A stretch of 64,000 nucleotides of DNA from a virus (IMGVR_UViG_3300025372_000001); one strand, 5' to 3'; numbered from the stretch's first letter, positions 1 through 64,000 are shown. The notes: a model not told the origin generated them from the sequence alone. Made by a program: numbers and translations.

Positions 1-1429
1 AAATTTATTGTCGGCTGTTCCTATTTCTTATTACGACTTGTCGGCATTTTATCCCACTAATTTATTATACGGTCCACCTTTAGAAGCATGTATTAATATT
101 GGTGGCGGTTCCGGTTATGTCGTTCCTAAATGTGATATTAGTTTAATCAATGCATGTTCTGCCTTATCTTCGCAATATGGTATTTCTCCTGATTATCCGT
201 ATATCATTACAACTGAAACCATTTCTTCTGTAGAAGTATCAACCACTGCAATTGAGTTTCCTACCATTTCCGCATTCTTTGCCAACTTCTGTAATGCATG
301 CAATTGTAACTGTAATTCTCTATCTTCTATTAATGAAACCACTTCTTCTGTTAATTTTACTTTATTTAAAAATATTATAAGTGGATGGGATGGTAGAATT
401 TGGGATGTTTCTGCCACAGATATAAGTAAAGCAACTTTCGTTAAATTCAACAATGTTCCTATTTGTGTTGGAGATGATGCTATTGCCTTAAATTATAATA
501 ACGGTATTATCAGTACTTTTACCTTATGTAATTCTTCATTGAATACTAATGGAAATATGTATCTAGAAAACGTACAGTTCCTCAAGGATTATAAACCTGA
601 TAGTAATGCCTTATATAATACGCAATGTGGATGGAACAATAATGGATTTACTTTAAATCATTATATTAGTTCTAATGATGCATGTATTCGTCATACGCCT
701 GAAAAAGTTCCCGTTGATATTTCCTTTTATAAAAAGAATGAGTTTACACAAGTAGGAGAAGTTACTTCTTATTATAGTTCTAACTTTGATTATGGACTTC
801 AACGTAGACGTAAGGTTTATGATGTATTCTCTTTTGATAATGCTAATAATACTGGAAGTTATGGTGGTTATGGTTCTGATTTATTATTCAATTTTGATTA
901 TGCATTACTTGCATCTACTTTTGGATATAATCTACAAGGATCAAGAATCAATGCAGGATTAGGTTATGATTTAGTAACTTATCATTTAGCTCGGTCTTTC
1001 GTTGAACAGAGTAAGAAAATGTTAAGATATATTTCTTATACATTTGATCCGCATACACAATATTTGAAGATGACTCCTGAACCTCCGAGAGCATTACAAG
1101 GTTGTGCCGATACTTCATGTAATAAAGCTGCATCCATGGAAGCAATTATTGGTGGTTATTCTAATCAATGTTATCTTGTTGGTGTTTATATTGAAGCACC
1201 TGTGCATGAATTACTTTCTTGTTATTTCGTAAGAGAATACACTTTAGCAAGAGCAATGCAAGTTATTGGTAATATTCGTTCTAAATATGGCAATGTTACT
1301 CTTTATGGTGGTGCATCACTTGACGGTAATTCTCTAATCGAAAGAGGAACTGCCCGAATTGAAACCCTTATGAAAGAATTACGTAATGAATCGTACTATG
1401 TTGCTCCCCCGATGCTATTCATTTCATAA
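1..1429 (+). CDS. gp13: Neck protein gp13-like (5' truncated by window edge) with large Cys-rich N-terminal region
   Basis: C-terminus matches T4 gp13 pattern (VREYTLARAMQVIGNIRSKYGNVTLYGGASLDG...PPMLFIS). Frame is open to base 2, so the TTG at 8 is probably not the true start. Confidence 0.8.
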   Translation, partial: NLLSAVPISYYDLSAFYPTNLLYGPPLEACINIGGGSGYVVPKCDISLINACSALSSQYGISPDYPYIITTETISSVEVSTTAIEFPTISAFFANFCNACNCNCNSLSSINETTSSVNFTLFKNIISGWDGRIWDVSATDISKATFVKFNNVPICVGDDAIALNYNNGIISTFTLCNSSLNTNGNMYLENVQFLKDYKPDSNALYNTQCGWNNNGFTLNHYISSNDACIRHTPEKVPVDISFYKKNEFTQVGEVTSYYSSNFDYGLQRRRKVYDVFSFDNANNTGSYGGYGSDLLFNFDYALLASTFGYNLQGSRINAGLGYDLVTYHLARSFVEQSKKMLRYISYTFDPHTQYLKMTPEPPRALQGCADTSCNKAASMEAIIGGYSNQCYLVGVYIEAPVHELLSCYFVREYTLARAMQVIGNIRSKYGNVTLYGGASLDGNSLIERGTARIETLMKELRNESYYVAPPMLFIS

Positions 1430-1493
1430 TTAATAAAATTAAAATACTTGGTAATTAATTTTGTTACCTATTAAAAATTAAATAAATATAAAC

Positions 1494-1790
1494 ATGACAC
1501 CGGAATTTGATAAATTTGTGAATGAGATTCTTCATGAGGCAAAGCGATGTGGAGGACCGTCTTTACGTCAATTAAGTGATAAGTCTCGTTATAGATTTAT
1601 GGCTTGTCGTGAAAACCCATATTCTCCGGGATTTAAGAGAATTTATTGGGGACATAAGGATGGTTCATTTGATTACACTAAATGTGCCCGTGATCCTAGA
1701 CCGGGTACAAGCGCCTATGAAGAATGTAAAGATTTACAACGTGCTATTGCTCGTAGACGCCGTTTAGCCGCAAGAAAACGTAGAAAATAA
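1494..1790 (+). CDS. Small basic hypothetical protein with N-terminal leader (FDKFVNEILHE)
   Basis: ORF preceded by TAAATA box; Arg/Lys-rich C-terminus. Confidence 0.7.
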   Translation: MTPEFDKFVNEILHEAKRCGGPSLRQLSDKSRYRFMACRENPYSPGFKRIYWGHKDGSFDYTKCARDPRPGTSAYEECKDLQRAIARRRRLAARKRRK

Positions 1791-1796
1791 ACTATT

Positions 1797-1958
1797 ATGA
1801 ATTTCCTTGAATTATTATTAATCCGTGATGATAAAGTTTTACATGAAATTGTAAAAGATAAAGAAATTATCAATGAGGAGAAAGATAATAAACCGAAGAA
1901 AAGAAAAATTAAGGGTGAACCTTATGCATTAACCGGTAATCTAATTACTGTTCCGTAG
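1797..1958 (+). CDS. Possible 53-aa ORF (MNFLELLLIRDDK...), not in supplied track
   Basis: Manual translation: ATG at 1797, TAG ending at 1958; fills the gap after the previous gene and overlaps the convergent gene by 37 nt. Confidence 0.4.
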   Translation: MNFLELLLIRDDKVLHEIVKDKEIINEEKDNKPKKRKIKGEPYALTGNLITVP

Positions 1959-2539
1959 AATCCTAATATTTTTCTATCTACTGATTTATGAGCAACTGCT
2001 ACTGATCTGACACGAAATTTAGTATTGTTTTTATGATTATAAACCATGTATTCTGTTTCGTAAGGAATATCAAGGGCAATAGATTCTAGCCATTTTTTCC
2101 ATACTTCAATACGTTCTAATTCGTCTACAGAGGTTAACCAGCCATTACCTTTGGCTTCTTCGAAAGTTAAACCAAACATTTCACAATAGGCTTTATTGAC
2201 CCATGTACAACGGCCTTCTGCATCACATTCATATGCACCAGTAGTAATTAAATTACTGGCTATCATTTTAGAACGAAGTTCGGCAAGAGCAACGGCATCA
2301 TCAATTCTGTTGATTTGATCTTTGATAGATTTTCCGCCATTTTTAGATAATTCTTTATCTAAAGATTTGATTAGGGGAAGAACGGTTTCGTTGAGAGTTT
2401 TTTCAAAGTTTTCTTGGGTTTTGATGAGTTTTTTAATAGGTTGAATTAACATTTTCCAACCACCCCACAAAAATCCAACAATAGCGCCTAATGCTACAAG
2501 ACTTTCTAATACTGCTTGAATAATAGTAATATATTGCAT
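1922..2539 (-). CDS. Single-TM membrane protein with C-terminal PAS domain (putative holin-like)
   Basis: Hydrophobic segment aa ~4-32, coiled coil (NGGKSIKDQINR), then PAS signature YECDAEGRCTWVNKAYCEMFGLTFEEAKGNGW...PYETEY; follows the fibre genes. Confidence 0.7.
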   Translation of the reverse strand: MQYITIIQAVLESLVALGAIVGFLWGGWKMLIQPIKKLIKTQENFEKTLNETVLPLIKSLDKELSKNGGKSIKDQINRIDDAVALAELRSKMIASNLITTGAYECDAEGRCTWVNKAYCEMFGLTFEEAKGNGWLTSVDELERIEVWKKWLESIALDIPYETEYMVYNHKNNTKFRVRSVAVAHKSVDRKILGFYGTVIRLPVNA

Positions 2540-2588
2540 CTACAATTTATTTATTAAAATATAAAGGATAAAATAATCTTCTAGAAGA

Positions 2589-2942
2589 TTATTTTATAGT
2601 AACAGTATTATCAGGATTAATGGTACATTCAAAAGGAGGAGTGTATTCGGAAGGTTGCATGGTAGCAATAGGCGTATTACCATATCCTCCAAGAATAAAG
2701 GTGGCTAATTCGCCTCCGTGTTTAAACATTAGTCCTGCATTCGGTCCAAGGGCATTTAAAACCTCTTGTGGATTAACACCGAGTTCGGCAGTTCTCGACC
2801 ATAATTTTTGAAAAGGTTGTTGATGAATATTTAATATTTGTGTAGGTCCGTCCATACACATCTGTATTAATTCGTCAGCAATAACCTGTGCAGTCGTTTT
2901 TTCAATACTCAATGGGGCAAATAATGTATCGATAGTTGGCAT
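2589..2942 (-). CDS. Hypothetical protein downstream of fibre gene (possible fibre assembly chaperone)
   Basis: ORF with TAAATA box upstream; position after fibre gene. Chaperone role is inferred from position only. Confidence 0.5.
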   Translation of the reverse strand: MPTIDTLFAPLSIEKTTAQVIADELIQMCMDGPTQILNIHQQPFQKLWSRTAELGVNPQEVLNALGPNAGLMFKHGGELATFILGGYGNTPIATMQPSEYTPPFECTINPDNTVTIK

Positions 2943-2955
2943 ATATAGATGATAT

Positions 2956-5868
2956 TTATGCAGGTTCTATTATAAACCATGCCACATCCGAGGCATCTAA
3001 TATATTAGTGCTAGTAATGGTGAAGGATGTTCCTGCGATTCTTGAAGATATATAAGGGGTTCCTATATTAGCAATGGTGCCACCTTGTATAGTTAAATGA
3101 ATTCTACTACTATTTGTTACTTTTGTGGTATTTATCGTGGCAGTTCCTCCTGAAAGAGTGACCAATCCACTGATTGCATTGGTTCCTTCTTTAATTAAAA
3201 AGGAACTACCTACTGCACTTAAGGTGATACTACCAGCAAATGCGGTATTTCCTGCACTAGTAATATTAATTGTGGTAGAACCCCCTGTAACAAGTTGAAT
3301 ACCTCTTGCAGAACCCCCCACTGTTCCTTTATTGGTTCCTATTCTTACGGTGTTAGCTACGGTTTTCCAATCTATTTCAAAATCTTCAAAATTAGTACTA
3401 TTGGTATAGGTATTCATCACCGAAAACCTTTGAGCCGTGCTGGCGTTTTTTTGCACTAAACATGTATCACTACCGAGAGTGGTGCCTGCCAATTGTGGAC
3501 CTGTGAAATTATATTGACTAAAATTTACCTGATCGAGGCATGCTCCTAATAACTCTACCGTGAACCATCCTCCTTGGGAGGAGGTCCATGCCTGCGCCCC
3601 GTTAACGATGCAATCCATTCGAGTAGATGCAATCGATGCAAATCCAGTATTTGACGCCCCAATACATAACATAGGCGTAGTGAATGCTTGCGTACCTGAA
3701 ACAGTAAGATTTCCTGAATCATCAATAGTACAATAACTACTTTTTAATGTTTTACCTCCTGAACCACTAGTCCGAAGAATAGTATTATTCACAAAACCAG
3801 TACTACCTCCTACTCCACTTACCGAACTCAATGAAGTTAATATAGAATAAGAAGTGTTCCAATTAGCACTATTAGCTTGAACCGTATTAGTTGTTGCAAG
3901 GAAAATACTGGAATTGCTTCTTGCCCAAGTAGTGAAAATTGGATCAGTTTCAACACTTAAGCCACTCAATACCCAAATGGCACTATTATTTTGAACAGTT
4001 GTTCTTGTATCAACATAGTTAGCACTATTACTATTAACATTGGAATAAACACTCGAATTATTTCCTGATTGAGTATTAAAACTATTATACGTACTTTGCC
4101 AATTACCAGTTAATGTCTTAATATCCGTTCCTTGATAATTCCACTGAACAGCACTGTTACTTTGAACAGTATTAACCGCATTAATATACGAGGCGGAATT
4201 ATTATTGACATTAGAAAATACCGAATTCCAATTAGCAGAGTTAGTATTAACTGATGAAAATACCGAAAGATTGTTTGCTGACTGTGAATTAAAGGTAGTA
4301 TAATTACTATTATAGTTTGCACTATTACTATTAACATTGGAATAAACACTAAGGTTATTAGCAGATTGTGTAGAGAAACCGTTGAATGTATTTTGCCAAT
4401 TAGCACTAATAGATTTAATATCAGTTCCTTGATAATTCCAATTTAATGAACTATTAGTTTGAACCGTAACAAAAACATTTTGCCAATTAGATGAATAGGT
4501 ATTAGAGTTAGTATAATTACTGGAATTGTTTGCACTATTCGAATTTACATTGGAATATACGCTTAGATTGTTAGCAGATTGCACACTATAACTAGTATAA
4601 CTATTTTGCCAGTTACTTGTTAAACTTTTTATATCTGTTCCTTGGTAATTCCATTGAACCGCACTATTAACATTAACATCGGAATATACTGAATTCCAAT
4701 TAGCAGAATTAGCATTTGTAGTAGTATAATTACTAGAATTATTTGCACTAACTCCATTGACATAATTGAATACAGAAGACCAATTGGCACTGTTGCTATG
4801 AACATTAGAATAAACACTTAAATTGTTGGCTGATTGAATATTAAAACTAGTATAATTGCTTTGCCAATTACTTGTTAAACTTTTAATATCAGTTCCTTGA
4901 TAATTCCAATTTATTGCAGAATTACTCTGAACAATATTATATGTTGCTAAAAATAAAGCAGAATTATTATGTGCCCAAGAAGTAAAAATAGGATCAGTTT
5001 CTACGCTTAATCCACTTAATACCCATATTGAGCTATTAGTTGCAACCGTATTTAGAGTGTTTTGCCAATCACCAGTTAAGACCTGAATATCTGTTCCTTG
5101 ATAGTTCCATTGAATAGCCGAATTGTTAGTAACAATAGTAACAACATCATTCCAATTAGCAGAATTAGAATACACTTGAGTATCAACGGTTGAATCGATG
5201 CCAATACCTGTTAAAGTGTTTCCGCTCCAATCAAACATTACATCTCCATTTGCATTATGTAATACTCTTGCATTAGGATCAATACTGATTTGATTATTAG
5301 AATCTTGAATAGCAGTATTTGGAAGAAATAATAAAGGAGAACCAAGGGGAAGATAATATACTGTTACACCGTCTTGTTGAAAATTTGTCAATCTTCCTGC
5401 TTGATAATTTAATTCATAATTAACTGAACATTTTAAAGAAATACCTTTATTTCCACCAATACCTAAATCAGTTGTTCCTTGTGTTAAATTTGATCCATTT
5501 TGAAAAGCAATAATGGCATCTTGATTCATTATTCCCCCCGATAAAGGAAGAGAATTTTCTTGAACAAATAATGCGGAACCGGCTGCATCAAATGCTGATA
5601 TATCTTGAAAAGCAGCAGAACCTAAGAAGTTTCCTCCTATTAATAATTGATCCGCAGAAATAGAAGGAGAATATAATGCATCTAGAGTATTATTATATAA
5701 ATGTAAATCTCCAGTCATCGTTCCTCCTGCTAATGGCAGATAATCATTTTGAATATTGGTTACTGTTGAATTAATATTATCTAAATCATTCTGCACATCA
5801 GAAGATACAGAAGTTCCAAACTTTCTATACAATTCTGTGTTAAGATTAATCTGTTGTTGTGATGCCAT
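2956..5868 (-). CDS. Tail fibre-like protein with Asn/Ser-rich repeats
   Basis: YLPLAGGTMTG fibre motif; five WNYQGTDI repeats; beta-rich C-terminal tip (GGTATINTTKVTNSSRIHLT...VAWFIIEP). Confidence 0.75.
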   Translation of the reverse strand: MASQQQINLNTELYRKFGTSVSSDVQNDLDNINSTVTNIQNDYLPLAGGTMTGDLHLYNNTLDALYSPSISADQLLIGGNFLGSAAFQDISAFDAAGSALFVQENSLPLSGGIMNQDAIIAFQNGSNLTQGTTDLGIGGNKGISLKCSVNYELNYQAGRLTNFQQDGVTVYYLPLGSPLLFLPNTAIQDSNNQISIDPNARVLHNANGDVMFDWSGNTLTGIGIDSTVDTQVYSNSANWNDVVTIVTNNSAIQWNYQGTDIQVLTGDWQNTLNTVATNSSIWVLSGLSVETDPIFTSWAHNNSALFLATYNIVQSNSAINWNYQGTDIKSLTSNWQSNYTSFNIQSANNLSVYSNVHSNSANWSSVFNYVNGVSANNSSNYTTTNANSANWNSVYSDVNVNSAVQWNYQGTDIKSLTSNWQNSYTSYSVQSANNLSVYSNVNSNSANNSSNYTNSNTYSSNWQNVFVTVQTNSSLNWNYQGTDIKSISANWQNTFNGFSTQSANNLSVYSNVNSNSANYNSNYTTFNSQSANNLSVFSSVNTNSANWNSVFSNVNNNSASYINAVNTVQSNSAVQWNYQGTDIKTLTGNWQSTYNSFNTQSGNNSSVYSNVNSNSANYVDTRTTVQNNSAIWVLSGLSVETDPIFTTWARSNSSIFLATTNTVQANSANWNTSYSILTSLSSVSGVGGSTGFVNNTILRTSGSGGKTLKSSYCTIDDSGNLTVSGTQAFTTPMLCIGASNTGFASIASTRMDCIVNGAQAWTSSQGGWFTVELLGACLDQVNFSQYNFTGPQLAGTTLGSDTCLVQKNASTAQRFSVMNTYTNSTNFEDFEIDWKTVANTVRIGTNKGTVGGSARGIQLVTGGSTTINITSAGNTAFAGSITLSAVGSSFLIKEGTNAISGLVTLSGGTATINTTKVTNSSRIHLTIQGGTIANIGTPYISSRIAGTSFTITSTNILDASDVAWFIIEPA

Positions 5869-5884
5869 TGTTCAATTATTTACA

Positions 5885-6823
5885 TTAATCACGGTCTTCC
5901 CAATTACCAATATAATTTAAGGCAACCCATCTATACGGACAAGGAACGAAATAACTTATTTGAAAACCTCCTGTTTCAGTTATATCAAAAGTATTAGGAT
6001 CAACTACATCAACCCATTCACCATAAGTATAAAAATTACCAATGACATTATTAAGTAAAACTAAAAAATTTCCCTCATCTTTATTATAGGCCATATATCC
6101 AATTGCGCCACTATCTCTTCCTTTTAAAGTGTCGCCATAATTAATTGTTCCATACCAATTATAAGACCATATCTGTGCCTCATTAACGGGTAATGATATT
6201 AATTCTAAGTAATTTCCGACATCACTAGCATAACAAGAATATTGAGCCATATTTCTTCCCAAACGAAAACACCATTCACTATTATCGCCATTATCGGGAT
6301 ATACTGAAAATTGACTTAATGCATCAGGTTTAGTTGCAAGAAATTTAAAAACCCCTTGACCGACTGCATCTGCTAAAGGAGGTAAATGAAAAGAAGTATA
6401 ACTATAATATGGAACGGATTGATCAGTTAAAATCAATCCTGCTTGATCAACCGAAATAGGAATATTATACCATCCCGGTCCATTATTAGGAGCAATGAAA
6501 ATACTGTTCTGCCATGATGCCGAATGAGTCTGAACAGTCGTAGTAGTATCTTGTCCACCATTCCCCCATACTGCCGACATTCCACTTACAGTAGTAAATG
6601 TGCTATTCCAATCAACGATTTCTATATCAGTAATCTCTTCCGAATTAATGAATATATTCGTAGCAGAGATAGTTAATCCGCTTAAATTACCGCTAAGCGT
6701 TCCTCCACTTAAAGGAAGATAATTAACGGTGATTTTATTGACTCCTTGAGCAAAATCGGTAATATCCTTTACCGTATGAGTATGGGCAATATTTTTAGAT
6801 ACTATTCGTTGGGAACAAGACAC
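5885..6823 (-). CDS. Fibre-like virion protein
   Basis: HTHTVKDITDF and YLPLSGGTLSG fibre motifs. Start moved to GTG 6823 because a TAAATA box lies just upstream. Confidence 0.6.
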   Translation of the reverse strand: MSCSQRIVSKNIAHTHTVKDITDFAQGVNKITVNYLPLSGGTLSGNLSGLTISATNIFINSEEITDIEIVDWNSTFTTVSGMSAVWGNGGQDTTTTVQTHSASWQNSIFIAPNNGPGWYNIPISVDQAGLILTDQSVPYYSYTSFHLPPLADAVGQGVFKFLATKPDALSQFSVYPDNGDNSEWCFRLGRNMAQYSCYASDVGNYLELISLPVNEAQIWSYNWYGTINYGDTLKGRDSGAIGYMAYNKDEGNFLVLLNNVIGNFYTYGEWVDVVDPNTFDITETGGFQISYFVPCPYRWVALNYIGNWEDRD

Positions 6824-6846
6824 TAAATTATTTACCAATTAATTCA

Positions 6847-8112
6847 TTAGGTCAAATCTTCCACCGTAATTTCCCCCAATTGCATCAATTCTCTAATTTG
6901 CTCGATAATTGCATTTCTATCCACTTCCTCTGGCTCGTAATAAATTATCTGTGCATCCTCATAGATAACAGTCGGAGCGTTTAAATCACTGGTTATAATT
7001 AAACCATTGAGGTACGGATATTGCTCCACACACCAACTATAATGTTCTGGTACACTTACTGGATAAGGATTTTCGACTCTATTACATCTATTTGCATCTT
7101 TAGTCAATTTACTCCATCCACAATCATTGACTGCAATAATATCAACTAATCCCGGCCCCCCAGCAGTCGGCATCTGAAAGCTTAATCTTTGTGGACTTAT
7201 CAACGAAAACGTATCAATAGGATAACCATTAATAACTGTTCCATCCGGCATAGTAAATGCTGACATTGGATACATTAGCGAATTATTACCAGAAAGATAT
7301 AAGTTAGTAACTTGTTGAAACCCGCCTCCATCTACATTAATCGTAGGCGTATCAGTCGTTCTAAAATAATATTCATTAACAAACCTCAATTGCGGTTGCC
7401 CCGATATTGAATAATAATCCGTTTGATTAGCAGAAGCATAATTCGCAGTTGTTTTATAATCGCAATCCAACATATCTGTTACAATTATATCATCATAAAT
7501 GAAACAGATGGGTTTAACTGGATTTAGAACTGTTCTGAATAACCAAGTCTTAATAGTAAATTTAGCCGTTGCAGTTAAACGATACGGAACTTTATTGTCT
7601 AGATTTCCTCCTACTGTCGGATAATCCATTCCAATATTTCCATCCCAATGGGTTTCTACTCTCAATTCATTTCCTGTCTTTGGTTCTCTTATTGAATACA
7701 CGATATATGGATTAAAAAACACGGAAAAATTCTGAATAATTTGTTCAACGTCTTGTTGATACTTTCCAAGAATAGTAATTTCTACATCAATATTCCAAGG
7801 AATAGCTCTGATATTAGTAAACCCTCCTTGTTCATTTTTATAAATTATATCTTCTGTTTTATTCTTGTTACGACTATCATCTCTTCTCATTCCAGTAGTT
7901 GTCATTGCAACAATAGGAAATTTAACTGTGTCAGGCTTACCAGTTATATCTTGAAGAATTCTAGACTTTGGCCCATAAATGAAATTAACCTTGATACGAT
8001 CCGTTTGCTTACCCGTCATATCTTCATAACGTCTAATCTCCATAGAATCTAAAACATGTTCCAACATCTTCAGATTCTTACTGATTTCAAAATTATAATT
8101 ATACTCTTCCAT
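6847..8112 (-). CDS. gp15: Tail sheath stabiliser/completion protein gp15-like with Ig-like C-terminal extension
   Basis: KVNFIYGPKSRIL...FPIVAM...PWNIDVEITILGKYQQDVEQIIQNFSVFFNP resembles the gp15 family. Confidence 0.75.
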   Translation of the reverse strand: MEEYNYNFEISKNLKMLEHVLDSMEIRRYEDMTGKQTDRIKVNFIYGPKSRILQDITGKPDTVKFPIVAMTTTGMRRDDSRNKNKTEDIIYKNEQGGFTNIRAIPWNIDVEITILGKYQQDVEQIIQNFSVFFNPYIVYSIREPKTGNELRVETHWDGNIGMDYPTVGGNLDNKVPYRLTATAKFTIKTWLFRTVLNPVKPICFIYDDIIVTDMLDCDYKTTANYASANQTDYYSISGQPQLRFVNEYYFRTTDTPTINVDGGGFQQVTNLYLSGNNSLMYPMSAFTMPDGTVINGYPIDTFSLISPQRLSFQMPTAGGPGLVDIIAVNDCGWSKLTKDANRCNRVENPYPVSVPEHYSWCVEQYPYLNGLIITSDLNAPTVIYEDAQIIYYEPEEVDRNAIIEQIRELMQLGEITVEDLT

Positions 8113-8118
8113 TTAAAT

Positions 8119-8132
8119 TATTTACATAAATA
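8119..8132. promoter_or_regulatory. Back-to-back late promoter boxes (TAAATA on both strands)
   Basis: TATTTA 8119-8124 serves gp15 (ATG 8112); TAAATA 8127-8132 serves gp14 (ATG 8138). Confidence 0.7.
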
Positions 8133-8137
8133 TTATC

Positions 8138-8923
8138 ATGGCATATGCTGATTCATTGTTCTCCTTTACTCCCCAACATGGTTATTCATTTAATCCTGTT
8201 GGGAATAACAGAAGTGGTGATAATGCTAATCCAATCAGTGTTAATACCAATCCATACGTTCCTAATTGTGGACCAAATCTAATTGAACAAATCCATAAAC
8301 AACAATACCAGGAATATGTTAATAATTTCGGCCAAACTATTTCTTATCAACCCGTAAAATATAATTTCAATACCCACAATTTCCTTTATGGTGAAGACCC
8401 AACATCCGGTTATTTCTATGCAAGAAAAATGAAAGCAATTATTGAATTTAGTTCTTATACAACTTTCTTAACTAAATTTGGTATTATGTCTGATTCTGAT
8501 ATTACGATTTATATTCCTATTTCAGAATTTAATAGAGCATGGGGTTCTCCACAAGGGGAAACTTATCCATTAGCAGGAGATTTATTTATTATTGATGCAG
8601 AAGCATGTGATAGACCCCTCGGCCAGTCCCCAATGTGCTTCCAAATTTCTGATAAAGCTGATAATATTAAACCTGTTGATTTTATGGGTAAACATTATGT
8701 TTGGAAATTAGTTGCTAATAGATTTGACTACAGCTACGAACCCAATGCTCCTGTGGAGAAATTCTTATCAGAAAATTCAGGAGATTCTCCTGCATATGGA
8801 AGATTACCAGGAGGCGATAACCCTCCTGATTTATCCACTAAAGAATATAATATTGATACTTTTAGCAGGGCTGAATTTGATTTACCTAAAAAAGAACAAT
8901 CAGTATATGGGACTTATTTGTAA
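8138..8923 (+). CDS. gp14: Neck protein gp14-like
   Basis: FLYGEDPTS...FLTKFGIMSDSDITIYI...PLAGDLF...YVWKL pattern. Confidence 0.75.
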   Translation: MAYADSLFSFTPQHGYSFNPVGNNRSGDNANPISVNTNPYVPNCGPNLIEQIHKQQYQEYVNNFGQTISYQPVKYNFNTHNFLYGEDPTSGYFYARKMKAIIEFSSYTTFLTKFGIMSDSDITIYIPISEFNRAWGSPQGETYPLAGDLFIIDAEACDRPLGQSPMCFQISDKADNIKPVDFMGKHYVWKLVANRFDYSYEPNAPVEKFLSENSGDSPAYGRLPGGDNPPDLSTKEYNIDTFSRAEFDLPKKEQSVYGTYL

Positions 8924-8961
8924 TTTACTTGTTTGTTATTCTGTGCTACATTAAATACTTA

Positions 8962-10029
8962 ATGATGGATATACAGAATAATAATAAAAGAAAGAAATGG
9001 ACAAACGAGATGATCAAACAGGAAGCTTTGAAGTATAATACTCGTTCTGATTGGGGTAAAAATTCAACTGTTTCGTACTGTCTTGCAATACGTAGAAAAA
9101 TATTAAATGAATGCACTTCACATATGGTTTATAAGACTAATCCTTTTGTTGATGACATAGGTATAATATATGCATATTTATTTGAAGATAATAGTATCTA
9201 TATAGGATTAACGGTATGCCCGGAGAAACGTCGCTCGACACATTTACGCGAAGGAATTGTAAGTGAAAAAATAAAACAAAATATAAAATTTGAATATAAA
9301 ATATTAGAATCTAATATTCCAAATAATATTTTATCGGACAGAGAAAAATTTTATTTGGAATATTATACAAGAGAATTCCCTAATTTAACCCTTTTGAATA
9401 GAAGTAAAGGTGGCTCTAGAGGATCGTTATACAATAAAATAAGCAATGACCAATTAAAACAATCTGCCCTTGATTTTACTTCCAGAATACAATGGCATGA
9501 TAATGCCCCTAAGATGTATTCTATAGCAGTAAGACGAAAATTAGTTGATTGGTGTTGTGCTCATATGGTACCACTGAGAACGGATTGGAATGTTGATAAG
9601 GCAGTAAAAGAAGGTTTAAAATATTCATATGTTTCTGAATGGCAAAAGAATAATAAATCATCGTATAATTTCTTAAACAATAAAGGATTGGTTCATCTTG
9701 TAACTGAACATTTAGAGAAGAAACATCTATCATGGAATGAAGAATCAATCTTAAAGGAAGCGCAGAAATATACATCGTTAAAAGACTGGTACACTTGTTC
9801 ACCCAAGTCATATTCTTCCGCAATTAGATTAAATCTTTTTGATAAATGTTCAGCACATATGACGAGATTAAAAAGACAGTGGGATGCTGATTCAATATTA
9901 GCAGATGCCAAATTATATAACAATATCACAAAATGGATAAAGGCGAGTTCGCGTGCCTATACAGTTGCTAAAGAACTGAACATTTTAAAGGAATGTACTG
10001 CGCATATGGTTAAACATTCTGAACTGTGA
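8962..10029 (+). mobile_element. Free-standing GIY-YIG homing endonuclease with five ~43-aa repeats
   Basis: GIIYAY...IYIGLT motif; repeats of the type W...I..EA.KY....W......Y..A.....L..C..HM. Start at 8962 follows a TAAATA box. Confidence 0.75.
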
Positions 10030-10060
10030 TTTTTGAATTTTTGATTAAATATAACGATTA

Positions 10061-10068
10061 TATAAATA
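10061..10068 (+). promoter_or_regulatory. T4-type late promoter TATAAATA
   Basis: Exact T4 late consensus 7 nt before the gp21 ATG. Confidence 0.8.
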
Positions 10069-10075
10069 ATCTTAT

Positions 10076-10756
10076 ATGCAAATAAAGAGAAAACTGATAG
10101 TCGAATCGCCCTTATACGATCTTCAATATGAAATGGTTCAAGAGAACAAAGAAGCGGATAAGAAAATATATTTTTCTGGCCCCTTTATCGTTTTGAATAA
10201 AAAAAATAAAAATGGTCGCATTTATGAAGAGGATGAAATGGTTCCAGCCGTTAATAATTTTATCGAAGAGTATGTAAAGAAAAATAGAGCGGGGGGTGAA
10301 TGTAATCACAGCGATTCCCCAGATGTATCGTTGGAACGTATTGCTCATAAGATAATATCGCTAAAACGGGATAATAATGATTCTGATGCATATATCGGTA
10401 AATCAGAAGTTATTACTGCTAATCCTGCTGGCCGCATCCTCGAAGGGCTTATAAAATCAAATTTTATATTCGGAGCCTCAACAAAATGCTTAGGTGTCAT
10501 ACAAGAATCATCTAGTGGAAACCTAGTAAAAAATCCTATCTTGATCGCGGTTGACGCCGTATACGAGCCTAGTGGTATGAACTGTTATGTCCAAGGAATT
10601 TTAGAAAATAGAGAATATATTATTGGAGATGATGGAAGGGTGGCGGAGGCTTATGCTGCATTAGATAAAAAACTATCTAAGTATCCTTCCAAGCATTCTG
10701 ATGAGATTCGTGCATATATTGTAGAGAATTTACAAAAGTTCCTTGCTAAGATTTAA
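10076..10756 (+). CDS. gp21: Prohead protease gp21
   Basis: GPFIVLNKKNKNGRIY, RAGGECNH (His), GASTKCLG (Ser), DAVYEPSG; upstream of the core and capsid genes. Confidence 0.85.
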   Translation: MQIKRKLIVESPLYDLQYEMVQENKEADKKIYFSGPFIVLNKKNKNGRIYEEDEMVPAVNNFIEEYVKKNRAGGECNHSDSPDVSLERIAHKIISLKRDNNDSDAYIGKSEVITANPAGRILEGLIKSNFIFGASTKCLGVIQESSSGNLVKNPILIAVDAVYEPSGMNCYVQGILENREYIIGDDGRVAEAYAALDKKLSKYPSKHSDEIRAYIVENLQKFLAKI

Positions 10757-10757
10757 T

Positions 10758-11048
10758 ATGGAAAACTTAGAAACCATTTATGAGAGTATGATAACTCCTG
10801 TGCAGGTTGGTCCTTTGACATTTACTAAGGAACCGATTGAATCTAATATTATTGATGTGGAAGAAGGGGATAATTTATCTGAGGAGCAAGAGGTTAAAAT
10901 TGCTAAGCAGATATTGAAGCAAGTGGATCAATTAGATATGGCGGCGGATGAAGCGGCGGTTAAGTCATATCGTAGGAAGTTAGAAAGTATTGCAGATAGT
11001 ATTAGGGATTTGGCTAATCAATTTATTCAAGGACATCCGGGAATTTAA
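10758..11048 (+). CDS. Acidic hypothetical protein with leader (MENLETIYE)
   Basis: Start moved to ATG 10758, directly after the gp21 stop. Confidence 0.65.
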   Translation: MENLETIYESMITPVQVGPLTFTKEPIESNIIDVEEGDNLSEEQEVKIAKQILKQVDQLDMAADEAAVKSYRRKLESIADSIRDLANQFIQGHPGI

Positions 11049-11054
11049 TTAAAT

Positions 11055-11597
11055 ATGAAGTTTAGTGAATTTTATAAATTGTTGGTGGAGAGTCCTAGTA
11101 TGGACAATTCTGTTCCACAATCTTCGGAACAAAATATACAAAATGATGAAAACTTCATGCAGGATTTAATTCCCATGGGAAAGTTGTGGGGTTATAATTT
11201 CTTTCGTCATATAAGAATAAACGGTAATGTATCTTATTATCTTTTAGACGAAAAGAATATTAACATTATTCTTAATGTATCTATTCAAAAGTTAAAATCA
11301 AGTTACGAGGTTAATTATATATGGAAATCTAAATCATCGGAGAAAGGATTAATGACTAAATTCTTTAAGGAATTTTTGATTCCAAAATATAAAGTATTGG
11401 AATCTTCTACAAGTCATAGTACTGTTGCTAAGAATTTTTGGTTTAATTTTATCAAGAATAATTTAGGGGTTTATAGGTTTTCATTTTTAAATCACGGAAA
11501 GAATGAAATCTTTATTGATGATATGGTAACTTTGAAGGTAGAGGAGAACTATATTTGGAAATGGTCATATATTACTTTACGAATTTATGAAAAGTAA
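11055..11597 (+). CDS. GNAT-like protein with capsid-targeting-like leader
   Basis: Leader MKFSEFYKLLVE; KGLMTKFF...LESSTSHS...KNFW resembles the GNAT C-terminal pattern; paralog at 23933-24508. Confidence 0.5.
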   Translation: MKFSEFYKLLVESPSMDNSVPQSSEQNIQNDENFMQDLIPMGKLWGYNFFRHIRINGNVSYYLLDEKNINIILNVSIQKLKSSYEVNYIWKSKSSEKGLMTKFFKEFLIPKYKVLESSTSHSTVAKNFWFNFIKNNLGVYRFSFLNHGKNEIFIDDMVTLKVEENYIWKWSYITLRIYEK

Positions 11598-11605
11598 ATA
11601 TCGGG

Positions 11606-12274
11606 ATGGTTCACACTTTAGATAAGATTAATCAACCAAAGCAATATAATGATATTCACAAAAATATCATTAAAGATTTATATAATGGAGAGAATTTAAT
11701 TATATCGCAGAATCGCGGTTGTTTCGTTTCCACTATATTGATCTTTTATTGTTTGAATAAGATTAAAGAGAATCCAAATATTCTTATTAATTATTGTGGA
11801 GCGAATGGGTCATTTTCCCGTCATTTCGTTTCGACTCTAGTAAATTATGGAGCATTGTTTAACTTAGATGGATGGGCATTAAACGATAATATAGATCGAG
11901 ATGTTTTTTGTGAAAAAAATTATGATATTAGTATCTTTGATGGAATGTATGGATATTCGCATTTTTTTTCTGATTTTTTCAAGATTAAATCAAAGCAAAA
12001 AATCTTTACATGTTATTGTAAAGCAGCAATAACTCAAGTAGAAAAATATGGTAGTTTTGAAGGATTTAATTTACATACTCTTCAAGCTGAATCGGTTTAT
12101 ACTAAAGAAGAATTAGAACAGATTAGAAAGACATACGATACTAGTATTCATGATGATTGGAATGAAAGTGATTATCTTAAAGATTATGGAGATTTAACTA
12201 AAGATCATTCATTGCCAAGAGAAGCATATCATAGAGGACTTCCTGAACTTGATGATTATCTGGCAAGTCTTTAA
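11606..12274 (+). CDS. Degenerate terminase-large-subunit ATPase paralog (Walker A lost)
   Basis: Ungapped 33-aa match to the gp17 Walker A region (9 identities), with GK replaced by FV; Walker B-like ISIFDG. Confidence 0.55.
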   Translation: MVHTLDKINQPKQYNDIHKNIIKDLYNGENLIISQNRGCFVSTILIFYCLNKIKENPNILINYCGANGSFSRHFVSTLVNYGALFNLDGWALNDNIDRDVFCEKNYDISIFDGMYGYSHFFSDFFKIKSKQKIFTCYCKAAITQVEKYGSFEGFNLHTLQAESVYTKEELEQIRKTYDTSIHDDWNESDYLKDYGDLTKDHSLPREAYHRGLPELDDYLASL

Positions 12275-12282
12275 ATACTGGA

Positions 12283-12537
12283 ATGCACAAGAAGGCATTT
12301 AAATTGAACTATCATCATTGTGCAATTTGTGATATTGATGAATATGAATTATTAGATGTTCATCGAATTAAAGAAGGCGAAGAATATTCGTTACAAAATT
12401 GTATTTGTTTATGTTGTAACTGTCATAGGAAACATCATTCAGGATTGATTAAAATTCTGAATAAGAGATATTCATCTAATGGATATTTTCTAGAATATTT
12501 GGATGAAGAGGGTAAAGAAATGTTTAAGATTCTTTAA
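12283..12537 (+). CDS. Small HNH endonuclease
   Basis: CAIC...LDVHRI...NCICLCCNCHRKHH. Confidence 0.8.
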   Translation: MHKKAFKLNYHHCAICDIDEYELLDVHRIKEGEEYSLQNCICLCCNCHRKHHSGLIKILNKRYSSNGYFLEYLDEEGKEMFKIL

Positions 12538-12540
12538 ATA

Positions 12541-12942
12541 TTAGCAATGCCATTTTCTTAAACTTTTGTTCACTCTGCTATTAGGATCATGTGCAGTTTC
12601 AGCAGAAGTTAGTTTAGCTTTTAAGCCTTTCATACGGGAACAGAATGATTTTCTACGTTTAGCAGATTTGCTTCCTTTTTTCAATTTAGAAGGATCGGTA
12701 GTTACGGCAGTTTTTAGTTTGGAACCGGGATGTTCTTTTTTATAAGATTCGACTCCTTTTTTATTAAGTCCGCCTTCGGGATTTTTACCTTCTTTTCTTT
12801 GCCATGCAGGGGTTGAACTTTCTTCAACGGGAACACAATCAGGAACCATCTTCTTTCCTTTCTTTTTCATTCCTACTTTTTTATAGCCTTTCCAACAAGC
12901 TTCCAAGATAGAATTTATATAGTCATCGAATTTATCAGTCAT
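12541..12942 (-). CDS. Conserved basic T4-like-phage protein (DUF6321-like) with leader
   Basis: CWKGYKKVGMKKKG...AWQRKEGKNPEGGLN...RRKSFCSRM...SRVNKSLRKWHC, recalled from T4-like cyanophage proteins. Confidence 0.6.
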   Translation of the reverse strand: MTDKFDDYINSILEACWKGYKKVGMKKKGKKMVPDCVPVEESSTPAWQRKEGKNPEGGLNKKGVESYKKEHPGSKLKTAVTTDPSKLKKGSKSAKRRKSFCSRMKGLKAKLTSAETAHDPNSRVNKSLRKWHC

Positions 12943-12978
12943 ATAATTTTATTTACATATGACTGATAAGATTAATGA

Positions 12979-13221
12979 TTATTTCGGTGCAGGAATATAT
13001 TCAGGGTCTGGGATTATATATTCATCATCATAGAAGCGTTCCCATTCACATTTTTTATGTCCTTCACAAGTATAGAAATACCAATAATGATGTTCTTCCG
13101 CTGTTTCCATTTTAAACCAGCATTTCACATTTCCCCAACAAGGTTGATTAAGAGAAGAGATATGATCCCAATTACATTCTTCGCCATGTTCACCGGTCTT
13201 ATATGATTTTGATTTAAACAT
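12979..13221 (-). CDS. Small Cys/His-rich protein, copy 3 of tandem family
   Basis: True start ATG 13221 (MFKSKSY...PCWGNV...CEGH...YIP); overlaps the stop of copy 2. Confidence 0.7.
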   Translation of the reverse strand: MFKSKSYKTGEHGEECNWDHISSLNQPCWGNVKCWFKMETAEEHHYWYFYTCEGHKKCEWERFYDDEYIIPDPEYIPAPK

Positions 13222-13429
13222 TTGGTTCAGGAATATAATCAGGATATGGACGTTTGCAGAAATCTTCCCATTTTTCATATTCAACAGGAACAAATTCAGA
13301 AATGTCATCTGGATAAAGTTCTTTCATAAATATATCCCAATAAGAGGTTTCTTCCGTTGAGAAACTTATGAAGTTACATTCTGCTCCACCACAACAATTA
13401 GATTTTTTATATGATTTTGATTTAAACAT
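13214..13429 (-). CDS. Small Cys-rich protein, copy 2 of tandem family
   Basis: MFKSKSY..CCGGAECNFISFSTEE...YIPEPNV. Confidence 0.7.
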   Translation of the reverse strand: MFKSKSYKKSNCCGGAECNFISFSTEETSYWDIFMKELYPDDISEFVPVEYEKWEDFCKRPYPDYIPEPNV

Positions 13430-13649
13430 TTAGTTCAGGAATATAATAATCGTTGTTGTAATTATCAGCTAATTCTCTATGTCCTTCACATGCATGTATC
13501 CATTCACAATCAGTAAAATCTTCATTGCATTGTTCATCTACAACTTCGACATCTCCCCAACAAGGTTTCTCTTCTGTTGAAAGAAAGGCATAGGTGCAAC
13601 CATCGCCACAACATGCCCCAGGATTATAAGATTTACTATAATGTTTCAT
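13422..13649 (-). CDS. Small Cys/His-rich protein, copy 1 of tandem family
   Basis: SKSY..CCGDGC...LSTEEKPCWGDV...CEGH...YIPELNV. Confidence 0.7.
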   Translation of the reverse strand: MKHYSKSYNPGACCGDGCTYAFLSTEEKPCWGDVEVVDEQCNEDFTDCEWIHACEGHRELADNYNNDYYIPELNV

Positions 13650-13651
13650 AA

Positions 13652-14998
13652 TTAAATTTCCTCAATAATAGATTCTTGTGTTTCCGTATCAATTTCACCT
13701 TTATCAAGTTCAATCGATTCTGCGGTCAGAAAACGAAAAGATTTCAATTTGTATACTTCCCATTGATTAGGTTTATCGACTCTAACAATAACCCCTTCGG
13801 CAGGAGTATTCGGCACCTTTACACAATATCTACAATCCTTTTCTAGATAATCATCAATCATTTGTTGAAGAAAATCTTCTTGCCAATGATTATCTTTTTG
13901 AAGATCATATAAATCTTTCACTTTACCGTAGTAATGAACATATGGTGTTTTGATACCATAACGGTTACAATACTCTACCATTTGAGGATGAGATAGTTCA
14001 AAAACATCGCCGTTGTTATTAGTGAAAGTCATTCGATAAACAATACAATCTAATGAACCTTCTGCACAACCATAATCGTATGGTTTTTGGATCATAGCGC
14101 CAGTAGGAGTATAGCCAACAATTTCACCATAAAAACTATAACCTTGTTTTAGAGAAGGAGATAGTCTATCAGATGCAATTTTCCAAACATCAGTATCATA
14201 ATAATGATTATTTTCTTTATCATCATTTAATGCTTGATTCTTTATGACACTACGAGATGAAAAAAGAATGCCGTATTCTGTATCTTTTACATCAGCACCA
14301 AAGAACTTAGCAATCTTTTCTTTTAGAGAAAGTTTCTTTTTAACTATAACATTGGAAACAACAAATGATGTGCCGTGGTACTTTTCAGTAATAGCAATAG
14401 TATCGTCCCAAGCAAGTTTAGACATATTTTTCTTTAACTGTTCAGTTGAAGGATGAAAATGAAATTGATTTTCAACTAATTTAGATTGATATTTCTTGAC
14501 ATTACCTCTAGTCTTTTTAGAAGTATTATTAGGAATACGTTGCCCTTGTGGAATATATTTCCGACATAGTTGATGATCTAAAATAGTATCAAAATCAGTT
14601 CCTTCAAAAGTGCCATCAATCACAACTGTTTTACCAAGAACATCTTTGATAAAGGATTCGAGAGAAGAAACAGGAATAATATATCCTTCACTTTTTTGTG
14701 AACGTAAGCTCAGGGCTTTCACCCGACCTGATGAAGAGAAGAACGCCTTAGTAGTTTTATCCGCATTCAAATCTTTATCAGAATATGAATTAGAATAAGA
14801 AAGAAAATCTTTACTGATTGCACATTCTAAAGGAAAATAACAATATAGTCCCGGTTGAGAATTAATACCGGTAATTACTACATTTCCTTGAACATTTGCT
14901 AGAAGAAGACGATCCGCATTAGGGTGACTTCTAAAAGAATCAATTCGTACAATTGATGCGAGATAATTAATGTTGTGATCTTTTGATTTTGAGAACAT
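13652..14998 (-). CDS. RNA ligase, DRB0094/Rnl2-like family
   Basis: N-terminal HPNADRL domain; motif I TEKYHGTS; FYGEIVG; EGVIVR; YKLKS. Confidence 0.8.
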   Translation of the reverse strand: MFSKSKDHNINYLASIVRIDSFRSHPNADRLLLANVQGNVVITGINSQPGLYCYFPLECAISKDFLSYSNSYSDKDLNADKTTKAFFSSSGRVKALSLRSQKSEGYIIPVSSLESFIKDVLGKTVVIDGTFEGTDFDTILDHQLCRKYIPQGQRIPNNTSKKTRGNVKKYQSKLVENQFHFHPSTEQLKKNMSKLAWDDTIAITEKYHGTSFVVSNVIVKKKLSLKEKIAKFFGADVKDTEYGILFSSRSVIKNQALNDDKENNHYYDTDVWKIASDRLSPSLKQGYSFYGEIVGYTPTGAMIQKPYDYGCAEGSLDCIVYRMTFTNNNGDVFELSHPQMVEYCNRYGIKTPYVHYYGKVKDLYDLQKDNHWQEDFLQQMIDDYLEKDCRYCVKVPNTPAEGVIVRVDKPNQWEVYKLKSFRFLTAESIELDKGEIDTETQESIIEEI

Positions 14999-15003
14999 GA
15001 TTT

Positions 15004-15032
15004 ACTGTATCATGGTTTAGAGGTTAAGTCAA
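15004..15032 (-). promoter_or_regulatory. Sigma70-type early promoter TTGACT-17-TACAGT
   Basis: -35 at 15027-15032, extended -10 at 15004-15009, 5 nt before the RNA ligase ATG. Confidence 0.8.
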
Positions 15033-15039
15033 TTGCTTT

Positions 15040-15513
15040 TTAAATATCAGGTAAAGGATGTTTTAAACATTCAGGAACTTCAATACGAGCAAATCTAGCC
15101 CAATATTGTTTTGTAAGCTTACTGTTATAAGGCCATTCTTTTTCAGTTAAAAACTCAGAAAACGTGATATAAGTGTCATGTTCTTTGAGATAATCTTTAA
15201 TAGGTGGCGCTTTCTCTTTAATGGTATCTGGAACAGTAGTATTTGCCACTAATGCTTCAAAAATTTCATTACTATTAATAGTTACGTCTTCTTGATATGG
15301 CGCAATAACATTATCAATAAATTCTTCAAGGGTATCAAATAATATGATTGCTGCTTCCCATGCTAAACGATTATTTCTAAAACATTCTTCATAATTTTTT
15401 GTATAGAATTTTCCGGTGATACAATCAAATAATCCTATAGGACCATCCAAATCATCTTCTGCTACATTAAATCCGTATTCTCTTAACTGTTGTTTTGCTA
15501 TTTTGTTATCCAT
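15040..15513 (-). CDS. Hypothetical protein, early paralog family member
   Basis: YGFNVAEDDLDGPIGLFD motif shared with three neighbouring genes. Confidence 0.65.
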   Translation of the reverse strand: MDNKIAKQQLREYGFNVAEDDLDGPIGLFDCITGKFYTKNYEECFRNNRLAWEAAIILFDTLEEFIDNVIAPYQEDVTINSNEIFEALVANTTVPDTIKEKAPPIKDYLKEHDTYITFSEFLTEKEWPYNSKLTKQYWARFARIEVPECLKHPLPDI

Positions 15514-15518
15514 AAATT

Positions 15519-15902
15519 TTATCTCTTTAAAAATCCTTCATTGTTACTAACCTTACCACATGCTAATCCTGCTTCATTAATTAATGCAAATTTAACAAAT
15601 TCTTTATCGAAGTTCTTGAATACTTCATAAAATGCAACTTTATTTCTTGGATCATTACTGGCTCTTAAGGAAGCAAAATAACCAGGAAGTCCACCGACTT
15701 TATATTCAACCGCCTCCACGTAAACATATTTATGATTAGGATTTTCACGGGGAACATTCTTAATTGTGTTATTAGTACAATCAAAAATATCAATAGGTCC
15801 ACGCATATTAACAGGGCTTACATAAAAACCATATTGCGCACAAATATTACGAAAATCTTGTTCAGTGAATTTGAGAGAGGAAGAAAGGAATGAGTTAGAC
15901 AT
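15519..15902 (-). CDS. Hypothetical protein, early paralog family member
   Basis: FRNICAQYGFYVSPVNMRGPIDIFD. Confidence 0.65.
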   Translation of the reverse strand: MSNSFLSSSLKFTEQDFRNICAQYGFYVSPVNMRGPIDIFDCTNNTIKNVPRENPNHKYVYVEAVEYKVGGLPGYFASLRASNDPRNKVAFYEVFKNFDKEFVKFALINEAGLACGKVSNNEGFLKR

Positions 15903-15923
15903 TATAAGTAATTATTCCGAATT

Positions 15924-16292
15924 TTATAGATTTCTACGTCGTATTTCATAAAATCCTAAACAAGACTTGACCGCAGTATGTATTATAGGAAATAATAATT
16001 TCGCTTTTTTATATAAAGTATATTTTGATATTGCTCCAAAACTGGCTTCTACTTCATTACAAAATAAACTAATAATATTAGGATTTTCAAACTTGTAAGG
16101 ATTCCTTTGCCATTGTTTATAATGCATTATTTCATGACGAATAATGACTTTTCGAGTGATCCAACTATTATAATTGTCCCATCCTTTTAAATATAGTTCA
16201 TTTAAAATAAGAGTAGGTATAGATTTTTTAATATTGAAACATCCCGCAAAAGGTTGTTCTTTATCATCTATATAAATTCTTTTAAATGTCAT
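15924..16292 (-). CDS. HEXXH zinc-metallopeptidase-like protein
   Basis: IIRHEIMHYKQW followed by a downstream E (NEVEA). Confidence 0.55.
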   Translation of the reverse strand: MTFKRIYIDDKEQPFAGCFNIKKSIPTLILNELYLKGWDNYNSWITRKVIIRHEIMHYKQWQRNPYKFENPNIISLFCNEVEASFGAISKYTLYKKAKLLFPIIHTAVKSCLGFYEIRRRNL

Positions 16293-16300
16293 AACAATTA

Positions 16301-16720
16301 TTAGAATTGTTTACTTGCAGCACAAGGTCCATCATGTCCTACTTCTCTGGAACATTCCCATCCTGGAGGAGGAACGTTACACCTTTCAGAATCTTCTTTT
16401 AAAAGTTCTGTTTCAAGTTGTCTAATAGTGAGTTCTAGATCAATGTTAACGTTATTTAATGCTCTTTCTAAGCGTTCCTTATCCGCCAAGAGAAATGCTC
16501 CTGCTTTTTCTAAATTTCTTTTTCGTGTTGTTGGACGAAATAAGTCCTTTCCCCAACAATCAGGCCACCAATTAATTGATTCATTAATATAAGCAAAAGC
16601 CCCCATTGCTAATTCACCATTAACATGTGAATCGTCATGGGCAGTTGACCATAAAGTCTTCTGTCGTTCTCTTTCTTTCGTAATTAGTTCTTTAGCGTTC
16701 ATATTAAAACTGTTTCCCAT
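16301..16720 (-). CDS. Conserved phage all-alpha protein (possible NTP pyrophosphatase-like) with C-terminal Cys/His motif
   Basis: ERERQ...HDDSHVNGELA...WP...RNLEKAGAFLLADKERL; tail CNVPPPGWECSREVGHDGPCAA. Confidence 0.55.
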   Translation of the reverse strand: MGNSFNMNAKELITKERERQKTLWSTAHDDSHVNGELAMGAFAYINESINWWPDCWGKDLFRPTTRKRNLEKAGAFLLADKERLERALNNVNIDLELTIRQLETELLKEDSERCNVPPPGWECSREVGHDGPCAASKQF

Positions 16721-17054
16721 TAGCTAATTTTCGTGCCTCATGCTTATGATCTTCTCTAGTGCGATTATATTCCATCTTCTCTTCAAATGCTCCTTGAAGA
16801 TCATAACCAAATGCAGCAGCATAGTCAAAAATCCTAATCAAAGTATCTACAAGTTCTACTTCTGCCATTTTTCGATGAGGAAGTTTATCATCCATTAGAT
16901 TCTTTCTTTCGCCTTCTAAGCATTCAGAAATTTCCGAATGAATTAATGCAAGTAGTTCCCCTTTATTACGGAAAAGAGGTTCTCCCGTTTCAATATTTTG
17001 CCACCATTTTTGGTTAGCAGCATGACAGATTTTAGCATATTCGTTTAGGTTCAT
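16704..17054 (-). CDS. MazG-like nucleotide pyrophosphohydrolase
   Basis: LALIHSEISECLEGER...EVELVDTLIRIFD...KMEYNRTR. Confidence 0.8.
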   Translation of the reverse strand: MNLNEYAKICHAANQKWWQNIETGEPLFRNKGELLALIHSEISECLEGERKNLMDDKLPHRKMAEVELVDTLIRIFDYAAAFGYDLQGAFEEKMEYNRTREDHKHEARKLANGKQF

Positions 17055-17057
17055 GTT

Positions 17058-17534
17058 TTATTTGTTTCTTCTTTTATCTACAACTTTAACAGGTTCAGGA
17101 TTAAATGAAAGATAATACTCTTTCATCAATTCATAAAGTAATTTATTAGGAACTGCTCGTTTTCGTCCAACTTCTAACCATTCATATTTCAAATAATCAT
17201 GACAGAATAATGCCACAGCACTTGATCTGGAGACACCTGCTTTACAGTTTACGATAACATTTTTATCTTTATGTTTCAAGATAAAATCTACAATTTCCTT
17301 GGCTTGTTCTTTAGTAGGAGGTTGTGCCCATTCATCTGTTCCAATTATAGGAACCTCCTTAACTATATCCCAAAAACTAATATGTAGATTAGGAAGCTCA
17401 TCCAGAAATTCATTTCTAATTGCATTATAGCTTGTATCGGGTTCACCGATTGCAATCCAAATTGCTTTGGCTGGATCAATATAGTGGGACCAATCTTCTG
17501 CCTCCTTACGAGGGATATTAACAACTGTTGTCAT
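17058..17534 (-). CDS. PTP/dual-specificity-like CX5R phosphatase
   Basis: VIVNCKAGVSRSSAVA (C-x5-R). Confidence 0.8.
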   Translation of the reverse strand: MTTVVNIPRKEAEDWSHYIDPAKAIWIAIGEPDTSYNAIRNEFLDELPNLHISFWDIVKEVPIIGTDEWAQPPTKEQAKEIVDFILKHKDKNVIVNCKAGVSRSSAVALFCHDYLKYEWLEVGRKRAVPNKLLYELMKEYYLSFNPEPVKVVDKRRNK

Positions 17535-17536
17535 AA

Positions 17537-18007
17537 TTATACTTTAAACCATGCTCCTCGTACAATGAAACGAATTTTATTTTTTCTTAAATTATCAAGA
17601 AAAGTTTGCGTTATTCCATCCTTTGACAATCCTGATTCCTCAATTTTAATATCTTCTATGCGTGTAATTCGATAAAACGAAAAAACATTATAATCAAGTT
17701 TATTTCGAAGCAAGTCTACTTCATTAATAAAAAGTGATTTTTCAGTCATTACCCACATACTACCTGCTTCCACTGCCCAATTATCATCTCTAAATGGAGG
17801 AATATACGAATCATCATATATATCCTTCCTGCTCTTATTATACAATGCCACAGGATGTTTCATATTGGTGTCACATACATGAAATCCGGCATTTCTAAAA
17901 ATATCTTTAACTTCTTTTTCTGTTGGAATCCAATCTCGACTCTCTGATCCAAATAAAGGAACAACACATAATCCTGGTAACATTTTTAATAAATTTCTTC
18001 TATTCAT
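17537..18007 (-). CDS. Hypothetical protein, early paralog family member
   Basis: WIPTEKEVKDIFRNAGFHVCDTNMKHPVALYN. Confidence 0.7.
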   Translation of the reverse strand: MNRRNLLKMLPGLCVVPLFGSESRDWIPTEKEVKDIFRNAGFHVCDTNMKHPVALYNKSRKDIYDDSYIPPFRDDNWAVEAGSMWVMTEKSLFINEVDLLRNKLDYNVFSFYRITRIEDIKIEESGLSKDGITQTFLDNLRKNKIRFIVRGAWFKV

Positions 18008-18019
18008 AACGATATACTT

Positions 18020-18048
18020 ATTTTAATCCATACTAACCAATCTTGCAA
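18020..18048 (-). promoter_or_regulatory. Sigma70-type promoter TTGCAA-17-TAAAAT
   Basis: Direct reading; 12 nt before ATG 18007. Confidence 0.6.
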
Positions 18049-18077
18049 CATATTGTTTTATTTTTCCCTCGTCATAT

Positions 18078-18530
18078 TTATGATAACTTAGGGTTCTTTA
18101 ATAGAATATATTGGAGCATCCATCGGTTAAAAGATTTAAACTTAAATTGACTAAAATCTTTTGTAATAATAGCATTGTGAAAATCACGGATACTGTCCTC
18201 CGCATTCTTAGGAGCAACAGTGGGTTCCATTCTCTCATATTCTGAAAGTTCATGGAAAACAAATACATTAGCCCCATCCGATTTAGCTTTCTTTGCATAT
18301 GTAACTATATCTTCCTTAGTGTATAAAAGGTAGAAATCTCTGGCAAATGCAATCTTCCCTTGCAAATCTACTTCTTCATTAGGAGACGAAGCATAAAACA
18401 TTTTATTCTCGTTCAAATCGTATATTCCAACAGGATTAGGACAGTTATCACTAATATGAAACCCTTCATTTCTAAAAATATCTTTTATTTCTTCTTCTGT
18501 TGGATACCAACTATTTTCTTGATCGTTCAT
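18078..18530 (-). CDS. Hypothetical protein, early paralog family member
   Basis: WYPTEEEIKDIFRNEGFHISDNCPNPVGIYD; close N-terminal match to 17537-18007. Confidence 0.7.
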   Translation of the reverse strand: MNDQENSWYPTEEEIKDIFRNEGFHISDNCPNPVGIYDLNENKMFYASSPNEEVDLQGKIAFARDFYLLYTKEDIVTYAKKAKSDGANVFVFHELSEYERMEPTVAPKNAEDSIRDFHNAIITKDFSQFKFKSFNRWMLQYILLKNPKLS

Positions 18531-18538
18531 ATATCCAT

Positions 18539-18567
18539 AGTCTAACCCACAATTATTCCAAAAGCAA
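18539..18567 (-). promoter_or_regulatory. Sigma70-type promoter TTGCTT-17-TAGACT
   Basis: Direct reading; heads the early block, 8 nt before ATG 18530. Confidence 0.65.
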
Positions 18568-18610
18568 TGACTATTTGTTTTATTTTTCTCTCTTGATAAA
18601 TATTATCACC

Positions 18611-18778
18611 ATGACTAGCGAAGCTCAATCCCATATTCAAAAATTCCTCTATAACCTATCTACTGGCAATTATGCCCATGCAGATAAAGAACTCAATAAA
18701 GTCGTTACCCAAAAAGTAAATGATCGTTACCAAGCTGCACTAGAGAAAATTCAAAATCCTCCTACGAAGACAAAATAA
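18611..18778 (+). CDS. Small prohead core protein (gp67-like)
   Basis: True start ATG 18611 after a TAAATA box; helical; directly upstream of gp22-gp23. Confidence 0.5.
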   Translation: MTSEAQSHIQKFLYNLSTGNYAHADKELNKVVTQKVNDRYQAALEKIQNPPTKTK

Positions 18779-18812
18779 TAGAATTTACATTTATTGAATA
18801 AATAATCCTTAT

Positions 18813-19715
18813 ATGTTAGATGAATTAAAGCCTATTTTTGAACAAATTGATAAAAACATCTTCAATGAAGATACCCTTAAACAAGTATCTGCTATCATCG
18901 AAGCAAAAGTCAATGAAAAAACCGAAGCGCGTGTACAACTAGCAGTTGAATCCGCCACTCAAACTCTTGATGAAGAAATGACAGAAAAAATGACCCATCT
19001 TGTCAAAACCATCAAAGAGAATATTGACAAAGACCACTTAACTAAAATCAAGTACGTCGTCGAACAACTTAATACTGATCATCTTGCCAAGCTTGTTACT
19101 CTTAAAGAAAATTATGAAAATCTTCTAAAGAAAACCGCTCAAGAACATAAGATGACACTTGTTGAAAGTGTTGATACTTTCCTTGAGAAATATATCGATA
19201 AGAATCTTCCTAAACAAGTTATCGAAGAAGCTGCTAAAAACAATCACGTTAAAAATCTTCTACAAGAAGCTCGTAAAGTTCTTGGCGTTGATGAAAAGTT
19301 TGTCAAAACCAATATCAAAGAAGCATTCATTGATGGTAAGAAACAAATGGATAAACTTATTCAAGAAAATACTCAATTAAAGCAATCTAAAAATAAAGAA
19401 GAAGTTCAACGTTTTCTTACAGAGAAGACTGCTAATCTTCCTACTGAACTTGCTAAATTCCTTAAAAAAGGTTTTGAAAATAAACCACTAAATGTCGTTA
19501 AAGAAAATTTCGATTATATGGTCGAAATGTATGATGTCAGAGAGAAGAAAAAGAAAACAGCTCTTCTTAATGAATCTAAACAAATTTCCAACGTTGATCG
19601 GTCCTCAATCTCCGGTGATGCACTAATAACTGAAAGTTCTTCTAAGAACAATTCCAGTACTTCTCCTCTAAATCCTTTAGAAGACATGTATCTAGACGTT
19701 CTTGCAAGAAAATAA
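18813..19715 (+). CDS. gp22: Prohead core scaffold protein gp22
   Basis: Coiled-coil, Glu/Lys-rich; VDTFLEKYI and many [ILV]xE sites; immediately upstream of gp23. Confidence 0.8.
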   Translation: MLDELKPIFEQIDKNIFNEDTLKQVSAIIEAKVNEKTEARVQLAVESATQTLDEEMTEKMTHLVKTIKENIDKDHLTKIKYVVEQLNTDHLAKLVTLKENYENLLKKTAQEHKMTLVESVDTFLEKYIDKNLPKQVIEEAAKNNHVKNLLQEARKVLGVDEKFVKTNIKEAFIDGKKQMDKLIQENTQLKQSKNKEEVQRFLTEKTANLPTELAKFLKKGFENKPLNVVKENFDYMVEMYDVREKKKKTALLNESKQISNVDRSSISGDALITESSSKNNSSTSPLNPLEDMYLDVLARK

Positions 19716-19740
19716 GCGATAAACAATAAATATAAAATAT

Positions 19741-21294
19741 ATGGTAAATCCATCCTCATCCTACGTAGACAGTGCGCCCGGTTTCATTAACAAAGATCGT
19801 GGTCGCCAATTAATTAACAAGTGGAGTAAAATCCTCGAATTCACTGATAGCCAGACACCCCCAATTAAAGGCCATCAGAACAAATTAGCAACCGCTATCA
19901 TTCTTGAAAACCAAGAACGCTCACTTAAGGAAAACGGTTTCCTTCGTCAGCAAATGGTCCAAGAAAATGGTATGGTCGCTGGTGGTGCCTTTGCTGGTAC
20001 TCCTTGGGGCGGTGGTACTCCTGGTTCCGCTCCCTCAACTAACGGTCAATACGGTAATGCCCTAAATGCTTCCGATTGGTATGCTCCTGGTGATGCTCGT
20101 CTTCCTAAGACTCTCATTCCTATGATTCGTCGTACATTCCCTGAGCTAATCTCTCATGAAATCGTCGGTGTTCAACCTATGAGCGGTCCTGTCGGTCTTG
20201 CCTTCGCCCTTCGTTATCAATACGACCAATCCCCTCTTGCATGTAGTCCTTATAATGATAAAGGCTGTACATTCGATCCTTCCAAGTTCAATCCAAGCGG
20301 ACATCCGTTTGACACCACTGGTCTAGGTTCTGGTGAAGCAGGTTATCAAAATCTATTCACTGCACACACAGGTATCACCGCTGCTGGTCTATCCGGTAAT
20401 GCTGATTTCGCTGTTCCTGCAATGGATTCCGGTGTTGCTCAACTTCTAAGCCATTTCGAAGCAAGCAGCAATATTCCTACTATGTCTCTTAAAATCGAGA
20501 AAACCGCTGTTGAAGCCGGTACTCGTAAATTAGGAACTAGCTGGTCTATCGAACTAGAACAAGACCTTATGAATATGAACGGTATTGACATTGATGCAGA
20601 AATGACCAATGTTATGTCCTACGAAATTCAGGCCGAAATTGACCGCGAAATGATCATCCGTATGATCCAAGTAGCTCTTAATGCAGGTCTAAATACCGGT
20701 TATTCTATCTGGCGTCCACAACTTGCAGATGCTCGCTGGTTTGCAGAACGTGGTGTTGACTTCTATGCCAAAATCGTTGTAGAAGCTAACCGTATGGCTA
20801 TTCGTAACCGTCGTGGTCCTGCTAACTTCATCGTTGCAACTCCAAAGGTTTGTACCATCCTTCAACTTCTTCCTGAATTCCGTCCATTCGAAATCAGTTC
20901 CAATATCCAAGTTCACCCAAATGGTGTTGCTCGCGTTGGTTCTCTCGCAGGACAATTCAATATCTATCGTGATACTCGTTCTGAAGCACAATACCTAGCC
21001 GGTGCCCGTGCAACTCAAATCGAATATGCACTACTTGGATATAAAGGAACAGAATTCTATGATACAGGTCTAGTTTATTGCCCTTATATTCCAGTTCTTG
21101 TACAGCGGACCATCAGTCCTCTTACTATGACACCAAACGTAGGTATGATGACTAGGTACGGAGTCATAGATTCCCTATGGGGGGCTAGTAATTTTTACCA
21201 TATCATTATCGTTAAGGATATTGATCGTAACCATTATACTTCCAGTCTTAGTGTTCCTACTTCTTCTCTACCTGTTTACTCAGTGTCTATCTAA
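19741..21294 (+). CDS. gp23: Major capsid protein gp23
   Basis: IPMIRRTFPELISHEIVGVQPMSGPVGLAFALR, AVEAGTRKL, EIQAEIDRE, GYKG...GLVYCPYIP, MMTRYG. Confidence 0.95.
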   Translation: MVNPSSSYVDSAPGFINKDRGRQLINKWSKILEFTDSQTPPIKGHQNKLATAIILENQERSLKENGFLRQQMVQENGMVAGGAFAGTPWGGGTPGSAPSTNGQYGNALNASDWYAPGDARLPKTLIPMIRRTFPELISHEIVGVQPMSGPVGLAFALRYQYDQSPLACSPYNDKGCTFDPSKFNPSGHPFDTTGLGSGEAGYQNLFTAHTGITAAGLSGNADFAVPAMDSGVAQLLSHFEASSNIPTMSLKIEKTAVEAGTRKLGTSWSIELEQDLMNMNGIDIDAEMTNVMSYEIQAEIDREMIIRMIQVALNAGLNTGYSIWRPQLADARWFAERGVDFYAKIVVEANRMAIRNRRGPANFIVATPKVCTILQLLPEFRPFEISSNIQVHPNGVARVGSLAGQFNIYRDTRSEAQYLAGARATQIEYALLGYKGTEFYDTGLVYCPYIPVLVQRTISPLTMTPNVGMMTRYGVIDSLWGASNFYHIIIVKDIDRNHYTSSLSVPTSSLPVYSVSI

Positions 21295-21324
21295 TAGATT
21301 AGGAGAAAGTAAAGAAAAATCCAC

Positions 21325-21356
21325 GAAAACCCGCTCTATAGAGCGGGTTTTCTTTT
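21325..21356. terminator. Rho-independent terminator between convergent genes
   Basis: GAAAACCCGCTC-TATA-GAGCGGGTTTTC followed by TTTT. Confidence 0.85.
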
Positions 21357-21357
21357 G

Positions 21358-21930
21358 TTATAATTCTATAGTTTTAAGATATGTTTCTATACTTTCATTC
21401 GTGAAATCATTGATTTTAAGGGGAAATACTTCCCATTTAGTGAGACATTTCGATGCTTTATTATGTAAAGACTGTATAATCTGTTCTCTGACAATTGAGA
21501 ACATTCGTAAATCTTCTTGATATTTTAAAAGACCTAATGAACAAAAAAACGAAGGCAGAATAACCTTTTCGGAAATAAAACCATGTGGATATAAATTAAA
21601 GGTTTCCGTAGAAGTCATATTAGTCTTATATTGCTTGAATAGCAAGTGGATTATCTGTTCATCCAATTGAATGAAATATGGGATATGAATAACATTATAT
21701 CCATTTTCTTCAAAAACTTGGTTTCTAACAATATCACGAATAACAGTAGTAGGTTGTGTATAATGCCGTGGCCCATCATATTCCACAATAAGTTTTAATT
21801 CTTCGATTAAGAAGTCCGGTAAAAATCTTTTACCATTAAACTTTAGAGTTGGCGATGAAACAGTATAATCTCTAAAACGTTCCTTTAAAAATATACCTGT
21901 TGATTCTTCTGTTAAATACTCTTCAATCAT
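21358..21930 (-). CDS. DUF559/Vsr-like PD-(D/E)XK endonuclease
   Basis: RFLPDFLIEELKLIVEYDGPRHY...RD..RN...GYNVIHIPY. Confidence 0.75.
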   Translation of the reverse strand: MIEEYLTEESTGIFLKERFRDYTVSSPTLKFNGKRFLPDFLIEELKLIVEYDGPRHYTQPTTVIRDIVRNQVFEENGYNVIHIPYFIQLDEQIIHLLFKQYKTNMTSTETFNLYPHGFISEKVILPSFFCSLGLLKYQEDLRMFSIVREQIIQSLHNKASKCLTKWEVFPLKINDFTNESIETYLKTIEL

Positions 21931-21935
21931 AGATA

Positions 21936-22268
21936 TTAATCTTCAAAGGTTTCAACTTCATCCCATACCATAATAGGTTTAACAAGGCTATAATCATATT
22001 GATGATTGTGAACTTTATGGCATTTCTCAACAAAAGCATCTTTAGACACAATCATGGCAGGAATTTCATTTGGTTCAACATCATCATATTTTTCTAACGT
22101 AATAGTTGTATGTAGAAAATCAGGAATGTCTTCTCCTTCAATATATTTGTAAAGATTAGGAGACAGTACATTTTTAGCCGCAACTAGAAATTGCTCCTTG
22201 GTGATTAAGAATGGTACAACAATACCGTCTGTAGTTTCATATGGTAGAATATTTTTATCTGTGTTCAT
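21936..22268 (-). CDS. Protein with homing-endonuclease-type DNA-binding repeat
   Basis: FVEKCHKVHNHQYDYSLV plus a degenerate copy KEQFLVAAKNVLSPNLYKY. Confidence 0.5.
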   Translation of the reverse strand: MNTDKNILPYETTDGIVVPFLITKEQFLVAAKNVLSPNLYKYIEGEDIPDFLHTTITLEKYDDVEPNEIPAMIVSKDAFVEKCHKVHNHQYDYSLVKPIMVWDEVETFED

Positions 22269-22328
22269 TTATTTTTGGGGTTTTACTAACAATGCAAGTT
22301 ACTATAAAAGGACGGCGTAAGCAACTTA

Positions 22329-22736
22329 TTAACTAACCTTTATTTTAGCTTGACCAATATTAGGAATATAAGGAGCATAAACATATCCAGGATTATCATG
22401 AACCACCGATTTATAACCTAATAAAACTTCTCCATTTTCATTCATGGGTGATCTGTAAACTTCTGTACAATTTTTAATTATTCTTTGATCAAATAAAAAC
22501 TCCTTGGGAATTCTTTCATCTATTACTTTTAATTGTTTATCATCAATAATTTCTGCTTTAATAGGAAAATCGACTATTCCTTGATCTAATAAGTAGTCTA
22601 AATTTTCAGCATGTAGATTAGTTAATAAGCGATTCCTGTATCGAATATCATTTCCTTGTGGCATGGGATATGGGCCTTTATGTAGCCATGCTAATAGTGT
22701 TTGGCAACCTTTATTAGTGATCAAATATTCTTTCAT
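22329..22736 (-). CDS. Small protein carrying a gp23 C-terminal motif
   Basis: LLGYKSVVHDNPGYVYAPYIP vs gp23 LLGYKGTEFYDTGLVYCPYIP (12/21 identical, ungapped). Confidence 0.65.
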   Translation of the reverse strand: MKEYLITNKGCQTLLAWLHKGPYPMPQGNDIRYRNRLLTNLHAENLDYLLDQGIVDFPIKAEIIDDKQLKVIDERIPKEFLFDQRIIKNCTEVYRSPMNENGEVLLGYKSVVHDNPGYVYAPYIPNIGQAKIKVS

Positions 22737-22739
22737 AAA

Positions 22740-23087
22740 TTATTCTCCTCCACTCCAAGAGCGGTTATAATCATACATTTCTTGTAAAGTGACGGGTAAA
22801 CGGTCTGCTACATGTGGAATCCGTTTCATATCATATAACAATACTGTTGTTCTATATTGTTCAATAGTTTCTTTATTTAGGATTTTATAAGCTCCTGCTC
22901 CCATTAGAGGATAAATCCATTGTAAAACTTTACCATCTTCTACAACTACTCGTATATCCCCTAAACAATTTCCTACAAAGTAACTTTTACTAGATTTATA
23001 AATATCATAAATCTTACCGTCTTTGTATGCAAATTCTTCATTTAGGGAGAATTCGTCCCAAAGGTCTTTTGTTACTTCTAATTTCAT
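22740..23087 (-). CDS. Hypothetical protein
   Basis: ORF tightly packed in the early operon. Confidence 0.65.
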   Translation of the reverse strand: MKLEVTKDLWDEFSLNEEFAYKDGKIYDIYKSSKSYFVGNCLGDIRVVVEDGKVLQWIYPLMGAGAYKILNKETIEQYRTTVLLYDMKRIPHVADRLPVTLQEMYDYNRSWSGGE

Positions 23088-23088
23088 A

Positions 23089-23433
23089 TTAACTTACTTC
23101 TGTTTGTAAAACTTCTCCAATATTTCTTTCTTCTACTACAAAATCGGGTGCAGTGAAAAGTAGATAATTTCTATAATGGTAGCCATCTTTCGTTAGATAT
23201 TCTTCAAGAGTTTGGTATTCTTTATACATATTTTCGGGCCAAGAGGGCCATTGGTATCTAATGGGAAATGTCAGGGAATCCTGTCCATTAAGTTGTTTAT
23301 TTTTGTTTTGTAAATCTTTTACATCACGAGAAATACAATATTGTTTAATATATTCTAGTGCTTCCTCTTTAGAATTAGCAAGGACATGGTATGGTGTGCA
23401 ATATCCGCCTTGATCAAATGTGTATAATTTCAT
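23089..23433 (-). CDS. Hypothetical protein
   Basis: ORF tightly packed in the early operon. Confidence 0.65.
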   Translation of the reverse strand: MKLYTFDQGGYCTPYHVLANSKEEALEYIKQYCISRDVKDLQNKNKQLNGQDSLTFPIRYQWPSWPENMYKEYQTLEEYLTKDGYHYRNYLLFTAPDFVVEERNIGEVLQTEVS

Positions 23434-23436
23434 AAA

Positions 23437-23895
23437 TTATTTCTCTACTTTCCAATTATATCTACTATCATCTACTTCTTTTTTACCATCCCACACCATT
23501 AAACCTTTATCTTTGGCCCATCTATATAAAGTGGTATTAACTTCGATACTTCCTTTACATATTGCATCATCATCACAATTGAGATATGTGGCATATGCTT
23601 TAGCCATATCTTTAATAGATGGTTCCCAATGAAAGACTTTTATAATTGCTCCTGAATTAGACTGTAAAATATAGATATATTCTTTGTCTCGTTTCCATGC
23701 CATATGATCATATCCGCACATGATAGCATTGGCGAACCATCCATAAATCCATTCTTCATCAATATCGATTTTATACATATCTTTAAAGATTTTCATGAAT
23801 TCTTTAGTCCAAATGGATGCATCCATGGTGGAATGAAGATTTATTTCTTTTTCAATTTTATCTTTACCAATACTCCAAGAGTTAATATTTTCCAT
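23437..23895 (-). CDS. Hypothetical protein
   Basis: First ORF after the TTGACA promoter. Confidence 0.7.
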   Translation of the reverse strand: MENINSWSIGKDKIEKEINLHSTMDASIWTKEFMKIFKDMYKIDIDEEWIYGWFANAIMCGYDHMAWKRDKEYIYILQSNSGAIIKVFHWEPSIKDMAKAYATYLNCDDDAICKGSIEVNTTLYRWAKDKGLMVWDGKKEVDDSRYNWKVEK

Positions 23896-23900
23896 GTCAT

Positions 23901-23929
23901 ATATTACAACAAGAAGTCCTCTTTGTCAA
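23901..23929 (-). promoter_or_regulatory. Sigma70-type early promoter TTGACA-17-TAATAT
   Basis: -35 at 23924-23929, -10 at 23901-23906, 5 nt before ATG 23895. Confidence 0.85.
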
Positions 23930-23932
23930 ACC

Positions 23933-24508
23933 TTATTTCGTTAACATGTATCTATATTTTCCTGCCAGGGGTTTACTAATCATATTCCCATAATATTCAT
24001 TCATTTCTTCTTTAGAATTTAATTGTTTTACAATTTTAACATTCTTATAATCATATTCAGCAATACTAATCTTAAATCCTTGATTGATGAAATTATCGAA
24101 ATTTGAATACCAAAATTTAAACCCTTTTTCCGTTAATGAATCATCAGAAAGAACAAAATTATATTTGTTCATAAGAAAATAAATGTAAAAATAATACATT
24201 AATCCTTTTAAATTATATTTTTTTCCGAAAGAACTTGTCATAGTGGTTATTATTCCATCTTTATATGCATCTCCTGAATAGGTTGCAATCTTTGTATTAT
24301 TCAGAACTAAACTATAAACTCTAATTTTAGAGTTGCTTAAAGAAGTATGAATATAAACACCAATCATTTCTTTCCCTACCTGAAATTCTCCTACCTTTTC
24401 ATAATTATTATATTTGTTGAAATATTGATTTTCGTCTCGATCAATTACATCGATAGGATCAATCCGTAAAGGCATTTCTAACAAAGTTATTAACTCATTA
24501 AACTTCAT
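23933..24508 (-). CDS. GNAT-like protein with capsid-targeting-like leader
   Basis: Start ATG 24508, leader MKFNELITLLE; KGLMYYFY...VLSDDSLTEKGFKFW. Confidence 0.55.
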   Translation of the reverse strand: MKFNELITLLEMPLRIDPIDVIDRDENQYFNKYNNYEKVGEFQVGKEMIGVYIHTSLSNSKIRVYSLVLNNTKIATYSGDAYKDGIITTMTSSFGKKYNLKGLMYYFYIYFLMNKYNFVLSDDSLTEKGFKFWYSNFDNFINQGFKISIAEYDYKNVKIVKQLNSKEEMNEYYGNMISKPLAGKYRYMLTK

Positions 24509-24512
24509 ATTA

Positions 24513-24857
24513 TTATTCTTCAAATGAATTGATTCTTTTAACTACTTTACCTTTTTTAGAAGGTCCGCAATAGAAATATTCTCCTGGATTAGGGGCATTA
24601 AACACTTGATCAGTGGATACTATTGCTTTAATTATAATAGAAGGTTCCTCTTCCACGGCAAAGATATGTTGAGCATGTTCCAATGCAAATCTAGGAGACA
24701 TTGTGACAAAATCCATATCTTCAAAAGTAGTTCCTGATGATTCTAATTTTGCTCTTAAAATAGTAACAAACCCATTTTTATTTCCTTGATCTTTTAAAGA
24801 TGGGCCTTTCATCCCTTCTCTACCTTCTAATAATAAACATAATTCATTAAACTTCAT
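24513..24857 (-). CDS. ADP-ribosyltransferase-fold-like protein with capsid-targeting-like leader
   Basis: Leader MKFNELCLLLE; VTILRA (R), DFVTMS..FALEH (T-x-S), NPGEYFY (E). Confidence 0.55.
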   Translation of the reverse strand: MKFNELCLLLEGREGMKGPSLKDQGNKNGFVTILRAKLESSGTTFEDMDFVTMSPRFALEHAQHIFAVEEEPSIIIKAIVSTDQVFNAPNPGEYFYCGPSKKGKVVKRINSFEE

Positions 24858-24871
24858 TATATTATTTATCC

Positions 24872-25399
24872 TTATATATCAACCACAATATTATTAGCTT
24901 CTTTGATTTTCTGTTGTGCTTTTTGTTTATCTTCTGGAGAACCAAACATACTTGCAAAGACTTGATCCCTTGTTGCCAGAATGAAGTTATTAGTAACTGG
25001 TCCACCTTCTCCATTACCTAATTCAGGAAGTTTATTTGCCATACCTTTTTCCTTAAGGTCTAAATCTCTAGTTTTTAATTCTTTAGCTTGATCCATTTTT
25101 CTCTTCTCAATAACCACATTAACCATATTTTTAAATAGTTCGGATTGACTTTTAATGATGGAAGAATGGGCTTCAATATATTCAGCCGTTCCTACTTGAT
25201 TAACTAGGTCTTTGGTTTGCTCTAATACTTCGCCATTAGAATTAATTGTTTCCATAAGTTTCCCCATGACAAATTTATATACATTTTCATCAGTTAAATC
25301 TTGAATAGGAACTTGTTTAACTTCTTTGATGGTTTCTTTAACAGTGCTTAGAGAAGCTAAAACATCATCTAAATCGGGTTGATCTTGGGCATTAATCAT
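24872..25399 (-). CDS. gp16: Terminase small subunit gp16-like
   Basis: Helical core plus C-terminal VTNNFILATRDQV strand pattern. Confidence 0.5.
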   Translation of the reverse strand: MINAQDQPDLDDVLASLSTVKETIKEVKQVPIQDLTDENVYKFVMGKLMETINSNGEVLEQTKDLVNQVGTAEYIEAHSSIIKSQSELFKNMVNVVIEKRKMDQAKELKTRDLDLKEKGMANKLPELGNGEGGPVTNNFILATRDQVFASMFGSPEDKQKAQQKIKEANNIVVDI

Positions 25400-25404
25400 A
25401 TCTA

Positions 25405-25441
25405 TATTTAGAAATTTAATAAAAACTATTCAATATAAATA
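25405..25441. promoter_or_regulatory. Divergent late promoter boxes
   Basis: TATTTA 25405-25410 (minus) and TATAAATA 25434-25441 (plus). Confidence 0.7.
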
Positions 25442-25448
25442 ATAACAT

Positions 25449-25706
25449 ATGGAATCTCCTGATTTAGAAAACTTATATGAAGCATTATTAGCACCCGCTA
25501 AAGACCCTAAACAAATTGTTCATGAATATGCTGTTAAAGCTAATGGTGCTCTTGCATCAGCATTATTATCTATTCAACAAATAAGAACAGCATTATATTC
25601 GATCAATGATACTGAACAATTACAAACCAAATTCCAAGAATATGATGCCGATATTAAGGATGTTCAAATGGGATTAGAGAATTATATATTAAAATATTTT
25701 AAATAA
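25449..25706 (+). CDS. Helical hypothetical protein with leader (DLENLYE)
   Basis: ORF after TATAAATA. Confidence 0.7.
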   Translation: MESPDLENLYEALLAPAKDPKQIVHEYAVKANGALASALLSIQQIRTALYSINDTEQLQTKFQEYDADIKDVQMGLENYILKYFK

Positions 25707-25716
25707 ATTTAGATAA

Positions 25717-25750
25717 TAAAAAAGCCGGTCAAATTAATGACCGGCTTTTT
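25717..25750. terminator. Bidirectional rho-independent terminator
   Basis: AAAAAGCCGGTC-aaattaat-GACCGGCTTTTT between convergent genes. Confidence 0.85.
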
Positions 25751-25761
25751 CGTTTTATTCT

Positions 25762-28700
25762 TTAGAATATGTTATTGAGAGTAACGCCTGTGCGATTAAC
25801 CACAATGTCTGCCAGAATCATCTTGATAGTTCTTGTTGGTTGAACATAAACGGCAACATTGAGTAGACCTTGATCAATACTATCAGCAGTGTTGTTACGT
25901 TCATCACAAACAATATCAAAGCCATATAGACCTGCATTATCTGTCATGAATTGAAGCACAGGAGATAGTTTATTCTTAACTCTTGTGCGAGTAATAACAG
26001 TATTTGGTTGACCAATGAACTCACGTAGATTTGCTTGAATAGAATTACCAAGCCATAGTAAGCCGCGACGAATATAGTTTTCTTGTAATGCACTTGGCTC
26101 TTTTTGAAGAGTTAATGTGTTATAAACAATGTAACCAGTATTAGGGAACTTAACAATAGGATTAAGTCCAACTTTAGCAATTAAATCAAGTTCGCGTTGA
26201 TTTGGATTGATGGCAGTATCAACGATATTAGCAAGAGCACCATTCTGAACACCTAAAGGAGCAGTCCAAGGGAATAAGTTTCTGTCATTAGAAGCATATA
26301 AGGCTGCTTTATAAGCAGAAGGACCGAACCAAGTATAGGAATCAGTATTGGCATCATATCCTTTAATCCAGTTAGCATGACTTTCTGAATAATTAGAATC
26401 TGTACCAGAATAGAGATTACGAAGAGGTGCCCAAATGTTACGACTAAATGAAGTATATTGATCAGACACTAATCCTGTCTTAGGATCAATAGTTAAGGTT
26501 TTTTGACGATTAACTACTTTATAATCCTTGCCATTTACGAAGATTTGACGAAGAGGGTCTTGGATATGTAAATGTCCAACTCCACCATTTGCCTTACGTG
26601 TGTAACGAGCAAAAGTATCAAAGATATTATAGATAGTTTGCCATGCATCCGCAAGGGGAGAACTCATTGAGGTTCCGTCATAAGGAGACAATGAACTAGT
26701 ATCAACATAATAAGAGTCATCATAGTTGTAGCAAATACCTGTATTAGTGATACATGCATCATTAGAAACTGCTTGTCTTGTTGCCCATACAGTGGATAGA
26801 CCATTATCAATAGTAATATCAATTGGATAATCTAATGGATTTTCAACATTGGTTAAAGCACGTTGAAGTTTGGCAGGAAGATTACCAATATCCTTTTTCT
26901 GACAAAGAGTATATTGGGCATTACTGCAATTACTATTATATGCACCTAGACCGTAGAGACTGTCGCCGTAGTTAGCAAGAGCAGCTTGAGCATCAAAGTT
27001 ATTAAATACGTCTCCGGTGCGAGCATTGTACATTCTAACAGTCTTTTGAGGAAGACCGGTAGAATCAGTCCAGCAATTATTCTGAGAGAGATAAGGATTA
27101 ACTAATACTTGAAGATAATTGCTATTTGCAACAGAGTTCTCAAGGAAGTAGGAACGCGGAGGACCACCATACGGATCATTTAGCTTACGAGCAGCATTAA
27201 GAGAACCAGTATATTGTTCTAGTTTAATCTGATCAAGTTTATTGATAGTTTGAGTAAGCTGAGTAGGACGAAGTTTGAATAAGGTTACAATGAGAGAATC
27301 ATTATAGTTAGGAGTACCAAAGTCAACTCCACCCCCATTTTCAACAATATCAGAGATTGAACCACCTGCTCCATTGAAAGGAGAAGTGGTTTGGAAATTC
27401 CATCTTTCAGAAGGAACTGCTACCCAATTACCCGAAACACCGGGACAAGTTTGTTGGTAATAACCAGCAACACCTGTAATAGAATTAAAATCAGTTGAAG
27501 GATTTACATTTAGATTATCATTAATTGCAAGATAGTATCCACTGAAATCATCTAATTGAGCAGTCTTTGCCTTATTAATAACGATTAATCCGGCTTGCAC
27601 ATTATTATTATTAATGTCAAGAGTAGGAGTTACATTGTCATAAACACCGCATTTCCAATTGAATTGTTCATTTTGTAAAAGACTGTATTCAGTGGCATTA
27701 AGTGTTTGGCTAATAGGTTCACCAAGTACATAGAAGTTGGCATCATTTAATTGAGCATCGCCCGCAACTGGATAGAAGTGATAACGATCTTGTTCAGGAA
27801 CTTGAAGATTAAGAGATGTAATAGTTTGGCAAGAAAGACCTGCTTCAACAGGAACACCGCAGAAGGAAATCAATAGATCAGTATTTGCAGTCTGAACAGC
27901 AGTAGTAACCACATTGAATGTAGAACTAGGTGTTAGGGATGCAAGATTAGTGATACTAGTTTGATAAGAAGCAGCAATACCAGGACTTACATTGAAATAC
28001 TTAAGAACAGGATTTCCTGCCATTGAATAAGTTCCGAATACATCACCTGCACTTACGTATAAACCACTAAGAGTTTGACCGGAAAGTAAACCACTAGTAA
28101 CATTGAATTTTCTTGCAAATGTAGTATTGGTAAGATCAACAATAAGACGTTTACCATCATTAGATAGATGGCTTTGATCTTCGTCCATATTTGTATAGAT
28201 GGAAGAAAGGGCAAAACTAGTGACTACAGAATAAGAAGTATTGAAACCACTTTGGGAAGGACGAAGTTGAAAAACCTTAAGGTCTTCATGAATTGAATCA
28301 GAGTCAACTACAAATTTAAATCCAGTTACAATGGAATCATATTGAATAGGATGATTATGAATATAGAGACGACCTGCATTTTCATCTTGAGAGTTTAGAG
28401 AACATTCAAGGTTAGCAGAACCATAGCAAATAGAAGGACTTACGAAATATGCATCATAGAGCCAAGGGAAATTGGTTTGACAAGTATTTTCATCAATATT
28501 GCGGAAATAATCACACGGATTAACTTCGACGGCAGAAACACCAACTACAGGGAAAATTAGGGCATTGACAGAATCAGCATAACCGATACCTGCTCCAGAA
28601 CCATAAGGCATACGAGTGAAAGTCACTGATGCATTAGAAGTATTAAGAATTTGTGTTACTGCATTATAAGTGTATTTCTCCGCAGCAGTTTGTGGTAAAC

Positions 28701-28881
28701 CGAATTGAGATTCAAAATCAGTAACGCTGGTAATTTTTGTAGGTTCATCAGAGATACCTTGAGAAGTGAAACCTGCAAAGAAAATATTTGTTCCGTTATT
28801 AGTTTGGGTTGTTCCAGAAACATCAATTTCTCTGATCGCGATTCCTGGTGAATTTAAAACTGTATTAAGACTTGTTGCCAT
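25762..28881 (-). CDS. gp18: Tail sheath protein gp18 (1039 aa, with insertion)
   Basis: SPGIAIREIDVS N-terminus; FPWTAPLGVQNG, NPIVKFP, YIRRGLL, IVCDERNNT, QPTRTIKMI C-terminus. Confidence 0.92.
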   Translation of the reverse strand: MATSLNTVLNSPGIAIREIDVSGTTQTNNGTNIFFAGFTSQGISDEPTKITSVTDFESQFGLPQTAAEKYTYNAVTQILNTSNASVTFTRMPYGSGAGIGYADSVNALIFPVVGVSAVEVNPCDYFRNIDENTCQTNFPWLYDAYFVSPSICYGSANLECSLNSQDENAGRLYIHNHPIQYDSIVTGFKFVVDSDSIHEDLKVFQLRPSQSGFNTSYSVVTSFALSSIYTNMDEDQSHLSNDGKRLIVDLTNTTFARKFNVTSGLLSGQTLSGLYVSAGDVFGTYSMAGNPVLKYFNVSPGIAASYQTSITNLASLTPSSTFNVVTTAVQTANTDLLISFCGVPVEAGLSCQTITSLNLQVPEQDRYHFYPVAGDAQLNDANFYVLGEPISQTLNATEYSLLQNEQFNWKCGVYDNVTPTLDINNNNVQAGLIVINKAKTAQLDDFSGYYLAINDNLNVNPSTDFNSITGVAGYYQQTCPGVSGNWVAVPSERWNFQTTSPFNGAGGSISDIVENGGGVDFGTPNYNDSLIVTLFKLRPTQLTQTINKLDQIKLEQYTGSLNAARKLNDPYGGPPRSYFLENSVANSNYLQVLVNPYLSQNNCWTDSTGLPQKTVRMYNARTGDVFNNFDAQAALANYGDSLYGLGAYNSNCSNAQYTLCQKKDIGNLPAKLQRALTNVENPLDYPIDITIDNGLSTVWATRQAVSNDACITNTGICYNYDDSYYVDTSSLSPYDGTSMSSPLADAWQTIYNIFDTFARYTRKANGGVGHLHIQDPLRQIFVNGKDYKVVNRQKTLTIDPKTGLVSDQYTSFSRNIWAPLRNLYSGTDSNYSESHANWIKGYDANTDSYTWFGPSAYKAALYASNDRNLFPWTAPLGVQNGALANIVDTAINPNQRELDLIAKVGLNPIVKFPNTGYIVYNTLTLQKEPSALQENYIRRGLLWLGNSIQANLREFIGQPNTVITRTRVKNKLSPVLQFMTDNAGLYGFDIVCDERNNTADSIDQGLLNVAVYVQPTRTIKMILADIVVNRTGVTLNNIF

Positions 28882-28918
28882 GAATACTATTTATGTTTTT
28901 GGCAAGAAATCCTATTTA

Positions 28919-29533
28919 TTATACCAACTTCATATTTAACTGACTAAATTCAAAAGTAAATGTTGATTCTGTTTCGTCTGCATCCCGCTTACTGATATTT
29001 ATTCCACCAATACCTGTGATAAATGCATCATAATAAATAAATTCTGCAACAGGTTCATCATATTCAGATAAAGGAAAAATAGAAATTGTAGTAGAATAAG
29101 TTTTAATTCTATCTTGTGAAAACCCTTCCATGGCAGTATTTTGTATATCTAACCATTTCCAAAGAATATAATAATTATCATATTGATTATCAACGGTAAA
29201 ATTACAATTGATTGGGGGATATTCGGGTCTAGCATTACCAGAAAATTTTAAAGTTTGCCCACCATGATTATGTTTAATAGTTTCCACTGCAATATCAGGA
29301 ATAACTGATCCCCAAACAGAGAAACGAAGTCGATCAATATTTCCTCCTTGACAAGGGCGTTTCTCTTTTTTAAGAAAGGGTTGAAGGGCACAAGGAACAT
29401 CCATAACAAGGATGAATTTATCCTTACGAGAGACATTTATGACACTTTGTTGATCCGTGTAATATCCAGGAGAAACCGGTTCAATAACACAATTATTGCC
29501 GATTTCTGGAACTATTGGAGGAATATTAGCCAT
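28919..29533 (-). CDS. gp3: Tail tube terminator gp3-like (tube-fold protein)
   Basis: SVIPDIAV...FTVDNQYDNYYILWKWL...F.YYDAFITGIGGIN. Confidence 0.6.
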   Translation of the reverse strand: MANIPPIVPEIGNNCVIEPVSPGYYTDQQSVINVSRKDKFILVMDVPCALQPFLKKEKRPCQGGNIDRLRFSVWGSVIPDIAVETIKHNHGGQTLKFSGNARPEYPPINCNFTVDNQYDNYYILWKWLDIQNTAMEGFSQDRIKTYSTTISIFPLSEYDEPVAEFIYYDAFITGIGGINISKRDADETESTFTFEFSQLNMKLV

Positions 29534-29542
29534 TTAAATTAT

Positions 29543-31255
29543 TTACTGGATGAAGCTCCACCCACTATCTGCATAATTATTTTGATCAAATTCTTTATAA
29601 TTAAATAATTCTTTACCTCTTTGATAAAACATTGGGGCAGGAGCACCACCAGACCTTGCATAAAAAGTAGTCCCGTTACTATCTTGATTATAGAAAGATT
29701 GATTAGCCAATTCTTGATTAGGATCAGATATTTTACTTGGTAAACCTGCATCGTCATAATCTAAAACATTTAAATATTTCTCAGAGGTTTCTCTTTCTAA
29801 TAGATATAATCCCCAAAGCAGGGACATAACTCTATCATCATGGAATCCTTTACGAGCTTCCCATTTCTTTTGTCCAGTTCTAACAAAGGTTTCAAATTCT
29901 TTGACAGTTTGTAGATCATTAAATTTAACAGCTTGTTTAGTCTCTACCATATATTTCATATGGGTGATACCTTTTGATTTAGAATTCCCATGGCAGAAAA
30001 TACCCATTTTCTGATATGCTCCTCTAACATCATTCTTCATAGTTACCGTTATAATATTGTCATAGTTATGAACCTGATATAAGGCATCAATGACTTGACT
30101 TCCTTCCTTATTACTTTCAATACATAAGAAAGGTCTTCCCCATGATCTTATAATCTGATTAAGTTTTTCTGCAAATACATAAGGTTGTAATCTATTGGAA
30201 GCAAATATTGCACATTGAATAATATCAGTGGGATCAGTAACATCTAGAATTTGTGCAACAGAATAATCTTGTCCGACACCTTCGGCAGCATCAACACCTA
30301 TTGAATAAATTCTATTTTCTTTTGGCTCTACCCATATTTTATAATCCCCATTGTCATAGCTAAATTCAACGGGTCCGCATCCATTTTTAAATTTCTCTAA
30401 TAATTGTAAATTAATTGCAGAAGTTCCATCTTCAAGGAACATAATATCATATTCCTGATTCCATAGGTCCATATCATAACCAATGGCTTCTAATTGATCT
30501 TGTTTCCATTTATCATCTCTATTAGGTAGTTCATGCCAATACATCTTATCCCATGCCCAATTAGAACGTCCTGCTTCTGCATCAGAATATAGTTTATAAT
30601 ATTTATTTAAGACCCCTGCTGGAGTCGAAGCTATGACTAGTTTAGTGTTTTCCCCGGAAGAAAGAACGGGAATAACCGATTTAAAGAAAGCATCAGCAAT
30701 TTCTGGTGGAACGAATGCAAACTCATCAACGAATACTAAGTTAACAGATTTACCCCGAAGAGATGTTCCAGAGGTAGTGGATACATATATTTTAGAACCA
30801 TTTGTTAATTTAATTATTTCTTGGGAGAATGTCCAAACCCCCGCTTTAATGAAGTTAGGAATTTCCTCATAGGCCAGCTTGATACGATCTAGAATTTCTT
30901 TGGCCTGCACCTCTTTGTTGGCAAGGATTCCTATCTCGTAATCTGTATTAAAAAGGGCATACCAGAGACACACTATGGTCATTATCGTCGTTTTGCCCGT
31001 CTGTCTGGACGCACAACTAATTGTTCTCCTATTTGCTACGATCTTTTTAATTAATCTTTTTTGACAAGGATGGAGCGCAATTTTCTGTCTACCTTTATCT
31101 AATACTCTAATAAAGAAATAATTCTCTGCAAAATAAATAACGTCTTCTTTACATTTGCGTAATTCTTCTAAATCTTCTGCGGTATATTTAATTTCAACAT
31201 TAATAGGAAGATTCTCATTATTGTTTAAATATTTGTCTAATCTTTTCTTTGCCAC
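29543..31255 (-). CDS. gp17: Terminase large subunit gp17
   Basis: SRQTGKTT (Walker A), VFVDEFAF (Walker B), GVDAAEGVGQDYS, HDDRVMSL. Start moved to GTG 31255 after a TAAATA box. Confidence 0.95.
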   Translation of the reverse strand: MAKKRLDKYLNNNENLPINVEIKYTAEDLEELRKCKEDVIYFAENYFFIRVLDKGRQKIALHPCQKRLIKKIVANRRTISCASRQTGKTTIMTIVCLWYALFNTDYEIGILANKEVQAKEILDRIKLAYEEIPNFIKAGVWTFSQEIIKLTNGSKIYVSTTSGTSLRGKSVNLVFVDEFAFVPPEIADAFFKSVIPVLSSGENTKLVIASTPAGVLNKYYKLYSDAEAGRSNWAWDKMYWHELPNRDDKWKQDQLEAIGYDMDLWNQEYDIMFLEDGTSAINLQLLEKFKNGCGPVEFSYDNGDYKIWVEPKENRIYSIGVDAAEGVGQDYSVAQILDVTDPTDIIQCAIFASNRLQPYVFAEKLNQIIRSWGRPFLCIESNKEGSQVIDALYQVHNYDNIITVTMKNDVRGAYQKMGIFCHGNSKSKGITHMKYMVETKQAVKFNDLQTVKEFETFVRTGQKKWEARKGFHDDRVMSLLWGLYLLERETSEKYLNVLDYDDAGLPSKISDPNQELANQSFYNQDSNGTTFYARSGGAPAPMFYQRGKELFNYKEFDQNNYADSGWSFIQ

Positions 31256-31320
31256 GATAGGAATATTTACAAAATAACTAATAATCACAAAAATGTTTTG
31301 TTTGTAATAAATAATGTTAT

Positions 31321-32076
31321 ATGGAAAACGACCTAGTTTCACTTTACGAAAATAATTATCTTAAACCACAAGCTGCTGCTTTGATTGTGGAAAAACAAGA
31401 AGTTGAAGAAGATGAGGATGAAAAGACTCCTGCTCCTAAAACCGCCAAATCTAAAAAGAAAGCAAAAATGTCTAAAGAAGAAATCGGCGCAACCCTTTAT
31501 GACTCTCATGACCGTTCTTCTTTCAATAGTGCCTTTAAAGCATTTATGGAAGAATTTGATATGGGCGAAAATGCATTCAGTGATGATCATGAAGGCGGAG
31601 AAGAAGACACTTTTGAATTCTCTGATACAGAAGAAGAAAAAGATTCTTATACTCTAGATGAACTTCGTTCCATGACTCTTGGAGAAATTGCTCTTCTTCT
31701 TACAGGTGGCACTGATGAAGGCGGCGAAGAAGATTTCGACTTTGATGGTGAAGATTCCGTTCCTACTGAGTCTTATGCCCATGAAGGCGGTGGTAAACAT
31801 CTAGGTAACACCCTAACCCGTGATGGTAAGCCAAGTAAGCAAGCTCCGACTACCCGTGTGAAACCAAATGGTGATGCTGATTTCTCTAAACAAGAAACCG
31901 GTTTTGAACCAGAAGATACTGAAGGTTCCGAAGGTTCTCATTTAGGTAACACCCTAACCCGTGATGGTAAACCAAGTAAGCAACCTGCTACCACTCGTGT
32001 AAAAGGTAATGGTGATGCTGATTTCTCTAAACAGAAAACAGGTTTCGGTAAAAAAGAAGGTGAACGCCTCTTTTAA
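31321..32076 (+). CDS. Acidic, probably internal head protein with 47-aa internal duplication
   Basis: Leader MENDLVSLYE; HLGNTLTRDGKPSKQ..TTRVK.NGDADFSKQ.TGF occurs twice. Confidence 0.7.
   Translation: MENDLVSLYENNYLKPQAAALIVEKQEVEEDEDEKTPAPKTAKSKKKAKMSKEEIGATLYDSHDRSSFNSAFKAFMEEFDMGENAFSDDHEGGEEDTFEFSDTEEEKDSYTLDELRSMTLGEIALLLTGGTDEGGEEDFDFDGEDSVPTESYAHEGGGKHLGNTLTRDGKPSKQAPTTRVKPNGDADFSKQETGFEPEDTEGSEGSHLGNTLTRDGKPSKQPATTRVKGNGDADFSKQKTGFGKKEGERLF
31798..32047 (+). repeat. Direct repeat, period 141 nt, inside CDS
   Basis: Copies start at 31798 and 31939 (cat[c/t]taggtaacaccctaacccgtgatggtaa...). Confidence 0.9.
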
Positions 32077-32097
32077 TTGAAATAAAATAATTAAACG

Positions 32098-32131
32098 AAA
32101 AAAGCGACAACACGAAAGTTGTCGCTTTTTT
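32098..32131 (+). terminator. Rho-independent terminator
   Basis: AAAAAAGCGACAAC-acgaaa-GTTGTCGCTTTTTT. Confidence 0.85.
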
Positions 32132-32155
32132 ATTTTGATAACATAAATAGTTTTT

Positions 32156-32806
32156 ATGCTTTATTATGTTCCTGCTACTGTAGACAAATCCACTTGTATT
32201 GGTAATAGTTTATCAACTATAAATATTGGATTTTCTTCTCTTGATACCAATCTAAAAGCATTATCTGCATGGACAGTTAGTAGCATCAATTTCTTAAGTG
32301 CAACTATGATTTCTGTAAGTTCCACCTTACAAAACGAAATTCAGTTTCTTAGTTCCACCATGATTTCAGTTAGTTCCACACTTCAAACAGAAATCAATTA
32401 CCTTAGTTCTAATATTGTTTCGGTTAGTGCCAACCTTCAAGGACAAATCAATTTAGTTAATACAGAAATCAACTATTTGAGTGCAAATATTGTTAATAGT
32501 CCTTATACCATTTATCATGAACCTTCTGGAGGAATTACATGGGACATTTCTAAAACAGGAAGAAATGCTAATTTAACACTTTCTTCTAATTGTTATATGC
32601 GAAATCCTTTGAATATGGTTGCAGGACAACAAGGAAATATTTCAATTGTATCTAGTGGAACTAGTGCATATTCTATTACTGCCTTTGGTAATAATTGGAT
32701 TTTCTCTAATAATACTTCTGCAATGAAAGCCGTACCAAATGCAAGAAATCTTATTAGGTATTACTATAATGGAGCAGCTATTCTTAGTCAGATGATTCAG
32801 TTTTAA
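32156..32806 (+). CDS. Short fibre/whisker-like virion protein
   Basis: 18-aa coiled-coil repeats (INFLSATMISVSSTLQNE); C-terminal domain ITWD...NLTL..N....NP.NM.AGQ. Confidence 0.6.
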   Translation: MLYYVPATVDKSTCIGNSLSTINIGFSSLDTNLKALSAWTVSSINFLSATMISVSSTLQNEIQFLSSTMISVSSTLQTEINYLSSNIVSVSANLQGQINLVNTEINYLSANIVNSPYTIYHEPSGGITWDISKTGRNANLTLSSNCYMRNPLNMVAGQQGNISIVSSGTSAYSITAFGNNWIFSNNTSAMKAVPNARNLIRYYYNGAAILSQMIQF

Positions 32807-33131
32807 CTGATCTATAAGTTGCTATATACTTCTTTGCTGCATCATACGCAGAACCAATTAAACCATCTATACTAAGTTTCTTTGCAGCAATATCTCGATT
32901 ATTGAGATGTAATCGAGTAATAATGATTGGAGTAGTAATCAGTCTATAATGTTCTTCTTTAAAATTAACTAGAACAAAACATTCTTCTGAAATTGGATGT
33001 TTATTTGGTCCAAGTGTTTGATATTGTTTATCAAAAATCTCCTTTTTCTTTTCATCATAAAAAGAGATAAACATGAATTTATCTTCATCTCTAAAAACTA
33101 AGCCATTGATTATAAGATCATTATTTTCCAT
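32784..33131 (-). CDS. Hypothetical protein
   Basis: ORF in packed minus-strand operon. Confidence 0.6.
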   Translation of the reverse strand: MENNDLIINGLVFRDEDKFMFISFYDEKKKEIFDKQYQTLGPNKHPISEECFVLVNFKEEHYRLITTPIIITRLHLNNRDIAAKKLSIDGLIGSAYDAAKKYIATYRSVKTESSD

Positions 33132-33360
33132 TTTTATTCGGGGATAAAGTTTTAATTAGACGAAATGGATCAAGATATTTCTTAGCACATTTATTACAAA
33201 TGACATAATGTTTATGTGTGACATTGTAATATTGATAAAATCTGCCGTGACATTTTTTACAAGATGTATCAGGTTTTTCTATTAAAGGTAATTGATGAGG
33301 ATCGTCTAATTCCGTTAAGGAATCATAAATCTCGCCAGAAAATAATGAAAAATATAACAT
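33121..33360 (-). CDS. Small zinc-finger protein
   Basis: CKKCHGR...ICNKC. Confidence 0.6.
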   Translation of the reverse strand: MLYFSLFSGEIYDSLTELDDPHQLPLIEKPDTSCKKCHGRFYQYYNVTHKHYVICNKCAKKYLDPFRLIKTLSPNKNGK

Positions 33361-33361
33361 G

Positions 33362-33727
33362 TTAAGTAAATTCGATTTCTAGAATGCGGTCAATAAATTT
33401 AGATGGTTTTTCAGGAATAGTTGTAGCACAAATCTGAAGCATCAAAGGTAACATATCTTTCTTGTTAGTCAAGGTCTTAAATCTATAATCTAAGTAAAGA
33501 ATGCCTTCATCAGGATATTCATCATATGCGAAAGGATACGGTAATTTAAATGATATAATTTTCTTGGTATTTTCAATGACTAATTCAAAGAAGAAATTAT
33601 TAGTAACTATATGGTTCTGAATAAGAAGGAATTTACCTGTTTTAATTTCTTCTTCTCCAATACGCAAAGTTATATTCTTCTGGAAGTACTTAGGAAATAT
33701 CTTTTCAAAACCATCGATTTGTAACAT
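33362..33727 (-). CDS. Hypothetical protein
   Basis: ORF with TAAATA box upstream. Confidence 0.65.
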   Translation of the reverse strand: MLQIDGFEKIFPKYFQKNITLRIGEEEIKTGKFLLIQNHIVTNNFFFELVIENTKKIISFKLPYPFAYDEYPDEGILYLDYRFKTLTNKKDMLPLMLQICATTIPEKPSKFIDRILEIEFT

Positions 33728-33767
33728 TTGAATTATTTAGAAAGAATAATAATCAATTCAATGTTGT

Positions 33768-34283
33768 TTATTTTCTTTTAAAGTATTTTTTGATACGATC
33801 AACAAAAGGTTTAAATTTATCTGCTGCTCTTTGAAAGATATTCTTTTTAACTTCGGGAGTTACATTAGGGGAATATGCTTTGGTTTCATCACCGACATAT
33901 CCCATAAATTTAAGTTTATCATCTTGAGACATTCCTATGATATATTCATAGAAATATTCTTTAAATGATTCTATTCCTTCTGGTGTTGAAACATCCCAAA
34001 TTTGTTTAATAGTTACTTGTTCTGCACCAAAGACCCGATAATCTTGGCGAAACATGTCCCAAACAACACAAAGATTATATTGTTTATAATTATATCCCAT
34101 TCCGATACCTTTTGGTGCTCGGAAATTTAATACTTGATGACCGAAATCACTATTCAGTAATTCATAATTCGTGGTTCCAAATAAACCACGAATATCAGAC
34201 CATCCCATTTTTTTATGACGGCGAACAAAACTTAACTCAACTACTTGTCTTCCTAATGTTACTTGTAATTGAGCGTTACTCAC
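33768..34283 (-). CDS. DUF2693/WYL_2-like SH3-fold protein
   Basis: VVELSFVRR...R...TTN..LL...VVWDMFRQDYRVF. Confidence 0.5.
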   Translation of the reverse strand: MSNAQLQVTLGRQVVELSFVRRHKKMGWSDIRGLFGTTNYELLNSDFGHQVLNFRAPKGIGMGYNYKQYNLCVVWDMFRQDYRVFGAEQVTIKQIWDVSTPEGIESFKEYFYEYIIGMSQDDKLKFMGYVGDETKAYSPNVTPEVKKNIFQRAADKFKPFVDRIKKYFKRK

Positions 34284-34291
34284 TTACATAT

Positions 34292-34735
34292 TTATTCACC
34301 TAAAAGAATTTGATCAGTAATGTCTTGTTTCATTTCTTCTTCGGTACCATCATATTCCATAACTGCCATAACTGCATCTTCTTTAACGAAATGAGTTTTA
34401 TAACCATCTACTGTTCGATGCGCAGGTTGTCCCACTTGTTTAACAAACAACACACGACTTCCTACTAATGCATATTTGGTTTCAGGTCCACACATGAGAA
34501 TTTCTCCCAGAGAATAAATTCCTTTTGCACTAGATGTAGGAAGAAATAAACCATTTTTCTTGACCTGATTAGTATCAGGTTCATCTAAAAGTTTAACCCA
34601 TAAAGTATCTTTATAAAGCTGAGTAATTTTCCAATCTTTTAGATCGATATTATGATTAATAATACGTTCTGTACGAGTTTGACTTTTTGCTACTACTGCT
34701 TCGATTAGACGTTCTTGGGCATTATTTTGTTCCAT
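34292..34735 (-). CDS. groES: GroES-like co-chaperonin
   Basis: LWVKL...KNGLFLP...GEILMCGP...VGSRVLF...FVKEDAVMAV. Confidence 0.75.
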   Translation of the reverse strand: MEQNNAQERLIEAVVAKSQTRTERIINHNIDLKDWKITQLYKDTLWVKLLDEPDTNQVKKNGLFLPTSSAKGIYSLGEILMCGPETKYALVGSRVLFVKQVGQPAHRTVDGYKTHFVKEDAVMAVMEYDGTEEEMKQDITDQILLGE

Positions 34736-34759
34736 ATGTGTTGCTTTTACTTAATACTC

Positions 34760-35179
34760 TTATTCTTTATTATCTAGTTTCTTGTAAATCTTTTCTTCGT
34801 CTTGATATGATTTTAAAACATCTGGAAATATTTCTATTGCTGCTTCTAATTCTCTTTTAGAGATTTCCATATTTTGACAAAGCTGATTAATAATGGGTGT
34901 TTCCAAATTAACTTTTACTTTATCCTTCTTAGACATTAACCATTCCAATCTTTTCCATTTGTTTTTAGGGAATACTAATCGAAGAAAATCAACGAATTGT
35001 TGAGGTTCTAAAACTGAATGATAAACATTAGTTGTCCCATTAATTAACTGACAAAAGGAGGGATTCTGATAAGAAATAATTTTATTAATTAAGAATGGAT
35101 TAGGGTCATCGCCAGGAAGAAGTCTTTCGTTCTTTTTGGTGAAGAGAATATCATTTACAATATCAAAGGGTGTTTTCAT
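34760..35179 (-). CDS. gp62: Clamp loader small subunit gp62
   Basis: PFDIVNDIL...NPFLINKIISY...Q..DFL......K.K...W. Confidence 0.7.
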   Translation of the reverse strand: MKTPFDIVNDILFTKKNERLLPGDDPNPFLINKIISYQNPSFCQLINGTTNVYHSVLEPQQFVDFLRLVFPKNKWKRLEWLMSKKDKVKVNLETPIINQLCQNMEISKRELEAAIEIFPDVLKSYQDEEKIYKKLDNKE

Positions 35180-35254
35180 TATTATCTTTTCTAAACTGTT
35201 TAATTAATGTAAAATTTATTATTATCTTTTCTAAACTGTTTAATTAATGTAAAA
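35178..35254. repeat. Perfect 37-nt direct repeat, period 40
   Basis: attattatcttttctaaactgtttaattaatgtaaaa at 35178-35214 and 35218-35254. Confidence 0.95.
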
Positions 35255-35694
35255 AATTCTTGCTCAATTAATTCTGCAAATTCTTTCTGTAAACTTTCAT
35301 CAGGAAAGAATACTCGGAAACTATATGTTCCATTATTAGCTGAACTATATTTAGGGAAACCGAATATGCAAGCATTTACTGTTTTCTGTTGAACGATTAA
35401 CGAATCGGGGGTTTCTCGATATGCCAAATAATAGCGAATAATATTATATTCGTGATTAAAATGATTCTTTCCTACCCAATTATCTAAAAAAAGTAAAAGT
35501 CTATCAAAAAACCATAATTTAAACAGATGTCCTGCATCCTTATTAATATACGGAATTTCAATATATAAATCTGTATTAGATTTTTGTAAATCAATTAATA
35601 TATTTCCTTGAAATGAATAATCCTTACCAAAATAAGAGGTAAGAGGAAACTGATAATTACTTTGAGAACCGTTATCTTTATTATCTACAATCAT
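35200..35694 (-). CDS. Hypothetical protein
   Basis: ORF; its C-terminus is shaped by the 40-nt duplication. Confidence 0.65.
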   Translation of the reverse strand: MIVDNKDNGSQSNYQFPLTSYFGKDYSFQGNILIDLQKSNTDLYIEIPYINKDAGHLFKLWFFDRLLLFLDNWVGKNHFNHEYNIIRYYLAYRETPDSLIVQQKTVNACIFGFPKYSSANNGTYSFRVFFPDESLQKEFAELIEQEFFTLIKQFRKDNNKFYIN

Positions 35695-36479
35695 ATGCTT
35701 TTATTATAATCTCTATAATCAATTAGAAATTCTTTGGCTAATTTATACCAAAGGGGATCATTTTGAAATTCGCCTAATCCATGATGAATACCAAAGATAG
35801 GATAAACACCAATGGTTAAGCCTTTTTGGATTGCTTCTGCACATGCAGACATATCATAGTGATGAAAGGTATATTTCTCATTAAATTTAACTTCTTTTTC
35901 TCTAACGGATTTACCTTTAAAACTGATAAAAACACCATCCACAAAGACAGCAGGGGCAGGGGTTGGTCCAAAATAAGAAGAATTGATATATGGAAAAGGA
36001 AATCCGCCTATATCTTTAGGAATAAGATGGGAAAGGAACCCGCGTCCATCTTCTCTTTTGTTCATACATAAATGCCATGCAGGAGTTTTAGCATTAGTAT
36101 AATTCTGACTTGCTGCTCCTGCGATACCTACAATATCAAACCGTCTATGGGCATCCACAATTTTTGAAAAGAATAACAAATCATGGATTTCTAAATCATC
36201 ATGCATGAAAACAGTGTATTCGTCTTCTTTATCAGTAATATACTCATTATAAAGTTGACAGAATCCTTTTTTGTTTTCCGTCAAAATATGTATTTCATAT
36301 TGTGTTGATTTATGAACCGTGGAAAGTGGTTGTGTCGATAATATCAGACACTTATATGCATCACTTTTTTCGTATACATCACGGGTTTTTATTGTAGGAA
36401 CGATTATCTTAACAGAATAAGCCATAAACAAATATACTTCTTTCTTTTCTCTTTGCAACTTATCATTTTCAAATCTCAC
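35691..36479 (-). CDS. GT-A fold glycosyltransferase (Glyco_tranf_2_5-like)
   Basis: FCQLYNE, VFMHDD, DIVGIAG, VDGVF, FHHYDMSAC. Confidence 0.75.
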   Translation of the reverse strand: MRFENDKLQREKKEVYLFMAYSVKIIVPTIKTRDVYEKSDAYKCLILSTQPLSTVHKSTQYEIHILTENKKGFCQLYNEYITDKEDEYTVFMHDDLEIHDLLFFSKIVDAHRRFDIVGIAGAASQNYTNAKTPAWHLCMNKREDGRGFLSHLIPKDIGGFPFPYINSSYFGPTPAPAVFVDGVFISFKGKSVREKEVKFNEKYTFHHYDMSACAEAIQKGLTIGVYPIFGIHHGLGEFQNDPLWYKLAKEFLIDYRDYNKSI

Positions 36480-36504
36480 TCCATAAGAATAAATAATGTA
36501 ATAT

Positions 36505-37071
36505 ATGAATTATTCGAAATATTTCGCCCAAATCCTTCTTGAAGATACTGACATCGGAAATCCTACTCATGATAATGAAAGTGATAATCCTCTTGCTTCT
36601 TTCCTTGATGACGGCACAAATGAAGATGCCTTTGATACCGAAGGCATTGCTGACAGTCTAAAGAAAATTGAAGATAATTTTGATAAAAAAATGGCTCTTC
36701 TTGATAATATTGACGGAATGGATAAACATGAAATCAATTCTCGTCTTGACCAACTAGAAGAATATCTTACTACTCTTCGTGCTTTCGTTGATTCTAAAGA
36801 TGAAGTGGATATGAAAAATCCTTATTCAGTCATGGCGAATATCATTCGTCGGGATACTGTTAAGAAAACTAACTTTGATCAAGTCACTAAAGCTATTGAA
36901 AATTATAAGAATGCATCAAAAAAAGAAGAACAAGCAACTGAACAAGCTGCAAGAGAAGTTAAAGATTCTCTCGGAGATTTAGCAAAAGCCCGTAAATCAG
37001 TAACTTCTACTGGTGGTTCGGAAAGTCCTGAACAAACTTCCGGTCCTTATGACGATGATGACACTTTTTAA
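36505..37071 (+). CDS. Acidic hypothetical protein with leader (YFAQILLE)
   Basis: ORF after a TAAATA box. Confidence 0.7.
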   Translation: MNYSKYFAQILLEDTDIGNPTHDNESDNPLASFLDDGTNEDAFDTEGIADSLKKIEDNFDKKMALLDNIDGMDKHEINSRLDQLEEYLTTLRAFVDSKDEVDMKNPYSVMANIIRRDTVKKTNFDQVTKAIENYKNASKKEEQATEQAAREVKDSLGDLAKARKSVTSTGGSESPEQTSGPYDDDDTF

Positions 37072-37075
37072 AAAT

Positions 37076-37288
37076 ATGGACGATAAATTAACACAATTAG
37101 TACAAGAACAATATCAGATTATATCTGAAGAAGGTGATCCCTCACAACATTTAGACGAAATTTATAATTTACGGATGCGTCGTATTTTTGAAATTTGTTT
37201 ATCCCTTAAACAGAATGGTGTTTCTGTTGAACGAATTATAGCAGGACTAAATAAAACTATAAATTTTCTATCCAAACAAAATAATTAA
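37076..37288 (+). CDS. Small hypothetical protein
   Basis: Start moved to ATG 37076, after the previous stop. Confidence 0.55.
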   Translation: MDDKLTQLVQEQYQIISEEGDPSQHLDEIYNLRMRRIFEICLSLKQNGVSVERIIAGLNKTINFLSKQNN

Positions 37289-38271
37289 AGTTGGAGAAGT
37301 CCCTTTTCTCCCGTAAAACAATATTGAATAATTAAAGCAGGATCAACAAAATCCTGCTTTTTTTCTACACAGAAATCGTTCAAATCCTTAAATTCTTCAA
37401 ACTCATTCTTAAACAAAAATAAAGTTTCTCCTGCTTTAAATTTACTGACAATTTTATTAACTACTTCTTTCTTTTCAAAGTTTACATTATCTAATACCCA
37501 AACTCTTTCATGTAATGGAAATGCAGATAATTCTTCCTCTTGTTGACTAGTCAAAGTCAATCCTGAAACAGCAACTCCGTTTTCCACAAACATTGAATCT
37601 ATTTGCCCTTCAAATAAAAATATATAAGGAATCTCTGGTTTAATCTTATCAATATTAAAAACCGTCTTAGGAGAATTGAATTTTAATAGATATTTTGCTG
37701 AATCATCATTAAGAATCTTTCGAGAAGTATAACAAACAATTCTACCGTTCTTGTAAAAAGGAATGATTAAACGATTCTTATGAAAATTGTCATTAAGACA
37801 AACATAAAAAGTCCGAGGAGCATTTATAGCAGAAAACAATCTTCTCGATTTACAATATTCTAATGCTTTTAATACAATTTTATTATTTTTATAAAATTTT
37901 AATTGAATTTCATCAGTTAAGTTAACACATTCTCCTGGTAAATCAGGCAGAACATAATCATTGGTTTTAGTTTCTCCGTCCCATTGAAGAATAAAATTAT
38001 CACCAGTATATTCATTTATATCTGCAACAAGTTCTTTATGAGACATTCCTGTTACTTCTCTGATCCACCAATAGGGATTCCAAGAACGGGCACAATTATA
38101 ACAATATAAAAAATCTTCTTTTAAATAATAAAAAAGCCGTTGTTTAATGTTCCAACTTTCCCCTTCATGACAGATAGGACAACCCCCATTCATATAATTA
38201 GAATATGTTTTACTTTTATTAGTAAACAGATTAAATTTTGATATAGTATAGACGGTTGGAACAGTTATCAT
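37285..38271 (-). CDS. gp61: DNA primase gp61
   Basis: Zn ribbon CPIC...CYNC; RLIIPF; TOPRIM FEGQIDSMF; WVLDN. Confidence 0.9.
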   Translation of the reverse strand: MITVPTVYTISKFNLFTNKSKTYSNYMNGGCPICHEGESWNIKQRLFYYLKEDFLYCYNCARSWNPYWWIREVTGMSHKELVADINEYTGDNFILQWDGETKTNDYVLPDLPGECVNLTDEIQLKFYKNNKIVLKALEYCKSRRLFSAINAPRTFYVCLNDNFHKNRLIIPFYKNGRIVCYTSRKILNDDSAKYLLKFNSPKTVFNIDKIKPEIPYIFLFEGQIDSMFVENGVAVSGLTLTSQQEEELSAFPLHERVWVLDNVNFEKKEVVNKIVSKFKAGETLFLFKNEFEEFKDLNDFCVEKKQDFVDPALIIQYCFTGEKGLLQL

Positions 38272-38339
38272 TTTTGCAACACTAGGTTTAAAGGTAACAC
38301 ACTAACAATGAGCTTTCAAATAATTCGGTAAATAATAAC

Positions 38340-38810
38340 ATGACTGAAAAATTTGATGCTTATGTGAATAAACTGATAACAGAATTGCTTACGCCTAAGA
38401 ATAAGCGTAAAGAGCATAAATCAAGATATTGGGATACGGGAATGTATTATAAGGCACAACCTCGTAAAGTTCGTTCCATGAATACTAAGACGGCTTCTCA
38501 AAGAACCAAGTTAGGCAATCAACAATATATTGGTAATATTTGGACAAAAGAGGGACCAAGAGGTAAAAATAAAAGTGAGAAAGACCCCCATGAAATCACC
38601 ATTGCAAAAGGAATTGGTTCTCATATTAAAAGAGATGGAATAAATCCTAAGAAAGTTGGTTCATCTATTAACTCTAAACAAGGTGATATGGAAATCAAAT
38701 ATAATCTTGCTAATGGAGATAGTATGGTTGGTAAGAAAGTTGAAAAGGATTATTTTCAAGGCGGCGTGCAAAGAAACCACATGAAACGTTCATTAAATAA
38801 TAAAAAATAA
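38340..38810 (+). CDS. Basic hypothetical protein with leader (FDAYVNKLITE)
   Basis: ORF after a TAAATA box; Lys/Arg-rich. Confidence 0.7.
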   Translation: MTEKFDAYVNKLITELLTPKNKRKEHKSRYWDTGMYYKAQPRKVRSMNTKTASQRTKLGNQQYIGNIWTKEGPRGKNKSEKDPHEITIAKGIGSHIKRDGINPKKVGSSINSKQGDMEIKYNLANGDSMVGKKVEKDYFQGGVQRNHMKRSLNNKK

Positions 38811-39568
38811 TGTTACCTATTTCTAATGTTTATTTGCCGACTAATTGTGGAAACATAACTCCGCAATTTTTCAATATTTGTCAGATGCAAACGCCTCCTG
38901 ACATAACCAAAGGGCATGTTTCATATTTTCATAGCTTATTATGTAATTGGGCATTAAATGTTCCACTTAATTTTCAATGGGTAGCAGTTATTCATGCTAA
39001 AAACAAGGGTTATCTATTCAATCAAATTCAACAGATAATGCCTTCCCTTGAACCGGCAGGATGGAATATCGGAACAACTGTAAACGACACTTGGACGGCA
39101 GCAACACAAGACGTTATTGGATGTATTTTTGCTCAAGGGGTTAATCTTCCCGGTGAAGTAATTAATACTAAACATGTAGGTATTGAATCAGGTAGTAATA
39201 GAGGGTTTATTAATTCTCCTATTATTATGGGAAGAAGTGAGTTCCCCAATCTTGATATGGGGTTCCTAGAAACGAACAGATCGTTCGTAGACGGCGTTTT
39301 ACGTCCTTGGAGTATCCTAGTAGCTCACAAGGGTTTGATTGCGTCACAGCAGTCTATAAAGGCAAATATAGACGTGTATGAATTAGCCAAAAATGGGGAT
39401 TGTGCTCCTACTGCTATTAGAAAAATGTGGCATTTCGAGGATTGTGCCCCAATCTACATTTCTCCTGAAGAAAAGAATTATACTTCCACTACTGATTATC
39501 CAAAAAGACAAGCAAACTTTGTTTACAATAGCTATTATGTCACAGATTATGGTAATGGTATGCCTTAA
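38810..39568 (+). CDS. gp54: Baseplate tail-tube initiator gp54-like
   Basis: Tube-fold pattern GVNLPGE...L.MGFLETN...RPW...W.FEDCAP...FVYNSY; first gene of the baseplate cluster. Confidence 0.6.
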   Translation: MLPISNVYLPTNCGNITPQFFNICQMQTPPDITKGHVSYFHSLLCNWALNVPLNFQWVAVIHAKNKGYLFNQIQQIMPSLEPAGWNIGTTVNDTWTAATQDVIGCIFAQGVNLPGEVINTKHVGIESGSNRGFINSPIIMGRSEFPNLDMGFLETNRSFVDGVLRPWSILVAHKGLIASQQSIKANIDVYELAKNGDCAPTAIRKMWHFEDCAPIYISPEEKNYTSTTDYPKRQANFVYNSYYVTDYGNGMP

Positions 39569-39576
39569 ATAAGTTA

Positions 39577-40521
39577 ATGCAAAACACTTATTTGATTTGG
39601 ATTCCTTCAATTCAAAAAAATATTCGATTTAAAGAGCTTACCAATAGTCAATATCGAATAATTCTCAAGAATTTAGACGATGATACTGATTTAGACTTTC
39701 TTTACAACCTAAACAATATCATAAAAAATAATATTGTGGATGATTTTGACTATAAGTTATTCACTATTATTGATAGATTTGTCATTTTTCTTTATTTTAA
39801 GATTCTTAGTTGTAGTCCTTTACTTGATTTGGTTAAAAAATGTGAAAAATGTGAAAAAGAAGATAAAATAAGAATTAATTTAAATGATTTATTGGATGTA
39901 TTAGGTCCAGTTATTGATAAATCATTCATTCATCATGTAGAATACGATAATTATCCTATTTCTGTTATATGTGATGTTCCTACTATTGATTACGAATACC
40001 AAAATCTTCTGTTTTGTGCTGATTATAACATCAAAACTGATACCTTAGAGAATAATATCGAGAAATATTTGTTCGGATACATTAAACAATTGGTTCATAA
40101 TGGAACAATCATTGAATTGAATAAATTATCGATGCAAGAGAAGAAAATAGCAATTAATAAAATACCTGCTAATATCATATTGAAGATTAAACAAGAATAT
40201 TTGGAACCGATTTTTCAAGAATTTAGAAATGTGGTTTTTTTAGATATGAAATGTAAAGATTGTGGAACCAATTTTGAACTAAAATTAGAAACCAATAATA
40301 TTAATCCATTATTGAAGATGTTTTTTCGGGATAATACCTTGAATGGATTATTAGGAGAATATTTTAATGTTGCATCAACAGCGCATATATCTAATGAATT
40401 TTTTAATGATTCGTCTCCAAGAGAACTAAACATTTTACATGATTTTGCTAAGTCAACACACACTTCTAATGATAAACCCCAAAACAATCCCAATGAGATT
40501 GACTTGTTTGCTCAAAATTAA
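39577..40521 (+). CDS. Baseplate hub assembly protein (gp26/gp51-like)
   Basis: FKELTNSQY..., two CxxC motifs (CEKC, CKDC); baseplate cluster. Confidence 0.55.
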   Translation: MQNTYLIWIPSIQKNIRFKELTNSQYRIILKNLDDDTDLDFLYNLNNIIKNNIVDDFDYKLFTIIDRFVIFLYFKILSCSPLLDLVKKCEKCEKEDKIRINLNDLLDVLGPVIDKSFIHHVEYDNYPISVICDVPTIDYEYQNLLFCADYNIKTDTLENNIEKYLFGYIKQLVHNGTIIELNKLSMQEKKIAINKIPANIILKIKQEYLEPIFQEFRNVVFLDMKCKDCGTNFELKLETNNINPLLKMFFRDNTLNGLLGEYFNVASTAHISNEFFNDSSPRELNILHDFAKSTHTSNDKPQNNPNEIDLFAQN

Positions 40522-40538
40522 TAATTAAATATTTCCAT

Positions 40539-41369
40539 ATGTCTGATCCAGTTCAATTTAACGATATTCTTGCCCTTCTTGATAGTGCCAACAAAACATT
40601 AGAAACAGAAATCTACGTTCCGTCTCTAAACACTTCCTTTACCGCAAAGGCATTGAATGCTAATCATACTAAGAATATAGTTAAGACTACAGTAGAAGGA
40701 CCATTTGCAGATAATCAATTCACTATTATCATGTATACCATTCTTTCAGACATTTTTGCTAATAAACTTGATTTAAAAACTCTTAATTTATATGATAAAT
40801 TATTAATTCTTCTTCAACTAAGAGCAAAGAATATTAAAGATGAAGTAAAGCTAACCTTTGTATCAGAAGAAGGTAAACAAGCGGAAAAGAGTATATCTTT
40901 AGCTAAACATGTGGAAAAACTTAAGAAGAATTCTCCTACATTTGTCAATCAAACAATTCATATTGGTATTGATGAAAATAACAAATATGATTTTATATTA
41001 AATCTTCCTTCTGTGTCAGAAGAGTTTACTTTTGAGAATCAATTATATCAGAATAAGTTATCAAAGATTGTAGAAGATGATGTAAAGCAAATGAAGGAAT
41101 TGATTGCTCCTATTTTTCTTAGTAGGACTGCTCCTTTTATTAAATCCATTATTATTAATGACAAAACAATTGATTTAGTTTCATTAAGTGTAACAGAGCG
41201 TATTGCTATTGTAGAAAGATTGCCTTCCAAAGCAATTCTAACTATCTTAGAAAAAGTAGATGAAGTGTACGGTAAAGTTCTTCAAGACGCTACCAAGATA
41301 ACTAAGACAATTGATGGTGTCAGTTATGTTGCTAATATCAAAATTGATGCCTCCTTCTTTATTGGATAG
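40539..41369 (+). CDS. Baseplate hub assembly protein (gp26/gp51-like paralog)
   Basis: IYVPSL...DKLLILLQLRAKNI...ERIAIVERLP...IDASFF. Confidence 0.55.
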   Translation: MSDPVQFNDILALLDSANKTLETEIYVPSLNTSFTAKALNANHTKNIVKTTVEGPFADNQFTIIMYTILSDIFANKLDLKTLNLYDKLLILLQLRAKNIKDEVKLTFVSEEGKQAEKSISLAKHVEKLKKNSPTFVNQTIHIGIDENNKYDFILNLPSVSEEFTFENQLYQNKLSKIVEDDVKQMKELIAPIFLSRTAPFIKSIIINDKTIDLVSLSVTERIAIVERLPSKAILTILEKVDEVYGKVLQDATKITKTIDGVSYVANIKIDASFFIG

Positions 41370-41868
41370 AAGTTGGGTTATTTTGTTGTTGCTGCTGATA
41401 TTGGCCTTGTTGCGGAGGAGAAGGTTGCTTAACCGTAGGCGGATTGATATGAGCATTTAACTGTGTCAAAGCTTGAATAATATATTGAGTAATATCAGTA
41501 AGATACTTGTCATTGGCCTTCATTGATCCTATTTTTTGTAAGGCCGGAACCAATTTAGCTTGTTTGATAATACCAACTAAATTCTTCCATTCTTGTTTTA
41601 ATTGAGCATTGGGATCATTACCTGGTTTTGGTTTATATTGATTAGCATTCGGTGTTGGAGCAGTAGGTTGATTACCTTGAGGTTGTTGCGCAGGGGCTTG
41701 CTGTTGAATATTCGGAGCTAATTCATGCAAAATGGCTAATTGATAAGAATTAAGCTCATTCTTTTCCAACATGGTTCGCAGTTGATCATCGGATAATTCT
41801 CCATTTAAAATACTTTTTCTAAAAGAGTCAGCATAGAGTGCATGTTCATAAAGAGAGGTTGAGGTCAT
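41359..41868 (-). CDS. Gln/Pro-rich hypothetical protein
   Basis: ORF after a TAAATA box; low-complexity Q/P tracts. Confidence 0.65.
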   Translation of the reverse strand: MTSTSLYEHALYADSFRKSILNGELSDDQLRTMLEKNELNSYQLAILHELAPNIQQQAPAQQPQGNQPTAPTPNANQYKPKPGNDPNAQLKQEWKNLVGIIKQAKLVPALQKIGSMKANDKYLTDITQYIIQALTQLNAHINPPTVKQPSPPQQGQYQQQQQNNPTSIQ

Positions 41869-41873
41869 GGTAG

Positions 41874-41890
41874 TATTTATTCAGTAAATA
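41874..41890. promoter_or_regulatory. Back-to-back late promoter boxes
   Basis: TATTTA 41874-41879 and TAAATA 41885-41890 in a 28-nt gap between divergent genes. Confidence 0.7.
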
Positions 41891-41896
41891 ATTTTA

Positions 41897-43843
41897 ATGG
41901 CAACGAACACCACTACCAATGATTTATTATCTGCAATTGATTCATACATGAAATCAAATGGTAAAGGTGTTCATTATATTGCCTCAAAAATGGCAGATAT
42001 TTTTGATAATAAGGATGCTCCGTTAAATCCTAAATCGGGACCATTAAGTTTAATTCAGGAAATATTCGAAGATTTACAGATTGCAATGGAAACATTGTAT
42101 AAAACCCCGACTTCTGTAATTCCCTCTTTTAAGAAAGAGTTGGGATCAGTTAATAAAGCAGTTAAGAAGTTCAATACTAAACTTAGAGATATATTCACGA
42201 GTATGGATACTTTTGATAACTATATCCTGAATTTAGTAACAGTTGGGAAAAATAAAAAACCGGTAACTGCCCCATATCAAACTTCTCAAGCAGGTTTTCT
42301 AAAAGTGTCCTTGTGGGGATATAGTTCTTTTTGGAGTCCCTATAATGGAATTCCTGTGTCTATTAGAAGCATTCATCCTGATATAATTAAACAAATTCAG
42401 AATAGTATGCCGGAAAAAGTCTTGCGTTCTGCTCCTACTGTTGCTGCTCCAATTCCAATTGTAACAAAATCCGTTCTTCCTCCCAATAACAATAATAGTC
42501 ATAACGAACCTGTTCAAAAGAAAAGTGGTATTTGGTCTACATTATTTGGCATAATGGGATTGGGCGCAACTGTTGTGGGTATAGGTCATCTTGCTAATGA
42601 ATTAGAAAAAACTCCTGAAGGCATAAAAATGAAGGAGCAAATTAAGCAAATATTAGGAGATGGAGTTTCCAAATTATTCACAAAGATTGGTAAATTTATT
42701 ACTTCTCCTGAAACTCAAGCAGCAACAGTATCTGGTTTAAAAATTGTATGGAGTGCTTTTAAATGGGTAGGTAGAGACATTTATACCAAAATTACTAATG
42801 GAAATTATACGGCTGGAATAGTCGAAGCATTGACTTCTTGGTTAATATTAAGAAATACTCCTTTGATCAAATGGATCATTAGACCTTTAGAAGGCGTATT
42901 AAAGAAAACCTTTGGTTCTCTTTTCGGAGGATTATCAAAAGGACTGTCTTCTATAAAATGGACAGGAGTAAAATCCTTAGCAGGAGGATTAGCTAAATTT
43001 GCTGGTAGAGCCTTAGTAATTTATGGTATCTATGAAGGTATCATGAGCATATATGATAGCGGTTCTAAGATTGCTAAAATTGTATCTGATATGATGACTT
43101 CTTCTGAGAAAGCATTGGAAGTCAATAATAATATGAAGAAGGGATGGGATGCAAAGAATGCTGCCCGTAATAGTAAATTACAAATCGAAATAAATGAATT
43201 AGAAGAAAAGAAAATGAGGGGAACCATTACTATGTTAGAGGAATCTTCTTTAAACCAGAAGAGAATACTTCAATATATTAATGATAAAGATGCTCAATTG
43301 GAAGCTATTGCCAAGAAACAAGGAGATAGACAAGCAGGATTCTTTGGTTGGTTTAATGGTGCTGCTAAGAAATACGAAATCGAACAAGAAAATGCTATTC
43401 GTAAAGAAAAAGAAGAACTTAATAGAATTCTTCAAGGATATAAGTCTAAAGAAAAATCTTTAAAAAATAAGGATTTAACAAGGGATCAAGTTTCTACCAA
43501 TGATGCACAAAGAGATGCAGATCAAATTAGAGGAATTAAAGCTGTTGCAGTACAAGATGCAACAGTGATTCAACCTAATTCAAAAGATCAAATTCTTATG
43601 GCGAAAACCGGAGGACCATTTGATCTTGCCATGAAACAAATGAATCGAATGATGAATGAGAAATTGGATGAATTGATTAATGTTGCCATGGCAAACGTTC
43701 AAGCTACTATGAGCGGAAGTAAAACAGTTGCTCAAACTATTGCAGCAACGGCAGGAAATAAGTCTTCTCCTGCTATGCCTTCGTTTAATGGACCTGATCC
43801 AATTAGAGCAATGCGAAATCAAGTTAATAGCTTCGTTCATTAA
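41897..43843 (+). CDS. Tape-measure/gp29-like protein
   Basis: Long helical protein with hydrophobic segments, directly upstream of the gp48-like gene. Confidence 0.55.
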   Translation: MATNTTTNDLLSAIDSYMKSNGKGVHYIASKMADIFDNKDAPLNPKSGPLSLIQEIFEDLQIAMETLYKTPTSVIPSFKKELGSVNKAVKKFNTKLRDIFTSMDTFDNYILNLVTVGKNKKPVTAPYQTSQAGFLKVSLWGYSSFWSPYNGIPVSIRSIHPDIIKQIQNSMPEKVLRSAPTVAAPIPIVTKSVLPPNNNNSHNEPVQKKSGIWSTLFGIMGLGATVVGIGHLANELEKTPEGIKMKEQIKQILGDGVSKLFTKIGKFITSPETQAATVSGLKIVWSAFKWVGRDIYTKITNGNYTAGIVEALTSWLILRNTPLIKWIIRPLEGVLKKTFGSLFGGLSKGLSSIKWTGVKSLAGGLAKFAGRALVIYGIYEGIMSIYDSGSKIAKIVSDMMTSSEKALEVNNNMKKGWDAKNAARNSKLQIEINELEEKKMRGTITMLEESSLNQKRILQYINDKDAQLEAIAKKQGDRQAGFFGWFNGAAKKYEIEQENAIRKEKEELNRILQGYKSKEKSLKNKDLTRDQVSTNDAQRDADQIRGIKAVAVQDATVIQPNSKDQILMAKTGGPFDLAMKQMNRMMNEKLDELINVAMANVQATMSGSKTVAQTIAATAGNKSSPAMPSFNGPDPIRAMRNQVNSFVH

Positions 43844-43863
43844 TTGAGCAATAAATAATTTCA

Positions 43864-44892
43864 ATGGCATCATTGAACTATGAATATTCTGATAGCGACA
43901 GTAGATTTCTAAAACCTATTGGTTCTGGGGATGTGGATGTTGTCAATGATTTTGCATGGACCAAATCGCCAAAATCTGCCAGAACAGACGTTCCATTTGT
44001 TAAATTAATAGAATATCAACAAACCACCGGACAACTTGGAGCAGCAATGTTATATTATTCAAGAGTAATCGGCACAGCATTGGCAGGAGGAAGTATCTTT
44101 AAAAATAAAAATCCTGGCGATGTGTATCAATACAAATATATAGCAGAACCAACGGGATTTCGCTACTCTTTTCCTTATTTTTCTACCCAGAAACATACAA
44201 GAAAAACTGACTTCTCTGGAGAAAATCAAAACCCTTTTAAAAGTAGTATTGACTTAGGTAAGCATATTGTTGAATATGGCAGTAATAAGGGGCATGGATT
44301 ATTCAGCAAAGATTTCGGATTAATGGCAGAAGCATCTACTCTTGTAGGATTAGGGGTGAATGTCGCAAATACATATTTCCCAGGTAATATTAATTTTGAA
44401 CTTCCGCAAAAATGGCAATCTACCACAGAAGGTTCGGTATCAGTAAATTTTACCTTATCCAATACAGGAACATTGGATGATATAGATAATAATCGTAATC
44501 TCGCATATGTTTTAACGTATCAAAATTCTGCCAATCGTCGTAATTTTGCCTTAAATGATCCAGTTGTAATCTATTCCTTGGAAATTCCTGATGTAGTTAA
44601 TTTTCCTGCATGTTATATGTCAGAGTTAAACATTCAAAATTTAGGAAATACTAGAATCATAAAAGGACGGGGAATAGATAAGGTTGTTCCAGAAGCATAT
44701 CAGTTTGATATGACTTTTACTTCTCTGATTCTTCCTACTAGAAATATTATGGAAGGAATGGATGGGGGTTCTCCTGTTCAAGCAATTAATAATGTCAACA
44801 ACTTATCTCAAGCTACTTTAAATGCGCTTTCGACTATCAAATCAACCTTACCTTCCGCAGGTAAAGAACTAACACCTACTAATCCTGATTAA
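43864..44892 (+). CDS. gp48: Baseplate tail-tube cap gp48-like
   Basis: VNFTLSN...P.IYSLEIP....FPACYMSELNI...PEAYQFDMTFTSL. Confidence 0.55.
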   Translation: MASLNYEYSDSDSRFLKPIGSGDVDVVNDFAWTKSPKSARTDVPFVKLIEYQQTTGQLGAAMLYYSRVIGTALAGGSIFKNKNPGDVYQYKYIAEPTGFRYSFPYFSTQKHTRKTDFSGENQNPFKSSIDLGKHIVEYGSNKGHGLFSKDFGLMAEASTLVGLGVNVANTYFPGNINFELPQKWQSTTEGSVSVNFTLSNTGTLDDIDNNRNLAYVLTYQNSANRRNFALNDPVVIYSLEIPDVVNFPACYMSELNIQNLGNTRIIKGRGIDKVVPEAYQFDMTFTSLILPTRNIMEGMDGGSPVQAINNVNNLSQATLNALSTIKSTLPSAGKELTPTNPD

Positions 44893-44896
44893 TATT

Positions 44897-45226
44897 ATGT
44901 CTCAATTAAACCTGTACGATTATGCCAATATCTTCTCTACCTATGTAGATGCAGATGGTTATTCCTATTATGATTTAATTAATAATCTTGTCATTGAAGG
45001 AGATATTGATAGTACATTGTATGATGAAATTTTTTATAATGAGAATGTTTCATGGTATGACTTGTCTCAGATTTATTATGGAACTACTCGTCTTTGGTGG
45101 GTAATTCTTATTGCTAATAATGTAATAAATCCATTTGAAGACGTTAAAACCGGAAACAAAATTAAGATATTAAAAAGTACCGTCGTTTCTGAAATTTTAT
45201 CGAATATAAATAATCAGAGTGCCTAA
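44897..45226 (+). CDS. gp53: Baseplate wedge gp53-like
   Basis: WYDLSQIYYGTTRLWWVILIANNVINPF. Confidence 0.75.
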   Translation: MSQLNLYDYANIFSTYVDADGYSYYDLINNLVIEGDIDSTLYDEIFYNENVSWYDLSQIYYGTTRLWWVILIANNVINPFEDVKTGNKIKILKSTVVSEILSNINNQSA

Positions 45227-46844
45227 TAGCGATCCTAACACTTATTCTTTTAATAACCAAGATTATTCTTTTGAAATAAAATTGTGGAATGGGGTATCTA
45301 GCGTTCAATTGACTAATACTGCATGGGATGATCTTGTTCTAGAAGATAACCTATTTGATATTTTCGTCAAAGGTAGCATTACTGTCAACACTCCGTACAA
45401 CATTCTAGAACGTTCTACTAATGAAGCTAATGAGAACGTTGGACAAAAACTTAATTTAGAATATAAATTTAGAAACGATGGGCGAGATACTTTATACCTT
45501 TCCATTAAACCTAATTCGGACAATCAATTGGATCAAGCGGGAATTACTTTAGAAGATTCTCGATGGTTAATTGAGTTAGAAATGGTTATCTATGATGTTC
45601 AAGATTTACCTTCAGATGATACTTCTGCCAAGAAAAAGAAATTATATTTCTGGGAGAAAACATATCAAATGATGAAGGAAAAAGACTCAGAATTTTCAAC
45701 AGCAACAACCGGACCTAATGCTAATAAACAAGGACAAGATCAAGCCAATGATGATGATAGAAGTCTTAGCACTGGTGATGCATTAATTGCCTTATTACAA
45801 AACGATCCTTTATTTTATCAATATATAGGTGATACTTCCGCTGCTAATTGGAACAAGGGGGATGCCACTAATTTATTATTTTATACTTCTCCTGTTGGTA
45901 GTAAATTCATTAATGATTTGATGTATATCTATGATGCACATGTTGCATCTGCTGCCGAAGGTAATCAACCATGTATTCTTAAATTAGAAAGAGCACAAAA
46001 TAAAGGACAAGTTAAAACTTTCAGTTTAAAGACTATTGAACAGTATTTCAAACAAGCCGGAACAAGTAATCCAGGAAAGTATCAATTGGAACATTTTTTC
46101 ATCAGGGAATCGGATGAACAAAATAATTCTCCAATTATTAAGAAAGCCCCTTTATCGACTAGTCAAACTACTGAAATCAAAGCAGACGAATTTAATATAG
46201 TTAGAGGATACAGATTAGTTGATTTAGCAGGCGGAGATTATGCTAATAACCTAGCTAATAGAAGAATTGTTTCATATAATTCTTCTGATAAACAAATCAA
46301 TGTGGAAGCCAAGTTACACTCTTCAACCGAATGGAAAACCTTCTTTAATGAAAGAATTAAACCAAATGTATTAGTTTCTTCGGGAATATCAAGTGACCGT
46401 TTACCAGTTACACCTTATATTGAAAATGGTCTTAATACCATAACTGAGTTTAGTACTAGACCTACTGATGCAGGAAGATTGATAGAAGGAAGAAATAAAA
46501 TAATAAAATATTATTTGTTTTCTAATCTATGTATATCTATTACAACAAGGGGGTTAACCCATAGACAACCGGGAAGATTCTTTGGTCTTTCTAAACAGTC
46601 ATTAAATGATAAAGAATATGACCATAAGTTAGAAGGTCAATATTTTATAACTAATGTGAAACATCATTTTTCTAATACAGAACGAGGATATTATACAGAG
46701 ATATTAGGAGTAAAACCACAAGTATATCGGGAAGATACTCCTTTACCTAAAGGGGACGTAATTCTAATTGGACAAAACGGAGATGAGCTTACTCCTTTAC
46801 CTGCCTCGCAAACTAATTCTTCCTCTTCTCAGCTCTTAGCCTAG
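45219..46844 (+). CDS. gp27: Baseplate hub gp27-like
   Basis: Hub C-terminal pattern RGLTHRQPG...LEGQYFITNVKHHF; precedes the gp5 genes. Confidence 0.6.
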   Translation: MPNSDPNTYSFNNQDYSFEIKLWNGVSSVQLTNTAWDDLVLEDNLFDIFVKGSITVNTPYNILERSTNEANENVGQKLNLEYKFRNDGRDTLYLSIKPNSDNQLDQAGITLEDSRWLIELEMVIYDVQDLPSDDTSAKKKKLYFWEKTYQMMKEKDSEFSTATTGPNANKQGQDQANDDDRSLSTGDALIALLQNDPLFYQYIGDTSAANWNKGDATNLLFYTSPVGSKFINDLMYIYDAHVASAAEGNQPCILKLERAQNKGQVKTFSLKTIEQYFKQAGTSNPGKYQLEHFFIRESDEQNNSPIIKKAPLSTSQTTEIKADEFNIVRGYRLVDLAGGDYANNLANRRIVSYNSSDKQINVEAKLHSSTEWKTFFNERIKPNVLVSSGISSDRLPVTPYIENGLNTITEFSTRPTDAGRLIEGRNKIIKYYLFSNLCISITTRGLTHRQPGRFFGLSKQSLNDKEYDHKLEGQYFITNVKHHFSNTERGYYTEILGVKPQVYREDTPLPKGDVILIGQNGDELTPLPASQTNSSSSQLLA

Positions 46845-46860
46845 TTATAAATATAATTAA

Positions 46861-47901
46861 ATGGCAGCAGTAGCAACAGAACAATTTTATCAGAGTTTAC
46901 GGGCAAGTCCTTCGGGACAACAGCAAACCGGAACAGTTATCGATGAAATCAAGGGAGCAATGCAAACCTCTCAAAATCCTTTAGATCGTACAGTTCAAAT
47001 GGTAGCAGAAACCCACGGTCCTTATTCGGGAGGGTCTGCATCATTATTCAGTTTCACCACTTTAATTGCATCATTACTTAATATTCCTATATTAACAACT
47101 CTTTCTAATCAAATTGGTCAAGCGGCATGTGATGTTCAACAGGCATTGTCTCTTCTTCCTCCTTCTTTTGTTGGAAGGGGAAATACCTTAACGGGAGCAA
47201 CGATGAATACTGCAATGTTAAGAGAGTTTGTTACAACTGTGCAAAACATGCATCCTGCCATTAATGAATATATTAGTATGCATCAAGATACCTTTCCATA
47301 TTTTGCGCCTACTAGTGAAGAAGTTGGTTCTTTTGCATATATTACTATTAGAGAAACTGAAACTGATCCGGCAAAATGGGGAAATAAAAATAACTCTGCT
47401 TGTTTAACTAATAATTATAGAATTCATAAAAATCAAACCTTAAAAATGACTCCTTCAATTTATCAAGGAATGGATACTAGTAATAGATTGGTTAATACTT
47501 TATTTGTAAGAAATCTTCAAGGAGATAATAACATGGCCGTTTTGCATCCTAATTATTCTACGGAACATGTATTGGTTCATGGACATAATTTCACCATGGA
47601 TGTACAAATGGCAAAAAGAAGAAAAGGAGCAATGCCTGGTAGTCTTGCTGCCGTCATCCAATTAGCAGGTGATCTTATTCGTTTAATTAATAAATTCTTT
47701 TGCTTATTATCATTGGGCAGGTATGAAGTAGAGACATTTAATATTTCTTTTGCAGAAGGCCCAAACAATAAACCTATCACTGTCACAGTTGATAATAAAG
47801 GTAGATTAATTAATACATCTACGAAGGCAAGTAATAGTAATGATCCGACAAATACACGGATGATCAATGCTGATAAGGCATATAAGAAGGAGAAAACTTA
47901 A
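46861..47901 (+). CDS. Hypothetical (probably baseplate/virion) protein
   Basis: TATAAATA at 46846-46853; lies between gp27 and gp5. Confidence 0.7.
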   Translation: MAAVATEQFYQSLRASPSGQQQTGTVIDEIKGAMQTSQNPLDRTVQMVAETHGPYSGGSASLFSFTTLIASLLNIPILTTLSNQIGQAACDVQQALSLLPPSFVGRGNTLTGATMNTAMLREFVTTVQNMHPAINEYISMHQDTFPYFAPTSEEVGSFAYITIRETETDPAKWGNKNNSACLTNNYRIHKNQTLKMTPSIYQGMDTSNRLVNTLFVRNLQGDNNMAVLHPNYSTEHVLVHGHNFTMDVQMAKRRKGAMPGSLAAVIQLAGDLIRLINKFFCLLSLGRYEVETFNISFAEGPNNKPITVTVDNKGRLINTSTKASNSNDPTNTRMINADKAYKKEKT

Positions 47902-47903
47902 TT

Positions 47904-49403
47904 ATGATTAGATATGATAGAGAATATAGAGGAATTGTTATTCAAGATAATGATCCTAATCATGCAGGCCGCGTAAAAGTATATGTTCCAGAAGTCAATG
48001 TAACTTTATTAAAGAATTGGAATCAAAATAAGACAGAAGACAAGATGATTACTCATATGGGTGATAATACTGGAACTGCTCTTACTCCTGAAATTCAAGA
48101 CAGACTGAGAAAAATGTTACCTTGGGCAGAAGTTATGCTTCCTACTTTTGGTATGTCAACTAATGCTTTTTATCATGCTAACTCCAATAAATCATTTGGT
48201 GGTAATGATGGCGGATTAACTAGTCAAGATAGCAATAAAACTACTCAAGCCTTTCAACAAGATCAAACCGACGAAAACAATCGAAAGAATACTACATATA
48301 CACCTGATCCGTTAGGTAAGCCGCCTAGACAATCCACTGACCAATCCAATCTTAATATTGGTAAACCGACTTGTTTGCCTATGGATTGTGAAAGCAGTTC
48401 TAATCAAAATAATAAGTTTACTTTTCCGTCCATCTATCTTTCTTATAATAAGAATTCATGTGTTGCTAATTTAGCCCAAAGTTTGCCGAAGTCATATTCC
48501 TTATGTGAAAATAATATTATTCCTCCTTCTCCTACTAAACCGTTGAATGATTTAGTTACCCCTAATAATACAACTATATCTAATATAGAATTATCTGTGG
48601 AGAATCCCATTATAATGATTAATGGTAAAAAGGTGGATGTTAATGCAACTATATTCGGTATTAAATGTTTCGTTCCAACTAGTAATAACACCTTAAATTA
48701 TAATCCGCCCATATTATTTGCCCCATCTGTCACCAATGTAATTCCTCCTAATTATACAGATATTCCTATAAAAATGAATATCAACGGAAGCAATAAAATC
48801 AACACTGATTTCTTTTTTAATGGAACAAGTGGATCATTATATTCTTACAAAAGTGGAAATATTACGCTTAATATTGCTGCTAATAATATAGTGAATACCA
48901 CATTATATACAAATGGAGGGGCAACTTCAATGTCAAAGATTCAAAAGATTCTTCCATTAATTATCACAGGATTAGGACTATTAGCAAGTTTAAGTAATAT
49001 TATTATGCCAAGAAGTCCGGCTCGTTCTCCAATGATTTCCAGAGGAGGTGGAGGAAGTAATTTATATAGTAATGTCAATTCTAATCTTTTACCTGATAAA
49101 ATTAGAAGAAATTCTTTCTTAGGAGGAAGTAATAATGCATCTAGAGAAACACAGAATCAAGGCAGACAATCATTGACTAGTTATCCTTCTGATACACAAT
49201 CGAATTTACAAGGAAAACCTGATGTGGGTGGGCCATACAGACCCTCTGATCAAGGGAATAACTTTAAGGGAATTGTTTCTATTCCTTCTCCTGGTGCTCA
49301 TGTTTATGTGAGATTTGAAAACGGAGATGCAAATCGACCTATCATTACCGGAACATATGCAGGTAGAAATGATTATGAAAACATCTACGGGATTCCTAAA
49401 TAA
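47904..49403 (+). CDS. gp5: gp5 N-terminal OB-fold protein with large insertion
   Basis: YRGIVIQDNDPNHAGRVKVYVP...LPWAEV at the N-terminus; SIPSPGAHVYVRFENGDANRPIITG at the C-terminus. Confidence 0.75.
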   Translation: MIRYDREYRGIVIQDNDPNHAGRVKVYVPEVNVTLLKNWNQNKTEDKMITHMGDNTGTALTPEIQDRLRKMLPWAEVMLPTFGMSTNAFYHANSNKSFGGNDGGLTSQDSNKTTQAFQQDQTDENNRKNTTYTPDPLGKPPRQSTDQSNLNIGKPTCLPMDCESSSNQNNKFTFPSIYLSYNKNSCVANLAQSLPKSYSLCENNIIPPSPTKPLNDLVTPNNTTISNIELSVENPIIMINGKKVDVNATIFGIKCFVPTSNNTLNYNPPILFAPSVTNVIPPNYTDIPIKMNINGSNKINTDFFFNGTSGSLYSYKSGNITLNIAANNIVNTTLYTNGGATSMSKIQKILPLIITGLGLLASLSNIIMPRSPARSPMISRGGGGSNLYSNVNSNLLPDKIRRNSFLGGSNNASRETQNQGRQSLTSYPSDTQSNLQGKPDVGGPYRPSDQGNNFKGIVSIPSPGAHVYVRFENGDANRPIITGTYAGRNDYENIYGIPK

Positions 49404-49408
49404 TTTTC

Positions 49409-51397
49409 ATGCATTATCCTTCCAAATATAGTAGTGATCCCGCTAATTCTGCCGACAAGCTTAGAAATTTATCTTTGATAAATCAACCGGCTGGTTACTT
49501 AGAATTCATCAACACTAAAGACGAAGAAGTTGTCACTCTTGGACATAAAATCGGTTCTTATGATCGTTTCTACAAAGACGGCAAAGAATCCTTAGTAGTT
49601 GGAAAGAAACGTCAAAAAGTCTTAGAAGACGAATGGCATACAGTTGGGGGAAATTATACTCATTGTGTTGATCAAAATATAGAAACTATTACTCTTGGAG
49701 ACGTTAATGATAAAATTGGTGATATTGTTAAATGGCAACAATATGTTGAACAATATAAAAAACTCCTAACAGAATATCATAATGATGTTAGAAAATTTGA
49801 AGTACAAAGAACAAGTTATGAAAATGTAATTGATCAATCACCAGGACAATCTAAATCAGGAACACATGCCAGGTGTCCTATTCATGGAACGCAATCTAAG
49901 ACCCTTTTAACAAGTTCTGCATCATCTTTAGGGTCAGGTTCCCTGAGTAGTGCTACGTGTCGCCAAATACAGCAAATAACGCAAACAAAGGACCAATACC
50001 AAAATGTTGCCGGTGGCGGAAAGGATTGTTTCATTTGTGGCGGTTCTTTATTAAGTCCATCTTCCCAAGATGGTATCTTTGTTCCTGATCCTGCCAAAGC
50101 TCAACTAATTACAAAACGAGTCGAATTACAAAAACAATTATATGAAATTGAAAGACATTTGGGACAAAATAAAAATCCTCAAGGAGGTTCTAAGTTTTTA
50201 ACTATTGCAAAAGATTATTTCTTATCTGTTGGGTTAGTGATGAACGATTTAGAATCATTTAGAAGAGATTCGATTGGTAAGTTAGTTCCTTGTGGGGTCA
50301 AAATTGATCCGGCAGGAACTAACTTGTACATCCAGTACAAGGAAAGTCCATTGGTGGAAGTGGTTGATGTGGAGAAGATTCCAGGAGGAACATTTGAGAT
50401 TCAAGCCAATCATAATTTTAACTTAGTTGCAGGTTCAGGAGGAATAATGATGAAAACATCAGGACAAATGCAATTAGGAGGAACCTTGTTTACGGCTGCA
50501 ATGGAAAATATTCTAATGAGTTCCCGAAGTGAGATTACTCTTGCGGCTAAACGTATTGATCTTAATGCAGATATTATTTCTCTTAGACCTAATGAAATTG
50601 ACGGTAAGTTAGGGAAAGAGCAACAATTATTAATTGATAGTAATTTAAATGTGGGAATTAATGCCGTTGTTAAAGGAGGATTACATGTAGAAGGGAATGT
50701 ATCTCTTCATCATGTGGATGCACCTTTAGAATGGCATACGACTGAAGCAGATTTTGAATTAGCTGTTCAGCAAGAACCTACTCCTACTATGTGTATTCCC
50801 GAAGGAAGAATACCATTGCCAGGAGTAATACAAAGTCCTCCCGATATGTCGGGAAATACTAAAGGTACTACTTACGGTAATCTATTACCAGGAGCATTAA
50901 TTGGATGGGCAGAAGGGGTAGATTCTAAAGGAGATACGCATTGTTTAAATGTATATAGTCTTGCTGCTGCCAATGTAGTTTGTATGCATCCTCACTATCA
51001 TAATTTTCCTACATTACCTTTAACATTACATACTCAAGGAGATATGCATGGAGAGGTGAGAAAAGTTGGAGCAAACAATAATAGTAATATTCCTTTTGTT
51101 GCTACACAGATTAAGGATAAATTTGTTCCATTATCTACCTCAGAAGGTAAGAAAGTTGCAAATGTTGAAAAGGGTCAAAAGGATACACTTCCAACAGGAG
51201 AAGGTGTTCGGACTTCTAATTATACTCGACAACAAATTGTCCAGAAAATGCAACAACTGGCTTCTCAAATGGAATCCCAATATTCTGATCTAAAAAATCA
51301 ATTAAGTAATCTATCGCAATTTAATCTGAATATAGATGTCGATCATTCAGGAGAAAATACTACTTTTATTGGAAATAGTCCTGATACTTGTATATAG
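49409..51397 (+). CDS. gp5 C-terminal beta-helix spike-like protein
   Basis: NQPAGYLEFINT...TLGHKIGSY, periodic V-G repeats; Cys cluster (CPIH...CFIC). Confidence 0.6.
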   Translation: MHYPSKYSSDPANSADKLRNLSLINQPAGYLEFINTKDEEVVTLGHKIGSYDRFYKDGKESLVVGKKRQKVLEDEWHTVGGNYTHCVDQNIETITLGDVNDKIGDIVKWQQYVEQYKKLLTEYHNDVRKFEVQRTSYENVIDQSPGQSKSGTHARCPIHGTQSKTLLTSSASSLGSGSLSSATCRQIQQITQTKDQYQNVAGGGKDCFICGGSLLSPSSQDGIFVPDPAKAQLITKRVELQKQLYEIERHLGQNKNPQGGSKFLTIAKDYFLSVGLVMNDLESFRRDSIGKLVPCGVKIDPAGTNLYIQYKESPLVEVVDVEKIPGGTFEIQANHNFNLVAGSGGIMMKTSGQMQLGGTLFTAAMENILMSSRSEITLAAKRIDLNADIISLRPNEIDGKLGKEQQLLIDSNLNVGINAVVKGGLHVEGNVSLHHVDAPLEWHTTEADFELAVQQEPTPTMCIPEGRIPLPGVIQSPPDMSGNTKGTTYGNLLPGALIGWAEGVDSKGDTHCLNVYSLAAANVVCMHPHYHNFPTLPLTLHTQGDMHGEVRKVGANNNSNIPFVATQIKDKFVPLSTSEGKKVANVEKGQKDTLPTGEGVRTSNYTRQQIVQKMQQLASQMESQYSDLKNQLSNLSQFNLNIDVDHSGENTTFIGNSPDTCI

Positions 51398-51413
51398 AAT
51401 AAATATCATTATT

Positions 51414-51908
51414 ATGACTGATAGATTTAATACTTTTTTTAACTGGTTAGTGTCTTGGGAAGGTTCCACCTTTGAAGATGATAAAAATGACAAAGGTGGC
51501 CAGACCAAATACGGCCTGGATGCTGCTAGTCATCCCGGTTTAGATATTAAAAATCTAACTAGGGAACAAGCTGCTCAAATCTACTGGAAAGAATCTTGGA
51601 CGGATTTACATATTGAAGAATTACCTGCCGGAATTGGAGAAATTGTCAGTAATATTGCTATCAATTGTGGAACAGGTAAAATAAAATGGTTACAAGAAAT
51701 TGCAGGCGTTACACCAGATGGTAAAATCGGACCTGCTACTATTGCTGCCGTTAATAAATTAGACAGACAAGAAGTGATTGATAAATTATTAACTAAATTA
51801 ACTTCTTTCTATCGAGCTATTGGGGTAGGCACTAACCAAAGATTTGTTAAGGGATGGCTTAACAGGACTGCTGATCTTAAAGATTTTGTGGCTAAATTAA
51901 AGCCTTAA
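51414..51908 (+). CDS. GH108 muramidase with peptidoglycan-binding domain (endolysin-like)
   Basis: EGS...DKGGQTKYG, LTREQAAQIY, DGKIGPAT, F.KGWLNR. Start at ATG 51414 after a TAAATA box. Confidence 0.85.
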   Translation: MTDRFNTFFNWLVSWEGSTFEDDKNDKGGQTKYGLDAASHPGLDIKNLTREQAAQIYWKESWTDLHIEELPAGIGEIVSNIAINCGTGKIKWLQEIAGVTPDGKIGPATIAAVNKLDRQEVIDKLLTKLTSFYRAIGVGTNQRFVKGWLNRTADLKDFVAKLKP

Positions 51909-52279
51909 AAATCTTCGTCGTCATCTTCGTCAAAGTCTTCCATCATTCGGTGTCCAATACTATCAGAGAAGTAGATGTTGAAGAATTCAAAAGCAAGATC
52001 ATTTAAACCCCTTGTTTCCAAAGGGGTTCCATGATTTTCAACAATAATTGTTTCTAATCCATCCGCAGAGAAACCTACAAGCATATAACTATCCATGAAC
52101 TCATGTAAAAGATGTTTAAGCATCTTAACAAATTGTTCTTTCTTTTCAAGAGAAAGATTTTTATATCCTTTGGGTAAGCGTGGATTGGTTGGCAACGAAT
52201 TAATTACATCATCTACCTTTTGATAATGATGAAGCGATTCTGCTATCTTATCCTTTTTGGTAGGTTTTTTTCTTGCCAT
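51905..52279 (-). CDS. Hypothetical protein
   Basis: Start at ATG 52279 after TATAAATA (52285-52292, minus). Confidence 0.7.
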   Translation of the reverse strand: MARKKPTKKDKIAESLHHYQKVDDVINSLPTNPRLPKGYKNLSLEKKEQFVKMLKHLLHEFMDSYMLVGFSADGLETIIVENHGTPLETRGLNDLAFEFFNIYFSDSIGHRMMEDFDEDDDEDF

Positions 52280-52287
52280 GTAATTAT

Positions 52288-52614
52288 TTATAAAATTTCT
52301 GTTCGTGCTTTTCCGTAGTGCCAATGTTTGTTTACAATACCTCGTTCGTTGAAATAGTCAATCAATACTTCCACAGAATCCGTATCAATCCTTAGATTAG
52401 GATTGAAGAATCTTCCGCCATCATATAATTGAATGGTAGAATCTTTGAAACAGGTAAGAATAATAGAAGAAACTCCATTATCTACAATGATAGACCATTT
52501 ACGTTTGTCTTCTTCTGTGTAAGAAAGACTATCAATTCGGTCTACAATATATCCGCTATCTCGTAGACGTTTGATAGCATATGATTGGGTGGTGATACGA
52601 TTATTACTGCTCAT
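52288..52614 (-). CDS. Hypothetical protein, tandem paralog A
   Basis: SYTEEDKRKWSIIVDNGVSSIILT. Confidence 0.65.
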   Translation of the reverse strand: MSSNNRITTQSYAIKRLRDSGYIVDRIDSLSYTEEDKRKWSIIVDNGVSSIILTCFKDSTIQLYDGGRFFNPNLRIDTDSVEVLIDYFNERGIVNKHWHYGKARTEIL

Positions 52615-52915
52615 TTGATTCAAAATATGTGGTTACAATTCCTTTACCTAATAGGGTTTCTAACATAGGATAAACATCTTCCTGATAAACATCAGTATGA
52701 ACCTTATCAGAAGTTACCACATCAAAATACCTCGTTCCAGGACCGTATTTGTTAATACCGTACGTTACAATAATATTTTCCTTTCCAGGATTAATAACTG
52801 CACTCCAACATCTATGGTCGGATTGATGATAAACTAAATCAAGCTTAAGTACTTGACATTCATAATGTCGTACCTTGCCTAAAAATGTGGGATAATCTAG
52901 ATATGTGTCTCTCAT
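52604..52915 (-). CDS. Hypothetical protein, tandem paralog B
   Basis: VYHQSDHRCWSAVINPGKENIIVT. Confidence 0.65.
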   Translation of the reverse strand: MRDTYLDYPTFLGKVRHYECQVLKLDLVYHQSDHRCWSAVINPGKENIIVTYGINKYGPGTRYFDVVTSDKVHTDVYQEDVYPMLETLLGKGIVTTYFESNEQ

Positions 52916-52919
52916 GGGT

Positions 52920-53654
52920 TTATTTCTTTAATGAAGTTGTAAGATATTGATAGTTACTGTTCTCTCTTTGAAATTGGGCAATTAATGCATTTCGACCTAA
53001 CTTAAATATAACATCCGTATTTGCTCTTTCTAGCAATTTTAGAATATTAATGTTAAAAATATTTGAAGGAATCTCGCCTCTAAAATTATCTGAAATTAAA
53101 ATCTTAATGTCATCATGTACATTAGCCGATTCTGCACTCTTATCACCAAACAAAAAGTATAATTTATTTCCTTCCAATTCAATATAAAACTTTTCAGTCT
53201 CGGAACTGAAATCCAGAACCCTTTTAAGCTCAGACATAATGCTTGCTTCTACTTTAATTTCAGTAGTAAAAGGAAATCTATCAATTGCTTCTGGATTAAT
53301 CTTGGGATCAATTAATAAATTTTGATCAAGAAGTTTAAGATTGAATTTAAGCAAATCGTCTTGATAAGATAGATTGTTATTTTGAATATTAAAAGTGGAA
53401 ACACTTTCTGCCTTCTTTAAACAAGTTAATGCTTTAGTCAATCTAGTTAGATTTACATTAAATCTTGGTAAAGGGTCTTCAATATTAAAAGGAGAGTAGG
53501 TGTTATAGAGACTTACACGATTATCAGACGTTTGGGAAATGCTATATAAGAGGTTATCTTTTACGAAGATGGCGGCTTTACCGTCTTTATTAATCTCCAG
53601 AATCGGAGCTACAAATTCTTTCTGAAAGGATCGAAGATTGATCGTTAACTTCAT
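52920..53654 (-). CDS. gp45: Sliding clamp gp45
   Basis: 244 aa two-domain beta pattern with D..K.F N-terminal and Y.....L C-terminal features; replication cluster. Confidence 0.65.
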   Translation of the reverse strand: MKLTINLRSFQKEFVAPILEINKDGKAAIFVKDNLLYSISQTSDNRVSLYNTYSPFNIEDPLPRFNVNLTRLTKALTCLKKAESVSTFNIQNNNLSYQDDLLKFNLKLLDQNLLIDPKINPEAIDRFPFTTEIKVEASIMSELKRVLDFSSETEKFYIELEGNKLYFLFGDKSAESANVHDDIKILISDNFRGEIPSNIFNINILKLLERANTDVIFKLGRNALIAQFQRENSNYQYLTTSLKK

Positions 53655-54237
53655 TATTGTCGATTATAGGATTGGTTGATTTAACTACAGGTAATTTACT
53701 TTGTTCAGTGACTCTTATCAACTTATTAACTGCTTTTTTTAAAGTTTTAATTTCTCTTAGAATTATATCTAATGTTGATTCAGGAGGACTTCCTTTTTCT
53801 TGTTGAACATTATTATATTTGGAATAATCTGGCATTTGAAACCCTTGCACATTTTGCATCCCATGAGTAATAGGAGAAGGGTATGGTTGCGGTTGAATTT
53901 GTCCTGCAACAGAAGGAGCTTGCATCAAATCAACGGGATTACCATCTTTATCTCTCATGATAAGAGGCAATTGAACATTGTTAGCAGGGATGCTTTCAGG
54001 TAAACCATATTCACTAACTCCTCCTGAATTAAAATTTTGTTGAGGAGGATAATACGGTTGAGGGGGTTGTTGATAAGGATTAGGAGGATAGTATGGCTGT
54101 TGTTGAGGATATTGGGGTTGATTCGGATTTAAAAATCTTCGGGGATCAATTCTACCATCTCTAATCTGTTTATGATTTAGCCATAAATTAGATTGGTGAG
54201 CTAAGGCAGCAATATCAATGTTATCATTCGGTTCCAT
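53590..54237 (-). CDS. Pro/Gln/Tyr-rich protein with C-terminal coiled coil
   Basis: PQYPQQQPYYPP tracts; ILREIKTLKKAVNKL. Confidence 0.65.
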   Translation of the reverse strand: MEPNDNIDIAALAHQSNLWLNHKQIRDGRIDPRRFLNPNQPQYPQQQPYYPPNPYQQPPQPYYPPQQNFNSGGVSEYGLPESIPANNVQLPLIMRDKDGNPVDLMQAPSVAGQIQPQPYPSPITHGMQNVQGFQMPDYSKYNNVQQEKGSPPESTLDIILREIKTLKKAVNKLIRVTEQSKLPVVKSTNPIIDNNEVNDQSSILSERICSSDSGD

Positions 54238-54291
54238 TTATAATGCTACTTAGCTCACCAATTAATTATTATCAATATCTACTTTAAACTA

Positions 54292-55236
54292 TTAATCGGC
54301 TAATAGTTCATCAATCTCTGCATCATAACTAGCTTTACTTGACTTAGCAGAAGTTAAATGCGGAATTTCATCATCTTCATCATTGGTATCAACCTCTTGC
54401 GTATCAGCAGCATCAGCCAATTCATCTTCTACAGAGGCAGAAGTACCGAACCAATGAAGGTCAAGTAGTTCTTTCAGTTCTGCTTGGGATTTAAGGGCAG
54501 GAACCAACTCATTTAGATCATGAGCAGATTGAAGAATTTCCATGACTTGATCTTTGGTATAATCCAGTTCAATTTCATATTCTTCCATTAGATCAAATTT
54601 GGATTGATCATAGTTAGGGAATCCGCCTTTTTCAATTACATCAAAAACAAATTTTACATTGTCTTTAACGGTATTTGGATAGAGGAAACCTTTCTTGCCG
54701 ATTTTCTTTTGTCCTGCTCCCATAAGTCCATCAAAGATAGCCTTATATACAGCAGATTTCGGATTCTTTTCTTTATCAAGTTGAGCAGGATAACGAGGAA
54801 CAACCACTTTACCAATGCTTTCTTTTGCAGCCGGATCGTCTCCGATTACTTTTAGAAGTAAGAAATTTACCAGTTGTTTCCGTTGAGAAAAGAGCTTATA
54901 AGTTTCTTTCATTGCTGCTTCATCGCCTGCTTCTTTGGCTTTCTTATATTCATCCCATTGTGTTTTGTTTACAATGTTTTCGCCTTTATACTTAAGGGCA
55001 GGATCATTATAAGACCTACCTAGATAGACGTAAGAGCCATCTACACGGCTAGTAAAACCGTTTTCTTCAAATGATACTAATGTATCTTTTGCAGTAGGAA
55101 CAAATAGACCAATGTATTTGCAACCTTTTTTGAAGCGTAGAATTCGGGGATCAACCGAACTGTTTACTGTCTTGTTATTCTTTTCTTCTGTTTCTTTTAG
55201 CGTATTAATATTATTAATAATGTCTTCAATGTTCAT
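54292..55236 (-). CDS. gp32: Single-stranded DNA-binding protein gp32
   Basis: DPRILRF...GF...NFL....DD...GKV...GGFPNYDQSKF...HDLNE; acidic tail. Confidence 0.8.
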   Translation of the reverse strand: MNIEDIINNINTLKETEEKNNKTVNSSVDPRILRFKKGCKYIGLFVPTAKDTLVSFEENGFTSRVDGSYVYLGRSYNDPALKYKGENIVNKTQWDEYKKAKEAGDEAAMKETYKLFSQRKQLVNFLLLKVIGDDPAAKESIGKVVVPRYPAQLDKEKNPKSAVYKAIFDGLMGAGQKKIGKKGFLYPNTVKDNVKFVFDVIEKGGFPNYDQSKFDLMEEYEIELDYTKDQVMEILQSAHDLNELVPALKSQAELKELLDLHWFGTSASVEDELADAADTQEVDTNDEDDEIPHLTSAKSSKASYDAEIDELLAD

Positions 55237-55298
55237 ATTTTTTGTTTGTTATTTTATTGTTTTTGTCAAGGAAAAGTTGTCTTCCCCTTTGAAATTAT

Positions 55299-55976
55299 TT
55301 ACTTCGTAATTCTGTTGTTTTCCAGATTTTTCTGAATGAGAAATTGCTCGATTTCTTTCACTTTCTTCTCTAAGAATTGTCTGGTTATCTTACTACTTGC
55401 CCATGCCGTAATCAAGTTATTAAGATCGATTTCTTCTCCGAAATACAACGAAAATTCATCAACTGGCATTGTTTGAATCAAAGATAAAAATCCTGGTAAT
55501 ACTAATACCAAATACCAAGAAATCTGATGATTCTTTAAATGCTTCAAACAATCATTTTGGGCAACTGATTTATATTGAACATACTGATATAGAAACAATT
55601 TATGTTCAAAACAGAAATTAGTTACAAACCTCAATGATTCCTTAATATATTCTAATTGTTCATCTGGTTTTTGTTGATCCAGAAGTTTGAAATAAGCAAT
55701 GCAAGTCATTAATGCTTTTTGCGTTGCGTATGATTCAAGGGAATAATATTGATCTTTTTCTTTAGTATGAACTTGGAAAGGAGCATCGAAGAATTCTTGT
55801 CTCCTCAAGTGTGGATATTTCTCAAAAGTCTTCTCGATTTTAATTAAAGAAGGAAGATATTTTTCTTCATTGAATTTAGAGAAGTCTCTCCTATAACGAA
55901 AAGGTTTATCATTATTCCTTCTTTGAGCAGATATATACCAATTATAAATCTGCTTTTGTGTCTCGTTTAACATCAA
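55299..55976 (-). CDS. Hypothetical protein, possibly gp59-like helicase loader
   Basis: Position directly upstream of gp32 as in T4; weak motif resemblance (EFFDA). Function is tentative. Confidence 0.35.
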   Translation of the reverse strand: MMLNETQKQIYNWYISAQRRNNDKPFRYRRDFSKFNEEKYLPSLIKIEKTFEKYPHLRRQEFFDAPFQVHTKEKDQYYSLESYATQKALMTCIAYFKLLDQQKPDEQLEYIKESLRFVTNFCFEHKLFLYQYVQYKSVAQNDCLKHLKNHQISWYLVLVLPGFLSLIQTMPVDEFSLYFGEEIDLNNLITAWASSKITRQFLEKKVKEIEQFLIQKNLENNRITK

Positions 55977-56416
55977 TGAATTGGAATTTGAAGGTCTTGA
56001 ATAAACTGCTTAATCCTTTGAACAATCTTATAATGAATCAACACATCATTGCCTTTGTAAGAGAAATTATAAGATTTTTTAGAAAGTAAAACTTTGGCAA
56101 TGGCTCTTTGATTGGATAAAAATGGATATTTTAAATAAAGAATAATGAAAACAATGTCTTCTAAAGTATTATTTTGAGAAGAGATATATTTCATGAATTG
56201 ATTTAAGCGAGTTATATCATAAAGATATTCGTCACAGAAATCAATTTCATATTCGTCAAAGTTTTTGTGATTTTGTTCAAAAAAATTGATTTTACAAAAT
56301 TCCAAAATCTTTTCTTCTTCTTTAACTTGTTTAGGAGAAGTGTCGAATGAGGACAATAATCCAACTAAGGATTTGAGCCATTTATCGAAGTCAAAGGAAG
56401 GGAAAATATTATTCAT
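55973..56416 (-). CDS. Hypothetical protein
   Basis: ORF with overlapping start/stop coupling. Confidence 0.6.
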   Translation of the reverse strand: MNNIFPSFDFDKWLKSLVGLLSSFDTSPKQVKEEEKILEFCKINFFEQNHKNFDEYEIDFCDEYLYDITRLNQFMKYISSQNNTLEDIVFIILYLKYPFLSNQRAIAKVLLSKKSYNFSYKGNDVLIHYKIVQRIKQFIQDLQIPIH

Positions 56417-56682
56417 TTTATTTTCTTAGATTTATTTAGAACGGGCCATCTGTGGCTCATATAGGACACAATAACATACCAAGATTGATCAGTCAAGTCC
56501 AAAAGAAACGTTCTCAACTGTTCATCTTTTCTTAACATTGAAAATAAAGTTACACAAGAAATAGGTTTATTGACAACGATGGATAACCATGATCCAAATT
56601 TATTAATTGTTTCTTCTAATTCAATAGTATTTAAAATTTCACTTGGAGCAGGAATAGTATGATCGTACGGTAACATGACCAT
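56413..56682 (-). CDS. Hypothetical protein
   Basis: ORF with TAAATA box upstream. Confidence 0.65.
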   Translation of the reverse strand: MVMLPYDHTIPAPSEILNTIELEETINKFGSWLSIVVNKPISCVTLFSMLRKDEQLRTFLLDLTDQSWYVIVSYMSHRWPVLNKSKKIK

Positions 56683-56696
56683 ATTTATTCCTTAAA

Positions 56697-58034
56697 TTAT
56701 AAGATTTCATCCAAGGAGAATGCTGCATTTACTTGGGCAGTATCATTAGCAGGACTATTATCTTGATCTGGTTCAGATAGTTTTAAAGTGTCATAGTCAA
56801 TATTCCAGAAAGAGGAATGTCCTTTTGCTCCATCTCTGGCTTTTTCTCCAATATAACGAAGAATATTACATTCTCTGTCAATATCAGTTTGCCAAATGTT
56901 GACGTGCCAATCTTCATCGGAAATCATATCCCAAGAACCTGATACTGAATCCAGTTTTGGAGATTCTTGTCCGTGCGAACTTCTATTTAATTGAGCAACA
57001 CTAATTCCAGGGGCATTTAACATGTAAGTCAATCCACGGCATTCCTGTGTAATAAACTGCATTTCTGTATGTTTAGATGCTTGTCTTACGGAGGGAATCA
57101 ATAAACCATGATAATCAAATGCAACAAAACGTGGTTCAAATGACTTTCTTTTCTTTAATATTCCTGCATGAGCAAGCAAAGTTTTAGCAGATACACTCTT
57201 AGTCGGAAACTCTTTAATAATTAGTCTCGACATATGTTCTCTGATAAAAGTTTGAACATATTCTTTAAAATTATCAATATTATTAGGGAGATTGGCAAGA
57301 GCAATACCAGTTAGAATTGCGGCAATACGTTTTGCATATCGCATTTCAGACATTTCTAAAGTATAAAGTAATACGTTCTTATTTTGTAAAAGAACGTTTA
57401 CAATGATATTTGCTAAACATATGCTTTTACCTGTGTTAGTTGAGCCACCAATGACACCGAATTGTTTTCCTTCGTCGTGAAATCCTCCACCAATTGCTTG
57501 ATCAAAATTGGGGAAGCCAGAAGAAAATATTTTGTCGGTTTGACTGAAATAATCTGCAACTCTATCAACTTCTGCAAAGAATTCCAATCCTAAATTATCA
57601 ATCAATGATATTGCCTGAATCTTTTCTGACTCTTGTTGAAATGTATCTAAATTAAAAACCTTATCAGCTATCTTCTGATCAATTGTTGCATTTAAAAGAA
57701 TTTCTGTCTTCCTTTGTTTTAGAAAGTGTTCAGTGTTCTTGATTAATTCTGCTTCATTGTATTCATAATCCAATCCTTTAATAGTTTTAATGGATGCTTC
57801 TAAATGAGTTCGAGCTTGAGCAGAAAGAACTCTTGCTTTTAGTTCTGTTAAAGTTGGAACAGTGGAATTTTCTAAATAAAAAGATTTAATTAGATCAACG
57901 ATGATTCCAATATCTTTATCTTTGAAGAGGTCTTTTTCTAGATGTTCGATGCAAGAGGCAAGGAACGGACTTTCTTTTTTGAGAATATTTTGGAAGATAA
58001 TTTTTTCATAAAAGTCTAGATCGATTTTAATCAT
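56697..58034 (-). CDS. gp41: Replicative DNA helicase gp41 (DnaB-like)
   Basis: GGSTNTGKS, YTLEMSE, IKEFPT, FDY, AQLNR, SWDMISDED. Start at ATG 58034. Confidence 0.9.
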   Translation of the reverse strand: MIKIDLDFYEKIIFQNILKKESPFLASCIEHLEKDLFKDKDIGIIVDLIKSFYLENSTVPTLTELKARVLSAQARTHLEASIKTIKGLDYEYNEAELIKNTEHFLKQRKTEILLNATIDQKIADKVFNLDTFQQESEKIQAISLIDNLGLEFFAEVDRVADYFSQTDKIFSSGFPNFDQAIGGGFHDEGKQFGVIGGSTNTGKSICLANIIVNVLLQNKNVLLYTLEMSEMRYAKRIAAILTGIALANLPNNIDNFKEYVQTFIREHMSRLIIKEFPTKSVSAKTLLAHAGILKKRKSFEPRFVAFDYHGLLIPSVRQASKHTEMQFITQECRGLTYMLNAPGISVAQLNRSSHGQESPKLDSVSGSWDMISDEDWHVNIWQTDIDRECNILRYIGEKARDGAKGHSSFWNIDYDTLKLSEPDQDNSPANDTAQVNAAFSLDEIL

Positions 58035-58341
58035 TAGTTTGGTGGAAGGTGAAGTTTGTAATACGGTCTTTAAAGGATTTGTTGGAGAGATGTTTAAATT
58101 TGAACCATTCTTCAAAAATGCGATGGTCTAATTTCTCTTCCGATTCGTCCGCTGTTGCTTTGGTATTATACTCGCTTCTCTTGGCAAAAGCATCATAAAT
58201 CTGTCCTACGGTCAATCTTTCAAACCTTCCGGTTGTCTCGTTCTTTCTTTCCATTGCCATATCTTTTTCGGAAAAGGAAATGGTGTAAGAATTCGGTTTA
58301 TTGACGAATGTTCCTGAATAGTAAACGGTTGCATGTATCAT
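58027..58341 (-). CDS. Hypothetical protein (gp40 position)
   Basis: ATG 58341 overlaps the MTase stop (ATGA); its stop overlaps the gp41 start. Confidence 0.6.
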   Translation of the reverse strand: MIHATVYYSGTFVNKPNSYTISFSEKDMAMERKNETTGRFERLTVGQIYDAFAKRSEYNTKATADESEEKLDHRIFEEWFKFKHLSNKSFKDRITNFTFHQTND

Positions 58342-59000
58342 TTTAGTCTTTCTAAGCAAATATTATAATAGTTTTCTTCTTTTTCGATACCTATGAATTG
58401 ACGATTAAGATTTTTAGCGGCAACGCAAGTTGTTCCGCTGCCCATGAATAAATCTAATACCAAATCTCCTTCATTGGAACTATTTTCTATGAGCTTCTGG
58501 ATCAATGATAGTGGTTTTTCAGTTGGGTGAACCTTACCAGATGCTAAGGTTGGCGTTTCCACGTTGAAATAATCTCTGGATGTAGGATCGTTAATTCTTT
58601 TTGCGGCACCTTTTCTAAAAAAGAGAATCTTTTCAGTATATTTTAAATACCATCTATTCGGCATTTTAGTATTTTTAATCATACTAAGAATATTATGTAA
58701 TTCAAAACCGACACTATCGGCAGCATTTAAATAGGAGCGAATATCATTGTTATTACAGAACGTGTAGAAGTGTGTTCGATTTTTTAAAACTCTAAAACAT
58801 TCACCCATCCAAAGTTTAGGATCAATAATTGCAGATGGAAACAAGCTCCCTGAATTACTTGCTGGCATATAATTTGGACGACAAGATTTGCCATTTTTTG
58901 TCATTTTAAATGGTGGGTCAGTGAGAACTAAGTCAATAGATTCATCTGAAATATTATACATTTCTTCTAAACAATCGCCAAGAATTAATTTTTGTATCAT
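58338..59000 (-). CDS. Beta-class N6-adenine/N4-cytosine DNA methyltransferase
   Basis: GDC, TDPPF (motif IV), HPTEKP, DLFMGSGTT (motif I). Start at ATG 59000. Confidence 0.9.
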   Translation of the reverse strand: MIQKLILGDCLEEMYNISDESIDLVLTDPPFKMTKNGKSCRPNYMPASNSGSLFPSAIIDPKLWMGECFRVLKNRTHFYTFCNNNDIRSYLNAADSVGFELHNILSMIKNTKMPNRWYLKYTEKILFFRKGAAKRINDPTSRDYFNVETPTLASGKVHPTEKPLSLIQKLIENSSNEGDLVLDLFMGSGTTCVAAKNLNRQFIGIEKEENYYNICLERLK

Positions 59001-59006
59001 AATAAT

Positions 59007-59038
59007 AAAAGGCACCGGTATAGAGATATACCGGTGCC
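59007..59038 (-). terminator. Strong hairpin/terminator directly upstream of MTase
   Basis: 12-bp perfect stem GGCACCGGTATA-tctc-TATACCGGTGCC followed by TTTT on the minus strand. Confidence 0.75.
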
Positions 59039-59051
59039 GCCCAATCTTTCT

Positions 59052-59234
59052 TTACTCTGGTTTAATTAGACCTTTAAGCTTCTTTGCAATATATGCAAAA
59101 ATCTTACGTTCTCTAACTACTTGTTGATCTTGAGTTCCGATTTGGACAAGAGGAACGGTTTTAGTTCCTTTGCCTACTTGTTCCCATTCTTCGATCACGA
59201 TTTCCAATTCTTTATTATTATTATTATTATTCAT
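59052..59234 (-). CDS. Small hypothetical protein with poly-Asn N-terminus
   Basis: 60 aa ORF directly after uvsX. Confidence 0.55.
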   Translation of the reverse strand: MNNNNNNKELEIVIEEWEQVGKGTKTVPLVQIGTQDQQVVRERKIFAYIAKKLKGLIKPE

Positions 59235-59238
59235 ATTG

Positions 59239-60249
59239 TTACAGTTTATATAGATTTTCTACTTCGGTAGTGAACGCTTTATTGGCAAGAAGTTCATTCA
59301 TTAGTTCTTCTGAATCTTCAATATCAATTCGACGCATTGATTTATGTTCTTCCGGCCAATTCTTCATTTTATACCATCCTTGTTTAGGAGCAACAATGTA
59401 ACCCAATTCAAGGGCAATGTCAAACAGTCCTGAGAACTTTGCAATACCTTTCTCATACGAGACAGTAATCGGGAATTCAGATTTTTCTCGAATGTATCGA
59501 GAGAATTTAATTCTAATTACAAAATCAAAACCGGTAATTTCTCCTCCTTCTTTATTAGTTCTTTTGCCAATATTCCAAAGAGTATGTCCTGCATATTGTG
59601 CTCCTCTACCACCAGATGCAACCTCTTCTGGAAACATGTCCATTGTTTGATAGGTATGATTGATAACAATCATTGGAATCTGTTTAAGATTAATCTGGGG
59701 ATTAATAATCCGAAACATTGATTTAATCTGTTTTGCTCTAGTCATATCTGCCACTGCTTTATCACTAATAGCATCATCAATTTCCTTTTTAGAAGGAAGC
59801 ATACCTAATGAATCTACACAAATCATTACCTTATCATCAAACCCTACATCATTAAGAAGATTAGCAATATCGCTACGTAAACCTTCTACATTAGTGATGG
59901 GGCGACGATCAAATTTCTCTTGACTACAATCAACTCCTGCTGTAATGAAGTATTCATCAGGTGTTCCGAATTCACTATCATAGAAGATAATAAGATGATC
60001 AGTGCCTTCGTGCTTCTGTTGAAAGGCTTTCATTGCCTGAATCATCAAACTGCTTTTAAAGTGCTTTGGTGGGGCAGCAATCATAGTAATACCAGGAGGG
60101 ATACCGCCATCAAATGATCCAGTTGCAGCCAGATTTAGAATGGGAATATCTAGATGAATATATTGCTGTGTATCAAAATACTTAGAGTTTTTAAGTAGGT
60201 CTTTACTAATTGTTGTGTTCTTGCGGAGTTTGCTAAAAAGTGATTCCAT
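59239..60249 (-). CDS. uvsX: RecA-like recombinase UvsX
   Basis: AAPPKHFKS, YDSEFG, VDSLG, VADMTRAKQIKSMFR, VINHTY, SGG. Confidence 0.92.
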   Translation of the reverse strand: MESLFSKLRKNTTISKDLLKNSKYFDTQQYIHLDIPILNLAATGSFDGGIPPGITMIAAPPKHFKSSLMIQAMKAFQQKHEGTDHLIIFYDSEFGTPDEYFITAGVDCSQEKFDRRPITNVEGLRSDIANLLNDVGFDDKVMICVDSLGMLPSKKEIDDAISDKAVADMTRAKQIKSMFRIINPQINLKQIPMIVINHTYQTMDMFPEEVASGGRGAQYAGHTLWNIGKRTNKEGGEITGFDFVIRIKFSRYIREKSEFPITVSYEKGIAKFSGLFDIALELGYIVAPKQGWYKMKNWPEEHKSMRRIDIEDSEELMNELLANKAFTTEVENLYKL

Positions 60250-60286
60250 GGATTATAATATACCTTATTGAACTTTCTAAAACAAT

Positions 60287-60316
60287 AAAAAAAGGCGAGA
60301 ATTTCTCGCCTTTTTT
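60287..60316 (-). terminator. Rho-independent terminator
   Basis: GGCGAGA-aat-TCTCGCC flanked by A/T tracts, right after the stop at 60318. Confidence 0.8.
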
Positions 60317-60317
60317 C

Positions 60318-60701
60318 TTAGAATAGATTAATGATGTTATCTTCTGGTGGTTTAGTTCCAGGATTAACCACGGGAGGAGTCATACCCACAAAATTCTGAA
60401 TATAAATATTCTTCACTTGATCCACCAACTCTAACTTATTAGGATTAAGTAAATCTTCCTTCTTAAAAGAAGTCTCAAAATCAATACTTTGTTCCTTTAG
60501 AAATCCCATTACATGAAAAGGGGGATCAAGAGTAAGAAGTGTAAGAGGAAAGAAAGTAGGAACTACTCCATTACCTGCTTTATCTTTTTCAATACTACAA
60601 AGTAAGGCTCGTCGCAATACAATATGTGTATCTGTTTCATTAACTAAAATTCCAACAATAAATTGGCTGATGTCCCGGTAAATTCCTACGATTTGTTCCA
60701 T
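60318..60701 (-). CDS. Hypothetical protein (Sm-like beta pattern possible)
   Basis: ORF with TTGAAT-18-TAATAT promoter upstream. Confidence 0.65.
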   Translation of the reverse strand: MEQIVGIYRDISQFIVGILVNETDTHIVLRRALLCSIEKDKAGNGVVPTFFPLTLLTLDPPFHVMGFLKEQSIDFETSFKKEDLLNPNKLELVDQVKNIYIQNFVGMTPPVVNPGTKPPEDNIINLF

Positions 60702-60742
60702 GATTATATTAACAAATCAACAAGGTTTTATTCAAGTAAAAT

Positions 60743-61027
60743 CTAGTGCTTTTTTAGTTTTCCTTGGAATTTCTTTTCAAGAGCAGCATAACTGGAATAT
60801 GAATTCAAATTAAAACTTTCCAATAATCCTTTATATTCTAATTCTTTATCTTTGATAACTTTTAGTAATTGGAATTTCTCAAATTCGAGAAGAACTTGGA
60901 GTTCGGCTTTACTAATCCATTTATTTGCATGATAATCTTCCTGAATAACTTCGGGGTTTCTATCTTCAAAAAAGATATTATAATATCTTTTGATACTAGC
61001 CAAAGATTTCTTCCAAAGTTGCTTCAT
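60743..61027 (-). CDS. Hypothetical protein
   Basis: ORF overlapping the gp43 3' end. Confidence 0.55.
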   Translation of the reverse strand: MKQLWKKSLASIKRYYNIFFEDRNPEVIQEDYHANKWISKAELQVLLEFEKFQLLKVIKDKELEYKGLLESFNLNSYSSYAALEKKFQGKLKKH

Positions 61028-63584
61028 ATTGTAATTTAGGGTCGGGCATTTTCCATTTCAAGGCATCATACATAGGTTCCAAACTTTTAATAATATCATA
61101 AAAAAACATTTTTTCATAATCTGCTTCCAGTCCGAACTCTTTTGGTAATTGATCTTGATAGGCTATTCCAGGTAAATTGTATTTATTATCCTTAATATGT
61201 AACATCTTGATCTTTGAACCGTTTTCAATCTTCCTATAAACATTCTCTAAATTATTAGTCTTAATTAATTCATTGTGCCAAATACTTAACTTAGCTGCTC
61301 TTGTGGTTCCTTTGGCAGTATTCAATCCATTATTCTTGGTATCCCATTTACTAAGAACCTTGATTCCTCCTCGTTCTGCAATATCATTAACTGAAAAGGT
61401 TTTAAATTCTTCATAGGCATCAAAGATCATTTGATCTGCAATTTTTTGATCTTTTGTTCCCATGATAATTTCCACAATCTTCTTAGAAATATCTTTTGAA
61501 CGGGCAGATAAGGTTGATTTAGCGAGGCGAACACCTGAATACTTAAAAGTGTTCATTTTCTTACCTTCCTTGTTAAGGATGTACATTACATAGTGTTTCT
61601 TACCCATCCACATAGCTTTAGGGCAAACGCTTTCCCTTTTAAAGACAAATCGCGGATCAGCAGAATTCAATTTTTCGATGGCCCAAGTGTTGATTTCTTT
61701 ATTTAAATGGTCGGAAATCTTATTTTCTATTTCATTGAATCCATCAGTCAAATTCCTATTTTCATCAAAAATATCCACCCCTACTTTTTGCATAATATCC
61801 TTAAGAGAAACACCTAAGGAATCCGTGTCGGAGAATATGATTCTATCTTTCTTTTCCAATCCCCATTCAGAAACCAAATAATCGTTCACTATATTTGCAC
61901 TCTTCTTAATCATTGCTTGTCCAGAAGTAGTAATAGATGTTGCACAATCTAATTCATATAAAGCAAAATATCTATTAGCAAATGCCCCGTAAGTCGAATT
62001 TAGAAGAATCTTATAAAGATATTGTTCTACATCTTTTTGAGATGAAAGCGTTTTTAATTGATTATATTCCAATGAATCTTTATCTAAAAGTTCCATCTGT
62101 TTTTCAATTTGAAACATTTCATTTTTAACCTTCTTACGTTTTTGATAAAGAACATCACAGAAACTTGCTGCAATACCTTTAACATTTTGATCATACATGA
62201 CTCCATTAGCTGCAAGCGACCAATTCTTTTGTTTAAGAATATCATGTAATTTATCTTTAGCAATCTCAACGGTTTTATTCTTCCTAGTCAGCAGAATCGT
62301 ATGAATATCATTCTCAGTTTTAATGATCTTGGCAACCTTTGTTTCAGGAGAAATATTAAGCGTAATGATATTAGATGGATAAAGAGAATTAGCATCGAAA
62401 CTAACTACGTCTTCGTATAAACCTTCTTCGGGTTGTTTAACATAACCACCAGGAATCTTTTCTGCATCATCTGCTCCTTTTTGAGTAGAAATATATTTTC
62501 CATCTTCTAAAGATTGTTTTGCCAAAACTCCTGTAATAATTGCTGTTTTACCAAATGCTTTATCAAGGTTACAAAATCCACTGAATGCAGAAAACTTAGC
62601 AATCTCTAAGTATTTCTTTTTTGCATCCAACATAACTAATAACTTAACATCCCAAATATTATAATTGATAAATTTATCCCAATCTTCATTACAAAGTTCT
62701 TGGAGGGATTTATCACCATATTCTAATTTACCCTTTCCTAATTCAGAGAAGGTGACAAAATCAAGAGAATCACTTTCCCGTTCACCAGGAGTGAAATATT
62801 TATAAAGAACCATATAATCAATATGCGCAATTCCCCCTAGTTCATATTCGATATATTGTTGTCCAAAACGATTAGTTGTTTCCTTTCCGTAAATGCTATT
62901 AACAGGGGAAAGATTCTTACTATATCCTTCACCAAATAGGTGTTCTAATCTATTAACGATATAAGGCTGGTCAAAACTGAAGCTGTTATATCCACAAATA
63001 ATATCAGGAAAATTAGCTCTCCAAAATCTAACGAACTTCTTTAATAGAACGGTTTCATCTTGGCAATAATCATAAACAATTTCTTCTGGTTCTACATCAG
63101 TTAAATCGTCTTTACACGAATAATCATCGTATGGGTTAATTCCCCATGTGAAATATTTTTTCTTAAGCGTATCAAAAATTGTAATAGAAGTAATGGGATA
63201 TTTTGCTTCCATTGGATTAGGAAACTCATCTGCAATAACTTCAATATCGAAAAAGAATGTTCTTAAAGGATTTGCTGTTAGCTCATTAATATCTTTATTA
63301 TGATAAAGGTCTAAGAGATATTGTTGAGTAGGAGGGAGATTATAATAAATCTTGGTTTGACAAGTTTTAACAAATTTGGTTCTTTCGTAATTATTATTAA
63401 ATTCCCTTTTAAGAAGGGGAACACCATCGATACCAATACCGTCTTGTTTATCTTTGGAAGGGGAAGGAACAAGAAGATAAGGTTTATAGTTCTTGATTAT
63501 GCGTGAAGGAAGACCATCGGTAGTCCAAGTGAAATGGTGAATTTGGGATTTTTTATGATCATACCAACAATTTCTATAACTCAT
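60996..63584 (-). CDS. gp43: Family B DNA polymerase gp43
   Basis: ExoI FDIEV, ExoII GYNSFSFDQPY, SFDANSLYPS, KILLNSTYG, SDTDS. Confidence 0.95.
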   Translation of the reverse strand: MSYRNCWYDHKKSQIHHFTWTTDGLPSRIIKNYKPYLLVPSPSKDKQDGIGIDGVPLLKREFNNNYERTKFVKTCQTKIYYNLPPTQQYLLDLYHNKDINELTANPLRTFFFDIEVIADEFPNPMEAKYPITSITIFDTLKKKYFTWGINPYDDYSCKDDLTDVEPEEIVYDYCQDETVLLKKFVRFWRANFPDIICGYNSFSFDQPYIVNRLEHLFGEGYSKNLSPVNSIYGKETTNRFGQQYIEYELGGIAHIDYMVLYKYFTPGERESDSLDFVTFSELGKGKLEYGDKSLQELCNEDWDKFINYNIWDVKLLVMLDAKKKYLEIAKFSAFSGFCNLDKAFGKTAIITGVLAKQSLEDGKYISTQKGADDAEKIPGGYVKQPEEGLYEDVVSFDANSLYPSNIITLNISPETKVAKIIKTENDIHTILLTRKNKTVEIAKDKLHDILKQKNWSLAANGVMYDQNVKGIAASFCDVLYQKRKKVKNEMFQIEKQMELLDKDSLEYNQLKTLSSQKDVEQYLYKILLNSTYGAFANRYFALYELDCATSITTSGQAMIKKSANIVNDYLVSEWGLEKKDRIIFSDTDSLGVSLKDIMQKVGVDIFDENRNLTDGFNEIENKISDHLNKEINTWAIEKLNSADPRFVFKRESVCPKAMWMGKKHYVMYILNKEGKKMNTFKYSGVRLAKSTLSARSKDISKKIVEIIMGTKDQKIADQMIFDAYEEFKTFSVNDIAERGGIKVLSKWDTKNNGLNTAKGTTRAAKLSIWHNELIKTNNLENVYRKIENGSKIKMLHIKDNKYNLPGIAYQDQLPKEFGLEADYEKMFFYDIIKSLEPMYDALKWKMPDPKLQYEATLEEIFG

Positions 63585-63590
63585 TGATGA

Positions 63591-63619
63591 ACTATATCAC
63601 GGAATCAGTTTTCAAGCAA
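63591..63619 (-). promoter_or_regulatory. Sigma70-type promoter TTGCTT-17-TATAGT (extended -10)
   Basis: 6 nt before the gp43 ATG. Confidence 0.7.
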
Positions 63620-63940
63620 TTTATTTTCTCCACCTTCTTCGAGCCATCCATCTGTATCTTCCACCTTAAATTTAGGACGATCTGCTAACCATTCATCAGG
63701 AGCAGAACGAAAATTTGCTTCAAAGCCATGGAAAATAGAAGCAGCATAAATCATTCCATTAAGCATACCGTGCATATATGAATCGTAATTCCAATTACCA
63801 TTTGATCCTTGGACTGCAATCATACTTTGTAATCGTTCATAATCATATTGCCAATCAATAAGCTTTTTCTTCTTAAGCTCCTGAGCGATAATCTCTTCTT
63901 TTGATAAAGTTTCTCTTATTTCTGTTTGGGGTGTTTCCAT
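63605..63940 (-). CDS. Conserved phage hypothetical protein
   Basis: VQGSNGNWNYDSYMHGMLNG...AP.EWL pattern. Confidence 0.65.
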   Translation of the reverse strand: METPQTEIRETLSKEEIIAQELKKKKLIDWQYDYERLQSMIAVQGSNGNWNYDSYMHGMLNGMIYAASIFHGFEANFRSAPDEWLADRPKFKVEDTDGWLEEGGENKLLEN

Positions 63941-64000
63941 TTTATTGAAATTGTTCTTTATTCAATTCAGCAAACATCGGAAATGCTTTGCGTTTTTCAC

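Follow-up and report, generated by a model that had tools for sequence, protein, structure and literature searches.

Capsid-targeting-like N-terminal leaders on late proteins of a marine T4-like myovirus

In the 64,000-nucleotide stretch of DNA analysed here (the window), about 11 late proteins begin with a short peptide that ends in [ILV]-x-E, which raises the question of whether these peptides are capsid-targeting sequences of the T4 type. The window belongs to the ~262-kb genome of a marine T4-like myovirus. The genes for its prohead protease (gp21 type), scaffold (gp22-like), and capsid protein (gp23) are located as follows (arrows, here and below, follow the Glu of a known or putative cutting site):

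10076..10756, + strand: gp21-type prohead protease (Peptidase_S77), N-terminus MQIKRKLIVE↓SP
18813..19715, + strand: gp22-like scaffolding core protein, N-terminus MLDELKPIFE↓Q
19741..21294, + strand: gp23 major capsid protein (Pfam Gp23, 296 bits; PHROG 138)

The gp21 homolog matches PHROG 207 (4.8e-42) and Pfam PF03420 (Peptidase_S77; 67.5 bits vs a cutoff of 27), and in the alignment with T4 gp21 (PDB 5JBL; 1.2e-7), the catalytic His and Ser are aligned and conserved. Its N-terminus contains KLIVE, as the initial annotation had pointed out, and MQIKRKLIVE is a probable autocleaved propeptide. The gp22-like gene lies directly 5' of gp23 and has a late promoter ahead of it. Its product has no family match in PHROG or Pfam, its N-terminus resembles that of T4 gp22 (MLKEQLIAE↓A), and its [LIV]-x-E sites are the densest in the window (20 vs 8.0 expected from composition). 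In the alignment of gp23 with its T4 counterpart, a VQE lies just N-terminal of the stretch that matches the LTE↓A site of T4 gp23 and would be a candidate maturation site (...QMVQE↓N, near residue 73).

Leader classes and late expression

All 11 N-terminal peptides quoted in the initial annotation translate exactly, on the same strand and from the same start. They are strictly N-terminal and about 8–20 residues long, and all 11 end in [L/I/V]-x-E. The proposed common ending therefore stands, whereas the idea of a single shared motif does not: three classes and a singleton can be distinguished, namely class A, MKF(N/S)E(L/F)..LL(V)E (three genes); class B, MT.(K/E)FD.(Y/F)(V/I)N.(I/L)..E (three genes, each for a protein with a pI of about 10); class C, ...(L/I)YE (four genes, three of them for acidic proteins); and the singleton leader MNYSKYFAQILLE.

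11055..11597, + strand: class A leader MKFSEFYKLLVE↓SP; 180-aa body, pI 9.0; third gene of the gp21 operon
23933..24508, − strand: class A leader MKFNELITLLE↓MP; 191-aa body
24513..24857, − strand: class A leader MKFNELCLLLE↓G; 103-residue domain with a predicted ADP-ribosyltransferase (ART) fold; own TAAATA box
1494..1790, + strand: class B leader MTPEFDKFVNEILHE↓A; 98-aa very basic protein, pI 10.1; late box
12541..12942, − strand: class B leader MTDKFDDYINSILE↓A; basic DUF6321 domain, pI 10.0; late box
38340..38810, + strand: class B leader MTEKFDAYVNKLITE↓L; 156-aa very basic protein, pI 10.1; late box
10758..11048, + strand: class C leader MENLETIYE↓S; 96-aa acidic protein, immediately 3' of gp21
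25449..25706, + strand: class C leader MESPDLENLYE↓A; 85-aa acidic protein; late box
31321..32076, + strand: class C leader MENDLVSLYE↓N; 251-aa very acidic protein (59 D+E); late box
41359..41868, − strand: class C-like leader MTSTSLYE↓H; 169-aa Q/P-rich protein; late box
36505..37071, + strand: singleton leader MNYSKYFAQILLE↓D; 188-aa acidic protein, pI 4.4; late box

The loose motif [ILV]-x-E on its own is present in 12% of internal windows, and look-alike N-termini turn up in unrelated contexts, e.g. in HicA. Classes A and B are far above chance and almost exclusively N-terminal, their patterns occurring at 11 N-termini vs twice in ~134,000 internal residues of the window and two distant relatives. 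When N-terminal 11-mers were compared, the three class B pairs had BLOSUM scores of 32–40 and the best class A pair scored 34, against a 95th percentile of the maximum of 26 for random internal segments. A T4-derived pattern (an aromatic residue, a hydrophobic one at i+3, and [LIV]-x-E by residue 16), which was partly shaped by these same leaders, matched seven N-termini vs 0.54 expected; classes A and B and the singleton fit it, class C does not, and the leaders differ from those of T4 in register and sequence.

Class C is statistically weaker than classes A and B. Four proteins have [LI]YE within the first 13 residues (0.37 expected), and across three genomes the motif was found at 8 N-termini and 50 internal sites, a modest, ~2.6-fold enrichment. 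Because its conservation continues beyond the Glu, as (L/I)YE-x-hydrophobic-hydrophobic-..-P, the class C peptide may be a binding motif instead of a cut site. The protein encoded at 41359..41868 is the weakest member of the whole set. Internal [LIV]-x-E sites are not depleted in the cargo bodies, a point against the capsid-targeting explanation given below.

As proposed initially, most leader genes (8 of 11) have a TAAATA box, located 11–15 nt upstream of the ATG; the three without their own box (starting at 10758, 11055, and 24508) begin 1–6 nt downstream of a late gene. Leaders are carried by 8 of 33 late-box genes vs 3 of 56 genes without a box (P = 0.016) or, with the three genes that follow a late gene in an operon also taken as late, by 11 of 36 vs 0 of 53 (P = 1.6e-5). 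The motif is not equally frequent in early genes, none of which carries a leader in the window, and, as judged from the promoter motif, leaders are carried by late genes only.

Bodies behind the leaders and their distribution

The initial annotation had called the bodies unrelated, which holds for most of them but is slightly overstated, because those of 11055..11597 and 23933..24508 are weak paralogs (E 2e-4; 21–26% identical). The leader is the best-conserved block between the two: M1, K2, F3, E5, L9, L10, E11, and P13 are invariant, and the following ~35 residues diverge. Just 5–7 of 11 third codon positions are shared between the leaders, which are kept at the protein and not the DNA level, with selection acting on the peptide. 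The leader of 11055..11597 is retained in the L001 ortholog. The GNAT-like label for 23933..24508 is a weak, unproven lead: Atlas features match GNAT clusters (0.91), the AF2 model is poor (pLDDT 49.6), GNAT structures score Z 3.8–4.5 amid many unrelated folds, and neither paralog has a match in Pfam or by PDB profile.

The third class A leader is identical in 9 of 11 residues to that of its unrelated neighbour. The body behind it (24513..24857) had been described as ART-like, and an ADP-ribosyltransferase fold is supported at the fold level by the AF2 model and fold searches. In the model (pLDDT 88.6), the leader forms a helix of low confidence (<50) that stands apart from the fold. Nearly all of the top 50 VIA-align chains belong to the ART superfamily (best Z 7.0, a modest value), the matches including KptA/Tpt1, pertussis and diphtheria toxins, Arr, PARPs, ParT, and DarT, and fold matches in AFDB reach a TM of 0.68. 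The family comprises 178 representatives; R35, T52, H61, N90, and E93 are invariant across 51 sequences and may include a catalytic triad of the R-S-E or H-Y-E type. The sole sequence-family match is to the C-terminal region of PHROG 2579, with no match in Pfam (including ART-PolyVal) or, by sequence profile, in PDB. The domain recurs in multidomain proteins with lysozyme-like, nucleotidyltransferase, and peptidase domains, and because a hydrophobic-x-E precedes it there in 37 of 70 cases, the Glu may be partly a feature of the ART family. Other phages have ART-domain homologs with different leaders (MIKLKSLIE↓, MRAFEFIIE↓, and M.F..WLE↓) or none, and where there is no leader, the protein begins with the first residue conserved in the domain.

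The initial annotation had listed cargos of very basic and of very acidic character, and both kinds are real (pI ~10 in class B; 59 D+E in the protein encoded at 31321). Among the class B genes, the leader of 1494..1790 is retained in the L005 ortholog, and orthologs of 38340..38810 are found in L013 and L017. The DUF6321 protein (12541..12942; Pfam PF19846, 67 bits) has homologs in 497 marine phage records; that of S-E7 is annotated as a T4-GC0119 structural protein, and T4-GC119, the DUF6321 homolog group, has been detected in purified virions of cyanophage S-SM1. For the singleton (36505..37071), close orthologs alone were found. In class C, the L004 ortholog of 25449..25706 starts MESPQLENLYE↓S, and 31321..32076 contains an internal duplication of 37 residues.

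In IMG/VR, six or more unrelated bodies carry the class B leader, and in other phages the class A leader precedes additional bodies behind TAAATA. The leader is a portable module on mostly unrelated proteins, and for one ART body it differs between phages. Some relatives have the N-terminal half of the class B leader without [LIV]-x-E (MTPKFDKFVNNLVSKYG...). In G002, a complete 227-kb relative whose gp23 is 53% identical, the T4-derived pattern gave 5 matches vs 1.4 expected, and 4 of the 5 genes have a late box ahead of them (Fisher P = 0.007). In G001, there were 6 matches vs 1.7 expected, which were not tied to a crude late-promoter proxy (2/60 vs 4/143).

Proposed role and alternative readings

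The leaders on these ~11 late proteins are a few kinds of address label, each ending in a putative cutting site of the head protease, and, as sequence and analogy suggest, they are probably T4-type capsid-targeting sequences or short head propeptides. We infer docking, cleavage, packaging, and ejection of the leader proteins along the following lines. Late in infection, every cargo would be made with an amphipathic N-terminal peptide of 8–15 residues, which would dock it on the scaffolding core (the gp22-like protein and gp21) during prohead assembly; the S77 protease would cut behind the Glu that ends [ILV]-x-E, releasing the mature protein within the head. The cargos of classes A and B, i.e. 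an ART-fold enzyme, two paralogs without an assigned fold, and three very basic, maybe DNA-binding proteins, would be the counterparts of T4 IPI–III and Alt, staying with the DNA and probably exiting with it at infection. The class C proteins (small, for the most part acidic, and in one case fixed beside gp21) would more likely be core or scaffold accessory proteins, as are T4 gp67 and gp68. The modular system for loading cargo into the head that the initial annotation had envisaged is partly supported, namely by the protease, the dense [LIV]-x-E sites of the scaffold, the late genes, the likeness to T4, the portability of the leaders, and, through homology, the DUF6321 group in S-SM1 virions; the rest of it is predicted.

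There is close to an even chance that classes A and B and the singleton alone mark injected cargo and that all four (L/I)YE proteins are core or scaffold accessories like gp67/gp68, which would be degraded or stay in the head as internal peptides. The gene at 10758..11048 directly follows gp21 in every close relative (L001, L003, and L005), and by analogy of position with gp67/gp68 its product is a candidate prohead-core protein; in G002, a small leader-bearing gene sits between gp21 and gp22. Three of the four class C proteins are small and acidic, as is T4 gp67, the N-terminus of which reads MEGLIE↓A. However, the class C proteins have no sequence homology to gp67/gp68, and that of 41359..41868 is neither acidic nor encoded near head genes. 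This reading refines the capsid-targeting explanation and does not contradict it.

A more elaborate form of the capsid-targeting explanation appears doubtful, namely that several address codes coexist, with FD.(Y/F)VN.IL.E (14–15 residues) mainly on very basic, DNA-associated proteins, MKFNE(L/F)..LLE on enzymes, and (L/I)YE on acidic proteins, together with the release of domains at protease sites. If this were true, the codes would sort cargo by site or time of prohead assembly and by fate (ejected vs retained or degraded), and such protease sites between the domains of polyvalent multidomain virion proteins would free separate effector domains, e.g. the mini-ART, in the head.

It is unlikely that the leaders are uncleaved N-terminal docking or oligomerisation helices that serve another late process (tail/baseplate assembly, chaperone, membrane, or portal association), are not capsid-directed, and end in Glu incidentally. 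Several leader genes lie among tail/baseplate genes, adjoining those for sheath, terminase, and hub, but the IP and alt genes of T4 are scattered likewise, and one leader set lies within the gp21 operon. A docking helix would fit both the conservation of class C past the Glu and the class B halves without [LIV]-x-E; variants without the Glu can, however, also be explained by capsid targeting, because the targeting and cleavage determinants of T4 are separable. Moreover, the leaders finish in the motif cut by the co-encoded S77 protease family, as do the N-termini of gp21 and gp22. Very unlikely is the absence of any common function, with residual paralogy (11055/23933 and perhaps the three class B bodies, all low-complexity and basic, which could be old paralogs), codon bias of AT-rich start regions, and post hoc grouping by a frequent tripeptide, using patterns drawn up after the data were seen, accounting for the set: weak as class C is, this reading is opposed by the N-terminal restriction of classes A and B, the leader conserved beside diverged sequence in 11055/23933, the differing third codon positions, the ART body, which bears the local leader here but varies in its leader from phage to phage, and the leader excess and late-gene association replicated in G002.

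Comparison with known systems

In T4, propeptides of 10–19 residues direct proteins to the core, and within the capsid-targeting sequence (CTS), residues 4 and 7 set targeting and residues 8 and 10 set processing (PMC9026906); the CTS of IPI, IPII, and IPIII and the Alt propeptide are removed by gp21 (Mullaney & Black 1996, reviewed in PMC9026906). The leaders resemble the CTS in being short N-terminal peptides carried by late proteins that are often basic and otherwise unrelated, in hydrophobic/aromatic i, i+3 spacing (classes A and B and the singleton, though in another register than in T4), and in ending in [LI]-x-E ahead of a small residue. An S77 protease is likewise co-encoded, the predicted ADP-ribosyltransferase among the cargo parallels Alt, and the leader genes are scattered over the genome like the IP and alt genes. 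No homology of the bodies to T4 IPs or Alt was found. Class B differs from the CTS in its length of 14–15 residues and in the FD.(Y/F)(V/I)N core, which is absent from T4.

The N-termini in the T4 record include those of IPII/III (MKTYQEFIAE↓A), gp67, gp68 (MLLIPETHELVLE↓N), and gp24 (MAKINELLRE↓S), and T4 gp21 and gp22 have N-termini that finish in LIE and IAE, respectively, much as their counterparts here finish in IVE and IFE. Class C shares with T4 gp67, gp68, gp22, and gp24 the features of small acidic proteins beside gp21 with N-termini of 6–13 residues ending in hydrophobic-x-E. It differs from these proteins in its (L/I)YE ending, in the conserved residues after the Glu, and in the location of the gp21-linked gene (10758..11048) after and not before gp21.

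In the giant phages phiKZ, 201phi2-1, and SPN3US, propeptides of ejection proteins are cut after S/A/G-x-E (PMC5694885). These phages share with the present one a related protease, cutting C-terminal to Glu, and many packaged proteins (cutting and packaging being predicted here), and the diverged paralogs with preserved N-termini recall SPN3US gp53/gp54, in which the N-termini are identical. Their propeptides are mostly >100 residues long with a small P3 residue, whereas the leaders here are of T4 length with [ILV] at P3. Polyvalent proteins have been described from conjugative elements as well as phages (Iyer et al. 2017, PMC5512222). The ART-fold domain of 24513..24857 resembles them in recurring in multidomain proteins and differs in that it stands alone here, as 103 residues behind a leader of its own.

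Seven carriers outside class C are encoded in 64 kb here vs four known cargos in the 169 kb of T4. About ten T4 proteins have such N-terminal propeptides (six were read from the T4 record), and the system, described initially as large, is so with about 11 carriers only in relative terms. It is most likely a known T4 trick at a larger scale and not a new principle.

T4-like head genes and late promoters of the window

The 64-kb window (G+C content, ~33%) derives from a T4-like myovirus, most likely a marine one. Family searches identified genes for a neck protein, a gp21-type head maturation protease, the gp23 major capsid protein, the tail sheath stabilizer, tail sheath, tail tube, large terminase, baseplate hub and wedge proteins, and an endolysin domain, together with early genes for RNA ligase, primase, ssDNA-binding protein, replicative helicase, UvsX, and DNA polymerase. 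No near relative was found among the sequenced phages searched for near-identity, and the DNA-level matches, all weak, were to marine cyanomyoviruses and one Pelagibacter phage. A cluster look-up showed that a 262,045-bp contig carries the window's own proteins, and in IMG/VR only five close relatives of the protease (63–67% identity) were found. The genes needed here are as follows.

8962–10029 (+), 355-aa gene between the neck/head-closure gene and gp21
10076–10756 (+), gp21, prohead protease
18813–19715 (+), gp22-like scaffold

The protease is a Peptidase_S77 member (67.5 bits; cutoff, 27) and matches the solved T4 gp21 structure (5JBL), with the catalytic His and Ser aligned. The scaffold contains 20 [LIV]-x-E sites (8.0 expected from composition), the highest density in the window, as would be expected if a gp21-type enzyme degrades this protein. 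The gp21 and gp22/gp23 genes, which are adjacent in T4, are separated here by ~8 kb; the intervening stretch (12283–18530) contains an HNH_2 gene, leader-bearing genes, an RNA ligase gene, and small minus-strand genes without late boxes, and shorter versions are present in three relative loci (L003–L005). The 355-aa gene, which matches PHROG 20046 in two stretches, is represented by a 252-aa version in L004 and L005 and is absent from L001, and thus looks like a mobile or optional insert. TAAATA, the T4-type late promoter core, is located 11–15 nt before the ATG of many window genes and provides a usable late-gene marker.

Leader classes and their distribution

The initial annotation had proposed that late proteins share a capsid-targeting-like leader ending in [ILV]-x-E. 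The eleven N-termini quoted are exact translations on the strands assigned, but they do not represent one motif; rather, they fall into three classes, well beyond chance, and one singleton.

N-terminal leaders of the window (start coordinates in parentheses)
Class A: MKFSEFYKLLVE (11055), MKFNELITLLE (24508), MKFNELCLLLE (24857)
Class B: MTPEFDKFVNEILHE (1494), MTDKFDDYINSILE (12942), MTEKFDAYVNKLITE (38340)
Class C: MENLETIYE (10758), MESPDLENLYE (25449), MENDLVSLYE (31321), MTSTSLYE (41868)
Singleton: MNYSKYFAQILLE (36505)

The loose motif ([ILV]-x-E with Glu at residues 8–16) is not rare, being found at 23 of 89 N-termini and in 12% of internal windows. In ungapped BLOSUM62 comparisons of residues 2–12, the class B pairs scored 40, 32, and 32 and the best class A pair 34, the chance level being 26 (95th percentile of the highest score among all possible pairings of random internal 11-mers). 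[LI]YE was observed four times within the first 13 residues (0.37 expected). A pattern derived from the T4 capsid targeting sequence (CTS), namely an aromatic residue, a hydrophobic residue at i+3, and then [LIV]-x-E by residue 16, matched seven window N-termini (0.54 expected), with a P value that is optimistic because the pattern was refined after the window sequences had been seen. Class A and B patterns, counted in the window and two distant relatives, occurred 11 times at N-termini and twice in ~134,000 internal residues, and the enrichment of class C was modest (8 N-terminal versus 50 internal; ~2.6-fold). Internal [LIV]-x-E sites are not depleted in the cargo bodies (ratio, 1.06 versus 1.09 in other proteins), an uninformative comparison. 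The late-promoter gene at 1922–2539 (−), which is conserved in relative locus L005, matches the loose motif but was left out of the set, as its product combines a hydrophobic helix at the N-terminus with a downstream PAS domain (Pfam PAS_3, 27.7 bits), a sensor-type domain that is unusual in a T4-like late gene.

Eight of the 11 leader genes have their own TAAATA box. The genes at 10758 and 11055 come after gp21 (gaps, 1 and 6 nt, respectively), and that at 24508 lies 4 nt downstream of the late gene 24513–24857. Leaders were found in 8/33 late genes versus 3/56 others when classified by own promoter only (P = 0.016), and in 11/36 versus 0/53 when the three operonic genes were counted as late (P = 1.6e-5). 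No leader of class A, B, or C or of the singleton type occurs in any gene of the replication/early clusters of the window. Equal frequency in early genes, which the initial annotation named as refuting its reading, is thus not seen within the window.

The early-versus-late census covered the window and two distant relative genomes. In G002 (227 kb, rated 100% complete; gp23 and gp21 53 and 33% identical to those of the window, respectively), the T4-derived pattern occurs at five N-termini (1.4 expected), four of which are behind TAAATA (Fisher P = 0.007). This genome carries recognisable class B leaders (MISFDAFVSSILE/A and MNFDKAVNQILKE/S; slashes mark predicted cuts) and a 75-aa leader-bearing gene between gp21 and gp22. 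In G001 (162 kb; gp23 52% identical), the pattern occurs at six N-termini (1.7 expected; P = 0.008), with no association with the late-promoter proxy (2/60 versus 4/143), which is a partial failure of replication.

Orthologs in the five IMG/VR contigs encoding the 63–67% identical protease keep their leaders (MNLETIYE/S, MNTHSKLELIYE/N, MKFNEFYKLLVE/SP, MTEQFDEYVTSILE/S, MTPEFDKFIQEILTE/A, and MESPQLENLYE/S), and new carriers are present in these contigs (MSDLTTIYE/S, 150 aa; MTLHQLYQLLIKE, 293 aa). In the family comprising 23933–24508 (−) and the protein starting at 11055, columns M1, K2, F3, E5, L9, L10, E11, and P13 are invariant and the next ~35 residues are unalignable. Between leaders of one class, only 5–7 of 11 third codon positions agree. 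The likeness is therefore kept at the protein level, and neither gene conversion nor a recent duplication is its source. When IMG/VR was scanned with a degenerate DNA pattern for class B, orthologs and other bodies were recovered, bringing this leader to at least six unrelated bodies including the three of the window, five of them basic.

Further bodies carrying class A or B leaders
Class B, 223-aa basic protein: MTNKFDSYVNSILE/E
Class B, 235/236-aa proteins: MTPKFDQYINSILLKE/SP
Class B, 69–71-aa proteins: MTPKFDKFVNNLVSKYG..., without the usual cleavage tripeptide
Class A, behind TAAATA, 185 aa: MKFNEFDTLLE/S
Class A, behind TAAATA, 79 aa: MKFNELVKLLLKE/D
Class A, behind TAAATA, 89 aa: MKFNELVNFLLE/K

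False positives of the class A and B scans were NCLDV RNA polymerase, a HicA toxin starting MKFNEFYRLLEENGW, and non-coding frames. The HicA-like toxin is encoded at L041:421 (+), and the giant-virus RNA polymerase subunits of L010/L011 start MTEKFDEFIN; given such mimicry by unrelated proteins, motif-only scans for capsid-targeting leaders over-call. The 69–71-aa proteins at L014:10158 (−), L015:3919 (+), and L018:149 (+) adjoin gp21 in relatives and keep the class B half MT.KFDKFVN.L.S, with KYG(K/E)KE replacing [ILV]-x-E; these variants recall the separability of targeting and cleavage determinants in T4.

Cargo proteins

The bodies behind the leaders, initially described as about 11 unrelated proteins, are indeed unrelated in all-against-all BLASTP except for 11055 and 23933 (29% identity over 75 residues; E 2e-4 in a small database), which their alignment identifies as distant paralogs (21–26% identity). 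All three class B proteins are very basic (pI 10.0–10.1), and the singleton and all but one of the four class C proteins are acidic (pI 4.4–4.6), so that leader class tends to go with cargo charge. The class C gene at 31321–32076 (+) encodes a very acidic 251-aa protein in which a ~37-residue unit (HLGNTLTRDGKPSKQ..TTRVK.NGDADFSKQ.TGF) is duplicated in tandem. Beyond the ART-fold, DUF6321, and 23933/11055 proteins, no informative family match was obtained for the remaining bodies.

The class B cargo 12541–12942 is a DUF6321 domain with homologs in 497 marine phage records, podoviruses included. The homologous ORF of cyanophage S-E7 is annotated 'T4-like structural protein, T4 GC0119', and T4-GC119 is listed among the structural proteins found in purified virions of S-SM1, with 13 counts (Sullivan et al. 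2010, Table S8, PMC3037559). This detection, although indirect, is the sole tie of the leader set to experimental virion data. In Synechococcus phage S-RIM2 (L008), a 108-aa protein (2676–3002, −) starts MKSYKQFMSE/S, close to the T4 CTS, and the adjoining gene (3004–4227, −) encodes a 407-aa T4-GC119-type basic protein in which ...SFQQFQE/K internally precedes a C-terminal DUF6321 module. For 23933/11055, language-model feature similarity to GNAT was 0.91; 'GNAT-like' is an unproven lead, as the AF2 model from a shallow alignment was poor (pLDDT 49.6), structural matches were non-specific, and a profile search of PDB with the family found nothing.

The class A cargo 24513–24857 (−) belongs to a family with 178 representatives at 50% identity in a profile search and no Pfam model. 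Its AF2 model from 51 aligned sequences had a pLDDT of 88.6, with residues 1–11 (<50) outside the fold. Foldseek against PDB gave weak matches only (CNFy domain 4, Arr, KptA/Tpt1, PARP16, pertussis toxin, and TreX), AFDB clusters matched with TM up to 0.68, some entries being named ADP-ribosyltransferase, and the top 50 of an exhaustive VIA-align search were nearly all ART-superfamily chains (best Z 7.0). We accept an ART fold on these predictions. R35, T52, A58, H61, N90, E93, and G98 are invariant in this family, and we infer activity and a catalytic role for R35, T52, and E93. The ~100-residue domain occurs stand-alone and with chitinase-class-I-like, PolyA_pol head, and M90 peptidase domains. 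Many homologs with an N-terminal ART domain carry other short leaders directly before the first conserved residue (MIKLKSLIE/G, MKIFELVSE/D, MRAFEFIIE/N, MIFRQWLE/E, and MNLNKLHTLLE/A), and approximately twenty are leaderless, starting at that residue; the contigs encoding leader-bearing and leaderless homologs span 0.5–2 kb and are uninformative on whether leaders go with T4-like genomes. The leader of the window protein matches that of its unrelated neighbour at 9 of 11 residues, which, together with the other leaders on homologs, indicates that the leader follows the phage and not the protein family. In 37 of 70 multidomain homologs, the internal ART domain, too, is immediately preceded by a hydrophobic-x-E; these could be protease sites at domain boundaries, or the Glu could be a family feature. 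A weak match (Z 4.3, rank 29) to residues 1418–1609 of PDB 9k3a_B, a cyanophage A4 pre-ejectosome protein, hints that ART-like domains may also ride in podovirus ejection proteins. Complex prediction of gp21 with residues 1–40 of the ART-fold cargo scored 0.01 and counts neither way.

Proposed packaging mechanism and comparison with T4

The most economical reading of the leaders is the T4 mechanism, in which the short amphipathic N-terminal peptide would bind the assembling scaffold core, the S77 protease would cut after the leader Glu, and the mature protein would stay in the head, IP- or Alt-like cargo leaving with the DNA. Targeting plus cleavage is probable for the set as a whole, with greater confidence for classes A and B and the singleton, and for class C the balance is about even. 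Ejection of cargo into the host is a more tentative suggestion. Alternatively, class C leaders may be a mark of core components resembling gp67/gp68: one member is fixed beside gp21, three of the four proteins are acidic, and conservation runs past the Glu as (L/I)YE, a small or polar residue, two mostly hydrophobic residues, and often Pro. Signal peptides or membrane anchors are rejected, because the leaders are 8–15 residues long, charged, and end in Glu.

If T4-type packaging is correct, a class A/B leader combined with a late promoter in a genome encoding an S77 protease would form a simple sequence rule identifying head-carried, probably host-delivered proteins of an uncultured marine jumbo T4-like phage. 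Orphan genes, namely those for a minimal ART-fold protein and three very basic proteins, would be flagged as first-minute effectors, and natural leader variants could extend the T4 protein-packaging toolbox.

The leader-packaging principle has been known from T4 since the 1990s. In the T4 record itself, IPII and IPIII start MKTYQEFIAE/A and IPI starts MKTFKEF..., and the core proteins gp67 and gp68 start MEGLIE/A and MLLIPETHELVLE/N, respectively; gp21, gp22, and gp24 start MNEPQLLIE/T, MLKEQLIAE/A, and MAKINELLRE/S. The window gp21 and gp22-like scaffold begin MQIKRKLIVE/SP and MLDELKPIFE/Q, respectively, and no homologs of T4 IPs, gp67, or gp68 were detectable in the window. T4 IPs go to the core via 10–19-residue propeptides, the first 10 residues of IPIII being sufficient; targeting depends on CTS residues 4 and 7 and processing on residues 8 and 10, and Asp at position 10 blocks cleavage with targeting kept (PMC9026906). 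Related behaviour is documented for giant phages (PMC5694885), and no paper describing leader-based packaging was found in the literature on marine T4-like phages. The concept is established for T4, and a review suggests the CTS as an evolutionary way to package varied proteins, such cargo in relatives being already anticipated (PMC9026906); what is gained here is therefore annotation and breadth, and not a new concept. Three specifics are useful: the class B leader, the tendency of leader class to follow cargo charge, and a minimal ART-fold cargo that parallels T4 Alt.
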